Source of the DNA: Schmidtea polychroa
Taxonomy: Eukaryota
DNA length: 64,000 nt
Assembly: GCA_044892525.1 (NCBI GenBank)
Contig: CM097886.1
Coordinates: forward strand, 162,428,312 to 162,492,311
Reading direction: 5' to 3'
In this document: positions 1 to 64,000 of the stretch, piece after piece
How the letters are laid out: each line of letters starts with the position of its first letter
Numbering within the stretch: the first letter of the stretch is position 1
The notes under the pieces: model-generated
Seen by the model: the letters and a program-made list of their open reading frames with translations, nothing else
Told to the model about the DNA's origin: nothing
The model's database searches: none
Translations under genes and position numbers: made by a program

Positions 1-3000
1 TCAGGAAAGAGGTCCACCAAATTAAACTTACTCCCCAACAGAAAGATCCCAAAACATCGGGGGGTGGCCTTCCAAAATTCATGGAGACAATCAAACGGAA
101 TGGAGTTAAGAAAGTGAGTAATGGTAACCTGATATATCTCCAGAAACAAAACTCATGTGTCACATTCCTGATTAGTGAATGGTATAAAAATAAGAGCAAC
201 ATTACTGTTCTTTCCCCTGAACTGACATCGAATGTTATTGCACAAAACGATACATTCATTAGAGAAAATGTCACGTTTAAACAATTTGCTGGAATAGAAC
301 ATGTCATCAGTGTCATTCCAGACGACAAGAGTTGGAGTCTTTATCTTTTCTCTTTTGCTTTAGGAATCAGTTACATTTTCAACTTTAACAACCGAATTCT
401 AACTGAGAGACTAATCGTTATAGGAGAAAACATGACAGACTATATGAATAGATTTTTCCTTTCTCAAACGAAAATTAACTTCAATAGTCACCACAACATC
501 GATCATGGTTCCATAACATCTGGCGACCCACAGATATTTGCTTCTGTTTTCATTGAATTAGTCGAAAAACTACTTTTTGACAATCAGGTTTCTCGCACAA
601 GTATCAGTGAGTCCCTAAATTCTTTTAAACTTCACCAAGCAAATGAGATCTGCCAGAATTTAAATATGATTAATTTTAAAATTAGCGAAGAAATTATTTC
701 AACTTATTTCAGTAATTTAAAATTAGATGTAAAATTTATATTGCTGAATCCGACGATTTGTTCTGCAATCATTGATGATTGCACCGAACACATTAATGGG
801 TTTTTAAATTATGAATGTCTCATTCAAGCACAGGTAATTTTTGCCATCATTGCACCCCCAAAACATCGGGAAATTCTTTTAATTCTCGATTATAACACTG
901 ATGAGTTTTATATTCTTAATCCTATTACGCTGACTGGAAGTGAAAACTGTCTATCTATTTGCAAGAGTCTTAGAAATAAAATTAATGAAATTAAAGAAAC
1001 ACCTGGCCTTGTATTGAATTTTGGTGAATGTCCGCATGACACCCGCGGATCTGGCCTTGTAAGTAAAATTCTTATTTGCGCTTTCATTAAAAACTATGCG
1101 AACGACTTGCCCCTTGTAAATTTAAACCTGCGTGAGATAGGTAACATCATCAGTTCGCTACTTCCGATTATCAAAGAGTCAAAAAGATGTAAAAATTCAA
1201 TCCCTACTAAAATCAATAAAATCAAAGAAAGTAACTTAAACTTGAAACAGCGCAAAATCAAGATTGAGTTACTTCTCAGAAAAGTAATGTTTCTTAATGT
1301 AAATCAAATCATTGATGTTATCAATGAAGAGTTCCCAAATCGTTCAAAAACTACACTGAAACCGTATTTGGGTAATAAGAAAAAAACTCATAAAATCACT
1401 AAAAGCAAATTAATTACAAAATTCATGACTAACATGAAATCAACAGTTAACAAAATATTCAATGACATAGATGTCAGTGAACGACCAACTTTTCAGAATA
1501 TTGTTTTAAATTTCCTTATAAAATCTCCTTTTCAAGGAAATTGGAAAAACATTTTCAACTTCTGCAAACGTTCAGAGAAAGCACTAAATCTGGAACTCTT
1601 CACAAATGTTGAAGTATTTGATGAACTGAAGAAAGCTGACAACACAAGTCCTGGTATGGATGGAATACAATATCGTGACTTATTGCTTCTTGATCCTGAG
1701 GGTAAACTGCTAACGTTTTTATATAATAAAATTATTTCCGACAAAATCTTACCAGACAGTTGGAAGACTTTTAAAACCCTTCTTACTCCTAAGCCTGGCA
1801 AAGAAGGCAAATATGACGACGTCTCATCTTGGCGCCCAATTGCTCTACTGTCTGTCATTTATAAGGTTTTTGCTTCTTGTCTAGCAAGTCGTCTGACGAG
1901 TTGGATAAACTCGAATGAACTGTTACACATTGGTCAGAAAGGTGGCTCAAAACATGATGGATGTGTTGAGCACAACTCGATTCTTTCTGCTGCATTAGAA
2001 CATTCTAAGTATAGCGTAAACAAACCTCTTGCAATTGCCTGGCTCGACATAAAAGATGCTTTCGGCAGTGTTCCACATGATTATATGTGGTCCTTACTAC
2101 GATTCATTGGAGTAAGTGAAGAATTTGCATCCATCATCCAGATGCTATATTCCAACACAAGCACTTTCTATAGTTGTGGTCACATTCTAACTCCAAATAT
2201 TTCGATAAAGCAAGGTGTCAAGCAAGGATGCCCTATTTCCATGATTTTGTTTGCTTTGGCCATCAACCCAGTACTTGAAGCGGTATCTCAATCTGATTCG
2301 AGACCCTTCAGGATAGGAAAATCTCCTGTTAAGATACTTGCTTATGCAGATGACATTGCTCTTGTTGCAAAATCTGTTGAAGAACTACAAAAAATAACCG
2401 ATATCGCTGTTGCAACTGCAGCTGAAATTGGTTTCGAATACCGACCTGAAAAATGTGGATACCTTCAACTGCCAAATATTGACATAGAAAGTGAAATTTC
2501 AATAAATGGCATCAAAATTAGAAAGTTGCAATCTGAAGATTTCTATCAATATCTTGGAGTACCTGTAGGTGAAGAGACTGACCAAAATCCATATGACATC
2601 CTTGAAAAAGTGGTCTCTGACACGAGAAAGCTTGCTGATTCTGACTTACTTGGCTGGCAAAAACTAAAAGCCTATAAGATTTTTGTTCATTCACGATTGA
2701 TCTTTCCCTTTAGAACTAGAGAGATTAAGACTAGTACTCTTTCGAAACCTAATAGCAACAAGAAACTTTCTGATAACATAACCAGTCAACTGAGAAGTTG
2801 CTTTAGAAAAATGCTGATTTTGCCAAAAAACTCCGAAGTAAGCTATTTCTATAACTCCACTGAAAATGGAGGGGCAAACTGTGTGGATCTTCTTGACGAA
2901 TATCACACTCAGACAATAACACACATTTTCCGATTGCTAACATCAAAGTGTGACTTTGCTAAAAAGATCAACACTGATTCATTGAAATTTGTCACTGGTC

Positions 3001-4555
3001 CTCGTCTTGGTATAAAAGAACCCACTCTTCAAGAAAGTCTTGACTGGCTCAATGGTAAAGACATCAAATCACAGCACTCTGGTAAGAAAACGCGATTCCA
3101 GAGAGCCAGAAGTGCAGTTGCATTTTTCGAAAAAACCCATAACATCAACATATCATTCATTGTCACAAACCATGAGACATCGCTCTATATAACAACCGCA
3201 ACGCGTGGCACATGCATCTTGACTTCTGATCTTCGTCAAACAACTTCTAAGGTCTTGCACATGGCACTTTGTGACTCTTACCTTAGAAAATGGGAGAACG
3301 GTTGCACTTCCAACATCATTGCTTCAGCAATCAAACTTTCACCTCTAATAAATAAAGCAATTTTTCACGGTGATCTGTCTGAATTTGCTTGGAACTTCAT
3401 TCATCGTGCTCGCACAAACACTCTTTCAATCAATGCGAAGCCTTACAATAAAGGTGAAGAAAGACTTTGTCGTCGATGTCACATTGAAGATGAGACAATG
3501 TCACACATCCTTCAGAATTGTAAGGTCCATCTAACTCTTAGTTCTGAGAGGCATGACAATTGTCTTAAACTAATTGCAAATCGTCTGAAAATCAAAGCTC
3601 ATCTTATTGTCGTAGTAGATAACATGTGTTCACTTGTTCCAAACTCGAGGGAACGAGTGGACTTAATGATCACTAACTTGTCCAAAAAAACAATCTTTTT
3701 AGTTGATTTGAAATGTCCGAGCGACTCTGTCACTAACTTTGAACAAGTTGACAAACGTAATTTGAGGAAATATGATTCTTTAAAGAATGCAATACAGGCT
3801 GTCAAACCTGACTTTAAAGTCGAACTTGACACTTGCATTATTGGAGCTTTAGGATCTTTTCCTTTGAAAACTTCTGAAATACTCTCTAAAGTAGGTATTA
3901 AGGATAAAGAGCTAAAATGTCTATTAAAGGAATGTGCGATAAGTAATATCACACATTCTGCCAGGCGGTGGTATTACCACAAGAACGGCACTTTAAAAGA
4001 CATTGAAAAAGATCAGCTCTCAGATTTTGTAAATAATTCACTAAAGCCTGCAAGCAATAGCATCGTCAACTATTGATGTATATATGTATTTTTTGTTATA
4101 TATATATTTAGTATTTTAGATGTTCCTCGCCCTTAAGCGGACTTTAAAATATAATTATTTGTATAAATGTATTTGTTAGATAGCTAACAGGCTTTTGTAC
4201 TTTGCAAAAGTTTATTTTAGATGCTGCAGATTGGATATTAGGTTTCTGATGATTGTCGTTAATATCGTTAGTCTAATCTCAAAAGAAAACTGATGATGAT
4301 ATGATCATAAATCAATAATCAAAATGCAATGCCAGAAATCAAGTCTGATGACAACAAAAAATCAGAGCCAAGGACGATTCGGTGAATTTACAATAACAAT
4401 TGAGTCGAAATGATTCCAAAAACAAAACATATCTGTGAAACATCCTCTTTCTGACTCTTATGTTGTTGTATCTCTTCCGAATGGCATGTTCCATGTAGAA
4501 CATTGTCCAAATGTATATGAAAGTCAAATTTATTATAATTAATAAACGTTATTAA
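1..4555 (+). mobile_element. tRNA-Leu-inserted RLE-type (R2/NeSL-like) non-LTR retrotransposon, copy 1 (5' part outside window)
   Basis: Near-identical to 8869-13423. Carries intact RT-CCHC-RLE coding sequence and a ~480-nt 3' UTR that ends ...AATAAACGTTATTAA and joins tRNA-Leu nt 6. Confidence 0.95.
3..4076 (+). CDS. ORF2 polyprotein, copy 1 (5'-partial): pseudo-protease repeats, reverse transcriptase, CCHC knuckle, restriction-like endonuclease
   Basis: Frame is open from base 3. RT motifs PGMDGI, WRPIALL, LDIKDAFGSVPH, GVKQGCPIS, YADD, YLGV; CRRC-x8-H-x4-C knuckle; RVDL...VDLKCP...RKY nuclease motif. Confidence 0.95.
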   Translation, partial: RKEVHQIKLTPQQKDPKTSGGGLPKFMETIKRNGVKKVSNGNLIYLQKQNSCVTFLISEWYKNKSNITVLSPELTSNVIAQNDTFIRENVTFKQFAGIEHVISVIPDDKSWSLYLFSFALGISYIFNFNNRILTERLIVIGENMTDYMNRFFLSQTKINFNSHHNIDHGSITSGDPQIFASVFIELVEKLLFDNQVSRTSISESLNSFKLHQANEICQNLNMINFKISEEIISTYFSNLKLDVKFILLNPTICSAIIDDCTEHINGFLNYECLIQAQVIFAIIAPPKHREILLILDYNTDEFYILNPITLTGSENCLSICKSLRNKINEIKETPGLVLNFGECPHDTRGSGLVSKILICAFIKNYANDLPLVNLNLREIGNIISSLLPIIKESKRCKNSIPTKINKIKESNLNLKQRKIKIELLLRKVMFLNVNQIIDVINEEFPNRSKTTLKPYLGNKKKTHKITKSKLITKFMTNMKSTVNKIFNDIDVSERPTFQNIVLNFLIKSPFQGNWKNIFNFCKRSEKALNLELFTNVEVFDELKKADNTSPGMDGIQYRDLLLLDPEGKLLTFLYNKIISDKILPDSWKTFKTLLTPKPGKEGKYDDVSSWRPIALLSVIYKVFASCLASRLTSWINSNELLHIGQKGGSKHDGCVEHNSILSAALEHSKYSVNKPLAIAWLDIKDAFGSVPHDYMWSLLRFIGVSEEFASIIQMLYSNTSTFYSCGHILTPNISIKQGVKQGCPISMILFALAINPVLEAVSQSDSRPFRIGKSPVKILAYADDIALVAKSVEELQKITDIAVATAAEIGFEYRPEKCGYLQLPNIDIESEISINGIKIRKLQSEDFYQYLGVPVGEETDQNPYDILEKVVSDTRKLADSDLLGWQKLKAYKIFVHSRLIFPFRTREIKTSTLSKPNSNKKLSDNITSQLRSCFRKMLILPKNSEVSYFYNSTENGGANCVDLLDEYHTQTITHIFRLLTSKCDFAKKINTDSLKFVTGPRLGIKEPTLQESLDWLNGKDIKSQHSGKKTRFQRARSAVAFFEKTHNINISFIVTNHETSLYITTATRGTCILTSDLRQTTSKVLHMALCDSYLRKWENGCTSNIIASAIKLSPLINKAIFHGDLSEFAWNFIHRARTNTLSINAKPYNKGEERLCRRCHIEDETMSHILQNCKVHLTLSSERHDNCLKLIANRLKIKAHLIVVVDNMCSLVPNSRERVDLMITNLSKKTIFLVDLKCPSDSVTNFEQVDKRNLRKYDSLKNAIQAVKPDFKVELDTCIIGALGSFPLKTSEILSKVGIKDKELKCLLKECAISNITHSARRWYYHKNGTLKDIEKDQLSDFVNNSLKPASNSIVNY

Positions 4556-4632
4556 GATGGCCGAGTGGTTAAGGCGGTGGACTTAAGATCCACTGGACAA
4601 TGTCCGCGTGGGTTCGAACCCCACTTCTAGCA
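4556..4632 (+). pseudogene. 5'-truncated tRNA-Leu(UAA), nt 6-82, fused to the retroelement 3' end
   Basis: GCTAG is replaced by element-derived ATTAA, which breaks the acceptor stem. A and B boxes are intact. Confidence 0.9.
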
Positions 4633-4770
4633 ATATTTTTACTTTTCACTTTCGACAACAAATAATGTTGCTCTTAAAAATTATTGAAAGTTAAATATCG
4701 TTTCTCCTCATTAATAAAGTGAAGAAGCTTGATTTTGGTTTATTAATTTTTTGAAAGTAAATTTTTCAGA

Positions 4771-4852
4771 GCTAGGATGGCCGAGTGGTTAAGGCGGTGG
4801 ACTTAAGATCCACTGGACAATGTCCGCGTGGGTTCGAACCCCACTTCTAGCA
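4771..4852 (+). tRNA. tRNA-Leu(UAA)
   Basis: 82-nt cloverleaf: acceptor GCTAGGA/TTCTAGC, anticodon stem GTGGA/TCCAC with loop CT-TAA-GA, variable arm GGAC-AAT-GTCC, T arm GTGGG-TTCGAAC-CCCAC, followed by a T5 tract. Confidence 0.97.
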
Positions 4853-4990
4853 ATATTTTTACTTTTCACTTTCGACAACAAATAATGTTGCTCTTAAAAA
4901 TTATTGAAAGTTAAATATCGTTTCTCCTCATTAATAAAGTGAAGAAGCTTGATTTTGGTTTATTAATTTTTTGAAAGTAAATTTTTCAGA

Positions 4991-5072
4991 GCTAGGATGG
5001 CCGAGTGGTTAAGGCGGTGGACTTAAGATCCACTGGACAATGTCCGCGTGGGTTCGAACCCCACTTCTAGCA
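4991..5072 (+). tRNA. tRNA-Leu(UAA)
   Basis: Identical to 4771-4852. Confidence 0.97.
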
Positions 5073-5210
5073 ATATTTTTACTTTTCACTTTCGACAACA
5101 AATAATGTTGCTCTTAAAAATTATTGAAAGTTAAATATCGTTTCTCCTCATTAATAAAGTGAAGAAGCTTGATTTTGGTTTATTAATTTTTTGAAAGTAA
5201 ATTTTTCAGA

Positions 5211-5292
5211 GCTAGGATGGCCGAGTGGTTAAGGCGGTGGACTTAAGATCCACTGGACAATGTCCGCGTGGGTTCGAACCCCACTTCTAGCA
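5211..5292 (+). tRNA. tRNA-Leu(UAA)
   Basis: Identical to 4771-4852. Confidence 0.97.
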
Positions 5293-5430
5293 ATATTTTT
5301 ACTTTTCACTTTCGACAACAAATAATGTTGCTCTTAAAAATTATTGAAAGTTAAATATCGTTTCTCCTCATTAATAAAGTGAAGAAGCTTGATTTTGGTT
5401 TATTAATTTTTTGAAAGTAAATTTTTCAGA

Positions 5431-5512
5431 GCTAGGATGGCCGAGTGGTTAAGGCGGTGGACTTAAGATCCACTGGACAATGTCCGCGTGGGTTCGAACC
5501 CCACTTCTAGCA
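5431..5512 (+). tRNA. tRNA-Leu(UAA); intact gene flanking the 5' end of copy 2
   Basis: Identical to 4771-4852. The element starts 34 bp after its 3' end. Confidence 0.97.
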
Positions 5513-5515
5513 ATA

Positions 5516-5520
5516 TTTTT
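5516..5520 (+). terminator. Pol III T5 terminator (example; present in every array unit)
   Basis: TTTTT begins 4 nt after the discriminator base and is followed by further T4 tracts. Confidence 0.75.
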
Positions 5521-5607
5521 ACTTTTCACTTTCGACAACAAATAATATTTGATTTTCTGCTACTCTTAAATAATAAGTAGCCTGTTTATTTGTATCTGTA
5601 TTTTGCA

Positions 5608-5856
5608 ATGGATTGTAATAATTTGAAAATCAATTCTTTTTATTCTAAAAAAACTGGATTTATTTCTCGTTCTGACTTAGTGATGGAAGGATTCAATAAA
5701 CTCAACGGTAAGGATATCAATGAAACTGGATTTGGTTCCTGCTCTCACTCAATGGAGGATGATTTCAATAAACTAAACCGTAAGGTTAATTTATCTATTA
5801 AATATATAAATAATTGTTTTATGGAACAAGTTGACGGTGCAATTGCTTGCACATAA
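5608..5856 (+). CDS. ORF0a, 82-aa leader ORF starting at the element's first AUG
   Basis: ATG...TAA is conserved in copies 2-4 and contains an internal ~24-aa repeat (TGF..ME.FNKLN.K.N). Function unknown. Confidence 0.45.
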   Translation: MDCNNLKINSFYSKKTGFISRSDLVMEGFNKLNGKDINETGFGSCSHSMEDDFNKLNRKVNLSIKYINNCFMEQVDGAIACT

Positions 5857-6434
5857 CTTTTTAATAATTATATAAATAATGTTTATGATAATGTTTTTGA
5901 AGTCGAGGTCTCCAGAAAGTATGTTGACCGAAACTCTTCACCTTCTTATTCTTCAAGCATTAGAAAGGATTTTATAAATAGAAGCAATAGTTTTTGCGAA
6001 ACTGATAAGAAAGTTGCTTCTGTGGAGTTTTCAACTAACAAAATTGACTTTTCTAGAGTCGTTACAATCGACAACAAATGAATATTAAATAAAAATCTTT
6101 TAATAAATAAAAATGAAAATTTCGATAAAAATAATGTATTTATAAAAAATACATCTTTAAAAAATGATTCCTTCCCCAGTGCATTGTCTTCCGAGCTTGA
6201 AAGTCCTAATTTAAAAATTACAATTAAAAATAATTTAATTAAAAAATTTAATTTACCTAGTTTTGAAAATGATAATTTACAGACCCATAAATTAGCTAAC
6301 TTAAACAAAGGTAATTTTGATAATTATAATTTTAAAAATCAGAATTATAAAATTTCATCAAAAGATATTTCAAAAGAAAATATTAAAAATAAAAAATTCC
6401 AAACTTCCCAGAAAACCAGTAAAGCTGTTAATAA

Positions 6435-8288
6435 TTTAAATTTTGTGAAAAAAATCAGAAAACAAAATTAACTTTTAAAGCGGATAATATAAAGTTTGAC
6501 AAGTCAACCCGAACATTGAATTCAAAAGAAAAACAAGAATTCTTTAGATGTTTCCCTCAATTTATAAAATTAATAAAATCAAAAGAAACTATTAATAAGC
6601 ATCATAACATTAATAGTGAACTCTTGAAAATTACCCAGGCTGCAAACCCTCTAAAAATAATTGGATTTTCAAAATTCTTTTATAGGAATCACAACATCTG
6701 TATTTCTTTGAATTCTTTGAAAAATAACACTGTCCATAAAGTAAATCGTTTACTGAATGGACACACTAAAACACTCCTAATTGAATCCAAGGTTGTAAAA
6801 TTTTACAACACAAAGAATAAGTTTGTTTCCGCATCCCCAACCATCAGATGGTTCTTATATGCTCTTTCTCAGAAATTAGCAGGGACCGCGTCCATTTCAA
6901 ATACTAAGTACAGGGGCGTACAAATAAATAACATATTAAATGAAATCAAGCAACGAGGTGAACTTTCTGATTATCTAATAAAATCAAAAATAAAATTTTC
7001 TAATGGGGACTTTGTTTTGCTCGATATACTAAATAACTGTGAAGCTGATGATACCGATATTACCTTAAAATCCTCAGCTCTTTCAAGATCAGAATTAAAA
7101 GATCTTTACCAGAAATTCCCCGACATTCAGGAGCTTTGTTTTACAGAAAACATAGAGAAAAATCCTGAATTACTAAATAATTTAATTCATGACCTAAAAT
7201 CAAATGAAAACTTTCCCAAAGAGATCTCATTTGTGGGGGGTAAACTAATCAAAACGTGTAAAATACCAATTTCTGATGTCTCAAATGCTGAGAGTGAATC
7301 GGATATTATGTTCAATCTTGGCTTATTGAACCTCTACAACACAGCTGAGAGTGACAAAACATTAAGGTCTCTTTTCTGTCAGCCAAAATCGTCTGAAAAA
7401 TTGGTTGACATTATATTTTACCTAAACTATTTACAGTTAAAAGGTGACTTAAAATACATAACAAATGGAACATATGGCGACTATGTCCACAACTACGTTC
7501 GTAATTCCTTGTTGATGTGCTCTGTTATTAACATAGATGATTATGAAACTCTCTTACGGGAAAATATTGAAAGTTGGGCGCCCAACATGGTTGATATGAT
7601 ACCATCATCATCATACTATAGCTCTAGCTGCCTTGAAAGACTTTTAAAACTTCGACAGTGGAAACTGTCAGGAGAGATTGATAGAATTCACAACATAATC
7701 TCTCCTGAAACCATCAATAAAGTCAATTCATTTCTTGACAAAATCGACGAACTCTGTCCACAAAAGGCTATCCAATTAAAGGCTCTTGAGAAATTAAGCA
7801 GTGGAATTAATAAAATGGAATGGGACACAAAGGAAGAAGAGATGATTAAGGCTAGAAGATTTCTCTTCTTCATCCTTAGAGACAAAAAGAAATTTTTATT
7901 TACCAGTAAATCTTCCTACCGTATACCTCAGCACTGTAGGAAGATATGCACAGCCAATATGACTTGCATTATCACAGGTATGCTTGATGTTCTGCTGACA
8001 TGGTTGATTGAAAATAACGATGAACAGAAGACGGACACATCTGAAACAAACATCTCGGAAACTGTCAATGACTCCGCAGAAGCAGATGCGAAGGAGACAT
8101 CTCGGTCCATAGAGATATACGACACTTTGGAGTCTAAACTAAAGGAACATACAACTCTGAAACGACAGCTGCCGGTTGATTTGGATATAATTCCATCTAC
8201 ACCCACAATTTCCAGTTGTGATCAACAGGAGGACCTACTAACAAAATCAAGTAGGAAAACGAGGAAAGTAGTCTCCAAAATAAAATGA
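6435..8288 (+). CDS. ORF1, orphan protein (617 open codons; first Met only at 7308)
   Basis: Long open frame in AT-rich DNA, also intact in copy 3. No domain recognised and the start is uncertain. Confidence 0.8.
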   Translation, partial: FKFCEKNQKTKLTFKADNIKFDKSTRTLNSKEKQEFFRCFPQFIKLIKSKETINKHHNINSELLKITQAANPLKIIGFSKFFYRNHNICISLNSLKNNTVHKVNRLLNGHTKTLLIESKVVKFYNTKNKFVSASPTIRWFLYALSQKLAGTASISNTKYRGVQINNILNEIKQRGELSDYLIKSKIKFSNGDFVLLDILNNCEADDTDITLKSSALSRSELKDLYQKFPDIQELCFTENIEKNPELLNNLIHDLKSNENFPKEISFVGGKLIKTCKIPISDVSNAESESDIMFNLGLLNLYNTAESDKTLRSLFCQPKSSEKLVDIIFYLNYLQLKGDLKYITNGTYGDYVHNYVRNSLLMCSVINIDDYETLLRENIESWAPNMVDMIPSSSYYSSSCLERLLKLRQWKLSGEIDRIHNIISPETINKVNSFLDKIDELCPQKAIQLKALEKLSSGINKMEWDTKEEEMIKARRFLFFILRDKKKFLFTSKSSYRIPQHCRKICTANMTCIITGMLDVLLTWLIENNDEQKTDTSETNISETVNDSAEADAKETSRSIEIYDTLESKLKEHTTLKRQLPVDLDIIPSTPTISSCDQQEDLLTKSSRKTRKVVSKIK

Positions 8289-11200
8289 AGGTGCGTGCCT
8301 GCATCAGTCCCAACATCTGCCCCAATCTCGAAGGAGACTGATGCAGACAGCACAATAAATATTATTAAACATGATAAAAATTTGATAATAAAACGCGACC
8401 CAAAGATCTGGTTTACTGATGATGATATTGATAGTTTTCTCGAAAATCACATCATCAACCCAAAATTTGCGTCTATTAAATGTTTTATTGTTGAGATTTT
8501 GTGCTCTAACCTTGAGAATGACATTTTCCCAATTCCGGAAAGAGTCTTGAAAGCACAAATAATATTATGCCCCCTTAACATCAACAAATCTCACTGGATC
8601 TTGTTCGTATATTGTAAGTCTTCTCTCATTTCTTACTTCATCGATCCAATCCTTCTCAATCGGCATAGTTTTACAAATAAAACAATAGCCCTTAAAATCA
8701 CAATGGCTCTGAATGAATTATTTGACCTTAAAGCAGCCATGACTTTTCATCCACATGATAACTTTTCGTACCAAAATAATAGTTACGATTGTGGGCCATA
8801 CATCTGCGCATATGCCATGATGATTTGTGGAGAATGGCAGAGCTTGTCGGGCAGCTTCATCGAAACCATCAGGAAAGAGGTCCACCAATTTAAACTTACT
8901 CCCCAACAGAAAGATCCCAAAACATCGGGGGGTGGCCTTCCAAAATTCATGGAGACAATCAAACGGAATGGAGTTAAGAAAGTGAGTAATGGTAACCTGA
9001 TATATCTCCAGAAACAAAACTCATGTGTCACATTCCTGATTAGTGAATGGTATAAAAATAAGAGCAACATTACTGTTCTTTCTCCTGAACTGACATCGAA
9101 TGTTATTGCACAAAACGATACATTCATTAGAGAAAATGTCACGTTTAAACAATTTGCTGGAATAGAACATGTCATCAGTGTCATTCCAGACGACAAGAGT
9201 TGGAGTCTTTATCTTTTCTCTTTTGCTTTAGGAATCAGTTACATTTTCAACTTTAACAACCGAATTCTAACTGAGAGACTAATCGGTATAGGAGAAAACA
9301 TGTCAGACTATATGAATAGATTTTTCCTTTCTCAAACGAAAATTAACTTCAATAGTCACCACAACATCGATCACGGTTCCATAACATCTGGCGACCCACA
9401 GATATTTGCTTCTGTTTTCATTGAATTAGTCGAGAAACTACTTTTTGACAATCAGGTTTCTCGCACAAGTATCAGTGAGTCCCTAAATTCTTTTAAACTT
9501 CACCAAGCAAATGAGATCTGCCAGAATTTAAATATGATTAATTTTAAAATTAGCGAAGAAATTATTTCAACTTATTTCAGTAATTTAAAATTAGATGTAA
9601 AATTTATATTGCTGATTCCGACGATTTGTTCTGCAATCATTGATGATTGCACCGAACACATTAATGGGTTTTTAAATTATGAATGTCTCATTCAAGCACA
9701 GGTAATTTTTGCCATTATTGCACCCCCAAAACATCGGGAAATTCTTTTAATTCTCGATTATAACACTGATGAGTTTTATATTCTTAATCCTATTACGCTG
9801 ACTGGAAGTGAAAACTGTCTATCTATTTGCAAGAGTCTTAGAAACAAAATTAATGAAATTAAAGAAACACCTGGCCTTGTATTGAATTTTGGTGAATGTC
9901 CGCATGACACCCGCGGATCTGGCCTTGTAAGTAAAATTCTTATTTGCGCTTTCATTAAAAACTATGCGAACGACTTGCCCCTTGTAAATTTAAACCTGCG
10001 TGAGATAGGTAACATCATCAGTTCGCTACTTCCGATTATCAAAGAGTCAAAAAGATGTAAAAATTCAATCCCTACTAAAATCAATAAAAGCAAAGAAAGT
10101 AACTTAAACTTGAAACAGCGCAAAATCAAGATTGAGTTACTTCTCAGAAAAGTAATGTTTCTTAATGTAAATCAAATCATTGATGTTATCAATGAAGAGT
10201 TCCCAAATCGTTCAAAAACTACACTCAAACCGTATTTGGGTAATAAGAAAAAAACTCATAAAATCACTAAAAGCAAATTAATTACAAAATTCATGACTAA
10301 CATGAAATCAACAGTTAACAAAATATTCAATGACATAGATGTCAGTGAACGACCAACTTTTCAGAATATTGTTTTAAATTTCCTTATAAAATCTCCTTTT
10401 CAAGGAAATTGGAAAAACATTTTCAACTTCTGCAAACGTTCAGAGAAAGCACTAAATCTGGAACTCTTCACAAATGTTGAAGTATTTGATGAACTGAAGA
10501 AAGCTGACAACACAAGTCCTGGTATGGATGGAATACAATATCGTGACTTATTGCTTCTTGATCCTGAGGGTAAACTGCTAACGTTTTTATATAATAAAAT
10601 TATTTCCGACAAAATCATACCAGACAGTTGGAAGACTTTTAAAACCCTTCTTACTCCTAAGCCTGGCAAAGAAGGCAAATATGACGACGTCTCATCTTGG
10701 CGCCCAATTGCTCTACTGTCTGTCATTTATAAGGTTTTTGCTTCTTGTCTAGCAAGTCGTCTGACGAGTTGGATAAACTCGAATGAACTGTTACACATTG
10801 GTCAGAAAGGTGGCTCAAAACATGATGGATGTGTTGAGCACAACTCGATTCTTTCTGCTGCATTAGAACATTCTAAGTATAGCGTAAACAAACCTCTTGC
10901 AATTGCCTGGCTCGACATAAAAGATGCTTTCGGCAGTGTTCCACATGATTATATGTGGTCCTTACTACGATTCATTGGAGTAAGTGAAGAATTTGCATCC
11001 ATCATCCAGATGCTATATTCCAACACAAGCACTTTCTATAGTTGTGGTCACATTCTAACTCCAAATATTTCGATAAAGCAAGGTGTCAAGCAAGGATGCC
11101 CTATTTCCATGATTTTGTTTGCTTTGGCCATCAACCCAGTACTTGAAGCGGTATCTCAATCTGATTCGAGACCCTTCAGGATAGGAAAATCTCCTGTTAA

Positions 11201-12944
11201 GATACTTGCTTATGCAGATGACATTGCTCTTGTTGCAAAATCTGTTGAAGAACTACAAAAAATAACCGATATCGCTGTTGCAACTGCAGCTGAAATTGGT
11301 TTCGAATACCGACCTGAAAAATGTGGATACCTTCAACTGCCAAATATTGACATAGAAAGTGAAATTTCAATAAATGGCATCAAAATTAGAAAGTTGCAAT
11401 CTGAAGATTTCTATCAATATCTTGGAGTACCTGTAGGTGAAGAGACTGACCAAAATCCATATGACATCCTTGAAAAAGTGGTCTCTGACACGAGAAAGCT
11501 TGCTGATTCTGACTTACTTGGCTGGCAAAAACTAAAAGCCTATAAGATTTTTGTTCATTCACGATTGATCTTTCCCTTTAGAACTAGAGAGATTAAGACT
11601 AGTACTCTTTCGAAACCTAATAGCAACAAGAAACTTTCTGATAACATAACCAGTCAACTGAGAAGTTGCTTTAGAAAAATGCTGATTTTGCCAAAAAACT
11701 CCGAAGTAAGCTATTTCTATAACTCCACTGAAAATGGAGGGGCAAACTGTGTGGATCTTCTTGACGAATATCACACTCAGACAATAACACACATTTTCCG
11801 ATTGCTAACATCAAAGTGTGACTTTGCTAAAAAGATCAACACTGATTCATTGAAATTTGTCACTGGTCCTCGTCTTGGTATAAAAGAACCCACTCTTCAA
11901 GAAAGTCTTGACTGGCTCAATGGTAAAGACATCAAATCACAGCACTCTGGTAAGAAAACGCGATTCCAGAGAGCCAGAAGTGCAATTGCATTTTTCGAAA
12001 AAACCCATAACATCAACATATCATTCATTGTCACAAACCATGAGACATCGCTCTATATAACAACCGCAACGCGTGGCACATGCATCTTGACTTCTGATCT
12101 TCGTCAAACAACTTCTAAGGTCTTGCACATGGCACTTTGTGACTCTTACCTTAGAAAATGGGAGAACGGTTGCACTTCCAACATCATTGCTTCAGCAATC
12201 AAACTTTCACCTCTAATAAATAAAGCAATTTTTCACGGTGATCTGTCTGAATTTGCTTGGAACTTCATTCATCGTGCTCGCACAAACACTCTTTCAATCA
12301 ATGCGAAGCCTTACAATAAAGGTGAAGAAAGACTTTGTCGTCGATGTCACATTGAAGATGAGACAATGTCACACATCCTTCAGAATTGTAAGGTCCATCT
12401 AACTCTTAGTTCTGAGAGGCATGACAATTGTCTTAAACTAATTGCAAATCGTCTGAAAATCAAAGCTCATCTTATTGTCGTAGTAGATAACATGTGTTCA
12501 CTTGTTCCAAACTCGAGGGAACGAGTGGACTTAATGATCACTAACTTGTCCAAAAAAACAATCTTTTTAGTTGATTTGAAATGTCCGAGCGACTCTGTCA
12601 CTAACTTTGAACAAGTTGACAAACGTAATTTGAGGAAATATGATTCTTTAAAGAATGCAATACAGGCTGTCAAACCTGACTTTAAAGTCGAACTTGACAC
12701 TTGCATTATTGGAGCTTTAGGATCTTTTCCTTTGAAAACTTCTGAAATACTCTCTAAAGTAGGTATTAAGGATAAAGAGCTAAAATGTCTATTAAAGGAA
12801 TGTGCGATAAGTAATATCACACATTCTGCCAGGCGGTGGTATTACCACAAGAACGGCACTTTAAAAGACATTGAAAAAGATCAGCTCTCAGATTTTGTAA
12901 ATAATTCACTAAAGCCTGCAAGCAATAGCATCGTCAACTATTGA
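8289..12944 (+). CDS. ORF2 polyprotein: Ulp1/C48-like protease, two degenerate repeats, RT, CCHC knuckle, RLE
   Basis: 1,551 open codons directly after the ORF1 TGA, in the same frame. Protease residues H100/D117/Q160/C166 (numbered from GTG 8295), plus RT YADD, CCHC and RLE motifs. Confidence 0.95.
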   Translation, partial: RCVPASVPTSAPISKETDADSTINIIKHDKNLIIKRDPKIWFTDDDIDSFLENHIINPKFASIKCFIVEILCSNLENDIFPIPERVLKAQIILCPLNINKSHWILFVYCKSSLISYFIDPILLNRHSFTNKTIALKITMALNELFDLKAAMTFHPHDNFSYQNNSYDCGPYICAYAMMICGEWQSLSGSFIETIRKEVHQFKLTPQQKDPKTSGGGLPKFMETIKRNGVKKVSNGNLIYLQKQNSCVTFLISEWYKNKSNITVLSPELTSNVIAQNDTFIRENVTFKQFAGIEHVISVIPDDKSWSLYLFSFALGISYIFNFNNRILTERLIGIGENMSDYMNRFFLSQTKINFNSHHNIDHGSITSGDPQIFASVFIELVEKLLFDNQVSRTSISESLNSFKLHQANEICQNLNMINFKISEEIISTYFSNLKLDVKFILLIPTICSAIIDDCTEHINGFLNYECLIQAQVIFAIIAPPKHREILLILDYNTDEFYILNPITLTGSENCLSICKSLRNKINEIKETPGLVLNFGECPHDTRGSGLVSKILICAFIKNYANDLPLVNLNLREIGNIISSLLPIIKESKRCKNSIPTKINKSKESNLNLKQRKIKIELLLRKVMFLNVNQIIDVINEEFPNRSKTTLKPYLGNKKKTHKITKSKLITKFMTNMKSTVNKIFNDIDVSERPTFQNIVLNFLIKSPFQGNWKNIFNFCKRSEKALNLELFTNVEVFDELKKADNTSPGMDGIQYRDLLLLDPEGKLLTFLYNKIISDKIIPDSWKTFKTLLTPKPGKEGKYDDVSSWRPIALLSVIYKVFASCLASRLTSWINSNELLHIGQKGGSKHDGCVEHNSILSAALEHSKYSVNKPLAIAWLDIKDAFGSVPHDYMWSLLRFIGVSEEFASIIQMLYSNTSTFYSCGHILTPNISIKQGVKQGCPISMILFALAINPVLEAVSQSDSRPFRIGKSPVKILAYADDIALVAKSVEELQKITDIAVATAAEIGFEYRPEKCGYLQLPNIDIESEISINGIKIRKLQSEDFYQYLGVPVGEETDQNPYDILEKVVSDTRKLADSDLLGWQKLKAYKIFVHSRLIFPFRTREIKTSTLSKPNSNKKLSDNITSQLRSCFRKMLILPKNSEVSYFYNSTENGGANCVDLLDEYHTQTITHIFRLLTSKCDFAKKINTDSLKFVTGPRLGIKEPTLQESLDWLNGKDIKSQHSGKKTRFQRARSAIAFFEKTHNINISFIVTNHETSLYITTATRGTCILTSDLRQTTSKVLHMALCDSYLRKWENGCTSNIIASAIKLSPLINKAIFHGDLSEFAWNFIHRARTNTLSINAKPYNKGEERLCRRCHIEDETMSHILQNCKVHLTLSSERHDNCLKLIANRLKIKAHLIVVVDNMCSLVPNSRERVDLMITNLSKKTIFLVDLKCPSDSVTNFEQVDKRNLRKYDSLKNAIQAVKPDFKVELDTCIIGALGSFPLKTSEILSKVGIKDKELKCLLKECAISNITHSARRWYYHKNGTLKDIEKDQLSDFVNNSLKPASNSIVNY

Positions 12945-13423
12945 TGTATATATGTATTTTTTGTTATATATATATTTAGTATTTTAGATGTTCCTCGCCC
13001 TTAAGCGGACTTTAAAATATAATTATTTGTATAAATGTATTTGTTAGATAGCTAACAGGCTTTTGTACTTTGCAAAAGTTTATTTTAGATGCTGCAGATT
13101 GGATATTAGGTTTCTGATGATTGTCGTTAATATCGTTAGTCTAATCTCAAAAGAAAACTGATGATGATATGATCATAAATCAATAATCAAAATGCAATGC
13201 CAGAAATCAAGTCTGATGACAACAAAAAATCAGAGCCAAGGACGATTCGGTGAATTTACAATAACAATTGAGTCGAAATGATTCCAAAAACAAAACATAT
13301 CTGTGAAACATCCTCTTTCTGACTCTTATGTTGTTGTATCTCTTCCGAATGGCATGTTCCATGTAGAACATTGTCCAAATGTATATGAAAGTCAAATTTA
13401 TTATAATTAATAAACGTTATTAA

Positions 13424-13500
13424 GATGGCCGAGTGGTTAAGGCGGTGGACTTAAGATCCACTGGACAATGTCCGCGTGGGTTCGAACCCCACTTCTAGCA
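13424..13500 (+). pseudogene. 5'-truncated tRNA-Leu(UAA), nt 6-82
   Basis: Same junction as at 4556. Confidence 0.9.
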
Positions 13501-13638
13501 ATATTTTTACTTTTCACTTTCGACAACAAATAATGTTGCTCTTAAAAATTATTGAAAGTTAAATATCGTTTCTCCTCATTAATAAAGTGAAGAAGCTTGA
13601 TTTTGGTTTATTAATTTTTTGAAAGTAAATTTTTCAGA

Positions 13639-13720
13639 GCTAGGATGGCCGAGTGGTTAAGGCGGTGGACTTAAGATCCACTGGACAATGTCCGCGTGGG
13701 TTCGAACCCCACTTCTAGCA
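13639..13720 (+). tRNA. tRNA-Leu(UAA)
   Basis: Identical cloverleaf. Confidence 0.97.
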
Positions 13721-13858
13721 ATATTTTTACTTTTCACTTTCGACAACAAATAATGTTGCTCTTAAAAATTATTGAAAGTTAAATATCGTTTCTCCTCATT
13801 AATAAAGTGAAGAAGCTTGATTTTGGTTTATTAATTTTTTGAAAGTAAATTTTTCAGA

Positions 13859-13940
13859 GCTAGGATGGCCGAGTGGTTAAGGCGGTGGACTTAAGATCCA
13901 CTGGACAATGTCCGCGTGGGTTCGAACCCCACTTCTAGCA
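13859..13940 (+). tRNA. tRNA-Leu(UAA)
   Basis: Identical cloverleaf. Confidence 0.97.
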
Positions 13941-14078
13941 ATATTTTTACTTTTCACTTTCGACAACAAATAATGTTGCTCTTAAAAATTATTGAAAGTT
14001 AAATATCGTTTCTCCTCATTAATAAAGTGAAGAAGCTTGATTTTGGTTTATTAATTTTTTGAAAGTAAATTTTTCAGA

Positions 14079-14160
14079 GCTAGGATGGCCGAGTGGTTAA
14101 GGCGGTGGACTTAAGATCCACTGGACAATGTCCGCGTGGGTTCGAACCCCACTTCTAGCA
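14079..14160 (+). tRNA. tRNA-Leu(UAA); intact gene flanking the 5' end of copy 3
   Basis: Identical cloverleaf. The element starts at +35. Confidence 0.97.
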
Positions 14161-14255
14161 ATATTTTTACTTTTCACTTTCGACAACAAATAATATTTGA
14201 TTTTCTGCTACTCTTAAATAATAAGTAGCCTGTTTATTTGTATCTGTATTTTGCA

Positions 14256-15119
14256 ATGGATTGTAATAATTTGAAAATCAATTCTTTTTATTCTAAAAAA
14301 ACTGGATTTATTTCTCGTTCCGACTTAGTGATGGAAGGATTCAATAAACTCAACGGTAAGGATATCAATGAAACTGGATTTGGTTCCTGCTCTCACTCAA
14401 TGGAGGATGATTTCAATAAACTAAACCGTAAGGTTAATTTATCTATTAAATATATAAATAATTGTTTTATGGAACAAGTTGACGGTGCAATTGCTTGCAC
14501 ATAACTTTTTAATAATTATATAAATAATGTTTATGATAATGTTTTTGAAGTCGAGGTCTCCAGAAAGTATGTTGACCGAAACTCTTCACCTTCTTATTCT
14601 TCAAGCATTAGAAAGGATTTTATAAATAGAAGCAATAGTTTTTGCGAAACTGATAAGAAAGTTGCTTCTGTGGAGTTTTCAACTAACAAAATTGACTTTT
14701 CTAGAGTCGTTACAATCGACAACAAATGCATATTAAATAAAAATCTTTTAATAAATAAAAATGAAAATTTCGATAAAAATAATGTATTTATAAAAAATCC
14801 ATCTTTAAAAAATGATTCCTTCCCCAGTGCATTGTCTTCCGAGCTTGAAAGTCCTAATTTAAAAATTACAATTAAAAATAATTTAATTAAAAAATTTAAT
14901 TTACCTAGTTTTGAAAATGATAATTTACAGACCCATAAATTAGCTAACTTAAACAAAGGTAATTTTGATAATTATAATTTTAAAAATCAGAATTATAAAA
15001 TTTCATCAAAAGATATTTCAAAAGAAAATATTAAAAATAAAAAATTCCAAACTTCCCAGAAAACCAGTAAAGCTGTTAATAATTTAAATTTTGTGAAAAA
15101 AATCAGAAAACAAAATTAA
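14256..15119 (+). CDS. ORF0a plus ORF0b of copy 3: one frame interrupted by a single TAA at 14502-14504
   Basis: ATG at 14256, then 82 codons, TAA, and 204 more open Asn/Lys-rich codons that overlap the start of ORF1. Low complexity lowers confidence. Confidence 0.4.
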
Positions 15120-16936
15120 CTTTTAAAGCGGATAATATAAAGTTTGACAAGTCAACCCGAACATTGAATTCAAAAGAAAAACAAGAATTCTTTAGATGTT
15201 TCCCTCAATTTATAAAATTAATAAAATCAAAAGAAACTATTAATAAGCATCATAACATTAATAGTGAACTCTTGAAAATTACCCAGGCTGCAAACCCTCT
15301 AAAAATAATTGGATTTTCAAAATTCTTTTATAGGAATCACAACATCTGTATTTCTTTGAATTCTTTGAAAAATAACACTGTCCATAAAGTAAATCGTTTA
15401 CTGAATGGACACACTAAAACACTCCTAATTGAATCCAAGGTTGTAAAATTTTACAACACAAAGAATAAGTTTGTTTCCGCATCCCCAACCATCAGACGGT
15501 TCTTATATGCTCTTTCTCAGAAATTAGCAGGGACCGCGTCCATTTCAAATACTAAGTACAGGGGCGTACAAATAAATAACATATTAAATGAAATCAAGCA
15601 ACGAGGTGAACTATCTGATTATCTAATAAAATCAAAAATAAAATTTTCTAATGGGGACTTTGTTTTGCTCGATATACTAAATAACTGTGAAGCTGATGAT
15701 ACCGATATTACCTTAAAATCCTCAGCTCTTTCAAGATCAGAATTAAAAGATCTTTACCAGAAATTCCCCGACATTCAGGAGCTTTGTTTTACAGAAAACA
15801 TAGAGAAAAATCCTGAATTACTAAATAATTTAATTCATGACCTAAAATCAAATGAAAACTTTCCCAAAGAGATCTCATTTGTGGGGGGTAAACTAATCAA
15901 AACGTGTAAAATACCAATTTCTGATGTCTCAAATGCTGAGAGTGAATCGGATATTATGTTCAATCTTGGCTTATTGAACCTCTACAACACAGCTGAGAGT
16001 GACAAAACATTAAGGTCTCTTTTCTGTCAGCCAAAATCGTCTGAAAAATTGGTTGACATTATATTTTACCTAAACTATTTACAGTTAAAAGGTGACTTAA
16101 AATACATAACAAATGGAACATATGGCGACTATGTCCACAACTACGTTCGTAATTCCTTGTTGATGTGCTCTGTTATTAACATAGATGATTATGAAACTCT
16201 CTTACGGGAAAATATTGAAAGTTGGGCGCCCAACATGGTTGATATGATACCATCATCATCATACTATAGCTCTAGCTGCCTTGAAAGACTTTTAAAACTT
16301 CGACAGTGGAAACTGTCAGGAGAGATTGATAGAATTCACAACATAATCTCTCCTGAAACCATCAATAAAGTCAATTCATTTCTTGACAAAATCGACGAAC
16401 TCTGTCCACAAAAGGCTATCCAATTAAAGGCTCTTGAGAAATTAAGCAGTGGAATTAATAAAATGGAATGGGACACAAAGGAAGAAGAGATGATTAAGGC
16501 TAGAAGATTTCTCTTCTTCATCCTTAGAGACAAAAAGAAATTTTTATTTACCAGTAAATCTTCCTACCGTATACCTCAGCACTGTAGGAAGATATGCACA
16601 GCCAATATGACTTGCATTATCACAGGTATGCTTGATGTTCTGCTGACATGGTTGATTGAAAATAACGATGAACAGAAGACGGACACATCTGAAACAAACA
16701 TCTCGGAAACTGTCAATGACTCCGCAGAAGCAGATGCGAAGGAGACATCTCGGTCCATAGAGATATACGACACTTTGGAGTCTAAACTAAAGGAACATAC
16801 AACTCTGAAACGACAGCTGCCGGTTGATTTGGATATAATTCCATCTACACCCACAATTTCCAGTTGTGATCAACAGGAGGACCTACTAACAAAATCAAGT
16901 AGGAAAACGAGGAAAGTAGTCTCCAAAATAAAATGA
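15083..16936 (+). CDS. ORF1, copy 3
   Basis: Near-identical to 6435-8288 (e.g. W>R in TIRxFLY). Confidence 0.8.
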   Translation, partial: FKFCEKNQKTKLTFKADNIKFDKSTRTLNSKEKQEFFRCFPQFIKLIKSKETINKHHNINSELLKITQAANPLKIIGFSKFFYRNHNICISLNSLKNNTVHKVNRLLNGHTKTLLIESKVVKFYNTKNKFVSASPTIRRFLYALSQKLAGTASISNTKYRGVQINNILNEIKQRGELSDYLIKSKIKFSNGDFVLLDILNNCEADDTDITLKSSALSRSELKDLYQKFPDIQELCFTENIEKNPELLNNLIHDLKSNENFPKEISFVGGKLIKTCKIPISDVSNAESESDIMFNLGLLNLYNTAESDKTLRSLFCQPKSSEKLVDIIFYLNYLQLKGDLKYITNGTYGDYVHNYVRNSLLMCSVINIDDYETLLRENIESWAPNMVDMIPSSSYYSSSCLERLLKLRQWKLSGEIDRIHNIISPETINKVNSFLDKIDELCPQKAIQLKALEKLSSGINKMEWDTKEEEMIKARRFLFFILRDKKKFLFTSKSSYRIPQHCRKICTANMTCIITGMLDVLLTWLIENNDEQKTDTSETNISETVNDSAEADAKETSRSIEIYDTLESKLKEHTTLKRQLPVDLDIIPSTPTISSCDQQEDLLTKSSRKTRKVVSKIK

Positions 16937-19900
16937 AGGTGCGTGCCTGCATCAGTCCCAACATCTGCCCCAATCTCGAAGGAGACTGATGCAGACAGCA
17001 CAATAAATATTATTAAACATGATAAAAATTTGATAATAAAACGCGACCCAAAGATCTGGTTTACTGATGATGATATTGATAGTTTTCTCGAAAATCACAT
17101 CATCAACCCAAAATTTGCGTCTATTAAATGTTTTATTGTTGAGATTTTGTGCTCTAACCTTGAGAATGACATTTTCCCAATTCCGGAAAGAGTCTTGAAA
17201 GCACAAATAATATTATGCCCCCTTAACATCAACAAATCTCACTGGATCTTGTTCGTATATTGTAAGTCTTCTCTCATTTCTTACTTCATCGATCCAATCC
17301 TTCTCAATCGGCATAGTTTTACAAATAAAACAATAGCCCTTAAAATCACAATGGCTCTGAATGAATTATTTGACCTTAAAGCAGCCATGACTTTTCATCC
17401 ACATGATAACTTTTCGTACCAAAATAATAGTTACGATTGTGGGCCATACATCTGCGCATATGCCATGATGATTTGTGGAGAATGGCAGAGCTTGTCGGGC
17501 AGCTTCATCGAAACCATCAGGAAAGAGGTCCACCAATTTAAACTTACTCCCCAACAGAAAGATCCCAAAACATCGGGGGGTGGCCTTCCAAAATTCATGG
17601 AGACAATCAAACGGAATGGAGTTAAGAAAGTGAGTAATGGTAACCTGATATATCTCCAGAAACAAAACTCATGTGTCACATTCCTGATTAGTGAATGGTA
17701 TAAAAATAAGAGCAACATTACTGTTCTTTCTCCTGAACTGACATCGAATGTTATTGCACAAAACGATACATTCATTAGAGAAAATGTCACGTTTAAACAA
17801 TTTGCTGGAATAGAACATGTCATCAGTGTCATTCCAGACGACAAGAGTTGGAGTCTTTATCTTTTCTCTTTTGCTTTAGGAATCAGTTACATTTTCAACT
17901 TTAACAACCGAATTCTAACTGAGAGACTAATCGGTATAGGAGAAAACATGTCAGACTATATGAATAGATTTTTCCTTTCTCAAACGAAAATTAACTTCAA
18001 TAGTCACCACAACATCGATCACGGTTCCATAACATCTGGCGACCCACAGATATTTGCTTCTGTTTTCATTGAATTAGTCGAGAAACTACTTTTTGACAAT
18101 CAGGTTTCTCGCACAAGTATCAGTGAGTCCCTAAATTCTTTTAAACTTCACCAAGCAAATGAGATCTGCCAGAATTTAAATATGATTAATTTTAAAATTA
18201 GCGAAGAAATTATTTCAACTTATTTCAGTAATTTAAAATTAGATGTAAAATTTATATTGCTGATTCCGACGATTTGTTCTGCAATCATTGATGACTGCAC
18301 CGAACACATTAATGGGTTTTTAAATTATGAATGTCTCATTCAAGCACAGGTAATTTTTGCCATTATTGCACCCCCAAAACATCGGGAAATTCTTTTAATT
18401 CTCGATTATAACACTGATGAGTTTTATATTCTTAATCCTATTACGCTGACTGGAAGTGAAAACTGTCTATCTATTTGCAAGAGTCTTAGAAACAAAATTA
18501 ATGAAATTAAAGAAACACCTGGCCTTGTATTGAATTTTGGTGAATGTCCGCATGACACCCGCGGATCTGGCCTTGTAAGTAAAATTCTTATTTGCGCTTT
18601 CATTAAAAACTATGCGAACGACTTGCCCCTTGTAAATTTAAACCTGCGTGAGATAGGTAACATCATCAGTTCGCTACTTCCGATTATCAAAGAGTCAAAA
18701 AGATGTAAAAATTCAATCCCTACTAAAATATATAAAATCAAAGAAAGTAACTTAAACTTGAAACAGCGCAAAATCAAGATTGAGTTACTTCTCAGAAAAG
18801 TAATGTTTCTTAATGTAAATCAAATCATTGATGTTATCAATGAAGAGTTCCCAAATCGTTCAAAAACTACACTCAAACCGTATTTGGGTAATAAGAAAAA
18901 AACTCATAAAATCACTAAAAGCAAATTAATTACAAAATTCATGACTAACATGAAATCAACAGTTAACAAAATATTCAATGACATAGATGTCAGTGAACGA
19001 CCAACTTTTCAGAATATTGTTTTAAATTTCCTTATAAAATCTCCTTTTCAAGGAAATTGGAAAAACATTTTCAACTTCTGCAAACGTTCAGAGTAAGCAC
19101 TAAATCTGGAACTCTTCACAAATGTTGAAGTATTTGATGAACTGAAGAAAGCTGACAACACAAGTCCTGGTATGGATGGAATACAATATCGTGACTTATT
19201 GCTTCTTGATCCTGAGGGTAAACTGCTAACGTTTTTATATAATAAAATTATTTCCGACAAAATCATACCAGACAGTTGGAAGACTTTTAAAACCCTTCTT
19301 ACTCCTAAGCCTGGCAAAGAAGGCAAATATGACGACGTCTCATCTTGGCGCCCAATTGCTCTACTGTCTGTCATTTATAAGGTTTTTGCTTCTTGTCTAG
19401 CAAGTCGTCTGACGAGTTGGATAAACTCGAATGAACTGTTACACATTGGTCAGAAAGGTGGCTCAAAACATGATGGATGTGTTGAGCACAACTCGATTCT
19501 TTCTGCTGCATTAGAACATTCTAAGTATAGCGTAAACAAACCTCTTGCAATTGCCTGGCTCGACATAAAAGATGCTTTCGGCAGTGTTCCACATGATTAT
19601 ATGAGGTCCTTACTGCGATTCATTGGAGTGAGTGAAGAATTTGCATCCATCATCCAGATGCTATATTCCAACACAAGCACTTTCTATAGTTGTGGTCACA
19701 TTCTAACTCCAAATATTTCGATAAAGCAAGGTGTCAAGCAAGGATGCCCTATTTCCATGATTTTGTTTGCTTTGGCCATCAACCCAGTACTTGAAGCGGT
19801 ATCTCAATCTGATTCGAGACCCTTCAGGATAGGAAAATCTCCTGTTAAGATACTTGCTTATGCAGATGACATTGCTCTTGTTGCAAAATCTGTTGAAGAA

Positions 19901-21592
19901 CTACAAAAAATAACCGATATCGCTGTTGCAACTGCAGCTGAAATTGGTTTCGAATACCGACCTGAAAAATGTGGATACCTTCAACTGCCAAATATTGACA
20001 TAGAAAGTGAAATTTCAATAAATGGCATCAAAATTAGAAAGTTGCAATCTGAAGATTTCTATCAATATCTTGGAGTACCTGTAGGTGAAGAGACTGACCA
20101 AAATCCATATGACATCCTTGAAAAAGTGGTCTCTGACACGAGAAAGCTTGCTGATTCTGACTTACTTGGCTGGCAAAAACTAAAAGCCTATAAGATTTTT
20201 GTTCATTCACGATTGATCTTTCCCTTTAGAACTAGAGAGATTAAGACTAGTACTCTTTCGAAACCTAATAGCAACAAGAAACTTTCTGATAACATAACCA
20301 GTCAACTGAGAAGTTGCTTTAGAAAAATGCTGATTTTGCCAAAAAACTCCGAAGTAAGCTATTTCTATAACTCCACTGAAAATGGAGGGGCAAACTGTGT
20401 GGATCTTCTTGACGAATATCACACTCAGACAATAACACACATTTTCCGATTGCTAACATCAAAGTGTGACTTTGCTAAAAAGATCAACACTGATTCATTG
20501 AAATTTGTCACTGGTCCTCGTCTTGGTATAAAAGAACCCACTCTTCAAGAAAGTCTTGACTGGCTCAATGGTAAAGACATCAAATCACAGCACTCTGGTA
20601 AGAAAACGCGATTCCAGAGAGCCAGAAGTGCAATTGCATTTTTCGAAAAAACCCATAACATCAACATATCATTCATTGTCACAAACCATGAGACATCGCT
20701 CTATATAACAACCGCAACGCGTGGCACATGCATCTTGACTTCTGATCTTCGTCAAACAACTTCTAAGGTCTTGCACATGGCACTTTGTGACTCTTACCTT
20801 AGAAAATGGGAGAACGGTTGCACTTCCAACATCATTGCTTCAGCAATCAAACTTTCACCTCTAATAAATAAAGCAATTTTTCACGGTGATCTGTCTGAAT
20901 TTGCTTGGAACTTCATTCATCGTGCTCGCACAAACACTCTTTCAATCAATGCGAAGCCTTACAATAAAGGTGAAGAAAGACTTTGTCGTCGATGTCACAT
21001 TGAAGATGAGACAATGTCACACATCCTTCAGAATTGTAAGGTCCATCTAACTCTTAGTTCTGAGAGGCATGACAATTGTCTTAAACTAATTGCAAATCGT
21101 CTGAAAATCAAAGCTCATCTTATTGTCGTAGTAGATAACATGTGTTCACTTGTTCCAAACTCGAGGGAACGAGTGGACTTAATGATCACTGACTTGTCCA
21201 AAAAAACAATCTTTTTAGTTGATTTGAAATGTTCGAGCGACTCTGTCACTAACTTTGAACAAGTTGACAAACGTAATTTGAGGAAATATGATTCTTTAAA
21301 GAATGCAATACAGGCTGTCAAACCTGACTTTAAAGTCGAACTTGACACTTGCATTATTGGAGCTTTAGGGTCTTTTCCTTTGAAAACTTCTGAAATACTC
21401 TCTAAAGTAGGTATTAAGGATAAAGAGCTAAAATGTCTATTAAAGGAATGTGCGATAAGTAATATCACACATTCTGACAGGCGGTGGTATTACCACAAGA
21501 ACGGCACTTTAAAAGACATTGAAAAAGATCAGCTCTCAGATTTTGTAAATAATTCACTAAAGCCTGCAAGCAATAGCATCGTCAACTATTGA
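16937..21592 (+). pseudogene. ORF2, copy 3, broken by a premature TAA just upstream of the RT domain
   Basis: ORF track fragments 16943-19096 and 19172-21592 are in one frame; TCAGAGTAAGCA versus TCAGAGAAAGCA in copies 1 and 2. Confidence 0.9.
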
Positions 21593-22071
21593 TGTATATA
21601 TGTATTTTTTGTTATATATATATTTAGTATTTTAGATGTTCCTCGCCCTTAAGCGGACTTTAAAATATAATTATTTGTATAAATGTATTTGTTAGATAGC
21701 TAACAGGCTTTTGTACTTTGCAAAAGTTTATTTTAGATGCTGCAGATTGGATATTAGGTTTCTGATGATTGTCGTTAATATCGTTAGTCTAATCTCAAAA
21801 GAAAACTGATGATGATATGATCATAAATCAATAATCAAAATGCAATGCCAGAAATCAAGTCTGATGACCACAAAAAATCAGAGCCAAGGACGATTCGGTG
21901 AATTTAAAACAACAATTGAGTCGAAATGATTCCAAAAACAAAACATATCTGTGAAACATCCTCTTTCTGACTCTTATGTTGTTGTATCTCTTCCGAATGG
22001 CATGTTCCATGTAGAACATTGTCCAAATGTATAGAAAAGTCAAATTTATTATAATTAATAAACGTTATTAA

Positions 22072-22182
22072 GATGGCCGAGTGGTTAAGGCAGTGGACTT
22101 AAGATCCACTGGACAATGTCCGCGTGGGTTCGAACCCCACTTCTAGCAATATTTTTACTTTTCACTTTCGACAACAAATAAT
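22072..22182 (+). repeat. Single 111-bp target duplicate (tRNA-Leu nt 6 to +34) separating copies 3 and 4
   Basis: Only this segment lies between the two elements. It has one G>A change (GCAGTGG). Confidence 0.92.
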
Positions 22183-25100
22183 ATTTGATTTTCTGCTACT
22201 CTTAAATAATAAGTAGCCTGTTTATTTGTATCTGTATTTTGCAATGGATTGTAATAATTTGAAAATCAATTCTTTTTATTCTAAAAAAACTGGATTTATT
22301 TCTCGTTCCGACTCAGTGATGGAAGGATTCAATAAACTCAACGGTAAGGATATCAATGAAACTGGATTTGGTTCCTGCTCTCACTCAATGGAGGATGATT
22401 TCAATAAACTAAACCGTAAGGTTAATTTAATTATTAAATATATAAATAATTGTTTTATGGAACAAGTTGACGGTGCAATTGCTTGCACATAACTTTTTAA
22501 TAATTATATAAATAATGTTTATGATAATGTTTTTGAAGTCGAGGTCTCCAGAAAGTATGTTGACCGAAACTCTTCACCTTCTTATTCTTCAAGCATTAGA
22601 AAGGATTTTATAAATAGAAGCAATAGTTTTTGCGAAACTGATAAGAAAGTTGCTTCTGTGGAGTTTTCAACTAACAAAATTGACTTTTCTAGAGTCGTTA
22701 CAATCGACAACAAATGCATATTAAATAAAAATCTTTTAATAAATATAAATGAAAATTTCGATAAAAATAATGTATTTATAAAAAATCCATCTTTAAAAAA
22801 TGATTCCTTCCCCAGTGCATTGTCTTCCGAGCTTGAAAGTCCTAATTTAAAAATTACAATTAAAAATAATTTAATTAAAAAATTTAATTTACCTAGTTTT
22901 GAAAATGATAATTTACAGACCCATAAATTAGTTAACTTAAACAAAGGTAATTTTGATAATTATAATTTTAAAAATCAGAATTATAAAATTTCATCAAAAG
23001 ATATTTCAAAAGAAAATTTTTAAAAATAAAAAATTCCAAACTTCCCAGAAAACCAGTAAAGCTGTTAATAATTTAAATTTTGTGAAAAAAAATCAGAAAA
23101 CAAAATTAACTTTTAAAGCGGATAATATAAAGTTTGACAAGTCAACCCGAACATTGAATTCAAAAGAAAAACAAGAATTCTTTAGATGTTTCCCTCAATT
23201 TATAAAATTAATAAAATCAAAAGAAACTATTAATAAGCATCATAACATTAATAGTGAACTCTTGAAAATAACCCAGGCTGCAAACCCTCTAAAAATAATT
23301 GGATTTTCAAAATTCTTTTATAGGAATCACAACATCTGTATTTCTTTGAATTTTTTGAAAAATAACACTGTCCATAAAGTAAATCGTTTACTGAATGGAC
23401 ACACTAAAACACTCCTAATTGAATCCAAGGTTGTAAAATTTTACAACACAAAGAATAAGTTTGTTTCCGCATCCCCAACCATCAGACGGTTCTTATATGC
23501 TCTTTCTCAGAAATTAGCAGGGACCGCGTCCATTTCAAATACTAAGTACAGGGGCGTACAAATAAATAACATATTAAATGAAATCAAGCAACGAGGTGAA
23601 CTTTCTGATTATCTAATAAAATCAAAAATAAAATTTTCTAATGGGGATTTTGTTATGCTCGATATACTAAATAACTGTGAAGCTGATGATAACGATATTA
23701 CCTTAAAATCCTCAGCTCTTTCAAGATCAGAATTAAAAGATCTTTACCAGAAATTCCCCGACATTCAGGAGCTTTGTTTTACAGAAAACATAGAGAAAAA
23801 TCCTGAATTACTAAATAATTTAATTCATGACCTAAAATCAAATGAAAACTTTCCCAAAGAGATCTCATTTGTGGGGGGTAAACTAATCAAAACGTGTAAA
23901 ATACCAATTTCTGATGTCTCAAATGCTGAGAGTGAATCGGATATTATGTTCAATCTTGGCTTATTGAACCTCTACAACACAGCTGAGAATGACAAAACAT
24001 TAAGGTCTCTTTTCTGTCAGCCAAAATCGTCTGAAAAATTGGTTGACGTTATATTTTACCTAAACTATTTACAGTTAAAAGGTGACTTAAAATACATAAC
24101 AAATGGAACATATGGCGACTATGTCCACAACTACGTTCGTAATTCCTTGTTGATGTGCTCTGTTATTAACATGAGGACCTACTAACAAAATCAAGTAGGA
24201 AAACGAGGAAAGTAGTCTCCAAAATAAAATGAAGGTGCGTGCCTGCATCAGTCCCAACATCTGCCCCAATCTCGAAGGAGACTGATGCAGACAGCACAAT
24301 AAATATTATTAAACATGATAAAAATTTGATAATAAAACGCGACCCAAAGATCTGGTTTACTGATGATGATATTGATAGTTTTCTCGAAAATCACATCATC
24401 AACCCAAAATTTGCGTCTATTAAATGTTTTATTGTTGAGATTTTGTGCTCTAACCTTGAGAATGACATTTTCCCAATTCCGGAAAGAGTCTTGAAAGCAC
24501 AAATAATATTATGCCCCCTTAACATCAACAAATCTCACTGGATCTTGTTCGTATATTGTAAGTCTTCTCTCATTTCTTACTTCATCGATCCAATCCTTCT
24601 CAATCGGCATAGTTTTACAAATAAAACAATAGCCCTTAAAATCACAATGGCTCTGAATGAATTATTTGACCTTAAAGCAGCCATGACTTTTCATCCACAT
24701 GATAACTTTTCGTACCAAAATAATAGTTACGATTGTGGGCCATACATCTGCGCATATGCCATGATGATTTGTGGAGAATGGCAGAGCTTGTCGGGCAGCT
24801 TCATTGAGACCATCAGGAAAGAGGTCCACCAATTTAAACTTACTCCACAACAGAAAGATCCCAAAACATCGGGGGGTGGCCTTCCAAAATTCATGGAGAC
24901 AATCAAACGGAATGGAGTTAAGAAAGTGAGTAATGGTAACCTGATATATCTCCAGAAACAAAACTCATGTGTCACATTCCTGATTAGTGAATGGTATAAA
25001 AATAAGAGCAACATTACTGTTCTTTCTCCTGAACTGACATCGAATGTTATTGCACAAAACGATACATTCATTAGAGAAAATGTCACGTTTAAACAATTTG

Positions 25101-27543
25101 CTGGAATAGAACATGTCATCAGTGTCATTCCAGACGACAAGAGTTGGAGTCTTTATCTTTTCTCTTTTGCTTTAGGAATCAGTTACATTTTCAACTTTAA
25201 CAACCGAATTCTAACTGAGAGACTAATCGGTATAGGAGAAAACATGTCAGACTATATGAATAGATTTTTCCTTTCTCAAACGAAAATTAACTTCAATAGT
25301 CACCACAACATCGATCACGGTTCCATAACATCTGGCGACCCACAGATATTTGATTCTGTTTTCATTGAATTAGTCGAAAAACTACTTTTTGACAATCAGG
25401 TTTCTCGCACAAGTATCAGTGAGTCCCTAAATTCTTTTAAACTTCACCAAGCAAATGAGATCTGCCAGAATTTAAATATGATTAATTTTAAAATTAGCGA
25501 AGAAATTATTTCAACTTATTTCAGTAATTTAAAATTAGATGTAAAATTTATATTGCTGAATCCGACGATTTGTTCTGCAATCATTGATGATTGCACCGAA
25601 CACATTAATGAGTTTTTAAATTATGAATGTCTCATTCAAGCACAGGTAATTTTTGCCATCATTGCACCCCCAAAACATCGGGAAATTCTTTTAATTCTCG
25701 ATTATAACACTGATGAGTTTTATATTCTTAATCCTATTACGCTGACTGGAGGTGAAAACTGTCTTAGAAACAAAATTAATGAAATTAAAGAAACACCTGG
25801 CCTTGTTTTTGAATTTTGGTGAATGTCCGCATGACACCCGCGGATTTGGCCTTGTAAGTAAAATTCTTATTTGCGCTTTCATTAAAAACTATGCGAACGA
25901 CTTGCCCCTTGTAAATTTAAACCTGCGTGAGATAGGTAACATCATCAGTTCGCTACTTCCGATTATCAAAGAGTCAAAAAGATGTAAAAATTCAATCCCT
26001 ACTAAAATCAATAAAATCAAAGAAAGTAACTTAAACTTGAAACAGCGCAAAATCAAGATTGAGTTACTTCTCAGAAAAGTAATGTTTCTTAATGTAAATC
26101 AAATCATTGATGTCATCAATGAAGAGTTCCCAAATCGTTCAAAAACTACACTCAAACCGTATTTGGGTAATAAGAAAAAAACTCATAAAATCACTAAAAG
26201 CAAATTAATTACAAAATTCATGACTAACATGAAATCAACAGTTAACAAAATATTCAATGACATAGATGTCAGTGAACGACCAACTTTTCAGAATATTGTT
26301 TTAAATTTCCTTATAAAATCTCCTTTTCAAAGAAATTGGAATAGCATCTTCAACTTCTTCAAACGTTCAGAGTAAGCACTAAATCTGGAACTCTTCACAA
26401 ATGTTGAAGTTTTTGATGAACTGAAGAAAGCTGACAACACAAGTCCTGGTATGGATGGAATACAATATCGTGACTTGTTGCTTCTTGATCCTGAGGGTAA
26501 CTTGCTAACGTTTTTATATAATAAAATTATTTCCGACAAAATCATACCAGACAGTTGGAAGACTTTTAAAACTCTTCTAACTCCTAAGCCTGGCAAAGAA
26601 GGCAAATATGACGACGTCTCATCTTGGCGCCCAATTGCTCTACTGTCTGTCATTTATAAGGTTTTTGCTTCTTGTCTAGCAAGTCGTCTGACGAGTTGGA
26701 TAAACTCGAACGAATTGTTACACATTGGTCAGAAAGGTGGCTCAAAACATGATGGATGTGTTGAGCCCAACTCGATTCTTTCTGCTGCATTAGAACATTC
26801 TAAGTATAGCCTAAACAAACCTCTTGCAATTGCGTGGTTCGACATAAAAGATCCTTTCGGCAGTGTTCCACATGATTATATGAGGTCCTTACTGCGATTC
26901 ATTGGAGTGAGTGAAGAATTTGCATCCATCATCCAGATGCTATATTCCAACACAAGCACTTTCTATAGTTGTGGTCACATTCTAACTCCAAATATTTCGA
27001 TAAAGCAAGGTGTCAAGCAAGGATGCCCTATTTCCATGATTTTGTTTGCTTTGGCCATCAACCCAGTACTTGAAGCGGTATCTCAATCTGATTCGAGACC
27101 CTTCAGGATAGGAAAATCTCCTGTTAAGATACTTGCTTATGCAGATGACATTGCTCTTGTTGCAAAATCTGTTGAAGAACTACAAAAAATAACCGATATC
27201 GCTGTTGCAACTGCAGCTGAAATTGGTTTCGAATACCGACCTGAAAAATGTGGATACCTTCAACTGCCAAATATTGACATAGAAAGTGAAATTTCAATAA
27301 ATGGCATCAAAATTAGAAAGTTGCAATCTGAAGATTTCTATCAATATCTTGGAGTACCTGTAGGTGAAGAGACTGACCAAAATCCATATGACATCCTTGA
27401 AAAAGTGGTCTCTGACACGAGAAAGCTTGCTGATTCTGACTTACTTGGCTGGCAAAAACTAAAAGCCTATAAGATTTTTGTTCATTCACGATTGATCTTT
27501 CCCTTTAGAACTAGAGAGATTAAGACTAGTACTCTTTCGAAAC
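22183..27543 (+). mobile_element. Retrotransposon copy 4, decayed (frameshifts, 694-bp deletion in ORF1, 3'-truncated)
   Basis: Same 5' junction; deletion junction at 24172/24173; frameshifts near 25.76-25.81 kb; TAA at 26373-26375. Ends ...CTTTCGAAAC, fused to the tRNA anticodon loop. Confidence 0.93.
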
Positions 27544-27593
27544 TTAAGATCCACTGGACAATGTCCGCGTGGGTTCGAACCCCACTTCTAGCA
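27542..27593 (+). pseudogene. 3' part of tRNA-Leu(UAA), from the anticodon loop onward
   Basis: ACTTAAGATCCACTGGAC...CACTTCTAGCA, followed by a diverged array spacer. Confidence 0.88.
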
Positions 27594-27733
27594 ATATTTT
27601 TACTTTTCACTTTCGACAGCAAATAATTTTGCTCTTAAAAATATTTTTGAAGGTTAAATATCGTTTCTCCTCATTAATAACGTGAAGAAGCTTGATTTTG
27701 GTTTATTAATTTTTTGAAAGTAAATTTTTCAGA

Positions 27734-27787
27734 GCTAAGATGGCCGAGTGGTTAAGGCGGTGGACTTAATATATTCTGGACAATGTC
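27734..27787 (+). pseudogene. Degenerate, 3'-truncated tRNA-Leu at the array edge
   Basis: GCTAAGATGGCCGAGTGGTTAAGGCGGTGGACTTAATATATTCTGGACAATGTC; anticodon stem mutated and T arm missing. Confidence 0.85.
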
Positions 27788-29342
27788 AAATTTAAGGTTT
27801 CTATTATGAACCAATAAAGCTAAAATTCTGTTTTCATCACCTTGGGATTTCCCGATTATTGCTTTAAAGAACCTTATTACATAAAAAATATTTTAAGTAA
27901 TAACCATCGTTATTATTCTAACACTTTTGATATATTGTCTTTATTGCTTTCTTTATAGTTACTATGGGGAAATCAAATACTCAACTCAAACTCTGCTTTT
28001 CGTGTTCGGAAAAGAACGCCTTTCCCTCCAGATTGATAAATATAAGCAGGGCTCACTTGACCCTGTTACAAGAGCAGTTGCAAACCTTGTATTAGGTATA
28101 TACGAAGCGCGAGCTGGAAGCTCGAATACAGGGATTGAGTTTCGCTGAGAGAGCTAACGTCATTCTAGCTTACCATCTAGCCACTACCGAAGAGATGATC
28201 CGATCAACAACCTGCGTCGGGTGCTCATTGCATGTGACCGCCTCTCGGTCACGGGCCTAACTGCATCAACTAGTTATGTAAAGCCTTCGACAATCATCGA
28301 TCTCTGTACAGCTAGTCAACACATCCGGTCGGAGCCCAACGTGTGGAAGCCGAAAATGAAAGCGGCACCTTTAACCTATTATGTACGGATATTAATCCAC
28401 CCGAACTCGATCTTGCTGCATCTGACCTGGCTTTTTCTTTCACTATAGATTCTGCTATCTTCAATCTGGACGAGTTGTTGGCCGAAGCCGAAAGGGATTG
28501 GATGTAACCAACCTGGAACAAATCCTAGTATCATAATTTTGTTGATTGTGTTTCATCAAATAAATTTTGTTTTACTTCTTTGATTTCTTGTTTTAATTTA
28601 TCCCTTGATGCATCATAATAAGTTGTTATTGCATTCATCTTAATGTTCAGGTTATGTTCATGTATTCGTAAACAAATTAATACATCTCGTAGATAATGAG
28701 GACCACCAAATTTCACGTGTTACGAACGTATCAACTTAGCATCGTGGTCATAGACCTAAGTCCTTTTAGCGTCAGTCTAGAACCTAATCAGAGAGTATAG
28801 GAAAGAGTAGTTTTAACACAGAAGCTCATCTGTCTATTGACTCTCGACAACTGTGTGCATCACCAACATGACTATCGTCATGGGTACACAGGTCGGAAAA
28901 CAAAAGTCATGAAGCGTTTACCCAAGAGCTGATAAACACTATCTCGTTTCGCTTTTATCTTGCCTGTAAACGCCAACAATTAACTTAAAATGTTGCAGAT
29001 GCTAAAATAATAATTGATGATGTAAGTATTATTATTGAGAAATTCATCATGTTTTATTAAATAACTTAACCGTAGATTTGGTATTTTAATAGAAATATAT
29101 CAATAAACCTGATTGTATTCTTAACAAAATGCAAATGAATGTTATTTAATATTTATACATTTCTAACTTTCGCTACTTTTTATTATCCTTATTATCCATA
29201 TTATCCTTTTAACACTTTTTAGGTAACATTTTCTCCTTTCAAACTAATATTATTCTCACAACTCAAATATATGTATTCTTATTTGTTTATTTCAATAAAT
29301 AAACCATTTATTTATAATACCTTTCTTAAATACTTCCGTATG

Positions 29343-32300
29343 CAGGCGCGTACGCAGGATGAATCCATGGGGGGGGGGGGGGGGGGTTCAGAAGACATAT
29401 TTTGTATATGTATTTTTATTTTTTCACGTAATAGTTAGCACTATTTACCAAATTATATTCAAATTATATTTCACTTTATTTCAATATAAAAACAATTACC
29501 TATAGGTATATTTTTCTCTCAACTTTTTTATAGAAAATTGTAAAGAAAACTAAATAAAAATTTATTAAGAAATATGAATAATAATTATACATTATAAGAA
29601 AAATTAATAAAAGTTTTATTAGAAAAAAATATACATATTAAAAATTATATAAGAAAAATTAATAAAAAATTAAGCAAGAAAAATTAATAGAAAATTATAC
29701 ATATTATGAATATCTTTGTATAAGAAAACTCAATACATATATTAAAAATTATGTATTGTTTTCTTATAAAATAGAATAAAAATTGCATATTCAGCAAAAG
29801 AACTATTTTCTGAAAAAAATAAAAAGCGATATAAATTAAGACTGAAGTTCAAAGATTTTTCTATCCATAATTACCTAATCCAAGTGAATTTCTAATTTAC
29901 GTGAACTTTTTGCTAGTTCATCTAGAACTGCATCTGTAGAAATCGCAACATTACGATGAATATTAAGTAACGCTAATCCATTTAACCTATCTTCACTCAT
30001 TGTGTTGCGTAAATACGTTTTAAGTCGTCTCAATGTTTTAAAAAAAATTTTTTGGTGTATTCGAAGAATTTAAAACATGGCGCCACCATAGCTTCAGCTC
30101 ACCAATGTACTCAACTATGCTACAGTTTGTAATATTATTATATTTTTCTAAAAGGATTCTTGCAGAATTTTCGTGCTCTGATGAAAAGTTTTGTTCATTT
30201 GGCAAAAAACACATAAAACTTTGCAATATATTTTTATGTTTCAGAAACCGATCGTGAATTTGCATCTTTGTAGAATCCACAAAAGGAATGAAGATGGCAA
30301 TACGATAATATTCTTCAGGATTTTCAACTACAATGTTGCAGCAATGAACTTGTCTTCCGGTTAGACGAGGAATTCGTATTTCTACATTAAGTTCGTCACA
30401 TATTTTCTTGACGTCACTGAAAATGGTATTAAATTGCTTTTCTATTTCGCGTCGTGTTTCATCTAGCACCTCTTCAACATTTTCTGCCAGTCCCATTGTA
30501 GCGGCCAGATCAAGATTTATTGTTTGTAGTAATCGACTTAGCGGTAGGGTTATAACAAAAACCTTGGCAAGAACATGAAGCGATACTTGAAATTCTGTAC
30601 TCCTAATAACAGATAGAAGCTGAATTGCAGAAGAAGAAGTTGTTTTGTCATCCCATTCAGAAATAATTTCCATTGCAGAAATTGCAGCTTTTTGAAGCTC
30701 CATAAATACTAGGACGGACTCGTGGCGTTGAATCCATCGTGTGGAACATATTTGTTTTAGTCGCCTTGCTGTTGATTCAGATTCCATTTGGTCTATACAA
30801 TTTTTTAGCACGGCTTGGCGCTTTGGGGTGTTAAAAAATTGTACACACTTACGAGTGATTCTATACAATTTCGTATAAATGAAATTTCACAGGCATCAGA
30901 AATAGCGAGATTTAAACTATGAGATGCACAGTGTACATATAAAGCTAGCTTATTTTCATCACTAACATATTTTTGTGCCCCATGAAATCGTCCACTCATT
31001 GCTGAAGCTCCATCATAACCCTGTCCAATCATGAATTTTGAATCTATTTCTAGATTACGCATAGTCTGCATTAAAACATTTGCAAGACCCTTACCAGTCA
31101 CATCAGTAACAGGTACAAACTGTAAAAAATCTTCTCTGATGTTATTCGAATCAGAATCTACATAACGAAAGCATTATGAAAATTTTTCAATACCAGCTAT
31201 ATCACTAGTTTTGTCAGCCAAAATTGAAAATGATTTCGCACTATTTATTTTAGCAACAATTGAACGAACAACTATTATGTTGCATGCACTTATAATTTCG
31301 TTTTGAATTCTTAGACTCAAATAAGTTGCATTTTTTCCTGAGACCTCTAGATGATTTTTAAGTATTTCATCTCCACAATGGACTCTAAAACGTAAAAGTG
31401 CTCGAAAATCATTTTCCTCTGGATTATCAAGTGTTAAAGTGCCAGAGTCTCTATGTCCTCTTAAAGGCAAACCTTGACGACCGCAAAAAAGTATAGTCTC
31501 TATTATTGGAGTTAATCTACTCCGATTTTCTATTATTTGTTTTTTTAGACCGGAATCCAATGCCAACACTACAGGTTCCATTCTATGCTCGGAAATTGCT
31601 TTACGATTTTGTGCGTGAAGAACGGCTGTTTTGTGGTACTCAGTTTCTTGATGTTTGTTGAAATTTTCTATAGCATCTTTCCAGTTTGAGAAAGCAGTTT
31701 TGGCAAGTTTTCCTAGCTGTTGATGTCCGACACCACCATAATTCGCCGAAAATAATACACAATACTTACAGAAAGCACCATCCAAAGGTTTTGAGTATAC
31801 TAACCATTTCCACCTGCTAAACCAGCTGTATTGAAACTTTAAATTACGTTTTCCACTACCTGGGAATACAAATTTGTCGTCAGGATACAAAACGTTTTTC
31901 AACAAAAATAATCTTTTTTCATCGTCGTATTGGTCTTTTCCAATAAAATTACTAATATCATTGATAATTACATTTGAATCTGATCCTGATGGAGACTCAC
32001 ATTCACATCCACTTACTGAAGCTGTAGCACTATCATTTTCACTAGGAACAGGAGCAACCTGATCAGCTGTTCTTTCTAAATCACTTGTTTTAGATTTTTA
32101 AACAAAATAATTTGTTAAAGTAGAATTTTTTAATTCTTTACTCGTTTTTCATCTTCATAAAATATTATTTAGAATTAACAAATTTTAAAATTAACATTAA
32201 ACAGAAATTAGCCTTTCTCAACAGAAAACAAATTTTAAAATGAACAAGTTCAAGAGAAAACAAAAAACAAAGTAAATTGAACAAAGCAACACTACTCGTG

Positions 32301-32653
32301 TGAATTTTTTTTAAAAAATTTCGCCGAATTTTTTTTAAAAAAATACACGTTTAAAAATTTTAAAACGCGACTGTTTGGGTCCTGTAATTATTATTATTAG
32401 TAATAGAAAGNNNNNNNNNNNNNNNNNNNNNNNNNNNNNNNNNNNNNNNNNNNNNNNNNNNNNNNNNNNNNNNNNNNNNNNNNNNNNNNNNNNNNNNNNN
32501 NNNNNNNNNNNNNNNNNNNNNNNNNNNNNNNNNNNNNNNNNNNNNNNNNNNNNNNNNNNNNNNNNNNNNNNNNNNNNNNNNNNNNNNNNNNNNNNNNNNN
32601 NNCATGGGGGGGGGGGGGTTAAACCCTCAGGAACCCCCCTGCGTACGCGCATG
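29343..32653 (-). mobile_element. hAT DNA transposon with both ends intact
   Basis: 16-bp TIRs CAGGCGCGTACGCAGG (29343-29358) and CCTGCGTACGCGCATG (32638-32653), one mismatch. Perfect 8-bp TSD TCCGTATG at 29335-29342 and 32654-32661. Confidence 0.93.
29875..32151 (-). pseudogene. Frameshifted hAT transposase (TTF-type zinc finger / DUF4371, ZMYM1/THAP12-like; C-terminal dimerisation domain)
   Basis: Fragments contain RNLKFQYSWF..WLVYS..GAFCKYC, GLPLRGHRD, NFRALLRFR-like, ADKTSD, GQGYDGASAMSG, YVHCASHSLNL, TRWIQRHES and LRRLKTYLRNTMSEDRLNGLALLNIH. Part of the dimerisation domain is deleted; the 5' coordinate is approximate. Confidence 0.88.
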
Positions 32654-34363
32654 TCCGTATGTGACCGTTTATTTATTTTTTAAGATATTTTAATAACCCT
32701 TTATAATGTCAAATTATTTTTTATCCCTTTATTTTATATGAAAAAATAAATTCTTTTATTTTATTTATTTCCAATTTCTTTTAATTTTTATTTTCATTCT
32801 TTTGGCTTTTTCTTGTTAATATTTTCCCCTTTATTCTTATTCTGACAAACAAATATTTATTTTATTATTTGTTTATTTCAATAAAGTTGATGTCGCTTTT
32901 ATTTATTTTTTGAAATTTTGAAATATGACTTTAGTTTTATTATTTTTAGTCACACTTAATCTCTGAATATTAAATAACTCATAATTTTAATTTATTTCTA
33001 ATCTCAGAAAAACACGAAACACTATTTACACAACACAAAATTTCAAATGAAAATCCATTCTTATGAAGTGCGAAAGTAATGATTAAATGTTATTATAATC
33101 AACATGAGACTAACTTTATTCTTCAAATTCTAGAAAATACATTTTCAACGCATTTTGTTATTTACTTGTCGTAGCCCATGGACATCTGCCACACATTATA
33201 AGTTTAAAATTTTAATAAAGCCTTTCAAACACAACAATGCATTTCATCTATTTAAACAAGTATTTTTTTCAAAATGTAAATTTAATTATTTTTACTTTTA
33301 TTTCAACATTATTACTAAAGACACAGAATTTGACATATGTTGAAATTTTGATAAGATAACGACCAATATATAAAGCAAACGAAAATTTATAATACGATAG
33401 AAGTCTGGTTGCTAGATTATTCTCATCACTACGCACATTTCTTTCTAGTTTATTACACCTGAAATAAGAAAAGTTGTTTTTATAACACATATCACTATTC
33501 CATCGCGACAGCGTGAATTAAAAATCCCTAGTGAATAACCATAGTTTAAAATACAAATTAAAAATATTAAATAATCATGTGTATCATTTCAAAGAAAACA
33601 AAATCATAGAAAGAATTATGAACCAATAATCATTCGAAGTAATTGAAATCTATCAAAAAATTATATAAATTAAAACAAAAAATTATTTTGAAATTCAATT
33701 TGTTTGTTTTATTTATTGAAATTTATATGTTTAAAATGCGAGACAAAATAAATCTAATTTGAAAATGAAGAATAAAAAATAATAACTGTTTTAATTTAGA
33801 AACCGTTGATTTCAGTGATTAATATTTAGTATTTAGCAAACTAACAAAATTTATTTAAAACATTTATTCAAAAATTGTTTCAAAAAATCCACTTATCCTA
33901 ATTTTTAATTCTGGCAATTTAAATATAAAGTAAAAACAAAATAATTTACATTATTCGTAAAAAATTATTGCAAATGTTGGTTTTCAACATTTGTTCGGGG
34001 AAACTTTTATCTTGTCTATATCATGGAATTTAATATTTTTTGAAAATTTCAATTTTTAAGTCGCCCTTACAGTATGAAATGATTTTGAACATATTTTAAT
34101 AAATTATAATTTACAATGAGTACCATTTGAATCATTTCAATGATGAATAGGAACTTTTTCATGCAACAGCTATAAATATAATAAAAAAATATAAAGAAAT
34201 ATTTTACAACCGTGTCCCGGATTTACACGGTACGTTTTTTACACGATTTAGTTTTTAAGAATCTTCATAATTGTGTCGTGTTATTTGTTTAAATATTTAT
34301 AATAGCTGTCTGGTTGTGTTTATTCTGTAAGTTAAATTTTTATAAATTCTTTAATAACTTTGT

Positions 34364-34447
34364 ATTTATTAAAAAAGCTTGACTATAAATCAGTAAAGAT
34401 ATTGCTGTTTTTTTAATATTCACAAATTTTCGGCACTGACTTTTTCA
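34364..34447. repeat. Single arm of the foldback repeat family at 37889-38079
   Basis: ATTTATTAAAAAAGCTTGACTATAAATCAG...AAATTTTCGGCACTGACTTTTTCA aligns by eye to the foldback arms. Confidence 0.65.
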
Positions 34448-36257
34448 AGTGATCTATTTATTTTGAAACTATAGGGAAAAAATAAATTTATTTTGTATTT
34501 TATATTAAATTTAATTATAATTAAATTTTTTAATTACATTTTAACTGATATTAAGATTTTATATATTTCTTATATCATTATTTTTATTTTTTAATTTAAA
34601 TTTTAGCAAGTTTTTTTTTAAATTAATGTCTCTATTTATCTTAATTGTGGATAAATAATTTTATAGATTATTATGAATAATTGAAAAATTCACAAAACTG
34701 TTGCTAGCTTTTAATTACTAGATTAATTATAATATCCGCATCAAAGTAAAATGTTCGAGTGTGCAAGAAGTTGGGACCTCTTGTATTTGGGCCGTTACGC
34801 GATAGTATAACTTGCTTTTCGATATTTACGCCAATCAGAATAAAATGTTTTCCAAAAGACTACCAATAGAATTCTAACTAAAACAATTGCTTATCTAAGC
34901 ATAAACCTTTTTCTAGAATTAACTGTAATAATTTAACTTTTGTTTTTCTTATAATATGATATAAATTATTTGAATTTATCAGTACCAGCTTTAAACTTTC
35001 TCGCAATTTTTATAAAATTAGTTCAATAAATTAAAATTAAAATGTTATACGAAGTAAAGAATCCCTATTCTTTGGAAGTAGTTTGCAATACCAATAAAAC
35101 CCAATAATAATAAAATAATATTCGATTTGAATTAAATCCGTAGCTAATTAAATTAATTTGTGTCGCGTTGGCAAAGTCAACGTCATCGTGTATGTAAAAG
35201 GTAATATTATCTAATTCGCTGTAAGAATAAATTCATAACAAATTTTTGTTGGGGTTCGTCTAGAGTGGCGCAAAAGAAATTCGGATGTACAAATCGATAA
35301 AATGCCAAAATTTATAAAGATTAATTAAAAATTTTGAAAAATTAAAAGTTGACGTATTTCGATGGAAACAAGAATGTTCGAATAACAAATAATGAGACAA
35401 AAACCAAATATAAAATCATTGGGGCAGAAAAGATATTCAAAAAATACAAATTAATTAAAAATAAAGAAATAATTTATTAACTATTTGGGAAGCCCAAGCA
35501 ATAAATGATAAAATAATGAGATTAGTCCTTCCTTAAAAATCAATAAAGAGATTAAGTTTTCAATATGAAATTAGCTGAACAAGCAGAGAGGCGAGAGGTC
35601 ACCTACCAAATTGCCTTGTTTTCGATAGGATATAGTTCATTTAATTGGTTTGTTGTTATTTTTTTGCGAAAGTTTGGAGAAAATGCAGGGACAATAGTGG
35701 TCAATGGCTAGTTGATCGAAGAAAAAGGTTAGAGAAAATTATTCACAGACTCATCAAAAAGAAAAGGATGAACTTATAGTTAGTCAATCAAACCAATTAA
35801 AAGTATACCAGAAAATTCGATTTTCCTTTCAAAAGATCTTCTTAAAAAATCTTTCCTCATCACCAGAATATTTTTGACAGTAAAGTAATTCCATGGCAAA
35901 ATATTTCCAACTGGTGCCTCCATAGCAAGTTCCAGATCATTAGCAGTGCCACCAGAACACTTTCATCCAAATTTAACAATTCAATGATGCTATTTGTAAA
36001 ATTAATTCGATTCACTCAATTATTGAATGGAAATTCTGCAAATGAAATAATTTGCACTCATGTTGCAATGTTTTGACTATCATCAATGGAAATTTTTATT
36101 GGTTACAATAATAAATTTTAAATTTATAATGTTGTAGTAATAATAACATTTATAGACGCATGAAATAATAAATTTTAAAAATTAATAATAGTAATAATTT
36201 ATATAATATTATAAGAACTTTTTTTTCAAATTTCACCACTGATTTCTATTCCATTGT

Positions 36258-36340
36258 ATTTATTAAGAAAGCTTGACTATGAATCAGTAGATATATTAAA
36301 AACATCGATATATTTACTGATTCAAGCTTTCTTAATAAAT
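36258..36340. repeat. Shortened foldback element with 19-bp perfect terminal inverted repeats
   Basis: ATTTATTAAGAAAGCTTGA ... TCAAGCTTTCTTAATAAAT; shares ~50 bp of upstream flank with the 37889 copy. Confidence 0.75.
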
Positions 36341-37383
36341 TTATATAACACAATTTAAAAATGTTTTTTTATATTTGCTTAACCACTGAACTGTACCAAA
36401 AATGTGTTGTTTAAATTTGCTGTAGAAAGCTTAAAAGTTGCATCTAAAGTATTTGAAAATCAAATAAATTTTATGTGGGCAATATTCTGCAGGTGATATT
36501 AAATATATTATTGAAATGATTCTAAACAAATGGTCTGCCGTTTAATGAGATTTGACAGGTTTCTTTTAATTTTTGACGGCTTATGCTTTGACAATAAAAT
36601 TTCGACAACTTTCACTTGTTCATGATATAATCCAGCTGCTGGGATAGCTGATGGGAAATATCATTATTTGATAATTGCTGCGTTTTGTATTTAATCGAAA
36701 TTCGTTTATTTCGATGCTTTCATAAATCTGGGATAAATGTGATATCGATGAAAATAGATTCGATACAATTTAACCATTTCTAATAAATAGTTAGGGGGCA
36801 CTGATTGTAATTGAATATGAACAGAAAGCTGAATTCTTAACAGTCAACTATTCACAAGTAATGATGTAACCTCATTGAAAACAAAGTAACAATTTCAAGC
36901 TAATTTGTTAAGTAGATTCTTGCCACAGTTGCCTAAAGTGAGGCACTTCATTTTCATAGGAAAATGACAAACTGTATAAAACGATCTCTTTATATGAAAT
37001 CAATTCCAGATTATTTGATTATTTGTCACATTGGTTAAATATATTTNNNNNNNNNNNNNNNNNNNNNNNNNNNNNNNNNNNNNNNNNNNNNNNNNNNNNN
37101 NNNNNNNNNNNNNNNNNNNNNNNNNNNNNNNNNNNNNNNNNNNNNNNNNNNNNNNNNNNNNNNNNNNNNNNNNNNNNNNNNNNNNNNNNNNNNNNTAATA
37201 TTACACTATTAATAAATGATAAAATAAGCCTTTGCGGAAAATTTTATTGAGTTCGAACTTTTAATTGAAAAATAATCTTATTCATAATTGAAAATTCTAA
37301 CCCAATAAAACTTTTAGCAAAGGCTTACATTGTCATTTAATAATTGTTTAATATTTAATTTTAATAGCTACAAAAAATATTTT

Positions 37384-37385
<2 letters not shown>

Positions 37386-37450
<65 letters not shown>

Positions 37451-37463
37451 TAATAATAATAAT
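37386..37463. repeat. (AAT)n microsatellite
   Basis: About 26 AAT units with one AAA interruption. Confidence 0.95.
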
Positions 37464-37888
37464 ATCGAATAGCCAAAACTTTTTCATAAAAATACAAAAG
37501 TGAAATATATTTCAACGATATGACCGTTATTTTCAGTTATCGATATTAAATCATTCTTAATTTTATAAAAGGATTATGATTCCATAACTCAAATAAATAT
37601 CATCAAATAATTTGTCATTGAGTGAATATTTATCGAAAGAAATTGGCACTTAATCATCAAAATATTTTTCAATAATTATCAAAATTTTTAGGTTTTTTAT
37701 TATTTATAATACAAGTTTAATTATATTGAATATTATTATTCAATTAATATTATCTGTATTTATTGAGACTTATTTTTGGAAATAGTTGAATATTGAACAT
37801 GAACATGAAATGTGCACAAATTAAATATAAGCTTATTATAAGAACTTTTTTTTTCTTCCAATTTCACCACTGATTATTTTTTCCATTG

Positions 37889-38079
37889 AATTTATTAAAA
37901 AGAGAGTTTGAAGACTATAAATCAATAATACATCGATGTTTGTTGATACTCACGAATTTTCGTCACTGCCTTTTTCAATGAAAATTCACCTGAAAAAGGC
38001 AGTGCCGAAAATTCGTGAGTATCAACAAACATCGATATATTGCTGATTTATAGTCTTCAAACTCTCTTTTTAATAAATT
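37889..38079. repeat. Foldback/MITE-like palindrome: 89-bp arms and a 13-nt loop
   Basis: Arms 37889-37977 and 37991-38079 are reverse complements with only a few mismatches. Confidence 0.9.
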
Positions 38080-38206
38080 AAATATAAACTGTTTATTTTT
38101 AATAATATAGCCCTTGTTTAAAAAAATCTTTACAAAATTAATTTAGTTAGGTAATAACATATCAAATAAGATTTCTAAATATATCGTAACAATATTTTAC
38201 TCTTAA

Positions 38207-38455
38207 TTAATTACAAAAAAATAAAGACCATTGCAGGTAATTTGGAAATATAAGTATAATATTATCGAATGACATAGTTTTTTCCATTTCGCTTTCCATA
38301 GATAAAATTGAAAAATATGAAAATATCTCTTGAAACATAGTTGATCTCAAATAGATTTTTATACTTTTTAATTGGGAAAAGCGATATTTCTGCTGGCACA
38401 AAAGTTCATTGCAAAGTTCATTAAATTTTAAGGCTGTTGTTAAGTTACGATACAT
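38207..38455 (-). pseudogene. hAT transposase C-terminal relic
   Basis: FSQLKSIKIYLRSTMFQEIFSYFSILSMESE resembles the hAT dimerisation consensus (FSxLKxIKTYLRSTMxQxRLxxLxILSIE). Confidence 0.6.
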
Positions 38456-40843
38456 TTCAGGAATATTATTGGAATAACGGAGTCTAGTTGATCAAGAACG
38501 ATGTTTGATAAGAAGACATTTTGATAAATTTTTCGGGATATTCATTCTAGAGAGAGAGTAATTTGAAGTTTTGTAATATTTTGTATTTTGTATCATTGCA
38601 ATTGGAGAATATGACCACTGTGCAGATTATAAGTATTTGTGAAACTTAGCATGATATTTAGAACTGAGATTTTACCTTAGGAGTTGAGTAGTTTGAGAGT
38701 GAATTATATATTGATGGCAATAAAGTCTGCGTGTGATAAAATAAGATTGATAGGAATTGTGGAGATTTGGAATATTTTGTCAATGTATCTTTTCCAGAGA
38801 AAGAAAGACTTATTTTTCGACTCTACAGAGATAATTTAGAAGATACCTAAATGGATGAAAAATTGTTACCCTCTGGTTTTAAAAGATTTAAATGTTTCAA
38901 TGATGTCCTTTTAATTAATACAGGGACGAGTTCACTGCTGATTAAAGAAAAACTATTCAGTCTGGTTTATATAAGTAAGTGAAGAACAATTACATCATTA
39001 AGAGTTTCAAAGAAAGAAGATGTAATTCTATAGACATTATGTTACATGTCACGAAGATAGATCAGTAAGGATTAGAAACAAGAAAAGTCTTAGAAATATT
39101 TGTGTCAGAACCTATTAAAAAGATAAGCTTGTGAATTCTGAAAATGATTTGGGTTGTATTGATAAGGAACATGGATTAAGAGAGGTTTGATAACTTTGGA
39201 TATTTTTGAGAAGTTGATAGAATAAAAGTCAACTGCAGATACAATAGGTCTTGTTGAGAAAAGAGTTTTTGGTCTTCATGTAATATTGTCATATTGTTGA
39301 CTTACTCAATTGTATTTTAAAAGTAAGCCTTTAATTCATCTCAAAAATTTTGCTAATAGTTCTTTTCCAAATTTATAGTATATGCCTCAGAAGATAGAAC
39401 AAATGCTTTTCGTTTTTACCTTTTTTGAATACTATGCTGACAGATTTGTATAGTATTGCACTTTGGAGTACAAAATTACGCACGCATACATTTCTTTTGA
39501 TATAACATATTGTATTGTGATTTGCATGGCAATGCAATCTTGATTGACGATTATGCCAATTTTACCCATGTTTTGGTTTCATAAGGTGATGTGGTCAGAA
39601 ATCAAAGAAACCTATCTAGTTAATTTCTGTCCATATCTAAGCGACTGATTTACTAGATCTTAAGAATAAATATATGGATTTCATAATTCATATATTGTAC
39701 CTAAAGGTTTAATCAGACAGTACTTCAGAAAAATCTACAGTATTTATCTTTTTGTTTCATCTTTGATCTTATTTTTAATTCAATAATTTTCATATTAATT
39801 TTTGATTACAAATATTAATATTAAAAAGAACTGACTAAAAATACTTCATAAATAGTATATTAAATTCTTAATATTAATAGATATAAAAATTCCTTCTAAC
39901 CTTGAAGATTAACTAAGACGATGCAAATTCAATGAAACAAACTATCCTTCCTAGTAAACATTTGGCTGAAATGGTAGACAGGTGAGCAGGAAAATAGTTG
40001 ATAAAATCGAGAAAGTGAAAATACCAAAAATATCCACAGCAGTCAGGATAATTTCTTAGAATAACATTTAATTATTTTTTTTAATAGCTTTGTTAATCTA
40101 AAAGAATTCAGATTCATGTGTTTCAATTTAATGAACCTCGAGTGATCTGTTGAGCTAGAACGGACTGGCTTTGAAATTATTTGATTAAGATGAAAATTAA
40201 ATACACAAGAAGCGTATTAAATACCGCAAGAAGATGAAAAATTAGTCATTTTCAAAGCTAAAAATATCAAATACCAATTAAGATTAAAAAGAAAGTTTGA
40301 AAACTATAATTTGTTTAAATACATCAAATTTATTACAATATTCAATGTTTCCTCTAATTTTTTTTGCCTCGTCGTGAATAACAAAGATTAAGCGTTGTGT
40401 GGAATAAAAAGAAACTAAAACTTCAATTTATTTCAAATAAAAATAATCATGTACAAATAGTTCCTATTTAAGCATTGAAATAATTCTGAGCGCTAAAGTT
40501 TCCACAACTACCATGATTGATAAATTAGTTCGAAATTAACTTCCAGTCTAGAACATTAATAAGATTTTATTCTAATTATCTGACCAGCTTTGAGATGGTT
40601 CCGAGATTTTGTCTTAATGGCATTCAGAAGACTAAAACTGCATTAACAGTGTTTTTTTAAAATTATTTTTCACATAAAATAAAACTTTTAAGAAATCATA
40701 TTTATTTAGAAAACACATATCTGTTTATGCTTCATTATATTGATTAAATATAATACATTATTTGTAATTCATTATAACATATTTAACACATTTAACTTAT
40801 GTAATACATTAAAAAAATAAAATTAAAAATAAATTATTATGTC

Positions 40844-42130
40844 TTATTTTTTATTATTATAAAATGCTCGGATTAAGCATACATGGTTTATCGATTGATC
40901 AGATAAAGGTGATCGTACTTTTGTTACTAAATGTGAGGCTGAAGAAAATGATTTCTCCGACTCAACACTTGTTGGTCGAATGGTTTTTAAGTAACCGTAA
41001 GTTATATTTAAATATTTCCCTTTCATTTTTTTCCTGACTCATAATAGTTTATTTCCGCTTCTACAATCGATAGTAAATCCTTTTTTAGATTTCTTTGACG
41101 GATTTTGTAATTTATAATTCTGATTAGTCTTTTTTAATATTATATCTAATTTTTCTTTAAAATTTAATAATATATCTCCAGATTCGTTATTGAATAAAAT
41201 AAATAATCTATTTAAAAACCGGTTGTTAAATTAAACGAAATTAACACTCTGGTCGCAAAACTTGAAACGTTTTGCACGCAGTTAATAGACGATAAAAATA
41301 ACAACGCACCAACCTTTTCATTAGTATCTTTGAAGAATTGATGACATCTGTGAAGCTTTACAATTTTTACTGTTGTGTTTAACAATTATTTTAGATAGCT
41401 TTCATTCCATAAGTATTTTTGGATATCTTCTGTCACATGTAAACACATACATTCAACAAATCATAGAATGAAAGCCATAATTTGTCATTGAAATTCCTGA
41501 ACTTTGATATTTCAGTGCTCTGTTTCCCCAAAAATTGTACACGTAACTTTAAAATTCAGACTTAAGCGAATTTAAAAACTTAAAATAATCTCTAATTATT
41601 TAATTGCAAAATTCAGTTCAATTCGGCTTTCTCAATCAACCATATTATCAAAAAACCACTAGTACAATTTGTCAAATTCCAGAGGCAGTAATTGAGGACT
41701 TTATAGTTATGTCATTGAAAATGTTTTTAAAGTATTCAACCTAAACTGGAACGTACCGTGTAAATTCACTCTTGACAAAATGACTAGAAAATCAAAGTAC
41801 TTCATTCAGAAATCTTAACGCAAAAGAGTCAGTCAAAAACTGCTGCCTCTCTTCAAACACTGTTTTTCACAGATGATCTACTAAACAGCGTATATACGAT
41901 TCCAAACAAGTTCTCAGTGTGCTGCATTGTTAAAGTTTTCTGAGCAAAGTAATTCATTTTTCAAATGTTACAATATTTACTAGTTGTAAATTTCGCCAGC
42001 TTGTTTAGAAACTGACAAATGAAATCATCAATATTTCTACACTAAATGAAGATATTTTCCAGTTTCATCGGTCTTCTTTCTGCTGACATCCGAAATTCTC
42101 TCTACTAACTCAGTTTTAAACTTTCGTTTG
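40844..42130 (-). pseudogene. Highly decayed hAT transposase
   Basis: YLKTIRPTSVESEKSFSSASHLVTKVRSPLSDQSINHVCLIRAFY is an hAT C-terminal domain. The upstream extent is approximate. Confidence 0.65.
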
Positions 42131-42143
42131 CAACATTGTTTAA

Positions 42144-42809
42144 CACGTTGACTGCCACGCGTGTTTACAACAAAATCCCCGTCAGGCCACCGGCGCCACT
42201 GTAAGATGCGTGCTCTGCTACCGCATGTCTGTTTACATTTCTACTTCTACTGAACTTCTACTGGGGACGTCAATTGTAAACGCTTTGGTCGTTTACAAAA
42301 TTGCGACAAAGAAAACTGTAAATATTAGACGATTCAGAGAACTGATTGCTGCAAAGTTACTAGGACTGAGTGAAGATTTAACACTGCCTTCTGTTCGACG
42401 AAATACGCATTGCATCGCCGTTCGCAGAAATAATTTGGGGAAAAGCCTTAGACGCGCATGCAAGCGGTGTTACGCAAATAAAAGAGAAGAACTGGAACGA
42501 TCAAAGGCACGAGCAAATCTCAGAAAACCCACTACTTTTTGTCCAAGCTGCCCTGGTCAACCGCAACTTTGCAGTGAATGCTTCAATATTTTGCACTGTA
42601 AATAATTTTGTTAATAAACGATTTTTAAAAAAATTCAACAGTATTATTATCTCCTGTCATATATTTATCTAAATATGTTCGGAAATCCTTTGGAAGGAGT
42701 CACCCGATGTGGCCTGATGAGAACTCTTGCTGTCACCCGAATACGGGTGACGTGGCCTGATGAGAACTTTTGCTGTCACCCGAATACGGGTGACACGGCA
42801 GTTAACGTG
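42144..42809 (+). mobile_element. Internally deleted (non-autonomous) piggyBac element
   Basis: TTAA on both sides (42140-42143, 42810-42813); TIRs CACGTTGACTGCC and GGCAGTTAACGTG; retains the 3' end of a piggyBac transposase. Confidence 0.88.
42210..42605 (+). pseudogene. piggyBac transposase C-terminal fragment with cysteine-rich domain
   Basis: ELLLGTSIVNALVVY...FRELIAAKLL...CKRCY...TTFCPSCPGQPQLCSECFNILH. Confidence 0.8.
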
Positions 42810-45800
42810 TTAATATAGATTGGTTTGATTTACGTTTCGATATCGACTGCAAAATTAAATCAGAAAAAAATATTACACTTCATAACCGGTTTAAAGTTAC
42901 AAAGTGAGATCCATGAGGCTCTTTAATGACATACACAAACATTGTAGTAACACATATATATTTTAACCTTAGTTTGAATCAAAGATTAGTACATAGGTTA
43001 ATAGTTAACTGGGCATCTTAAATTTTTTTAGAGTTATACTAAATACCTATTTATTCATATTTCTTCAAAAAATCCTTGCATACGCATTTATACAATAATT
43101 TAATTTAATGATACACCAATAGCTCACTTTGCGTCACTTTCATTTGCACAACATATTTTTTGACACTCAAATTTCAATTCTCGTTTAAATTGTTTTCCAT
43201 TACGTTGCGTTTTTATTTTTAATTTTGCATTATTTTATAATTCTCTGTAATTTTAATGAAATATCGAAAAAGCAATTTTGTAAAACAATTAAAATAAAAA
43301 GGTGAGTGAAATCCAAATATAATTTCATATGAAAAATACATGTAAAATGCGGCTTTAGTTTGCACCGTTTCAGTTGGCACAGCATTTTTGCATTACGAAC
43401 GCAAAGTGAGGTACTGGGTATAAATATTGGGGAATGAATAAAATTCATTATCAAGTTAATTTCATCGGGTTTGGTAATTTGTCCAATGATTATTTTAAAC
43501 ATAATATTCATTACTTGATATATGTCAAATATATTTATAATTTTTAGATAAAAGTTGATACATTTAAAAGTAATAGTAATATTTTAGAATAACCAAATCT
43601 AACGTGTTGTCTATGCAAGAAAATTCAGTTTATAAGCTTCTAGCTTGCTTGGCTGCGTCGACTAATAAAGTTTTTTTGTAGAATCAAGAATTTATTATTG
43701 ATCTAAAATTTATATCATTTATATTCTAAATCACATAGGAAAAAAATAGATCTCGGTTTCATTTAATATAAATCTTATTTCAATTATAAATTTTATAACC
43801 CTGAGTCCCAGACCATTTTTTTTTCAAATCAAGTTATTTTATTAACCAGATATTATATATTTAAGAATATATAATCTCGCTGGTATTTTACAAGGGGGTG
43901 ATGTGTTCCAACAGTACATTTTAAATCAATAGCAGATTGAAAAAAACAAAAAAAAATTATTCATTGGGTCGTATTATCACAATGGGTTAAAGAGAATTTA
44001 TAAAATTTTACTGTGTAGAACAATTATTTTGAAATTATTACTGGTTCTTTTTATAACTTACCTTGCTACTAGAATTTTGTAGATCATAATGGGGTNNNNN
44101 NNNNNNNNNNNNNNNNNNNNNNNNNNNNNNNNNNNNNNNNNNNNNNNNNNNNNNNNNNNNNNNNNNNNNNNNNNNNNNNNNNNNNNNNNNNNNNNNNNNN
44201 NNNNNNNNNNNNNNNNNNNNNNNNNNNNNNNNNNNNNNNNNNNNNNNNNNNNNNNNNNNNNNNNNNNNATAGCTCACATACCAAAATTAATTACCGAAGC
44301 ACAAATTTCATCAAAAAATATATTTTTACAAAATAAATTCAATTTGATTATAATAAAAATAATAATTTAATTTACCAGTTTCAATGTCCAACTGTAATAA
44401 ATGTGTGAAATTGACAATATTCTCTATAATATATAATTAATAAATTTCCTATTACTAAATCAATTTTTTAAATGGATATTTCTTTATTAAATCTTGAATG
44501 CTAAAGTTCTATTTTCCAATCTGTTTTCTAAATAAAACTTCATTACAGACAAATGATAAAACAAAACAAAAGGTGTTTAAAAAAATGAATAATTGAAAGA
44601 AAGCAAACAAACCATTATTGACGCAAGTCAAAGCGATCTACATATTCGCTGCTAAAAACTTAAATGCCGATGTCTTCAAGACCTACCTGTGTACATTGCA
44701 GTTCATTTCTGAGTTTTTATACTATTCAGTCAGCATTTTAATATTCGATGAAATCAGCCAGCGCTTGGGAATTCAGCCAGCTGATAATGATTTTGACATC
44801 ACACATTCGAATATTACATCGAGAAAATCAACTGTGCTTTAATTACAATGACAATTCGAATTTATTCACTTAAATTTTGTTTGAATTAGTAATTAAATTA
44901 AATTTTTATTTTTATTATTGATTAATTGAATGATTTCAATTTTTTGTATTTTATAGAATTAATTAAGCTAAGTTGGAATCATTTTCGATGTTTCAATAGT
45001 TGACGATTTATGACTTCATTATAGTTTTATTTTCCTAACCTAAATTCAGTCCAGTCTCCAGTGAACTGACTAAAGTTGTAGAGATTTGATGGTGGTGTAG
45101 AATCTCTCTGAAACCGAAAATAATGAATACAAATCAGTCATGAATGAACTTTGATTTAAATTACACTTCATTATTAAGAATATTTATTAAATAATGAAAA
45201 GTTACCAGATTCATTTTTAAAGTTATTAATTAATGAATTTTTATTAACTTGAAATAAAGTTTTATTTTCAAATTTTCAAATTATCGAGTATTAATGTTGT
45301 AATTTTTTAAACTCTGGTGGCCACGTGAAAATTTTATTAATACATGTATAATATGTATAACATGTATAATAATGATGTATTAAAATTTGCAATTATAGAA
45401 AAATAAATACATTAATTAAATTATTATGAAAAATATTATAGATTATCAAAATGTATTTTTTATCGCATTTATGAACGAATAAAATTTTAAAATAATTTTA
45501 ATGAATCTAAATTGATTTAGAATGAAATGAAATTAAAATAATATTTTCATTAGGGAATCTACAACAAAGTGCTGAAAAATGCGGATCAGTATCAAGTTGT
45601 TAACGGTAAAGAAGAAAGAAAAACTAATTCATTGATTGGCTGCATACAAACAGTTTAACCGCGTTACTGTTGTTTGTATATTCAATGCTAGTATTTGGCT
45701 ATTTCTAATTTCTTACATGATTCGTTGGTATTAATACAATTTTTATTTAAATAGCGTTAGGAAATCTGCACCACCACTTGACTAAACATTCCTTTCACAG

Positions 45801-46007
45801 TTTTTGTTTTTTAAGAAAACTGTATTATCCGTTAATCTCGTGCAACGAAAATCGACTTGGAGACAAATTGGGTATACTAATTGTCAATTATTATTGTATC
45901 ACACTATCATAGCTTGTCTCCTAAAATAATAATAACAAATACTAAAAACAACATTTGCGATTAAAACAAACTTAAGCTTATTTAAAGAAATAAATCGTTA
46001 ATTTTCA

Positions 46008-46603
46008 ATGCAGCTCTGCAAATTCGAAGTTAATTCATCAAATAGTTCAATAACAGCTTCGGGATCAGGTGGACCATTATTTTTGCCGTCTCTAGCAACG
46101 GTAGCTAATAATTGTCATTTACCTCTAAATGTCAGTAGCAGCAATAACAATCCAAATGATGAACCCCCTTTTATTTCGTGGAATCCAACTAATATGGGTG
46201 CTTGCTACAATCAGGGACTTGCATCTCCAAAACCAGCATCATTTTGGGCTACTTCAAATAATGGATCGCTTAATTCAAACAATTTTATGTCTTGCCTAGC
46301 TAATCCTGGTCAAGGTTTAATTCAACAAACATATGAACATATGTCCAGTTATTATGGGAATTCTAGTCTTATTCCACCATACAGCACAAGTTATTCAATG
46401 GGCAATAGTCCAATTCCAAATGCAAGGTTTCTGACACACTATGGCACTCATTCAAATCATCCAAATATGTCCTCATCAAGAAATCCATCGAGGGATCTTG
46501 TAAAACCTCCATATTCGTATATAGCTTTAATTACTATGGCTGTTCATGCGCATCCAGAAAAAAAAGTCACCTTAAGTGGAATATATCAATTTATAATGGA
46601 AAA
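46008..46603 (+). CDS. FoxC: FoxC forkhead transcription factor, coding exon 1 (start tentative)
   Basis: Ends [39 protein letters not shown]|GT. TTTTCAATGCAG at the start could instead be a splice acceptor. Confidence 0.85.
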
Positions 46604-46692
46604 GTAAATTCATTATTTTTTTTTTGATAAACCAATACCAATAAATATGTATTGTTTAGATAAATAAAAATAAATTAATTGAATTATTTTAG

Positions 46693-47080
46693 ATTTCCAT
46701 ACTATCGGGAAAATAAACAAGGCTGGCAAAATTCAATTCGACACAATTTATCGTTGAATGAATGTTTTATAAAAATACCAAGAGACGACAAGAAACCCGG
46801 AAAAGGATCATATTGGGCACTACATCCTCAAGCGTATAATATGTTTGAAAACGGTTCATTTTTAAGAAGGCGACGCCGATTTAAAGCAAAAGATGTTCTT
46901 CAGGATCGTGAGGATAGGAAAAGAAAACAACAGGAAGACGAATGTAACATTTTTACATCTACAAATAAAGATGAAGATGAAAAAATTGAAAAGCTTTCAG
47001 TAATATCTAAAAATGGAGATTTAAACAAAAGTTATTCAGAAAGTGTAGAACATTCAGATCAGAGTCAAAGTATAATAGAG
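46693..47080 (+). CDS. FoxC: FoxC, coding exon 2
   Basis: TTTTAG|A-TTT-CCA restores [58 protein letters not shown], a FoxC signature. Donor GAG|GTTAAT. Confidence 0.92.
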
Positions 47081-50053
47081 GTTAATTTTATAATTTTAAT
47101 ATATTGTTGATTATTCTTAATTTAATAAATTGAAATAATAATAATAATCAAATCCTGTATTTAAACGATACTTGAAAAAGAAAAAAAAATCATCTAAATC
47201 TTTTAAATGCTCATGCGTAATGCTAATTATAAATAATGTTTTATTTTATTTTAATTGTTTATACCAAAATTATTAATATCATCATTGCTATTAGAGATTG
47301 TAATTTTATAAAATATTATTTTCGATAAGGTTTCAATCAAAAAATGAATCTGCCTTTCTAAAAAATATAGTGATGTACTTTGAATTAGTTCTAGAAAATT
47401 GAAATAAAATTTTTACAGAAATGCTAATTTTCAAATAAATCATAGAAGTATTAAAATTAAATCAATATTTTGTCGCTCTTTTTGTAACTCAACCAAAATT
47501 TCGACCACCAGCTCTAATATATCCTGATTAATATTTAGAGGTGCCAGTTTGTTCAATTTATTTCTTTTCAATATGTTACAAAGATACGCATTTACCAACT
47601 GTGCGAATAAAAATAAATTCTCTAATGTATATGTTGATAATAGAAGATTGGCGAACATTTTCAATATTTTATAATTTTTGTCAACATTATCGTGTGGGAA
47701 TTACAAACTTTTTTGTACACATATTTTATTCTGCTGTAAGATTATCAATATTTGATCATACCATCAATATTTCTTAACAAATAAATCTTGTATTGTAGAA
47801 AGAACTACATATCATATCATATTATACATCAGAAGCTCCCGAATGATTTTTACCAGGAAGAGCAAAACAAAAATCTTTAATAACTTATTAGTATTATATA
47901 ATTATCAGTAGATTAAAAAGACTAAATTTGGCCTTAGCAATGCTAAAAGATTAAGAAGTTCCATATAACATAAACTATATGGAGTTCATCACACAATGAC
48001 TTACCCAAATATTGATATCCTAAAATTGAAATTAGTGGCTTTATAATAAGTTAAAGCAAACGTGTATTATTTTATAAGGTTTATCCGATCTGCTGCTACT
48101 GTATTTACGCGAAATTTAACTTCAGCGACTTTTACTTCAGAACAGATATTTATGTATGGAGATTTATTGAGAAACAGATACAAATTCTGGCAACTATGTT
48201 CACACCTCTAAAGACCAATTAATATGATTGTCAAGTTCTAGATAACTATGTTTTGCGGTTTTGAAACTACAGTGGTGTCACACACATAATTTCTTATTAT
48301 TATTTGTACGGTTTATTTCAGTTTTACTTATTGCCTACTATTCTAAATCTAAGTATCTCTCAAATTTTAATTACAGCTACACTAATTGAAACTAAAGTAA
48401 GTATAAAAATGAGTTCTAACGTATTTGCATATTTAGATAAAATCTTTATTTACATGAAATGATAATCGTCGATATTTTTGTAGATGTTAGATATTCATCA
48501 AAGATATGAAAAAGAACAGATTCTATATAAAGATAATGACATATCCAGAATAAAAATTTAGAAAGATCATTTTCCAATGACTTGAAAGTGTAAATGATGA
48601 AATATTAATTTGTGAATAAAAATAAGGACACGAAGTTGTAGAACATATACATTAAGAATACCCATTTTCGGAAAAAAATAAATCAAACCATTCCAAGGGC
48701 TAACATGTTTTGAAAGAAGAAGAGGGAAACCAATTTGACGGCCTCAGGCCTGTCAGTCCTTTGCGGACCGTGTAAATTTTTTGAATCCCAAAGGTTGATA
48801 TTCATGAAATCGGAAGCACATAGAATAGAAAGGAGTCTAATTGAAGTTGAAAGTTTACATTGTGTTTAGAATTTTCTGTTGTTATATTTTTGTTAAATAC
48901 ATAAATTTTTATTTAAATAGTAATATGAATACGCACTTGGTGTCACATATTCCTCTTATTCTTCATATGTACCATCAAATCAGCTCTCGGTGCTTTGAAT
49001 ATAGCGCACTATACAATGTATTATATATATACAGGCATTGAAATACCTTTAATGGGGCCTGGACCGATCAACATTCCTGGGCCCATACCGTGCCGTTTCG
49101 TGAACATAAGGGAATTTTATAACTTTCGTTTAAACATTTCTTTTAAAGGATATATTCCTCTTTTATTTTCACTTTTATTTTAAGAATAGTATCTTCTTGC
49201 AATAAAACCATAAATGATAATCTAAAATATTATAATGTAAATCGAAAAATACAAAATTTTTGGTATTTTTGCTAATGTAAAAAGATTGGAAAATCTAAAA
49301 AATCATACGCACAATTATTTTCTTTATCTCTTATTTCTCTTACATGATTACATATTTATGGCTCTTATTTTTCCGTTTTTCTAATTACTTGATCAAAACT
49401 CTATTCTTATTTCTATACATAAAAAAGTGCTCGGTCAAAATTTCAGTTCGATAAGCAATATATTACAGTCATAAGTTGCATTTTCATCAATAACTTATAT
49501 TTCGTAGATAAAACTCATTTCATTCCCTTTCAAACTTTGGCAAAATTCTATTGTTTACATGAAATATAAAATAGGCAAAAGGAAAGTAAGTATTTCCCAA
49601 AAAAACTGGCAATGATGTAATAGGTTACCACATAATCTGTAGAATGGATTACTTGTCTTTTTCGTCCTTGATGAGAATGTTATGATATTCTTGTATTAGT
49701 TTCAATTCTCTTTCAGCAACTTTTTCTCTGTTAATCTTTACAATGCTTTTCAAAATATCTCCAGCCCACGTTAGAAGTTAACATAATATTTCCAAGTATA
49801 CGGACACTTTTTAAGGAAATATGTATTTGAAAATCTTGAGAAAAATATATAAATATATTCTACTAAAAATATTGAAAAGCTCAGCTCTTCACCTCAAAAG
49901 CCAATTGAGGGTAAATGTCCTCCAATTATCACCTCTCGCTGTACTCTTATTGTAACTCTGTTGTATTATTGTTAAAAATTGTACTTTACAAAAATTACAT
50001 TAAAAATTTTTTTAATAACAAAAATCTTTTAAAAATCTTTTTTTCAATTTTAG

Positions 50054-50830
50054 AATGAATTATCACAAGAGACAAAAATACTTGGTCATGATTCATCAAT
50101 TAACAATGTGAACCATACAAACAATGACACATTCCAAAATAGAATATCACAATTCGAAACATCTTTGGGTGGATCAGAAGAAAACCCTTTTCATTTCGAT
50201 GATAACAAGAATTTAACATCATTCAACAACTTTGGCAATGGATTTTTCATGAAAAATGAATCAACTGATTCAATACCATTTCCATTAACTCTTGCAAACA
50301 CCAACGAAGGCCTCTCAGCAAATAATAATACCAATTCGGACTACTTTCAATTCATGGGCAGATATGCAGGTCAAGAATCGACTGATGTTTCCACAGCGTT
50401 TAGTTCTGTCACAAATCACAGTGGAGATTTGGAAGATCATATTCAAAATTATCAGCAATTGTCTGCATTTCAAAATTACACTAACCCACATTCTAGCTTG
50501 ACAGCAGCAGCTGCAGCTGCATGGTATGCAGCAGCTCATGATACCAATTCAGTCCTAGGATATCCAATTTCTAATAACTACAATGCAACATCTAGCATAT
50601 TAGGCTGCAATCCGAATATGCCTTTTTCTGGTTCCTTGTCTCCTCATTCAGCACAGGTATCAAATACCAGTTCATCGATGACCACTAGTCAAAGCAATAC
50701 AATATCATCATTTTTCAATAACACTGATTTGGTGGGCTCATTAAATTTCGGTGCTGGAATACTTTCTTCAAATAGTCCTAATTATATTCCAACACATCAT
50801 CCCAGTTTAACAAATTATTACTTAATTTAA
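50054..50830 (+). CDS. FoxC: FoxC, probable coding exon 3 (Ser/Asn-rich C-terminus; predicted protein ~586 aa in total)
   Basis: Acceptor TTTTCAATTTTAG|AAT is in phase 0, matching the exon 2 donor. Open to TAA and includes an AAAAAAWYAAA motif. Confidence 0.75.
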   Translation, partial: NELSQETKILGHDSSINNVNHTNNDTFQNRISQFETSLGGSEENPFHFDDNKNLTSFNNFGNGFFMKNESTDSIPFPLTLANTNEGLSANNNTNSDYFQFMGRYAGQESTDVSTAFSSVTNHSGDLEDHIQNYQQLSAFQNYTNPHSSLTAAAAAAWYAAAHDTNSVLGYPISNNYNATSSILGCNPNMPFSGSLSPHSAQVSNTSSSMTTSQSNTISSFFNNTDLVGSLNFGAGILSSNSPNYIPTHHPSLTNYYLI

Positions 50831-53800
50831 TATATCATTTTTGATTATTTTGTAAATAAAAATTTCAATACTTGCAATTTCTTCAATAAATATTCTTAAA
50901 TTCATGACTTTTTCTTTAATCATGATTACGAAAACCAATAAGTTGATTATTCAAATTTAATTTGAAGCTAATTATTTGTAATTTATCTGTTTAAAACAGA
51001 CTGATATTTTAGTTGTTAATTTATCAAATCTACTGTGAATTATTTGATGAACCTCAAAAAATTTTGAAAATCAAAGTACAGCTGTAAATAAAAAACTCCA
51101 AAAATATTTTAATCTTGTTCAATGTTTCACATACAACTAAAATCAGATAAGTTTTGCATAATGCCTTCTATTTTGTCTTAGACAATTAAAAATAGTCAAT
51201 TATTTGAGAAATTTTTGCCAATAAAATCAGTTACATCTTAAATCACTTAAAATTTATTGATAATATACAAAAACATCTTTGGTCACATTACATTTCAAAA
51301 TTTATAAAATAAAATTCATTTACACCTCAAGATGAAACAACAATTTAATTAAACTATTAAAACTGAATGTTTTGAGTTTATAATTTGATTATAATTATAT
51401 TTGCTTAATTAGTTTTCTTATCATTAAAAGAACTTAAAAATATAAAAATATTTATCTTTATTTTTATTAATTCTAAAGTGTCCTGTTTTAATTATTGACG
51501 GAAATGGTTAGAATTAACAAATTCCGTGTTTCTAAAGAAAAGTTGTTGTCAGTTCTTGTTCAAACGAGTTCAATGTCAATTCAAACAACAAATTATTTTT
51601 GCAAGGTGTTGAATATTTATTACAAGTCGGTCCTAGTTTCTGTCTCATTGGTACCATTATTCAAATAAATCGAAAAAATCAACATTAGCGTTTATTTAAA
51701 ATTAGAACAATTGTTAATAAACTTTATATCCACACAATTTTCAATAACACTTAATCTTTACAATTTTCAAAAAAGTCTTTAATCTGCACAATCTTCAATA
51801 ACAACATTAGTCTTTCGTGCAAGGATAGGTCTTCAAATTGGAGATCTTCCTTCTGGTAAGCATTAAACTTCTCGAAGTTGTCTTCGACTAACTGAGAATT
51901 TTACTAACTTATCTTTTTTAAACAGTTTCCATAATTTAACTCGCTTTTCATTTAAATTAGTTTAATGACAGGGCGCTTCTTGAGGTTATAAATTTTGTTT
52001 ACATTGCCAGAATTTTCTTTACTAACTTGTTTATTGTCAATTTGGAGATCTCAAGGTTTTCACATAACCTATTTGCCTTGTATTAATTTTATAAATTTTT
52101 TAATCAAAATCGGGTACCCTTTTATCTCGGATTTTCCCTTATTTCCATAATTTCTTGGCTATAATTTAATAGATTTGTTTGCAACCCGGATTTCTCACAC
52201 TACTCAAATCTTTAATTAATTCGGATTTCCTATTAGCTTGGGTTTTCGTTTAAATAAATAATTTTTAATTAATTTTAATTTTCTTTAAATAATTCCCTCC
52301 GGGGACGCCCATGTTGATTTAATTTGATTATATTTGGATTTGTCTCATTCTTTGATTGCCATTCCAGTTTCCCTCACAAAATATTTATTTAAAAATTTTT
52401 TTTTAATTAATCTTTGGACTTTAATTATTATTTTGGATTTAATGTTTTTATTGATATACATTTAATTTTTATGATTTCTATTTTTGTTATGGCTTTGCTT
52501 AGTCAAAGCTCAACAAAGATATGTTTGACAAGTGTTACAATAGTTTCTAGAATCCCATAGATGTTCACAAAATTTTATCGTGATTATTGAACCAAAAGAA
52601 CCTAAATTAGATGAATTCCACTCTACTAGCAAAGATTCATGAATTTACGAGACCACACAAGGTTTTATTGATGCTGACATTCCTTTGCACAAATTGAATT
52701 CAAAAAGTATCAATGATTTATTCTATGATATGAAACAACATTTACCTTCTCAGATCAATGAAAAGCCCATATTCAGGCAATCTCAAGTGATATAATTGAT
52801 AGATGTATTAAACACTTTAATGGAACAATATAAAAAAAAATCAAATTTTATTATAATTACTACAAAGGCCACTCGGGCGTAAGGGGAGATGCTCTCGACC
52901 CTTGAGGTTTCTAAAGTTGTTGATTGGAATTCTTTATTACGCCATGCCAAGGCTCAAGCGTTAAACGTGAATTTGGATTGCTGTCTGATGTACTCATAAG
53001 GCTGTCTATGGTACAGAACATTAGTTGAGTTTGAAAGCTTAAAAATTTGACTGTTGATGTTTCTGTTTGAGGACCTTCGCGGATTGGGATGTAGTATGTA
53101 TAAAGAATAGATCAGGTAATGCTTTGGATACATATTTTTTTCATTAAATACATTATTTGCAGCAAAAGGCTTAAATTATCATTTTATTGTTTTAAATAAT
53201 AAATGCTGCTACCAAGAAATCATCACTTTATACTTTTATCATAGACTATTAAAGATATTAGTTTTTATAAGTATTTAATCTATAATATCTATCTTCCACT
53301 TTATTTTTTTAAGCTTATTATATTCATTCAGTTTGTGTAAATCCAATTAAATTTGTGTAAGTTTACTTAATTTTGTCTAAGATTCTAGTTAAATTACTTA
53401 ATTTTGTGTAAAAATATAATTTAATCTTTTCTTTTATTTGATTTGATTTAAGTTAATGTAATAAAATAAGTTTGACTTTTCTAAATTTCTTTTTATTTTA
53501 TTTTAGATTCAAATAAATTAACCCCATAATGAGTGAAAAAAAGCAAAAGAATATTTTATCATTTCTTTAGTAGTGCAAAAGGTAATGAGAACGATAATAA
53601 TAACGTTAATAATACAGGACCTAACCGTGAAATGATCAATAAATCAGCAATTCCACAGTCTTCATCAGGCACCATAAGGAAACACGTTGGAACGGAAGGT
53701 GGAGAGAAGAAAAAACACAATTTATAAAGAATATATCATTCCCTCTACTTAAAATTTGGATACGTTGAAAAACCTGGCATTGAGCTGGATCCACGGCCTC

Positions 53801-54049
53801 TCTGTGTTGTATGTAGTCGGGCGACGTGTAAAGCGTCAAGCAACGTAAACTTAAACTCCATTCTTTAATCCATGGCCTGAAGTCGGTGACACAGTATAAA
53901 CTTATTGTAGTGACGTTTAAAACTTTGGTTGCGAGTTGGCTGTCGTATTGAGTGGGAAGAAGACTAGTTGAATATTGTTCATCTGGAGCTCGGGAGGGTT
54001 GCCAGCAAAGTTATTAAGACAAACCAGCACTCTACGTCCCTGCTGGCTA

Positions 54050-54844
54050 AGTCTTCCGTTCTATACAATCAATATTTTCTCGAAAAGCTTTACCGTCATC
54101 CATGCCATAGAGTTGGCCTTGTTCTTTAAGGCACGGGATCTTTTGGAAGCGCCAATTAACAGAAGAAGAAACCTTTTGCTGCCACTCATATTTACACCAA
54201 CTAGAAGAGTGATTCTTTGTTTAATTTTCTTTACGCCTGTACACTGGTCTCATCTGAAAGGCATAGTCCTGTTCGGAAGTAGTTGCCAGAAGAGTCCTAT
54301 CTCAACCAAGTCGAAGACGTCATCTGCAGAGAACTGCTAGAATAATGACCGGATAATTTACTGATAGATAGTATGTAATTTCCACTGATAGATTGTAAAT
54401 CTACTACTCCAGCTTCGCCATGCATCGTCTTGAACGTAATGCCGTGACGTTTTCTAAAATTGTCTGACTAACCGTCGCTCGTAAAGAAGTCTTGAATATG
54501 CATCAGCTCGGCCAGTTTCATCACCTTCTTGATCAAATCACCGTTGACAGGCAAATTCTGTTCTCTTGCTTGCTACAGCCATACGAGCACTCCCTCAATA
54601 AGCTTCAGGTCGTGTGCTTGTGTCAGTTTCATGCGGTTTGATGGAACACCAGATTTGATTGCAGTCTCCGTTGCATCCTTTTGCTGAGAATGCCCTTCAC
54701 GGTGATCCTCTTAACTTCGATATCCCATTTCCTTCTTATCTCACTGGCCAACTTGGCTTGATTGGGCTCCATCTTCGCAGTATCGATGATTTCCTTTTTT
54801 CCTTTTAGAATAAAGTTATTTCGCTTGCGTTTCTGAGCTGACAT
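54050..54844 (-). pseudogene. Decayed Tigger/pogo (CENP-B-type HTH plus DDE_1) transposase
   Basis: MSAQKRKRNNFILKGKKEII..; further frames give VWL..AREQNLPVNGDLIK, FRKRHGITFK..HGEAG and GLFWQLLPNRTM. The 3' limit is approximate. Confidence 0.75.
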
Positions 54845-57800
54845 TATAGGTTGAATTTGAAAAAAAATTACGTCACTATTATGTGAATGTTTATGTATGC
54901 TCGCACTTTTATATTCTCTTATTAGCTTCGGTTGTAGACTTGTCGCTGTACATCTTGTGGTTGGCTTATTAAAGTTGTTATCTGCGAGAAGCATCACGTG
55001 TTGGACCTTGACACAGTCATACTACGTGTGTACGTATTAATTGTTGTTTTTTGCAGTAAGATTTATTTATCGCTTCAGTTTTGAGACGTGAGTCATAATC
55101 GAGCATTGTGAAAACACATAGGCTTAAAAACTCGAACCTTTTGACAGTTGCACAATATATGAATGGTAGCGACAGTAGAGTGGTATAGTAAATTTATTTT
55201 ATATTTAATTTTGTTGGAATCTAGTAAAAGTGGTATAATAGTGAGAGTGGCATAGTATCGAGGTGATATAGTAACAAGATTTGACTGCAATAGAAAACTC
55301 GACAGTTACCAAGACCTTACATGAGATTGTGAAAAATTATTTTGTTTTACCTAACATTATTATTCTGGCTAATTACGGATTACACAATTATGTCTGTATT
55401 AAAAGAACTTTCGGATTTGCAGAATAGAATATTATTATACAAATAATTTAACTATTATATAAATACTTAAACTTTATTGTATAGTTTCTATATGTAGAAT
55501 AATGAATTTAATTAAATACAATAATAATCTATTTTCTATAGTATAAATCAGCGGTTCCCAAACCTATTTGAGTCACTGATTGGTTGTCGTAGGAAAACCT
55601 GACTATGAACCCACAAGTGAAATAACTCATCATAGTTTTGGGCTGGAAAGTAAAATCATAATTTAAAAAGCATAGGAGGAAAATAATAAGAATAAAATAA
55701 AAAATTGGAAACAAATCAAAAATAAATAAGAACCAAGATAAATAAACAATAGGAATAAATAATAACAATTTACTAAAGAGAATTACAACAAGAAAATAAA
55801 AAATGGAAAATTAAGATAAGAAAGCCGGAAAAAACCAGTAAAATAATAGAAATTAAATAATAAATAAGAAAATAAAGAAAAAATAAAGAAAAAATAAGGA
55901 AACACTAAGAAAATCACGAAAAACAAAGAAAACAAATTAATTTAAAAAACTTGGACCACGCTCAATTTTGATTGGTTCGCATAAAACCAAAATTAGGTAT
56001 ATAAAGAAAACACTGAATCAGAATATTCAGTGTTAACCCAACGATTTTACAGATTTTACAGGCACATAGAGCATTCTAAGATAAACCGGACTAAATCAGG
56101 AGCGACTATTAATTTCTGAAGACAGATCACTCGTGGACTTCAATATCCTATTTTTACGGAGCGATAGTTATCGTGATCAAAAGTAAACTTTTACTTTTTG
56201 TAAAGTTTTAAATTTCTATGAAAGGGTTAATATAATTTTTTGGTAAATGGTTCGTTTGTTTTGTTCACCCGTAAATAATAGTAATAGCAAAGTTTTGTTT
56301 ATTTTTATATTATTGTAATTATCAATTTGGAATAAAATTTTTGACAAGTTTGATTCTATTTAGTACATATTATAAAAGTTCGAGAAAATAATATTTTGAT
56401 TTCATGTTAATGATGGTGGTATATGAGGCGAAGCTGAGGTCCGGCTGGCCACCGCTCGAGGGACACGAGTTGTTCCTCCTGCAAGACGGTCGGGTGTGAC
56501 TTCAGAGACGCAGTGGCTGAATACGGGTCATCGTGGGGCTTCCTCACTGATCCGTCACCACGGAGGGAGAAGCGTGGATTCGAAATCACGAAATAGAGAA
56601 TAAAATAACTAAATTGAACAGAGAATGACATAGTCGGTTGATACGAGAAATTGCTAGTCTTCGCAATGAGTAAGGTGGCCGGAATATCTCTCATTTAACA
56701 TTGATTCGGAAAGCGAACATCCAGTAGTCATCGTTCTTTAGATCGTCTGAAAACCAAATCTGAAATTAGTTTCTTTTCGGTAGAATTTTTCGATCCATCT
56801 ATCGTAGTCGACAAAACTATCACATGGTGGTAAAAATCATAAATCGAGTAAAATTCCTATACACGCGGTGAATGGTTATCGGCAACTAAACCACTTCAGA
56901 GCGTTCGAAAACTCTGAATTAGGCCTCGTCAAACTGTTAAACCTGTCTTGAAAACATTCTGAGTGAAATAAAGTAAAGATTTGAATTTCAATATAGATAA
57001 TTCCACGATTTTAGAGAATACACATCTATCAATCAGTAATGTACTTTTAGGCAGATATGAAAAATTAAATTCCAATTAATTTGATCCTATGAAAATCACA
57101 GCCAATGATTCTGTCACTTGAATAATTTGATAATGCTCTACTGAATCTCGGTAGTAACCAAACACGCCTTGATAAGAAAATTCCATGGAATACCCTTTCA
57201 GCTGTTGACTCGCACGCATAATCATATTCGAAAACCCATTAAACATACTCCTTCCCTTGCGCATGTCATACACTACAACCAACTGCAGATGATTACCAGC
57301 GCTCTTATTCACATCAGCTAACCCTATCAATTTATCTACCACGTAAAATCACTGCATGTAGGGATCCTACCAAGAGAATGACCAATACTCATAATCTGAT
57401 AAGAATCAACGAGTGACTGAGGAGTACCGATAAGAGTTACGATCAGCAACTGTGCAATATAGAGAGTAGATTTTGCCATGGCACTAATTCACTGAATATT
57501 TCGATAAACGTCAACGAAATTTTTGATAATAAAAATATTACCTGTAGTATAATGAATACTGTATTAATTACCTATTTAAGGGCTAAAGAATTTTCTAATT
57601 AAAATCCCCGTAACGTATTGAGCATTGTTTTAAATAATAATTAATAACTGAAGCGGGAATTTGCCAATTACTGTCATTAGATATCAAAATTTCCGAGTAG
57701 CTGACGTAGCCTAGCGGATAATAATTTAGAGGTTTATTGAAATTATTTATTTCCTTTTATCTGGGTCCCGATGCTTTTTAGTATGTGTGTTTGGATGATG

Positions 57801-57935
57801 TGCGTGGGTTGATTTGCTTGGTGTCTAATATAATCTTTTATTGTCTAAATCGAAAACTGATTGATTCGGTAGAGAAGTGGTCATGAGAGGGCAGAATACA
57901 ACTTATTCTTAATAGAATTTCATTTCAGTTTCCAA

Positions 57936-58691
57936 ATGTCCAAGGCACCAACCGATGCGGTAATACGTCCCTGTTTCTCGTGCGCGGACAAGAACCAATT
58001 AATACAGACACTCCAGACCCAAAATGGCCTCCTAAAAAAGAAAACCGATCATTTAGAAGGAACGTACTTCTCCCCAAATCAAATGAAGGAGATGCGAACT
58101 AGAATTACCCGATTGGAAAAATGTCGGGATGACATGCTAGAAGAAAATCGTGCTTTACGTACCTTTATCAAGGAGCAATCCGAAGCATTACATCGTGTGT
58201 TCGTCCAAGCTTCGGTTACGCGGAAAATCGTCAACATACCGCTCGCAGAAGAAGATAACTTGTTCCCATCTCACTATTTGTCAGGGATCTCGTCGATAAA
58301 ACCACTAAATCAGGTCAACGTAAGCCACTCGAACATTCCTCAGCCGACGATTCCAGCCGAAGTTATCTGCACAGGCGCCAGTCATGCCGACCCCAGAATA
58401 GTGGACTTAACCACCTCGGTCACTCTTTCGGAGGCGAAAAAGGTCAAGAAACGCCGGCAACCAACTAGGGCCGAGCGTACCAAAAGGAGAAGGGCCCTTC
58501 AGGCCGAAAGGGAAGCGGCTCTGATCGCCTCGGTTCAACCACCAATTCCAGCACTCCCCGCAGAACCTTCCTCGCATTCTCTTCCTATCTTCAGGGTAAT
58601 CCCGCCCGTCGATTCCTCCTGGGAGGAAAATGCTAAAGACTTTTTCGATCTCGATGAGATCTTTGCCGGAGCTTCTCCGAATACCTTGTGA
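57936..58691 (+). CDS. Orphan 251-aa protein (CxxC, predicted coiled coil, basic patch, Pro-rich tail)
   Basis: ATG-initiated intact ORF, visibly more GC-rich than its flanks. No recognised family. Confidence 0.5.
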   Translation: MSKAPTDAVIRPCFSCADKNQLIQTLQTQNGLLKKKTDHLEGTYFSPNQMKEMRTRITRLEKCRDDMLEENRALRTFIKEQSEALHRVFVQASVTRKIVNIPLAEEDNLFPSHYLSGISSIKPLNQVNVSHSNIPQPTIPAEVICTGASHADPRIVDLTTSVTLSEAKKVKKRRQPTRAERTKRRRALQAEREAALIASVQPPIPALPAEPSSHSLPIFRVIPPVDSSWEENAKDFFDLDEIFAGASPNTL

Positions 58692-61600
58692 TTACATCTC
58701 TGTCCTCTCTCGAAAATTATATAATTCCGCAAATGTATTTTTTATTGTTGTTTGTAATAACTCGTTAATATAATTTTCTATCGTGATTTGACAACTTAAA
58801 CCGTCTTGGGTGTTTGAGGAATGATAAATGTTTGGACGTGAAAATGGTAGTGAATGCTGAGAATAATGGGTGAGAAAGATTAGATAAAGCTGAATTTAGG
58901 GGGTATAGAAGTGATGATAATGAAATGGAAGCTGCTATCGAATGTGAAATAAAGACAGAACTAGTGGTTGAGTGTCGTAGTGGAATGTGATGGTAAATCG
59001 GAATGATACATTGAATCCTTGAATGATGTTTATGACGTAAGTCCTTCTATCGGCCGTCGGATGTTTGTTAAGTCGAGTTAAGATGGGGGAGTAGTCCTAA
59101 GGCAGGGGCTCACCTGCTCCATCGTAGCTCGCCGACATGGCACAGCACCAACATGAGTACAACTCATGGGTGTCATGCTCGGAGTATGATCGTGTGGGTT
59201 TTGATTAAGGGTCCCGTGAGATAAAGATGTTAAGTGTGTGATGAGGACTATCAACCCCTTGTGTAATGGAACAAATTTCGTGACCCGACCCAAGACCCAG
59301 CAATAGGTACTACATAATAGCAAAATTACAAATTTCAGTGAATCATGAATGGTGAATGGAGAAACATAAATAAAACAATTTGATATTTAAAGTAATATTT
59401 ATTGAAAATATAAATATAACTAATGAGATGAGTAAACCTGATTTGAGGATTGTTAAATAAATCAAAGTCTAGAATTTTCTAATATCTATTTTATGACAAA
59501 ACAGTTCAAGTATTTATCTCGTTAGGATCGAAGACTATTATTAAACAGCGAACATGAAATATATGACAACTGTTGGGCTAGAACTGACTTCTAGACCCAA
59601 ACTTGAATTGTGACTGAAAGGTGCAGGTACACAACATGCAAAAGCAAGAAGTTTAGCTAAATATTAAAATTACATCAAATAAACAATATTAACTAAAGGA
59701 GAAAGTAACAAAAACCTAAAACACAAAAATTAAATAAAATTATACAAAGCAAGAAGTGATGCAAAAATAGAACTCAAAAACAACCAAATAAACACAGATA
59801 AGCATAAAACAGACTCGAACAACTTAAAAGACGATAAAAACCGAAAAATTTCCAGAAAAGCCCAGAACATTCCATTAAAATGGCGATGACCATCACAAAA
59901 GCCAGCTAGAACAATAAAAGTTAGAGGAAATAAATAAATTAGTATTAAAAATAATAAATCTTAAAAAGAAATTCACAAAACATCGGTTAAAATAAAAATT
60001 AAATTAAAAGCAAAATAGAATGTTCTGGAACCGTTCCAAATCCATCATGGACGGCAAATTAACGAAAAATAATTAAAAAATAAAAATATAAAAATAAAAA
60101 CAAAAATTATGGCACAAAAATTGTCATTAAAAATAGCAAAATCGCTAAATAGAAAATTCTGGAATAAAAAGAATTCGAGTTTGTTTTAATGCATCAATAC
60201 ATACACGTGTACAAAATAGGTATATATACTGACACGTTTCAGTCACAATCAATCACTTTTTTATGCCAAATTTTTGTGACGAAATTTCCAGAATCGATAG
60301 TAAGCATTGATCTTTATTTGTATATTAATTGTTTAATTATATAGATGGTATTTTAAATTTATTTTGCTTAAAATTTTTTTTGCGATGTATGAGTGATCAA
60401 CGGCGTACTGGTATTCCTGCGTCGTTGTTCAGTCCTGCATTCAATTTATTAAAATCGTTATTAACAGGACATGCAGACACGCATTATCATTATTATAGTG
60501 ATATTTATTATATGATTTCTTTTTGTTCGGGTCAGCCGGAGGTCGAACTACTTCATGGTCCTGCCATGGAGTTAGGTCGAGGAAACCCTCCGCCTGACTC
60601 TTTGTATTTATTCAAGGTCAACCGTAAATGGTTGACTCAGCACACAACACTAAGGTTTGTAGAAGTGGTCACAGTGGGGCCATGGAAGCAATATTCTTCC
60701 CGACTTTCGTTTAATACACATGTAAAATCAACATTCAAAATCATAAACAACGACTCCACACTAAGTTCCTAAATTGAGTAGAGCTCATACCTAAACTTAC
60801 ACAATTCTGCAAGCACACTAATGTAGTTGGTTGGTCAATAATAGTAATTTCAGTTATACTTAAACATATGCCGAACGAGATTTTGTAATAGGAGTTTATG
60901 ATAAAGCAATGGAAAGGAGAAAGCTATTCGGCATACGTATAAGTAGAACTTAATCTAGATAGGTTACTTTAATGTAAATATAGGTACTCCAAATCCAAAG
61001 GATTAAAATTAAGAATTCCCACTTTAGAATATTCGTAAAGATATAAATACTTAGTTATAATGTCATAAATATCGGTAAGATCTTAAATATAACTATATTG
61101 AAGTAAATCATTAATTAAATATTCAGATTAGAAATCATATATTTTGAGTATACAATTTTTATATATAGATGTGGAACCTCGGAAAATATAACTTATAACT
61201 AGTTATCGGTAAACCCGAAAAATGTAGGGAAATAATACTGATCACGCAAAGGTAATTCTTAAAAGTTATGCAAAGTCGAATAGGAAATCGTGAATCATTA
61301 AATCAAAATCTATAAAAATTCTAAATTACAAACTTGTAAATTATAAATGAATTTATGAATTATACAATACAAAAGTATAAATAATGAAATACAAATGTAT
61401 AAAATATAAAATTATAAACAGTGAAAAGAAAAATCATAAACTATAAAATATAAACTCCTAAATCAAAAATATAATTATAAATTATAAATTGGTAAATTTT
61501 AAAATTATAAATTAAAAATTGGAAAATTAAGAATTATCAAAACATAAATTTATAAATTATAAAACATAAAAGTAGAGATTATAAAATATAAAATTATACC

Positions 61601-61796
61601 GTATAAAATATAAAGTCGTAAAGTATTAAATTATAAACTATAATATACATGACTAGAAACTATAAAGTATAGATTCGTATATGGTAAAATATAAAGTTTG
61701 AATTATAACCAGATAACTTGTAAAGGTAACTTCCTAAATCATAAAATAGGAATTTCTAAAATTAGGAACTACGAACCTCTAATCGTAAAATATAAA

Positions 61797-62350
61797 ATGA
61801 TACCACTATTATTATTATTCCTAACACTATTATCATTATTATTATTACAAATATTATCATCATTATTACTATTATTATCATTNNNNNNNNNNNNNNNNNN
61901 NNNNNNNNNNNNNNNNNNNNNNNNNNNNNNNNNNNNNNNNNNNNNNNNNNNNNNNNNNNNNNNNNNNNNNNNNNNNNNNNNNNNNNNNNNNNNNNNNNNN
62001 NNNNNNNNNNNNNNNNNNNNNNNNNNNNNNNNNNNNNNNNNNNNNNNNNNNNNNNNNNNNNNNNNNNNNNNNNNNNNTCATTATCCTTACCACGATCATG
62101 ATTAGTATTACTATGATTACTATCATCATTATTATCATCATTATCATTATTAGTGTTATTATCAGCAACATCAAGCCCATGGTTGTTAATAGTTTTACTA
62201 CTTTTAGTTAGCCTTAATATTATTACATTTGTTAATATAGACCCAATTATGGGGACTACCATTCTCCTAGTTATTATCCTTATTACTATTAATATTACGA
62301 TCGATATTAAATGAATTATTATTATCAATATTGTTATTAGTCAGGCCTAT
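61797..62350. repeat. (ATT/ATC)n-rich low-complexity tract spanning a gap
   Basis: Runs of ATT, ATC and ACT triplets. Confidence 0.8.
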
Positions 62351-62595
62351 ATAGTCGTAAAATACCATTTAGTCGAACATATAGTTAATTACATATATTA
62401 GGATCATACCTATCGGCCAAATATACAAACAATATAAGTTAGAATCATTTTTGTCTTGGTTATTATTAATCCCGGAAAAAACCAATATACCGATCTGATA
62501 TCGATTTGAGAATTCCCCAGAAATTTAAAATTAGAAGTAACCCTTTTGAGCCAATCGGAAGGATCAGAATTCTGAAAAAACTATTTTTAGCAACA

Positions 62596-62607
62596 CTCCC
62601 CCCCCCC
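62596..62607 (-). other. Candidate polypurine tract directly followed by TGTTG (possible 3' LTR start on the minus strand)
   Basis: Minus strand reads GGGGGGGGGGAG|TGTTGCTAAAA. No second LTR or pol gene is visible in the window. Confidence 0.35.
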
Positions 62608-63396
62608 AGAGGAATGTTACCATTGTTCAAGTCACTTAGGGATATGAATGAGGGGGTAGGATCAGCTACACCAGCTAATACCGAAGATAGAACCAAATTT
62701 AATTTCTATCAAATTAACATAGAAAATTTTATTTAACAAAATTGGCCGGGAATAACAAATTATTGTGCACCCGCGTTGAAATCTCCAAGAACATTGACTC
62801 TCGCCTAGTAACGAGAAGCCGAACTCCAGGAGCCGAATGTTGACCCCTCCAGCTGGAAAAATCCTTGCCAAGTTGTCCTTAATTTAGGTGCATATAATTA
62901 ATGAATAAATTACCCAAATTGCACAAAGGATGATTCCACCACTTGGGACGAATACAACCAGGGGAAGAGTAAGTGAGTGAGAGACTGAGCTCACCACTAG
63001 TACCCATCGCCTGGTGTACCCGCTTTTCGTGGTTTTTGCTATAGTTCTGGAAAAATTATCTGAAAAATAAATATTTGAAGGTTTAAATTACCATCTAGTG
63101 GTAAATAAATGATAAATAATCAAAATAGTAATTTCAAACAAAAATGACCTTGAGGAAATTTTCTGTCGGGGTATAGATCTTCCAACGTTAATGTCTAATT
63201 TGGATAAAATTCTTTTTAATTTAATTAGTTAAAAATTATAGCGATAAATTAAATCAAAAATTTCATGTTAAAAGTAGTTATATTAATTATAGTAAATGTG
63301 ATAGTTAAAGTAATATTTATTTTGGTATATTTTATTATAACGTCAATTTATAAGCTACATGGGTTATACACAGGCCTTAATCTTTATACTACAGGC

Positions 63397-63762
63397 ATGT
63401 CCCAATCAGACGATTACAGTGATGAAGAGACCCACCGGCGAATGATCACCCGGCTCCGTACGCGGTATATTTGGTACCGCATCCACGACTGGAATCGTGG
63501 GTTGGACCTTGACAACTTTGGCCCCGTTATCCGAAGTGGCCCGGAACCGGATGCCCCGGCATGGGTGAAAACGGAGCCGGAGAACAACACACTTCGAGAG
63601 GCCCGAGATCAAGCAGCCAGTGATGTAGAAGCCGCTCAGATCCGGCTGAAGAAACTAGAATTGCAGCTTCGGGCCAAGAGTGAGGGAGTATCCCTGGAGG
63701 AACTCGAGGAAGCCGAGACAACCCCGCGAAAGAGGGGAAGGCCCCGCAAGCAACTAACGTGA
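63397..63762 (+). CDS. Orphan 121-aa protein with predicted coiled coil and C-terminal AT-hook (RKRGRPRK)
   Basis: GC-elevated segment starting at ATG 63397; the AT-hook core RGRP is flanked by basic residues. Confidence 0.5.
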   Translation: MSQSDDYSDEETHRRMITRLRTRYIWYRIHDWNRGLDLDNFGPVIRSGPEPDAPAWVKTEPENNTLREARDQAASDVEAAQIRLKKLELQLRAKSEGVSLEELEEAETTPRKRGRPRKQLT

Positions 63763-64000
63763 TTGGGGGTTGACAATTCGATTAACTTAGACAATTTATT
63801 TTTATCTTTTGTATATGAACTAAATATTAGAAGTTCGTTGGTGTTTAATTCATTTTTCAATTATATATTAGTTAAATATGAGTAGGCGTCAGGTGTTTAT
63901 TCTTGACTTAAGTATTTTCCTTTGGTTTTGTAAATTATTTGATAGATGGAGGAATTATAAAGATGCCCTATGCGAAAGCGCTGCTATTAATTCATTGATT

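What the first reader, a model, noticed from the sequence alone, without database searches (positions are those of the whole stretch)
1..27787. Sequence-specific NeSL-like retrotransposon living in a tRNA-Leu(UAA) tandem array
Seen: four head-to-tail copies of one element, each ending at tRNA-Leu nt 5/6; the three visible 5' ends all start 34 bp after an intact tRNA. 4, 3 and 0 intact tRNAs lie between successive copies. ORF2 has the order protease-RT-CCHC-RLE. Established: RLE-type non-LTR elements are target-specific for multicopy RNA genes (R2 in 28S, NeSL-1 in SL1 exons, Utopia in U2), and a Ulp1-like protease upstream of RT is a NeSL-clade hallmark. Inference: this is a tRNA-Leu-specific NeSL-group family that was recently active, since copy 2 has ORF1 and ORF2 intact. 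As I recall, some tRNA-targeting RLE families are already catalogued (e.g. from Ciona and planarians), so novelty of the Leu target must be checked, not assumed.
Basis: partly seen in the sequence, partly recalled or inferred. Interest (0 to 1): 0.9.

Follow-up and report, generated by a model that had tools for sequence, protein, structure and literature searches.

The report
Retrotransposon family that targets tRNA-Leu genes
A young, R2-like (restriction-endonuclease type) retrotransposon with an Ulp1-type protease sits four times, always at the same spot, in a tandem array of tRNA-Leu(UAA) genes; it is a new member of a flatworm-type lineage already known to aim at tRNA genes, and it appears to make its polymerase by reading through a stop codon.

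Summary
A 220-bp tRNA-Leu(UAA) tandem array (window 1-27787) holds four head-to-tail copies of one 7877-bp non-LTR element. Copies 1-3 end exactly at tRNA nt 5/6. Copy 4 does not: it is cut off inside ORF2 and fused to the tRNA near the anticodon. All three visible 5' ends lie 34 nt after a tRNA end.

ORF2 runs Ulp1 protease, two degenerate Ulp1-like domains, RT, CCHC, RLE. Relatives from metagenomes (39-58% identity) end against 5'-truncated tRNA-Val, tRNA-Phe and another tRNA. The last 43 nt match the published 3' end of planarian LIN25_SM (tRNA-Glu-specific, NeSL clade) at 35 positions. So tRNA targeting is a lineage trait, already published for tRNA-Arg, Glu and Pro; Leu is a new member.

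Whether the four copies here are separate insertions or partly array recombination is unresolved. "ORF1 intact" is doubtful, since no AUG lies near its start.

New observations:
- ORF1 and ORF2 share a frame across a single UGA followed by a covarying hairpin in 10/10 elements, which suggests programmed readthrough.
- The junction geometry fits a 111-bp target duplication that would regenerate the tRNA as well as it fits a 109-bp deletion.

The parts
1..4555 (+). Copy 1 (c1), 5' end cut by the window edge: ORF2 part 1-4076, 3' UTR 4077-4555
   Evidence: Colinear with c2 nt 3323-7877; 13 mismatches, no indel. The ORF2 part is open.
4556..5546 (+). tRNA block 1. Holds a 5'-truncated tRNA-Leu (nt 6-82, 4556-4632), four intact tRNA-Leu(UAA) genes (4771-4852, 4991-5072, 5211-5292, 5431-5512), and the first 34 nt of a spacer (5513-5546, with the T5 Pol III terminator).
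5547..13423 (+). Copy 2 (c2), full length 7877 bp, both ORFs open
5547..6434 (+). c2 5' region: only short ORF pieces in three frames; no similarity to the N-termini of relatives' ORF1; no HDV-like ribozyme
6435..8288 (+). c2 ORF1 (open frame; listed ORF 6516-8288), ending in UGA 8286-8288; lineage-specific protein of unknown fold
8291..8353 (+). Hairpin after the ORF1 UGA. The main 11-bp stem pairs 8299-8309 with 8336-8346. It is the candidate readthrough stimulator.
8289..12944 (+). c2 ORF2, in frame with ORF1 (listed ORF 8295-12944, 1549 aa)
8397..8909 (+). Ulp1/SENP-like cysteine protease domain 1 (ORF2 residues 35-205) with invariant H100, D117, Q160, C166
8928..8936 (+). Conserved Gly-Gly-Gly (residues 212-214) in the disordered linker: candidate di-glycine self-cleavage site
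   Evidence: inference.
9009..10040 (+). Two further Ulp1-like domains (residues 239-402 and 410-582) that lack the catalytic residues
10665..11429 (+). Reverse transcriptase (residues 791-1045; YADD 973-976)
12336..12593 (+). CCHC knuckle (C1348, C1351, H1360, C1365) and restriction-like endonuclease (D1412, D1427, K1429)
12945..13423 (+). c2 3' UTR. It holds a hairpin motif shared with L001 and an AATAAA 9 nt before the terminus, and has no poly(A). The last 43 nt match the published LIN25_SM end at 35 positions.
13424..14194 (+). tRNA block 2: truncated tRNA-Leu (13424-13500), three intact tRNA-Leu genes (13639, 13859, 14079), then 34 nt of spacer
14195..22071 (+). Copy 3 (c3), full length. 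ORF1 15164-16936 is open. ORF2 16943-21592 is broken by one premature stop.
22072..22182 (+). 111 bp between c3 and c4: tRNA-Leu nt 6-82 (one substitution) plus 34 nt of spacer
22183..27547 (+). Copy 4 (c4), the oldest and most degraded copy. ORF1 is broken by one large deletion. ORF2 is broken by one premature stop, one 1-bp insertion and one 18-bp deletion. ORF2 also lacks its last 1328 bp, and the 3' UTR is missing.
27548..27787 (+). Right edge of the array: tRNA-Leu 3' part (27548-27592), diverged spacer, degenerate tRNA 5' part (27735-27787)

Best explanation
[quoted passage not shown] It belongs to, or sits next to, the flatworm LIN/R5 branch of the NeSL clade, and its target is the 5' part of tRNA genes, here tRNA-Leu(UAA) between nt 5 and 6.

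Shown:
- the anatomy (5' region, ORF1, UGA, ORF2 = Ulp1 protease + two degenerate Ulp1-like domains + RT + CCHC + RLE, 3' UTR without poly(A));
- the exact repeated junctions;
- relatives that end against other 5'-truncated tRNAs.

Inferred mechanism:
1. A Pol II transcript is translated into ORF1 protein.
2. Programmed readthrough of the UGA produces an ORF1-ORF2 polyprotein. The leaky context (UGA-CGG or CUA in most members) and a hairpin 7-11 nt downstream would stimulate it.
3. The Ulp1-like protease cuts the polyprotein, probably at the conserved Gly-Gly just after the protease domain.
4. The RLE nicks the antisense strand of the tRNA gene at nt 5/6, and RT primes there on the 3' end of the element RNA (target-primed reverse transcription, as in R2).
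5. The sense strand is cut either 111 bp downstream or upstream. A downstream cut at spacer nt 34/35 gives a 111-bp target duplication that leaves an intact tRNA plus terminator in front of each insertion. An upstream cut gives a 109-bp deletion. In a perfect 220-bp array the two read the same.

c4 is an old copy that later lost its 3' end. c1-c3 are young.
For: Element and junctions:
- Repeats, ORFs and junctions.
- RT, Ulp1, CCHC and RLE: Pfam; invariant catalytic residues in 13 sequences; PDB profile hits to R2 proteins (1e-88) and Ulp1/SENP1 (2e-10); C-terminus aligned to R2 residues 939-1094; AF2 model plus Foldseek to NEDP1/SENP/Ulp1.

tRNA targeting as a lineage trait:
- L003 ends at tRNA-Val(AAC) nt 14/15 inside a tRNA-Val cluster; L033 ends at tRNA-Phe(GAA) nt ~17/18; L001 ends at a tRNA D-arm.
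- Published LIN25_SM (Glu), LIN15_SM (Arg) and NeSL-1_TV (Pro): PMC4640811.
- 35 of 43 terminal nt are shared with LIN25_SM, and the position in the tRNA is the same (GATGG).

Readthrough:
- 10/10 elements have ORF1 and ORF2 in one frame across one UGA.
- The next codon is CGG in 6 and CUA in 1.
- The first Met after the UGA lies at codon 50-177 in 8 of 9.
- A hairpin appears in all nine MFE folds.
- 84% of cells are paired against 17-34% in the slid controls; 6 pairs show double changes; 0/500 shuffles reach the score.
- This matches the UGA-CGG/CUA plus stem-after-8-nt signal of PMC3159437.

Youth: c1/c2/c3 differ by 0.3-0.6% with no indels.

Long-TSD precedent: R9, 126 bp (cited in PMC9977147). 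The LIN15_SM flanks show the same overlapping geometry.
Against: - Only one locus of this genome was seen. All copies share identical 5' and 3' junctions, as array recombination would also give.
- No 5' junction of any relative could be examined.
- ORF1 has no AUG near its start in c2, c3 or c4, and the 5' ~0.9 kb holds only ORF fragments. Even the best copy may therefore not be autonomous.
- NeSL/LIN placement rests on the protease, the target type and 3'-end similarity, not on an RT tree with named references.
- No zinc-finger or Myb DNA-binding domain was found, so how the tRNA gene is recognised is unknown.
- Readthrough, proteolysis and the cleavage sites are inferred from sequence only.
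- In the window itself the codon after UGA is AGG, not CGG.
Confidence: 0.78

Rival explanations
1. The family is tRNA-specific, but the four copies here are not four retrotranspositions. One or two insertions were multiplied, together with flanking tRNA units, by unequal crossing-over or gene conversion inside the tandem array.
For: - The 5' junction is identical in c2, c3 and c4, and the 3' junction is identical in c1-c3.
- Copy spacings differ by exact multiples of 220 bp (8868 against 8648).
- The tRNA units are 100% identical, which shows strong homogenisation.
- In R2-type elements the 5' junctions of independent insertions usually vary (stated for R2 and Utopia in PMC4640811).
Against: - Site-specific cleavage of both strands, as in R9, would also give identical junctions.
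- c3 and c4 are separated by exactly the 111 bp expected if c3 entered the tRNA regenerated in front of the older c4.
- c4 is clearly older than c1-c3 (1% divergence plus indels), so at least two events are needed.
Confidence: 0.4
2. The element has no target specificity. One chance insertion into a tRNA array was amplified segmentally.
For: Only one locus was seen in this genome. In the published figure only one of four LIN25_SM copies is next to tRNA-Glu.
Against: Three relatives from other organisms, at 43-58% protein identity, end precisely against 5'-truncated tRNAs of other types. The published LIN15_SM and LIN25_SM junctions point the same way.
Confidence: 0.04
3. The UGA between ORF1 and ORF2 is not read through. 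ORF2 is made by reinitiation or internal initiation, or the element depends on a suppressor-like event with no programmed signal, and the hairpin only reflects protein-coding conservation.
For: - Both arms of the stem are coding (P-A-S... and ...D-A-D), so part of the conservation is at protein level.
- The window's context is UGA-AGG and L002's is UGA-UGU, neither a classic leaky context.
- Three of nine single folds have weak z-scores.
Against: - No AUG lies near the ORF2 start, and conserved residues begin right after the UGA.
- Compensatory changes keep the pairing while the sequence changes; L034 has a completely different stem.
- The spacing of 7-11 nt is that of known readthrough stimulators.
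Confidence: 0.15
4. The family belongs to the R2 clade proper (like R8 and R9, which changed target) rather than to the NeSL/LIN/R5 clade.
For: The best solved-structure matches are R2 proteins. Many named database hits are annotated R2-like.
Against: - Only R2 and L1 structures exist, so that comparison cannot discriminate.
- R2 elements have an N-terminal zinc finger and Myb and no protease. This family has the Ulp1 protease and no ZF or Myb.
- In a neighbour-joining tree its nearest outgroups are mostly protease-bearing.
- The 3' end matches LIN25_SM.
Confidence: 0.08

Closest known systems
LIN25_SM and LIN15_SM of the planarian Schmidtea mediterranea (R5/LIN lineage, NeSL clade; Kojima & Jurka 2015, PMC4640811)
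   Same: - RLE-type elements inserted at a fixed place in tRNA genes.
- LIN25_SM's printed 3' end shares 35 of 43 nt with this element and abuts its tRNA at the same position (…TTAA|(T)GATGG…).
- The LIN15_SM flanks show the same geometry: the 5' flank reaches further into the tRNA than the 3' flank starts.
   Different: - The target is tRNA-Leu(UAA), not Glu or Arg.
- The paper does not report a protease, two ORFs, a readthrough signal or a long TSD for LIN families.
- Whether this exact family is already in Repbase as an unstudied LIN entry could not be checked.
NeSL-1 (Caenorhabditis elegans) and Utopia-1_TSP
   Same: [quoted passage not shown]
   Different: - Their targets are the spliced-leader exon and U2 snRNA.
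- They are described with one protein and zinc fingers.
- This family has ORF1-UGA-ORF2, three tandem Ulp1-like domains and no detectable zinc finger upstream of RT.
NeSL-1_TV (Trichomonas vaginalis)
   Same: A NeSL-related element specific for a tRNA gene (tRNA-Pro).
   Different: The host is a protist and its phylogenetic position is unresolved in the source paper.
R9 of bdelloid rotifers (Gladyshev & Arkhipova 2009)
   Same: A site-specific RLE element whose two strand cuts lie far apart, giving a 126-bp target duplication. Here 111 bp are present on both sides of every copy.
   Different: - R9 is an R2-clade element in 28S rDNA.
- In this tandem array a 111-bp duplication cannot be told from a 109-bp deletion.
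R2 (R2Bm, R2Tg; solved structures 8gh6, 9dou, 9nl2)
   Same: RT, CCHC and RLE architecture. The 3' end is defined by the nick, there is no poly(A), and the insertion site in a multicopy RNA gene is strict.
   Different: - R2 has a single ORF, N-terminal ZF/Myb and no protease, and targets 28S.
- R2 has a 5' HDV-like ribozyme; none was found here.
Alphavirus-type readthrough signals (UGA-CGG/CUA plus a 3' stem after ~8 nt; Firth et al. 2011, PMC3159437) and retroviral gag-pol readthrough
   Same: A single in-frame UGA before the polymerase, a leaky 3' context and a covarying stem of 9-13 bp starting 7-11 nt downstream.
   Different: The setting is a non-LTR retrotransposon, and I found no paper describing this there. 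The loop here is short (16-44 nt).
Dada-tL DNA transposons (zebrafish)
   Same: They also insert specifically into tRNA-Leu genes.
   Different: DDE-type DNA transposons with 6-7-bp TSDs; unrelated mechanism.

Membership tests
RLE-type (R2-group) non-LTR retrotransposon | Reverse transcriptase of the non-LTR type with a YADD active site | tested here: met
   Pfam RVT_1 5e-26. All 13 family members match. R2 proteins are the best PDB hits at 1e-88. YADD is invariant.
RLE-type (R2-group) non-LTR retrotransposon | C-terminal CCHC motif followed by a PD-(D/E)XK restriction-like endonuclease | tested here: met
   Invariant C1348, C1351, H1360, C1365, D1412, D1427, K1429. Aligns to R2 protein residues 939-1094.
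RLE-type (R2-group) non-LTR retrotransposon | No LTRs, a precise 3' junction, and insertion at a fixed site of a repeated target | tested here: met
   for this locus. Relatives.
NeSL clade | Ulp1-like cysteine protease upstream of RT (nematode NeSL, Utopia-1_TSP) | tested here: met
   Peptidase_C48 in 13/13 members. H-D-Q-C invariant. Ulp1/SENP1 2e-10. Foldseek hits to NEDP1/SENP/Ulp1.
NeSL clade | RT domain groups with NeSL-1, R5, Utopia and LIN in a phylogeny | not testable with these tools
   No named reference sequences could be fetched. A neighbour-joining tree of database hits only shows that the nearest outgroups are mostly protease-bearing.
LIN/R5 lineage of flatworms with tRNA targets | Sequence relationship to LIN25_SM or LIN15_SM | tested here: inconclusive
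   Only the 43 terminal nt printed in the paper's S6 Fig could be compared: 35/43 identical, against 25-26 for more distant relatives. The sequence is AT-rich, so this is suggestive rather than proof.
LIN/R5 lineage of flatworms with tRNA targets | Host is a flatworm | tested here: inconclusive
   The host is an AT-rich animal (Forkhead gene with a 71-nt intron). The best Fox hit is an unnamed metagenomic protein.
LIN/R5 lineage of flatworms with tRNA targets | 3' end abuts a fixed position of a tRNA gene | tested here: met
   nt 5/6 of tRNA-Leu in three copies. This is the same position as LIN25_SM in tRNA-Glu.
Programmed stop-codon readthrough with a 3' stem (alphavirus-like type) | A single in-frame UGA, with the downstream ORF lacking its own start | tested here: met
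   10/10 elements. First Met at codon 50-177 in 8 of 9.
Programmed stop-codon readthrough with a 3' stem (alphavirus-like type) | Leaky context UGA-CGG or UGA-CUA | tested here: inconclusive
   7 of 10 elements have it. The window has AGG; L002 and L037 have UGU.
Programmed stop-codon readthrough with a 3' stem (alphavirus-like type) | Conserved stem about 8 nt after the stop, supported by compensatory changes | tested here: met
   84% paired, 6 pairs with double changes, 0/500 shuffles.
Programmed stop-codon readthrough with a 3' stem (alphavirus-like type) | A readthrough product is actually made | not testable with these tools
   Needs expression data from the host.
Long target-site duplication (R9-like) | The same long target segment is present on both sides of an insertion | tested here: inconclusive
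   tRNA nt 6-82 plus 34 nt (111 bp) flank every copy on both sides. In a 220-bp tandem array a 109-bp deletion gives the same picture.

The most novel reading that the evidence does not exclude
This lineage would be the first non-LTR retrotransposon group shown to express its polymerase by programmed UGA readthrough, driven by a conserved covarying hairpin, as an ORF1-protease-RT-endonuclease polyprotein that cleaves itself at a di-glycine. It would insert into tRNA genes with a ~111-bp target duplication that rebuilds an intact tRNA gene and its terminator in front of the element, so the host loses no tRNA gene. The lineage has repeatedly switched between tRNA species (Leu, Val, Phe, Glu, Arg).
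Probability: 0.35. Interest if true: 0.65.

Novelty: new member of a known kind. Interest (0 to 1): 0.5.

Why it matters
Site-specific RLE retrotransposons are the model for target-primed reverse transcription and are being studied as tools that insert genes at harmless places. tRNA-specific relatives of NeSL have been known since 2015, so a tRNA-Leu-specific family adds a member, not a new principle. What adds value:

- **A comparative series.** Closely related elements aimed at different tRNAs (Leu, Val, Phe, one unidentified, plus published Glu and Arg) could show which protein parts read the target. This family has no zinc finger or Myb domain.
- **A clear readthrough signal.** The sequence-supported stop-codon readthrough signal sits in a class of elements where, as far as I could find, only reinitiation, frameshifting or single ORFs are described.
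- **Three tandem Ulp1-like domains.** Only the first is catalytic.
- **A gene-sparing insertion geometry.** The junctions may preserve the tRNA gene.

None of this bears on health or safety. It is of interest to transposon and recoding specialists.

Tried and rejected
- **JGI metagenome scan with the ORF2 alignment.** It gave only distant RTs (26-40% over the RT core), mostly from insect-gut samples, so it was useless for junctions.
- **Contigs of relatives.** Those of P0006 and P0241 could not be read because the sample file was too large. L002, L004, L034, L035, L036 and L037 end before the element's 3' terminus or show no recognisable 5' junction. No relative's 5' junction could therefore be examined.
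- **Ribozymes and 5' structure.** Rfam with permissive thresholds found no HDV-like or other ribozyme across c2. The 5' end has no unusual fold (z = -0.6).
- **Host identification.** The Forkhead exon found only an unnamed 89% hit.
- **Protein search restricted to ORF2 residues 30-600.** It returned just the two closest relatives.
- **ORF1.** No Pfam family, no PDB sequence match and no Foldseek match, despite a fair model of pLDDT 73. Its function stays unknown.
- **Structure prediction with locus-derived ORF1 sequences.** I used proteins returned by the representative search instead.
- **Literature.** The NeSL-1 paper (PMC1460889) is not held.
- **43-nt repeat with CUGAUGAG at 42709-42794.** It is not a recognisable hammerhead.
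- **Elsewhere in the window.** No pieces of the element or of the tRNA unit occur in 27788-64000.

The alignment tools also print consensus lines by themselves. I used none of them and built no consensus.

Full report
**1. What is in the sequence**

The left 27.8 kb of the window is a tandem array of 220-bp units.
- Each unit holds an 82-nt tRNA-Leu(UAA) gene with a long variable arm (Rfam 62 bits) and a 138-nt spacer that begins with a T5 run.
- TRF finds the units 100% identical.
- Four head-to-tail copies of one element are set into the array: c1 1-4555 (its 5' part lies left of the window), c2 5547-13423, c3 14195-22071 (both 7877 bp), and c4 22183-27547.

The junctions are as follows.
- c1, c2 and c3 end with ...AATAAACGTTATTAA. 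The next base is tRNA nt 6 (GATGGCCGAG...), so the first five tRNA bases are missing. Rfam still scores these truncated genes at 47 bits.
- If the target carried an A at nt 5, as the degenerate copy at the array edge does, the shared stretch would reach nt 3.
- c2, c3 and c4 all begin with ATTTGATTTTCTGC..., exactly 34 nt after the last base of a tRNA.

- c4 has no normal 3' end. It stops inside ORF2 and is fused to the tRNA just before the anticodon, followed by a diverged spacer and a degenerate tRNA 5' part that closes the array at about 27787.
- The tRNA in front of c4 is the truncated one left by c3.

**2. The copies compared (counts only)**

| Pair | Mismatches | Length compared | Indels |
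|---|---|---|---|
| c1/c2 | 13 | 4555 bp | none |
| c2/c3 | 22 | 7877 bp | none |
| c1/c3 | 28 | 4555 bp | none |

c4 differs by about 1% and by length changes.

Gene state:
- c2: ORF1 and ORF2 open.
- c1: the visible ORF2 part is open.
- c3: ORF1 open, ORF2 broken by one premature stop.
- c4: ORF1 is broken by one large deletion. ORF2 is broken by one premature stop, one single-base insertion and one 18-bp deletion. ORF2 also lacks its last 1328 bp, and the 3' UTR is gone. There are two single-base length differences in the 5' region.

Synonymous and non-synonymous codon differences are about equal (11 against 14), too few to interpret. The copies carry private differences, so they are not an assembly duplication.

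**3. The proteins**

ORF2 (1549 aa) matches Pfam RVT_1 (5e-26) and Peptidase_C48. Twelve relatives of 39-58% identity over the RT-RLE part were found, all from Logan or ENA environmental assemblies and all with the same length and domains.

In the alignment of 13 sequences these residues are invariant:
- the Ulp1 catalytic set H100, D117, Q160, C166;
- YADD of the RT;
- C1348, C1351, H1360, C1365;
- D1412, D1427, K1429 of the endonuclease.

A profile search of solved structures gives R2 proteins first (9nl2 1e-88, R2Tg 9dou, R2Bm 8gh6), then LINE-1 ORF2p. Ulp1 and SENP1 match profile positions 23-195 at 2e-10. The C-terminal 269 residues align to the CCHC-RLE part of an R2 protein.

An AlphaFold model of residues 1-720 (pLDDT 71) shows three similar alpha/beta units at 35-205, 239-402 and 410-582. 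Foldseek's best hits for the model are NEDP1, SENP5 and Ulp1. Profile-profile comparison supports all three being related: E = 1e-4, 1e-5 and 1e-6, against 0.5 for a control segment. Only the first unit keeps the catalytic residues.

A Gly-Gly-Gly at residues 212-214, in the disordered linker right after the catalytic domain, is present in 77-92% of sequences per column. Ulp1-type proteases cut after a di-glycine, so this is a plausible self-cleavage site. That is inference.

No zinc finger or Myb domain was found upstream of RT.

ORF1 (listed ORF 590 aa; the open frame runs ~617 codons) is lineage-specific.
- Only 14 homologues were found among 1.84 billion representatives.
- It has no Pfam family, no PDB match and no fold match.
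- Full-length homologues (822-960 aa) start with an ATG after 140-311 nt of leader and carry 150-260 N-terminal residues that the window's ORF1 lacks.
- In the window the open frame has no AUG for its first ~290 codons.
- The ~0.9 kb in front of it holds only short ORF pieces in three frames, with no similarity to those N-termini, in c2, c3 and c4 alike.

"ORF1 intact" is therefore not established.

**4. Is the tRNA the target, or an accident?**

The best evidence comes from relatives.
- L003 (43% identity) ends ...AAATAAATTTTT(C) against tRNA-Val(AAC) from nt 15 on. Intact tRNA-Val AAC, CAC and UAC genes follow with different spacers.
- L033 (43%) ends ...AAATAAATGTT against tRNA-Phe(GAA) from the D-loop on, followed by a T7 terminator.
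- L001 (58%) ends ...AATAAATTTTTAA against GTGGTAGAGC, a tRNA D-arm, where its contig stops.

The literature agrees. Kojima and Jurka 2015 (PMC4640811) report NeSL-1_TV as tRNA-Pro-specific. They report the planarian families LIN15_SM and LIN25_SM as tRNA-Arg- and tRNA-Glu-specific, within an R5/LIN group (96% bootstrap) of the NeSL clade whose "target specificity has been diversified".

Their S6 Fig prints the LIN25_SM 3' end. 35 of its 43 nt are identical to the end of the window's element and 34 to L001, against 25-26 for L003 and L033. It abuts tRNA-Glu at ...|TGATGG, the same place as ...|GATGG here.

tRNA targeting is thus a trait of the lineage, with repeated switches of tRNA species and of cut position (nt 5/6 here and in LIN25_SM; nt 14-18 in L001, L003 and L033; about nt 25 in LIN15_SM). 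The pure-accident reading is very unlikely.

What stays open is how many of the four copies here are separate insertions. Identical 5' junctions, spacings that differ by whole units and a homogenised array are what unequal crossing-over would also give. c4 is clearly older than c1-c3, so at least two events are needed.

**5. Junction geometry**

Read in array order, each insertion looks like the loss of 109 bp (spacer nt 35-138 and tRNA nt 1-5). The same sequence can be read differently: tRNA nt 6-82 plus spacer nt 1-34 (111 bp) are present on both sides of every copy. That is a 111-bp target duplication, with the antisense strand nicked at nt 5/6 and the sense strand cut 111 bp downstream. 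Since 109 + 111 = 220, the two readings cannot be separated inside a perfect array.

The duplication reading has three points in its favour.
- It has a precedent in R9 of rotifers, with a 126-bp duplication (Gladyshev and Arkhipova 2009, as cited in PMC9977147).
- It explains identical 5' junctions without recombination.
- It explains the exact 111 bp between c3 and c4, if c3 entered the tRNA rebuilt in front of the older c4.

It would also leave a complete tRNA with its terminator in front of each insertion. The LIN15_SM flanks in S6 Fig have the same overlapping geometry. I rate the two readings as about equally likely.

**6. A stop codon between the ORFs that is probably read through**

- ORF1 and ORF2 lie in the same frame, separated by one UGA. 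This holds in the window and in all nine relatives for which I have DNA: L001-L004, L033-L037.
- The next codon is CGG in six, CUA in one, AGG in the window, and UGU in two that are close to each other.
- Conserved residues begin right after the UGA. The first Met lies 50-177 codons downstream in 8 of 9, so ORF2 has no start of its own.
- In all nine folded sequences the minimum-energy structure has a 9-13-bp stem beginning 7-11 nt after the UGA.
- The stem sequence changes while pairing is kept: CAUCAG/CUGAUG, CACCAG/CUGGUG, CUUCAG/CUGAAG, and an unrelated CCCAGCCCC/GGGGCUGGG in L034.
- On the alignment 84% of cells pair, against 17-34% when the partner is slid. Six pairs show changes on both sides, and 0 of 500 shuffles reach the covariation score. 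Two of the nine rows are misaligned there, which works against the structure.

This is the signal described by Firth et al. 2011 for alphaviruses, several plant viruses, coltiviruses and some fly genes: UGA-CGG or UGA-CUA, then a stem of 10 or more bp after a spacer of 7-9 nt (PMC3159437). I found no paper describing readthrough in a non-LTR retrotransposon. That search covers open-access text only.

The likely product is an ORF1-protease-RT-endonuclease polyprotein made in small amounts next to abundant ORF1 protein, the same logic as gag-pol.

**7. Other features**

- All four complete 3' ends, and LIN25_SM, carry AATAAA 3-9 nt before the terminus and no poly(A).
- The window and L001 share a 3' UTR hairpin motif (ATGTTC...GAACAT); L003 and L033 share another.
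- No HDV-like ribozyme is present at the 5' end.
- The truncated tRNA behind each copy keeps its A and B boxes (sequence).

**8. Host and placement**

The host is an AT-rich animal (about 30% G+C). It has a Forkhead gene in two exons split by a 71-nt intron. The species could not be named. A free-living flatworm is the best guess, from the LIN25_SM similarity.

In a neighbour-joining tree of 121 database sequences, without bootstrap, the window family forms one group with P0001-P0014. Its next neighbours are mostly protease-bearing, apart from 89 mostly arthropod R2-like sequences. A proper RT tree with named references could not be made.

**9. Verdict**

The finding is real. The kind is known: tRNA-specific, NeSL-related RLE elements, notably from planaria. 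This is a new member with a new tRNA target.

The readthrough signal, the triple Ulp1-like array and the possible gene-sparing duplication are worth a specialist's attention. Interest 0.5.

On the reporting rules: I list no places of breaks. ORF bounds printed by the ORF listing and by my scripts are gene bounds.

Noticed in passing
window 8286-8353; L001 1980-2045; L002 1959-2026; L003 2221-2285; L004 3111-3170; L033 2699-2762; L034 2284-2342; L035 1822-1905; L036 1040-1078; L037 2657-2725: A single in-frame UGA lies between ORF1 and ORF2, followed after 7-11 nt by a covarying hairpin, in all ten elements. It is a candidate programmed-readthrough signal, which I did not find described for non-LTR retrotransposons.
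   Followed up: yes
window 8397-10040 (ORF2 residues 35-582): Three tandem Ulp1-like (CE-clan) domains. Only the first keeps H-D-Q-C. A conserved Gly-Gly-Gly follows it in a disordered linker.
   Followed up: yes
window 4556-5546, 13424-14194, 22072-22182: tRNA nt 6-82 plus 34 nt of spacer (111 bp) flank every copy on both sides. A long target duplication that rebuilds the tRNA cannot be told from a 109-bp deletion in this array.
   Followed up: partly
L003 7043-8315: A relative's element sits in a cluster of tRNA-Val genes with three different anticodons (AAC, CAC, UAC) at irregular spacing. The inserted gene has its own distinct downstream flank.
   Followed up: partly
L003, L004, L033, L034, L036 (all from ENA sample ERZ27257134): One environmental sample holds at least five distinct families of this lineage (33-38% full-length ORF2 identity to the window). 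At least two different tRNA targets are seen among them, which suggests diversification within one host or community.
   Followed up: no
window 13400-13423; L001 6975-6995; L003 7020-7042; L033 7455-7475: AATAAA lies 3-9 nt before the element's 3' terminus in every complete end, and there is no poly(A) tail in the DNA copy.
   Followed up: no
window 46008-47110 (+): A FoxC-like Forkhead gene in two exons (46008-46607, 46679-47110) with a 71-nt intron. The best database hit is an unnamed metagenomic protein at 89% identity.
   Followed up: partly
window 30038-31905 (-): Two adjacent ORFs lie on the minus strand, one with a weak DUF4371 match (3.5e-6, below Pfam's cut-off). This is probably the remnant of a hAT-like DNA transposon next to the array edge.
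   Followed up: no
window 42709-42794: Two copies of a 43-nt unit containing CUGAUGAG, the hammerhead core motif. No Rfam family matches, even at E = 1.
   Followed up: partly
window 32411-32602, 37047-37195, 44096-44268, 61883-62077: Four runs of N (149-195 bases), all outside the finding. They were left untouched.
   Followed up: no

Follow-up and report, generated by a model that had tools for sequence, protein, structure and literature searches.

The window, a stretch of 64,000 nucleotides of Schmidtea polychroa DNA, contains copies of a restriction-like-endonuclease (RLE) type non-LTR retrotransposon inserted in tRNA genes (Table 1). Copy 2 starts on the 3′ side of a tRNA, some 33 nt beyond it, and its end is fused to the next tRNA-Leu at that gene's 5′ part; compared by eye, this 3′ end looks like that of LIN25_SM in S6 Fig of PMC4640811. 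LIN25_SM and LIN15_SM are likewise RLE non-LTR elements whose 3′ ends adjoin the 5′ part of tRNA genes (PMC4640811), and two genomic copies (L062, L069) lie in the same intron-bearing tRNA as that shown for LIN25_SM. With an intact YADD in the reverse transcriptase (RT), a C-terminal CCHC plus RLE, an Ulp1-like protease upstream of the RT and tRNA insertion with a LIN25-type 3′ end, the element resembles LIN25_SM and, on these sequence features, would be akin to the R5/LIN lineage of the NeSL clade (Ulp1, RT, RLE; tRNA-targeting). Unlike LIN25_SM and LIN15_SM, the family, with at least 580 junctions in the host genome, targets many different tRNA arrays as well as 5S rRNA arrays. The excerpts of PMC4640811 on these two elements mention neither ORF1-ORF2 translation nor an in-frame stop or a stem. 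Outside relatives were sought in metagenomes, which gave 12 weak, unrelated Ulp1-like loci, and among viruses, which gave no match. Motif matches L143-L145, considered as distant families, are chance matches with no element there.

Table 1. Features in and around copy 2 (window coordinates).
Feature	Position	Strand	Basis or remark
Host target: tandem array of tRNA-Leu(TAA) with a 220-bp unit, lying 5′ of copy 2	4550..5512	+	ARAGORN, TRF
Copy 2, RLE-type non-LTR retrotransposon (LIN25-like, NeSL clade), approximate ends	5546..13422	+	self-comparison, boundary analysis
ORF1	5608..8288	+	AUG 5608; open in copy 2 from 6435 to TGA
Conserved in-frame UGA, candidate readthrough codon	8286..8288	+	context AAA-UGA-AGG
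ORF2, 1,551 codons, without conserved AUG	8289..12944	+	
5′ arm of predicted stem, includes base-paired GUG	8295..8311	+	
3′ arm of predicted stem	8334..8353	+	main helix 8334-8346, 3-nt bulge, basal helix 8350-8353
Ulp1-like cysteine protease domain	8406..8885	+	Pfam PF02902, 23 bits vs cut-off 20.7; His102, Asp119, Cys168 of ORF2
Reverse transcriptase, YADD at ORF2 aa 975	10665..11429	+	Pfam PF00078, E 5e-26
CCHC knuckle and restriction-like endonuclease motifs (RHD; D...D-x-K)	12336..12600	+	motif positions, by eye and script
Copy 3, same stop and stem; premature TAA at 19094 in its ORF2	16934..17001	+	self-comparison
Copy 4 (deleted, 3′-truncated), same stop and stem	24230..24297	+	self-comparison

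ORF1 of copy 2 is broken: compared with L061, an intact sister in the array, stop codons interrupt it early, at 5854 and 6079, and its frame is shifted by one base near 6451. The remaining open frame, 6435-8288, counts 617 aa stop to stop and its first Met is residue 292. In L061, ORF1 is 893 aa long from its Met and an ORF1-ORF2 fusion would reach ~2,445 aa; the polyprotein of ~2,170 aa given in an earlier note on this DNA is wrong because the window copy's own ORF1 is broken upstream. ORF1 displayed no Pfam family above cut-off, a poor model of its core (pLDDT 63, pTM 0.30) had no PDB match, and the structure atlas held nothing at >=0.9. As to a fused ORF1-ORF2 protein, none appeared in protein searches (in the range of 853-2,715 aa, two matches, of 1,524 and 1,537 aa; zero in a second search), which is weak evidence. 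A 1,888-aa frame at L070 is a chimera lying downstream; L070 does carry the TGA.

Past the TGA, the frame runs for 1,551 codons, as previously reported. The motifs at its C-terminus we take to be those of an RLE, Pfam zf-RVT matching at only E 0.038; a structure model of ORF2 residues 1-600 was poor (pLDDT 39). The statement that the first ORF2 Met lies downstream of the catalytic His and Asp also holds: in copy 2 it is residue 139 from the stop (137 counted from the GUG), after His102 and Asp119 and before Cys168. Across the nine lineages with both ORFs intact, this Met is found at 37, 39, 51, 51, 56, 81, 139, 152 and 317, and there is no fixed AUG.

The TGA separates the in-frame open frames 6435-8288 and 8289-12944, as had been noted. 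Its presence in the other window copies had been taken as conservation. The same junction is indeed found at 16934 and 24230, but the window copies are 98-99.7% identical, each being otherwise damaged, and their agreement proves nothing; the case for conservation rests on divergent lineages genome-wide. TGA is present in 580/623 motif matches, against 15 and 0 for the controls, in 30/30 loci of one examined set and in 9/9 intact lineages, most pairs of which are 30-45% identical in ORF1 and 53-63% in ORF2. Between deep lineages, the synonymous sites of ORF2 are saturated; dS far exceeds dN in both ORFs, and the stop lies between two coding frames under selection. Only three strict-motif copies lack TGA, none of them carrying TGG, and TGG, TGC or TGT at the stop position was found in 0 copies. 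A sense codon in active relatives, which the earlier note had proposed to look for in divergent family members, is therefore absent from all nine intact lineages. The in-frame TGA is real, family-wide and no shared lesion. UGA identity alone is weak evidence because 15/227 two-fold codons are invariant by background; still, ORF2 itself ends with TAA in 8/9 intact lineages whereas the junction keeps UGA. TGA is the most readthrough-permissive stop and AA immediately upstream is favourable (PMC10085805); here the preceding codon is AAA in 7/9 intact lineages. On the other hand, the +4 base is A in 19/19 junction variants, which bears out the remark that UGA-A is not the classic leaky context, and the type II context UGA-CUA/CGG does not occur. 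In contigs of four sequencing runs, the differences listed include neither a variant at 8286-8288 nor a GT-AG joint spanning it, an observation not used here as evidence.

The junction had been described as followed by only a weak 5-bp hairpin. That reader's range ended inside the 3′ arm, and the strong stem was missed: a bulged stem is predicted at 8295-8353, with a basal helix of 4 bp beginning 6 nt past the stop and a main helix of 9-13 bp beginning 10 nt past it. The fold of 8286-8360 has an energy of -28.0 kcal/mol (z -5.26), none of 200 shuffles being as stable, and the stem window is the most stable of 1,301 72-nt windows in the element (next best -23.6). Synonymous positions are also frozen: in a 6-lineage alignment, no other 9-codon windows have a higher third-position identity than the two arms, and 5/8 invariant residues in the arms have an invariant codon, compared with 19/516 elsewhere. 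Stimulator spacers are 8 nt in MuLV and 6 nt in SEPN1 (PMC3159437) and at least 8 nt in MoMLV, VEEV, SINV and CTFV (PMC13517186). Having a 3′ stem with synonymous-site conservation at 6-12 nt, the predicted geometry matches that of known readthrough stimulators. In this genome the stem is invariant rather than covarying: among the 19 junction variants, 0 of 17 pairs display a compensatory double change, and 92.3% of cells are paired, no better than shuffles. L180 has one G-C to G.U change. For four outside proteins with changed arm residues, back-translation of the protein sequence suggests that each 5′ arm would pair best with its own 3′ arm. An Rfam search of 5400-13520 returned tRNAs only.

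Directly observed are the stop and its phase, its conservation in intact lineages, the synonymous codons frozen in two arms that are complementary to each other, and the fact that no AUG is conserved. Their best reading, which we consider probable, is a structure-stimulated UGA readthrough giving an ORF1-X-ORF2 polyprotein of ~2,445 aa. A minority of ribosomes would read through the UGA; the stem, supposed to form in vivo, would slow termination at the ribosome mRNA entry channel. Readthrough would set a high ORF1p : RT ratio, as at gag-pol junctions, and the Ulp1-like protease might then cut the polyprotein. The preference of the earlier note for a programmed in-frame stop, read through rather than restarted at the GUG, survives the search for a sense codon and for splicing; its stimulator and product length do not stand. 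Against readthrough are the +4 A, the lack of compensatory double changes in the genome and the precedent of Tca2, which has a UGA and a 3′ pseudoknot but whose junction gave no readthrough in yeast (PMC2194720).

Alternatively, ribosomes that terminate at the UGA could resume translation two codons further, at the GUG, or independently of AUG, with the stem holding the 40S subunit as in SART1 and LINE-1, which we regard as rather unlikely. Non-LTR elements are known to translate ORF2 by re-initiation (PMC5972666, PMC10275272). The RNAs of SART1 and LINE-1 are bicistronic like the present one, and in SART1 a structure beyond the ORF1 stop is required. Moreover, the GUG is invariant in 9/9 intact lineages and gene callers start seven outside relatives (P0001, 2, 5, 6, 11, 16, 35) exactly at the codon in GUG position, although their DNA might be AUG there. 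The GUG is however paired in the predicted stem and pairing with the conserved GCAC arm accounts for its invariance; its start context is poor in 19/19 variants, position -3 being a pyrimidine and +4 a C. Start codons used for re-initiation after long ORFs are usually out of frame, and re-initiation gives no reason to prefer UGA to UAA. Both codons of the spacer vary as coding sequence does, the first between Arg and Lys and the second among Cys, His and Tyr, and neither is ever a stop. The constant 6-nt spacer entails the constant phase, which on its own cannot distinguish the two readings. A SART1-type overlapping stop-start whose AUG opens ORF2 does not occur: the AUG of the AUGA overlap is out of frame with ORF2 and, as first described for copy 2, opens an 18-codon dead-end ORF (15-18 codons across variants), and the overlap is missing in 62/580 copies and in intact lineage L180-182. 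Unlike SART1 and LINE-1, the element has neither a conserved UAAUG/AUGA overlap nor an in-frame AUG or a 63-nt spacer, its ORFs abutting in frame.

We give still less credit to ORF2 being translated from a separate RNA, made from an internal promoter or by spliced-leader (SL) trans-splicing adding an AUG, with the stem as an RNA-processing or packaging signal. The flatworm SL reportedly ends in AUG and could supply the start, and an in-frame AG precedes codon 17 in 16/19 junction variants; a junction promoter exists in Tca2 (PMC2194720). Yet this AG belongs to GAG, unlike the UUNYAG acceptor reported for parasitic flatworms, is replaced by GAA in intact lineage L179 and is impossible in 6/8 outside proteins, where the residues are L, I, L, V, L and S; a search of the genome for retrocopies with ATG joined at that site gave 0 matches, and a separate RNA would not account for the constant frame and distance of the stop. 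Neither an AUG nor the AUGA overlap nor a splice acceptor is conserved at the junction, and no conserved splicing route to an AUG, the possible refutation named in the earlier note, was found there. Recoding of the UGA, either to UGG through A-to-I editing or through insertion of selenocysteine, appears very improbable in spite of the resemblance of a UGA with a stem 6 nt downstream to the SEPN1 element (PMC3159437). Edited RNA would be copied into new insertions, which does not agree with the zero count of sense codons, and the stop sits outside the duplex; no Rfam SECIS match was obtained in 5400-13520 at E up to 5, a search that could miss a divergent SECIS, and the UGA position falls in a poorly conserved linker. 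Finally, the near-identity and damage of the window copies would fit an inactivating mutation shared by tandem duplication. We hold this hardly credible: the same stop in nine lineages with saturated synonymous sites, in many tRNA and 5S arrays and between intact ORFs under purifying selection refutes a shared lesion at the ORF1-ORF2 junction, an argument that does not cover the post-protease TGA of the sister family described below.

Structure-stimulated readthrough has close parallels. Alphaviruses, CTFV, furoviruses and SEPN1 (PMC3159437) share an in-frame UGA, before the polymerase, a 3′ stem at 6-10 nt, synonymous-site conservation and upstream adenines; the present junction, a candidate from its sequence, differs by A rather than C at +4, a short 22-nt loop and a non-LTR host element. 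MuLV (UAG, pseudoknot), Tj1/Tosmo (GAA-TGA-CT) and Tca2 (UGA, pseudoknot) similarly have, just before a protease-RT polyprotein, an in-frame stop conserved among relatives. These are retroviral or LTR elements with a gag, and their proteases are aspartic, whereas here ORF1 falls in no Pfam family above cut-off, the protease is an Ulp1-like cysteine protease and the endonuclease an RLE. For ORF2 translation in non-LTR elements, the reviews in their sections on this question give re-initiation (SART1, LINE-1) and StopGo (L1Tc). The conserved UGA plus stem would extend this list to programmed readthrough of the viral kind, which viruses and LTR elements are known to use and which is proposed here for a non-LTR retrotransposon in tRNA arrays; it would explain how an element without ORF2 AUG makes its RT, by a compact 70-nt cassette working against an unfavourable +4 A.

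In a sister family (L220, L221; one near-identical cluster), ORF1 and protease are in a single open frame and a TGA (UGA-C) comes after the protease, with no fold signal after it (z -0.53, +1.18). Tentatively, and with less than even confidence, we suppose that flatworm R5/LIN elements may employ a gag-pol-like strategy, with structure-programmed UGA-A readthrough and a protease-processed ORF1-protease-RT-endonuclease polyprotein, the sister family having moved the readthrough codon to after the protease (UGA-C, no hairpin). No such strategy for LINEs was found reported in the literature searched. Protein P0027, which looks decayed, continues in frame out of a stretch resembling ORF1 and has Val at the site of the GUG; this continuous frame and the fused ORF1 and protease of the sister family point to an ORF1-ORF2 fusion as a natural product.

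The ~8-kb element occurs as four copies in the window, 98-99.7% identical and located within a tRNA-Leu(TAA) array. In copy 2 (5546..13422, + strand), a 617-codon frame runs up to an in-frame TGA (8286-8288) and then continues for 1,551 further codons, and the same junction is present again at 16934 and 24230, as the earlier note had described. Likewise, the first Met of its ORF2 (residue 139 from the stop, 137 from the GUG) lies downstream of the catalytic His and Asp, and the AUGA start at the junction opens only a mini-ORF of 18 codons. The polyprotein of ~2,170 aa proposed previously has to be revised: since ORF1 of copy 2 is broken near its 5′ end compared with the intact array sister L061, the fusion length becomes ~893+1+1,551 = 2,445 aa.

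Features of the element, of its sister family and of the remaining window
Feature	Position	Strand or orientation	Remark
Ulp1-like protease	ORF2 His102, Asp119, Cys168		
RT	ORF2 YADD at 975		
CCHC/RLE (restriction-like endonuclease) motifs	ORF2		
Sister family	L220:1694-8578 (minus strand), L221, L186, L187; G000 C2 142.9 and 144.7 Mb	antisense to tRNA-Lys genes	
DUF4371-like transposase fragment	window 31174-32097	-	below cut-off
Forkhead-domain exon	window 46002-46607	+	

TGA is found in 30/30 loci recovered by the junction search. Using as motif the sequence downstream of the stop, picked without regard to the stop itself, 623 matches were obtained in the genome versus 15 with the reversed control; TGA stands at the same distance in 580 of the 623 and in none of the control. 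With a stricter motif it is missing at only three places (one copy from a decayed family reads CGA, one junction has been swapped for unrelated upstream sequence, and one place has TAA), while TGG, TGC and TGT never occupy the stop position among these matches. Three non-TGA matches of the looser motif were fetched and all are chance, the rest being inspected in part. Both ORFs are intact in 16 of the 41 full loci scored. Nine lineages with both ORFs intact, one locus each (L061, L069, L146, L091, L094, L096, L179, L180, L247), have ORF1 identities of 30-61% and ORF2 identities of 53-81%. Each of the nine carries TGA in the same alignment column, none having a sense codon there, and ORF2 ends with TAA in eight of them. 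In six of the nine, both ORFs have a dN far lower than dS, and the synonymous sites of ORF2 reach saturation when deep lineages are compared. A shared inactivating lesion, as envisaged in the earlier note, is ruled out by the motif matches together with these intact, diverged lineages under purifying selection. An apparent preference for UGA over UAA, taken alone, is only suggestive, because 15/227 two-fold codons are invariant across the nine lineages by background.

What follows the stop is far from the weak 5-bp hairpin first reported. Bases 8286-8360 have a predicted fold of -28.0 kcal/mol (z -5.26; 0/200 shuffles as stable). This is the most stable of the element's 1,301 windows of 72 nt, which average -9.6 and whose runner-up away from this site has -23.6. 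In its conserved form, a basal helix of 4 bp begins 6 nt past the stop and a 3-nt bulge separates it from a main helix of 9-13 bp that begins 10 nt past the stop, and the L179 and L180 junctions fold alike (z -3.9 and -2.4). Both arms lie in coding sequence with synonymous positions frozen: in six lineages a single codon is kept at 7/10 invariant arm residues, other runs of 10 reaching at most 4, and in the nine lineages the codon is invariant at 5/8 invariant arm residues versus 19/516 elsewhere. Among 19 in-genome variants (92.3% of cells paired), no pair is changed on both sides and there is no excess over shuffles; thus, in-genome support for the predicted stem is invariance and not covariation.

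Related proteins from outside the genome start at the codon equivalent to GUG, the third one past the stop, and keep both arm motifs. Known as proteins and not as DNA, and back-translated by picking the best synonymous codons, all eight allow at least 9 of the 10 pairs, 8-10 of them Watson-Crick; random peptide pairs gave 9 Watson-Crick pairs in 0/145 and 8 in 3/145. When four of these proteins with altered arm residues were cross-tested, the own partner arm fitted best, with one tie. Compensatory change in their putative stem is implied. L183 and L184 are 5′-truncated copies that begin inside the 3′ arm, without ORF1 and stop; a stem of this strength might mark a point at which reverse transcription terminates.

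We consider that the UGA is probably read through by the ribosome, which would generate the ORF1-ORF2 fusion; the Ulp1-like protease might then process this putative product. The stem geometry agrees with known stimulators in the available parts of PMC3159437 and PMC13517186, and the signal would work like a structure-stimulated readthrough cassette, not classed as type II since that context is absent (+4 = A). No in-frame AUG is conserved across the nine intact lineages, the first Met ranging from 37 to 317. The main cautions are the A at +4, the Tca2 precedent (no readthrough in yeast from a junction combining UGA and a pseudoknot; PMC2194720, available part), and SART1, in which re-initiation relies on downstream structure (PMC10275272 and PMC5972666, available parts). 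Re-initiation after the UGA, which the SART1 case favours, nevertheless seems unlikely here: the AUGA overlap is lacking from 62/580 copies as well as from the L180-182 lineage, whose ORFs are intact, and the GUG is base-paired in the predicted stem, its context in 19/19 variants being a -3 pyrimidine and a +4 C.

Production of ORF2 from a separate RNA looks more doubtful still. A spliced leader (SL) acceptor near the junction is unlikely, because the sole near-constant in-frame AG is GAG and is absent in L179 and in 6/8 outside proteins, and because no retrocopy with an ATG joined at the candidate site was found in the genome; the splicing that might supply an AUG, raised in the earlier note, has thus no conserved acceptor. 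RNA editing of the stop is also very unlikely, as new insertions would inherit the edit and none of the strict-motif matches displays it.

In a tRNA-Lys array lies a distantly related sister family that shares 27% identity across ORF1 plus the protease region. Its ORF1 and protease form a continuous reading frame of 994 codons, uninterrupted by a stop or hairpin, which shows the predicted ORF1-protease fusion to be a natural product. In L220 and L221, a single in-frame TGA-CTC past the protease precedes an intact 1,299-codon RT/RLE frame; no fold signal was detected at this TGA. It is present in 30/30 copies, and may be a founder lesion since these form one near-identical cluster; a search for diverged members found none.

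That LTR elements can have in-frame stops at their gag-pol junctions is well established (PMC10085805, available part); here the stop lies at the ORF1-ORF2 junction of a non-LTR element. A literature search covering few subscription papers returned no report of readthrough or a stem at such a junction, nor do the available parts of PMC2657916 and PMC5678591 contain any; the two-ORF arrangement may have been mentioned before. The element family itself is already known: its 3′ end and target, compared by eye, match those of LIN25_SM of the R5/LIN lineage, NeSL clade, in the available parts of PMC4640811 and PMC5035012. This resemblance makes a planarian the likely host.

Copy 2 is flanked on both sides (5431-5545 and 13423-13537) by a tRNA body and ~33 nt of spacer. 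This is either a target-site duplication of unusual length (~115 bp), or else the rest of the array unit has been lost. Past the active protease, positions 9180-9800 (ORF2 aa ~300-505) contain two possible degenerate Ulp1-like fold repeats, which here fall short of significance (iE 0.4-0.6); second Ulp1-like domains are significant in the outside proteins P0012, P0020 and P0014. Loci L061-L100, L177-L185 and L247-L249 occupy Leu, Ala, Gln, Met, Val, His, Ser, Phe, Cys, Asp/Gly, Arg, Ile, Asn and Thr tRNA arrays, L180-L184 being antisense to Gly/Gln/Ser tRNAs. ARAGORN calls tRNA-Pro in L062/L069, which looks like an intron-bearing tRNA-Tyr. One lineage resides in an apparent 5S rRNA array, recognised by eye in the L146 and L148 flanks; 5S rRNA is not named as a LIN-element target in the available parts of the LIN literature. 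Finally, ORF1 N-termini differ between the closely related L061, L062, L067, L074 and L078 in different arrays, which suggests 5′ exchange or recombination between lineages, and L062 and L070 look chimeric.

What the first reader, a model, noticed from the sequence alone, without database searches (positions are those of the whole stretch)
22072..22182. Apparent 111-bp target-site duplication that spares the host tRNA and regenerates the target
Seen: each inter-element spacer equals n x 220 + 111 bp (991, 771, 111). The extra 111 bp is always tRNA nt 6 to +34, so an intact tRNA with terminator stays upstream and a 5'-clipped duplicate lies downstream. Established: non-LTR TSDs are usually under ~20 bp; the rotifer R9 element is the known exception at 126 bp. 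Inference: the two strand cuts are ~111 bp apart and bracket the A box, B box and terminator, roughly the region occupied by Pol III factors such as TFIIIC. This makes insertion nearly harmless and permits serial re-insertion at the same tRNA, which gives the copy 3 / 111 bp / copy 4 arrangement. Alternative: the 111 nt are carried in the element RNA.
Basis: partly seen in the sequence, partly recalled or inferred. Interest (0 to 1): 0.85.

Follow-up and report, generated by a model that had tools for sequence, protein, structure and literature searches.

The report
Retrotransposon copies in a tRNA-Leu array
Four copies of a site-specific retrotransposon sit at the same point of a 220-bp tRNA-Leu tandem repeat; the 111 bp left between them could be a very long target duplication, but in this repeat a 109-bp target deletion gives exactly the same sequence.

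Summary
Spacers of 991, 771 and 111 bp separate four copies of a 7,877-bp element. Each spacer is n x 220 + 111, and the 111 bp is tRNA-Leu(UAA) nt 6 through 34 bp past its end.

The element is a two-ORF non-LTR retrotransposon of the NeSL/R2 group: Ulp1-like protease, reverse transcriptase, CCHC knuckle and restriction-like endonuclease. tRNA-gene-specific members of this group are already published (planarian LIN15_SM and LIN25_SM, NeSL-1_TV). The 3' end of LIN25_SM closely resembles this one.

In a perfect 220-bp array, a +111 duplication and a -109 deletion (111 = 220 - 109) give identical DNA. So does a flank carried in the RNA. Kojima and Jurka met the same ambiguity for Utopia in U2 arrays.

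No relative I could fetch shows both junctions. Relatives nick tRNA-Val and tRNA-Phe at fixed internal positions. One has its 5' end about 60 bp past an SRP RNA gene.

I favour a long duplication (about 0.5), by analogy with R9 and because the 5' ends lie just past Pol III genes. "Harmless" and "TFIIIC footprint" remain inference.

This is a new member of a known kind, of moderate interest.

The parts
1..4555 (+). Copy 1 of the element, 5' part cut off by the window start (corresponds to element positions 3323-7877); the ORF2 part is open
   Evidence: blastn against copy 2: 99.7% identity, 13 mismatches, no gaps; no internal stop in the ORF2 part
4556..5546 (+). tRNA-Leu(UAA) array, 991 bp = 4.5 units of 220 bp. 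The first tRNA is clipped (starts at nt 6). Intact genes lie at 4771-4852, 4991-5072, 5211-5292 and 5431-5512
   Evidence: TRF period 220, 100% matches; ARAGORN and Rfam; junction read-out
5547..13423 (+). Copy 2, full length, 7,877 bp, both ORFs open. It has the fewest private changes of copies 1-3
6516..8288 (+). ORF1 of copy 2 (590 codons from the preceding stop). There is no ATG near its start, no Pfam family and no fold match
   Evidence: homologues of 23-33% identity only in metagenome contigs
8295..12944 (+). ORF2 of copy 2 (1,549 codons). Domains: Ulp1/C48 protease 8544-8822; reverse transcriptase 10665-11429; CCHC knuckle 12336-12389; restriction-like endonuclease motif 12522-12581
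   Evidence: Pfam PF02902 at 23 bits and PF00078 at E 5e-26. Invariant YADD, C..C..H..C and R.D...D.K columns in 15 relatives. Best PDB matches are R2 proteins 9nl2, 9nl3, 9dou and 8gh6
13424..14194 (+). tRNA-Leu array, 771 bp = 3.5 units. The first tRNA is clipped. Intact genes lie at 13639-13720, 13859-13940 and 14079-14160
14195..22071 (+). Copy 3, full length, 22 mismatches to copy 2. ORF1 (15164-16936) is open. ORF2 (16943-21592) carries one stop
22072..22182 (+). The finding: a 111-bp spacer made of tRNA-Leu nt 6-82 (22072-22148) plus a 34-bp trailer. Features: A box 22074-22084; B box 22126-22136; T5 22152-22156; T4 22159-22162; motif CGACAACAAAT 22169-22179; one G-to-A change at 22092
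22183..27547 (+). Copy 4, oldest and degraded (about 1% from copy 2). ORF1 has one large frameshifting deletion. ORF2 has one in-frame indel, one frameshift, one stop and no 3' part. The right end is fused to tRNA nt about 33 through a few bases of microhomology
27548..27790 (+). Right-hand end of the tRNA array: the tRNA 3' part plus trailer, one diverged spacer, then a degenerate tRNA 5' half. No tRNA lies beyond this point
   Evidence: sequence read; no ARAGORN or Rfam call beyond 22149

Best explanation
A NeSL/LIN-type non-LTR retrotransposon with a restriction-like endonuclease inserts by target-primed reverse transcription into tRNA-Leu(UAA) genes.

Shown: the element's 3' end is always joined to tRNA nt 6, and its 5' end is always joined 34 bp past the end of a tRNA-Leu gene.

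Inferred: the first (bottom-strand) nick falls between nt 5 and 6. The second (top-strand) break falls 111 bp further downstream in the same gene unit, beyond both T-runs and a few bases after the motif CGACAACAAAT. Filling the two long single-stranded stretches duplicates nt 6 to +34. That leaves a whole gene upstream, a clipped gene downstream and a reusable target. Re-use of that target gives the arrangement copy 3 / 111 bp / copy 4.

The number of whole units between copies (4, 3, 0) is set by where in the array each copy landed and by later unequal exchange between identical units.
For: Identical junctions in all copies.

Domain set and R2-type reverse transcriptase.

Branch lengths of copies 1, 2 and 3 are very unequal: 12, 1 and 16 private changes, P about 1e-4 for equal thirds. 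The copies are therefore not one clock-like DNA duplication.

Relatives end inside other Pol III genes at fixed positions:
- L002: tRNA-Val nt 14/15.
- L085: tRNA-Phe at about nt 18.
- L001: a D-arm-like flank.

The 5' end of L003 lies about 60 bp past the end of an SRP RNA gene. In both cases where a 5' junction is visible, it lies just past a Pol III terminator.

The L002 tRNA-Val cluster has irregular spacing of 290-455 bp and unlike trailers. A cut at a fixed distance downstream fits that better than a cut in the preceding gene's trailer.

R9 in the same superclade makes a 126-bp duplication (PMC6895275).

When second-strand nicking by R2 protein fails, the outcome shifts to large duplications, not deletions (PMC13486585).

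A trailer string next to the 5' junction recurs in L003 (14 of 16 bases, shuffle p about 0.002) and at the end of the L085 flank (p about 0.03).
Against: In a perfect 220-bp array this reading cannot be told from a 109-bp deletion or from a carried or annealed flank.

No locus in hand shows both junctions of one copy outside a perfect array.

Copies 2-4 share exactly the same 5' junction. That is unusual for R2-like elements if each junction was made afresh.

Variants shared in conflicting patterns (copies 3+4 at 8 sites, copies 1+4 at 3 sites) show gene conversion or several source lines, so the independence of the copies is uncertain.

The trailer motif was defined after seeing it.

No DNA-binding domain that could read a second site was found.
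Confidence: 0.5

Rival explanations
1. Target deletion. The top strand is broken 109 bp upstream of the first nick, in the trailer (+34) of the preceding unit. Each insertion then removes the 104-bp inter-gene spacer plus nt 1-5 of the nicked gene, and so destroys one tRNA gene. The 111-bp spacer is what is left of one unit when two neighbouring units are both hit.
For: 991, 771 and 111 equal 5, 4 and 1 x 220 - 109, and the resulting sequence is identical.

Kojima and Jurka read the same picture this way for oomycete Utopia in U2 arrays: an intact gene upstream and a clipped gene downstream. They noted that they could not exclude a duplication (PMC4640811).

R2Bm cuts the top strand upstream of the first nick, by 2 bp.

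The 111-bp spacer then needs no re-insertion next to an existing copy's end.
Against: No deletion of this size is firmly documented for this group.

Relatives sit in clusters with irregular spacing (L002) and next to an SRP RNA gene (L003). There, a cut in 'the previous gene's trailer' would lie at very different distances.

Failed second-strand nicking in R2 yields duplications.
Confidence: 0.25
2. Carried or annealed 5' flank. The source RNA starts upstream of the element body, as a read-through or co-transcript that includes array sequence up to +34. The two DNA breaks are close together, as in R2. The 3' end of the cDNA finds homology in the array and is joined there, so the '+34 | element' junction is inherited from the source copy and not made at each insertion.
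For: Copies 2, 3 and 4 have exactly the same 5' junction, including four bases (ATTT) ahead of the 5'-terminal string shared with relatives.

The bases just upstream of the 5' junction are similar in the window, L003 and L085, although the neighbouring genes differ.

R2 RNAs that carry upstream target sequence join by annealing (PMC3774820 abstract; PMC13486585).
Against: No promoter or ribozyme was found: Rfam finds no HDV-like or other ribozyme at the 5' end.

The upstream tRNA gene ends in two T-runs.

The motif is also present in every native unit that has no element next to it, including the old diverged unit at 27548-27790. So it is target sequence here.
Confidence: 0.12
3. One insertion followed by DNA-level amplification. 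A single event created the junctions, and unequal crossing-over between tRNA units then multiplied the block 'element + units'. The three spacers would then be one observation, not three.
For: All full tRNA units are 100% identical over 1.7 kb, while the elements differ by about 0.3%. That shows active exchange in the array.

The periods 8868, 8648 and 7988 differ by multiples of 220.

Neighbouring copies 3 and 4 share 8 variants.
Against: Private changes of 12, 1 and 16 in copies 1, 2 and 3 do not fit any clock-like duplication tree.

Copy 4 is about 1% diverged and broken, while copy 2 is intact.

This model does not explain the 111 bp itself. It only changes how many times it arose.
Confidence: 0.1
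4. The tRNA piece is a 3' module of the element. The mobile unit would run from the 5' end to +34 and insert after a trailer motif with little target change.
For: Contig L085 begins at the element's 5'-terminal string and ends a few bases after the trailer motif, as if the unit 'element + clipped tRNA-Phe + 77 bp' were the repeat.
Against: LIN25_SM copies have the homologous 3' end (...cgttttaa) followed by different flanks. LIN15_SM copies are followed by three different tRNA-Arg genes, each with its own trailer (S6 Fig of PMC4640811).

AATAAA lies about 10 nt before the 3' junction in the window, L001, L002 and L085.

The clipped tRNA-Val of L002 sits in a true tRNA-Val cluster.
Confidence: 0.03

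Closest known systems
LIN25_SM and LIN15_SM (R5/LIN lineage of the NeSL clade, planarian Schmidtea mediterranea; Kojima and Jurka 2015, PMC4640811)
   Same: Both are tRNA-gene-specific RLE non-LTR elements. In S6 Fig, LIN25_SM ends ...ttattataaataataaacgttttaa and joins tRNA-Glu near nt 5. That is very like this element's ...TTATTATAATTAATAAACGTTATTAA joined to nt 6. LIN15_SM joins tRNA-Arg near nt 27, and the one 5' junction shown is near nt 66, so its two junctions also overlap by about 40 bp.
   Different: The target here is tRNA-Leu(UAA). The 5' junction lies outside the gene, at +34. I could not obtain LIN protein sequences, so the relationship rests on the printed DNA ends and on the target type. 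The paper does not discuss long duplications for LIN elements.
R9 of bdelloid rotifers (Gladyshev and Arkhipova 2009)
   Same: It is an RLE element of the R2 superclade with an exceptionally long target duplication of 126 bp (quoted in PMC6895275).
   Different: R9 sits in 28S rDNA, where the repeat unit is far longer than the duplication, so its duplication is unambiguous. Here the array period of 220 bp makes +111 and -109 equivalent. I could not read the R9 paper itself.
Utopia in oomycete U2 snRNA arrays (PMC4640811)
   Same: It is a NeSL-clade element in a short tandem array of a small RNA gene, with an intact gene upstream and a clipped gene downstream. The authors state that deletion and duplication cannot be separated. 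A 29%-identical relative with a Ulp1 domain (L090) ends in a U2 fragment.
   Different: The target gene differs. Utopia usually has one ORF with N-terminal zinc fingers, whereas this element has two ORFs and no recognisable zinc finger or Myb domain upstream of the RT.
NeSL-1 of Caenorhabditis elegans and Utopia-1_TSP
   Same: [quoted passage not shown] The domain is present here, with H, D, Q and C columns conserved.
   Different: Their targets are the spliced-leader exon and the U2 gene.
R2 (Bombyx and avian R2 proteins)
   Same: The RT is most similar to R2 proteins with solved structures. TPRT from a sequence-specific first nick is the expected mechanism.
   Different: R2 cuts the second strand 2 bp from the first. 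R2 has N-terminal zinc finger and Myb domains and a 5' HDV-like ribozyme. None of these was found here.
Dictyostelium TRE5-A/TRE3 and yeast Ty3 (Pol III-complex-guided integration)
   Same: All are associated with tRNA genes and leave the gene usable.
   Different: Those elements land outside the gene, at a distance set by TFIIIB or TFIIIC, and use other enzymes. This element and its relatives are joined at one fixed nucleotide inside the gene. This comparison rests on general knowledge and on the PMC5391098 abstract.

Membership tests
RLE-type non-LTR retrotransposons (R2 superclade, NeSL clade) | Non-LTR-type reverse transcriptase | tested here: met
   PF00078 at E 5e-26. The best solved-structure matches are R2 proteins, E 2e-49 to 5e-23. 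YADD is invariant in 15 relatives.
RLE-type non-LTR retrotransposons (R2 superclade, NeSL clade) | C-terminal CCHC knuckle followed by a PD-(D/E)XK restriction-like endonuclease, and no APE domain | tested here: met
   Invariant C1348, C1351, H1360 and C1365, and R1410, D1412, D1427 and K1429. A weak zf-RVT hit. No APE family in Pfam. This is motif-level evidence only; no endonuclease model matched.
RLE-type non-LTR retrotransposons (R2 superclade, NeSL clade) | [quoted passage not shown] | tested here: met
   PF02902 at 23 bits against a cut-off of 20.7. H100, D117, Q160 and C166 are conserved.
RLE-type non-LTR retrotransposons (R2 superclade, NeSL clade) | Insertion at one fixed site of a multicopy RNA gene, with a precise 3' junction | tested here: met
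   Three identical 3' junctions at tRNA-Leu nt 5/6. Relatives sit at fixed sites in tRNA-Val and tRNA-Phe.
RLE-type non-LTR retrotransposons (R2 superclade, NeSL clade) | Placement inside the NeSL clade (R5/LIN branch) in an RT phylogeny with reference elements | not testable with these tools
   No Repbase or reference NeSL, R5 or LIN proteins came back as named hits. There are only indirect signs: 3'-end likeness to LIN25_SM and a U2-associated relative.
Long target-site duplication of the R9 type | The same >100-bp target segment on both sides of one insertion, in a context where it is otherwise single | tested here: inconclusive
   The segment is on both sides, but the context is a perfect 220-bp array in which a 109-bp deletion gives the same result. 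No solitary insertion is in the window or in the fetched loci.
R2-like 5' processing | HDV-like self-cleaving ribozyme at the element's 5' end | tested here: not met
   No ribozyme family at gathering score in the window, nor at E up to 10 in 5300-6600. Divergent ribozymes can escape Rfam.
Pol III-complex-tethered integration (TRE5-A, TRE3, Ty3) | Insertion outside the gene at a distance window set by TFIIIB or TFIIIC, not at a fixed nucleotide inside it | tested here: not met
   The 3' junction is at a fixed internal nucleotide here and in relatives. The position differs between families: about nt 5, 14/15, about 18 and about 27.

The most novel reading that the evidence does not exclude
This lineage may use a two-part target. 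One part is a family-specific nick inside a Pol III gene (tRNA-Leu, tRNA-Val, tRNA-Phe, perhaps SRP RNA). The other is a shared short trailer motif (CGA-N-AACAAAT) that sets the second break some 110-180 bp downstream. Every insertion would then copy the whole internal promoter plus terminator, leave a working gene and create a fresh target. Over time such duplications could help to build or reshape the short-period tRNA arrays in which these elements live.
Probability: 0.15. Interest if true: 0.75.

Novelty: new member of a known kind. Interest (0 to 1): 0.45.

Why it matters
If the 111 bp is a true duplication, this would be the second RLE retrotransposon after R9 with first and second breaks more than 100 bp apart. 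It would also be the first in which the duplicated piece is a complete Pol III transcription unit.

That would bear on an open question in LINE biology: how and where the second strand is broken. It would also show a way for a parasite to use an essential multicopy gene without consuming it.

If it is a deletion, each copy costs the host one tRNA gene and the element is an ordinary array parasite like Utopia.

Either way, the locus is a clean and nearly intact example (copy 2) of the tRNA-targeting NeSL/LIN elements, which are so far known mainly from Repbase entries.

Tried and rejected
1. Is the 104-bp rest of the 220-bp unit a shrunken element? Local alignment to the element's ends and to the whole element scores no better than shuffles. 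Rejected.

2. HDV-like or other ribozyme at the 5' end: none found.

3. Hammerhead in the 43-nt dimer at 42709-42794: no Rfam match.

4. Both junctions in relatives. I used 12 contig look-ups:
- L001, L002 and L085 give 3' junctions only.
- L003 gives a 5' flank only.
- L085 and L088 start at the element's first bases.
- L086 and L087 stop before the 3' end.
- L089 and L004 are uninformative.
- Three places had no DNA.

5. The JGI metagenome scan gave only distant RTs and no tRNAs. The viral-contig scan gave nothing.

6. ORF1:
- The word-indexed search found nothing.
- The full HMMER scan found 14 unnamed relatives.
- AlphaFold gave mean pLDDT 69, and Foldseek against the PDB gave no match below E 0.4.
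- Pfam gave nothing for ORF1 or for the ORF2 N-terminal 720 residues beyond Ulp1.

7. Host identity: a FoxC-like exon only shows a metazoan absent from the protein collection. 'Planarian' is an inference from the LIN25_SM likeness.

8. Reading contig ends as element ends (L085): considered, but assembly-graph behaviour makes it unsafe.

a. These reveal where its internal deletion lies.
b. In my working I recalled typical tRNA and snRNA sequences from memory to number junction positions. The numbering given for L002 and L085 rests. That for L001 is left open. That for the LIN elements is approximate, from the paper's own figure.

Full report
OBSERVATION

The window opens inside a copy of a 7,877-bp element and holds four copies in the same orientation:
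- Copy 1: 1-4555.
- Copy 2: 5547-13423.
- Copy 3: 14195-22071.
- Copy 4: 22183-27547.

Between the copies lie 991, 771 and 111 bp. The first two stretches are perfect tandem repeats of a 220-bp unit, with 100% matches. Each unit is an 82-nt tRNA-Leu(UAA) gene plus 138 bp.

All 3' junctions read ...CGTTATTAA|GATGGCC, where the native gene reads GCTAG|GATGGCC. All 5' junctions read ...CAAATAAT|ATTTGATTTTC, where native units continue GTTGCTC. The 111 bp at 22072-22182 is therefore tRNA nt 6-82 plus 34 bp of trailer. It holds the A box, the B box and two T-runs.

Two details need correcting. First, the tRNA in the 111-bp spacer is the clipped one, so copy 4 has no intact gene upstream. Rfam scores clipped genes about 47 bits against 62 for intact ones. 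Second, the spacer carries one G-to-A change at 22092.

WHAT THE ELEMENT IS

Copy 2 has two open frames.

ORF2 (8295-12944) has four recognisable parts:
- A Ulp1/C48 protease domain (PF02902).
- A reverse transcriptase (PF00078, E 5e-26).
- A C-terminal C-x2-C...H...C knuckle.
- An R.D...D.K endonuclease motif.

The last two are invariant across 15 relatives, as is YADD. The closest solved structures are R2 retrotransposon proteins. Pfam finds no APE domain, zinc finger or Myb domain.

ORF1 (6516-8288) has no ATG near its start, no Pfam family and no structural match.

This is the architecture of the NeSL clade of restriction-like-endonuclease non-LTR elements, in which NeSL-1 and Utopia-1_TSP also carry the Ulp1-like protease (PMC4640811). 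That paper already reports tRNA-gene-specific members: NeSL-1_TV (tRNA-Pro), and planarian LIN15_SM (tRNA-Arg) and LIN25_SM (tRNA-Glu). In its S6 Fig, the 3' end of LIN25_SM and its junction near tRNA nt 5 are strikingly like those seen here. A 29%-identical relative with a Ulp1 domain ends in a U2 snRNA fragment, as Utopia does.

The host is a metazoan that is not in the protein collection. That it is a flatworm is an inference only.

THE COPIES

State of each copy:
- Copy 2: open in both ORFs.
- Copy 1: its ORF2 part is open.
- Copy 3: one stop in ORF2.
- Copy 4: about 1% diverged. ORF1 has one large frameshifting deletion. ORF2 has one in-frame indel, one frameshift and one stop, and lacks its 3' part.

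The right end of copy 4 is fused to tRNA nt about 33. It is followed by one diverged unit and a degenerate half tRNA, where the array ends.

In the region shared by copies 1-3, the private changes number 12, 1 and 16. No clock-like duplication tree gives one short and two long branches (P about 1e-4), so the copies are not simply one block duplicated.

With copy 4 added, shared variants conflict: copies 3+4 at 8 sites and copies 1+4 at 3 sites. Gene conversion or several source lines must therefore be allowed for.

The tRNA units show no difference over 1.7 kb, while the elements differ by about 0.3%. The array is being homogenised, and the unit counts (4, 3, 0) can change.

THE CENTRAL POINT

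991, 771 and 111 are n x 220 + 111, but they are equally n x 220 - 109.

A top-strand break 111 bp downstream of the first nick, in the same unit, gives a duplication. A break 109 bp upstream, in the trailer of the preceding unit, gives a deletion. The two outcomes are base-for-base identical in a perfect array.

The same is true if the flank up to +34 travels in the RNA, or if the cDNA end is joined by homology to a neighbouring unit.

Kojima and Jurka describe this dilemma for Utopia in oomycete U2 arrays. They leaned towards deletion while admitting that duplication was possible. Their S6 Fig suggests that the planarian tRNA-Arg genes hit by LIN15_SM are also a short-period array. So the roughly 40-bp overlap of that element's two junctions is ambiguous in the same way.

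The window has no solitary or array-edge insertion. Nothing in it can settle the matter.

RELATIVES

The closest ORF2 relatives (58-40% identity) are unnamed proteins on 5-8-kb metagenome and Logan contigs.

Three contigs show 3' junctions:
- L002: joined to tRNA-Val at nt 14/15, inside a cluster of tRNA-Val genes with irregular spacing and unlike trailers.
- L085: joined to a tRNA-Phe at about nt 18.
- L001: joined to a D-arm-like string.

All have AATAAA about 10 nt before the junction.

One contig shows a 5' flank. L003 begins with the last 115 nt of a metazoan SRP RNA gene (Rfam E 5e-15), followed by T-runs. The element's 5'-terminal string appears about 60 bp after the gene's end.

So in both families where a 5' junction is visible, it lies shortly past the terminator of a Pol III gene.

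The 16 bases before the junction are 14/16 identical between the window and L003 (shuffle p about 0.002). A similar string ends the 3' flank of L085, about 133 bp from its 3' junction (p about 0.03). This is suggestive but post hoc. The string is also in every native unit of the window, so here it is target sequence.

No contig has both junctions of one copy.

MECHANISM AND WEIGHTS

Shown:
- Site-specific insertion, with fixed junctions at nt 5/6 and +34.
- An RLE/RT protein of the R2 type.

Inferred:
- The first nick is at nt 5/6, with TPRT from it.

I rate duplication, by a second break 111 bp downstream, at about 0.5. The reasons are:
- The R9 precedent of 126 bp.
- 5' ends just past Pol III genes in two families, including an SRP RNA gene. 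I would not expect SRP RNA genes to stand in short arrays; that is general knowledge, not tested here.
- The irregular L002 cluster.
- The recent finding that R2 insertions without proper second-strand nicking shift to large duplications (PMC13486585).

The other weights are:
- Deletion: about 0.25.
- A carried or annealed 5' flank: about 0.12. It would neatly explain the identical 5' junctions.
- Amplification of one event: about 0.1.
- A 3' tRNA module: about 0.03. It is contradicted by LIN25_SM and LIN15_SM copies with varied flanks.

THE TFIIIC IDEA

The two junctions do bracket the A box, the B box and the terminators. Nothing tested here links them to Pol III factors. Different families use different fixed nucleotides inside the gene, which points to sequence-specific cutting. 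'Nearly harmless' holds only if the duplication reading is right. Under deletion, each copy costs one gene.

NOVELTY

tRNA-targeting NeSL/LIN elements, very long duplications (R9) and the array ambiguity (Utopia) are all published.

What is new:
- The tRNA-Leu(UAA) target.
- A nearly intact two-ORF copy.
- The family-wide picture (tRNA-Val, tRNA-Phe, an SRP RNA neighbour).
- The possible trailer motif.

I file it as a new member of a known kind. It has a modest chance of being a new variant: a long duplication of a whole Pol III unit.

LIMITS AND SLIPS

- The R9 paper itself could not be read.
- I also recalled typical tRNA and snRNA sequences from memory while numbering junctions. The positions given for L002 and L085 rest, and the others are marked approximate.

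Noticed in passing
L003:1-180: A 36-44%-identical relative has, just upstream of its 5' end, the last 115 nt of a metazoan SRP (7SL) RNA gene (Rfam RF00017, E 5e-15) followed by T-runs. To my knowledge, an SRP RNA gene has not been reported as a neighbour or target of a NeSL-type element.
   Followed up: partly
window 22169-22179 (also 5533, 14181 and every native unit); L003:162-172; L085:7592-7601: The string CGA(N)AACAAAT lies 3-10 bp before the 5' junction in the window and in L003. It also lies at the very end of L085's 3' flank. Background is about 3e-5 per base in these loci. Shuffle p is about 0.002 for window against L003 and about 0.03 for window against L085. An exact 12-mer copy also sits inside the element at 6069, 14717 and 22705.
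   Followed up: partly
window 13353-13423 and the same place in copies 1 and 3; L001:6925-6995: The 3' UTR end is conserved with the 58% relative. A small hairpin-like string (ATGTTCCATGT.GAACAT) is followed by an AT-rich tail with AATAAA about 10 nt before the junction. There is no poly(A) tail.
   Followed up: partly
L090:8918-8966: A 29%-identical relative with a Ulp1 domain and a single 2,081-codon ORF ends in a U2 snRNA fragment (model positions 35-84). It is Utopia-like. A second ORF (6527-7948) with a 12-bp tandem repeat lies before that fragment.
   Followed up: no
window 4556-5546 and 13424-14194: All eight full tRNA units are 100% identical, including 138 bp of non-coding spacer. The flanking element copies differ by about 0.3%. 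The array is being homogenised faster than the elements.
   Followed up: partly
window copies 3 and 4 (14195-27547): The neighbouring copies 3 and 4 share 8 variants against copy 2, while copies 1 and 4 share 3. The patterns conflict, which suggests gene conversion between copies or several source lineages.
   Followed up: partly
L085:1-20; L088:1-20: Two independent metagenome contigs begin within a few bases of the element's 5'-terminal string (GATTTTYC-like), as if assemblies break exactly at the 5' junction.
   Followed up: no
window 30038-31905, minus strand: Three adjacent ORF pieces give weak DUF4371 and DUF659 hits (hAT-type transposase-related). This is probably a decayed DNA transposon just right of the tRNA array.
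   Followed up: no
window 46008-46607: An exon encodes the start of a forkhead domain. The best matches are FoxC/crocodile-like proteins of many animals at low coverage. The host species is not in the protein collection.
   Followed up: partly
window 42709-42794: Two tandem copies of a 43-nt unit contain CTGATGAG and a 20-nt hairpin (GTCACCCGAATACGGGTGAC). There is no Rfam match, so it is not shown to be a hammerhead.
   Followed up: yes
window 6516-8288: ORF1 is open for 590 codons, but its first ATG lies far inside. Relatives have 150-400 extra N-terminal residues with no detectable counterpart in the 969 bp upstream. How ORF1 is started is unclear.
   Followed up: partly
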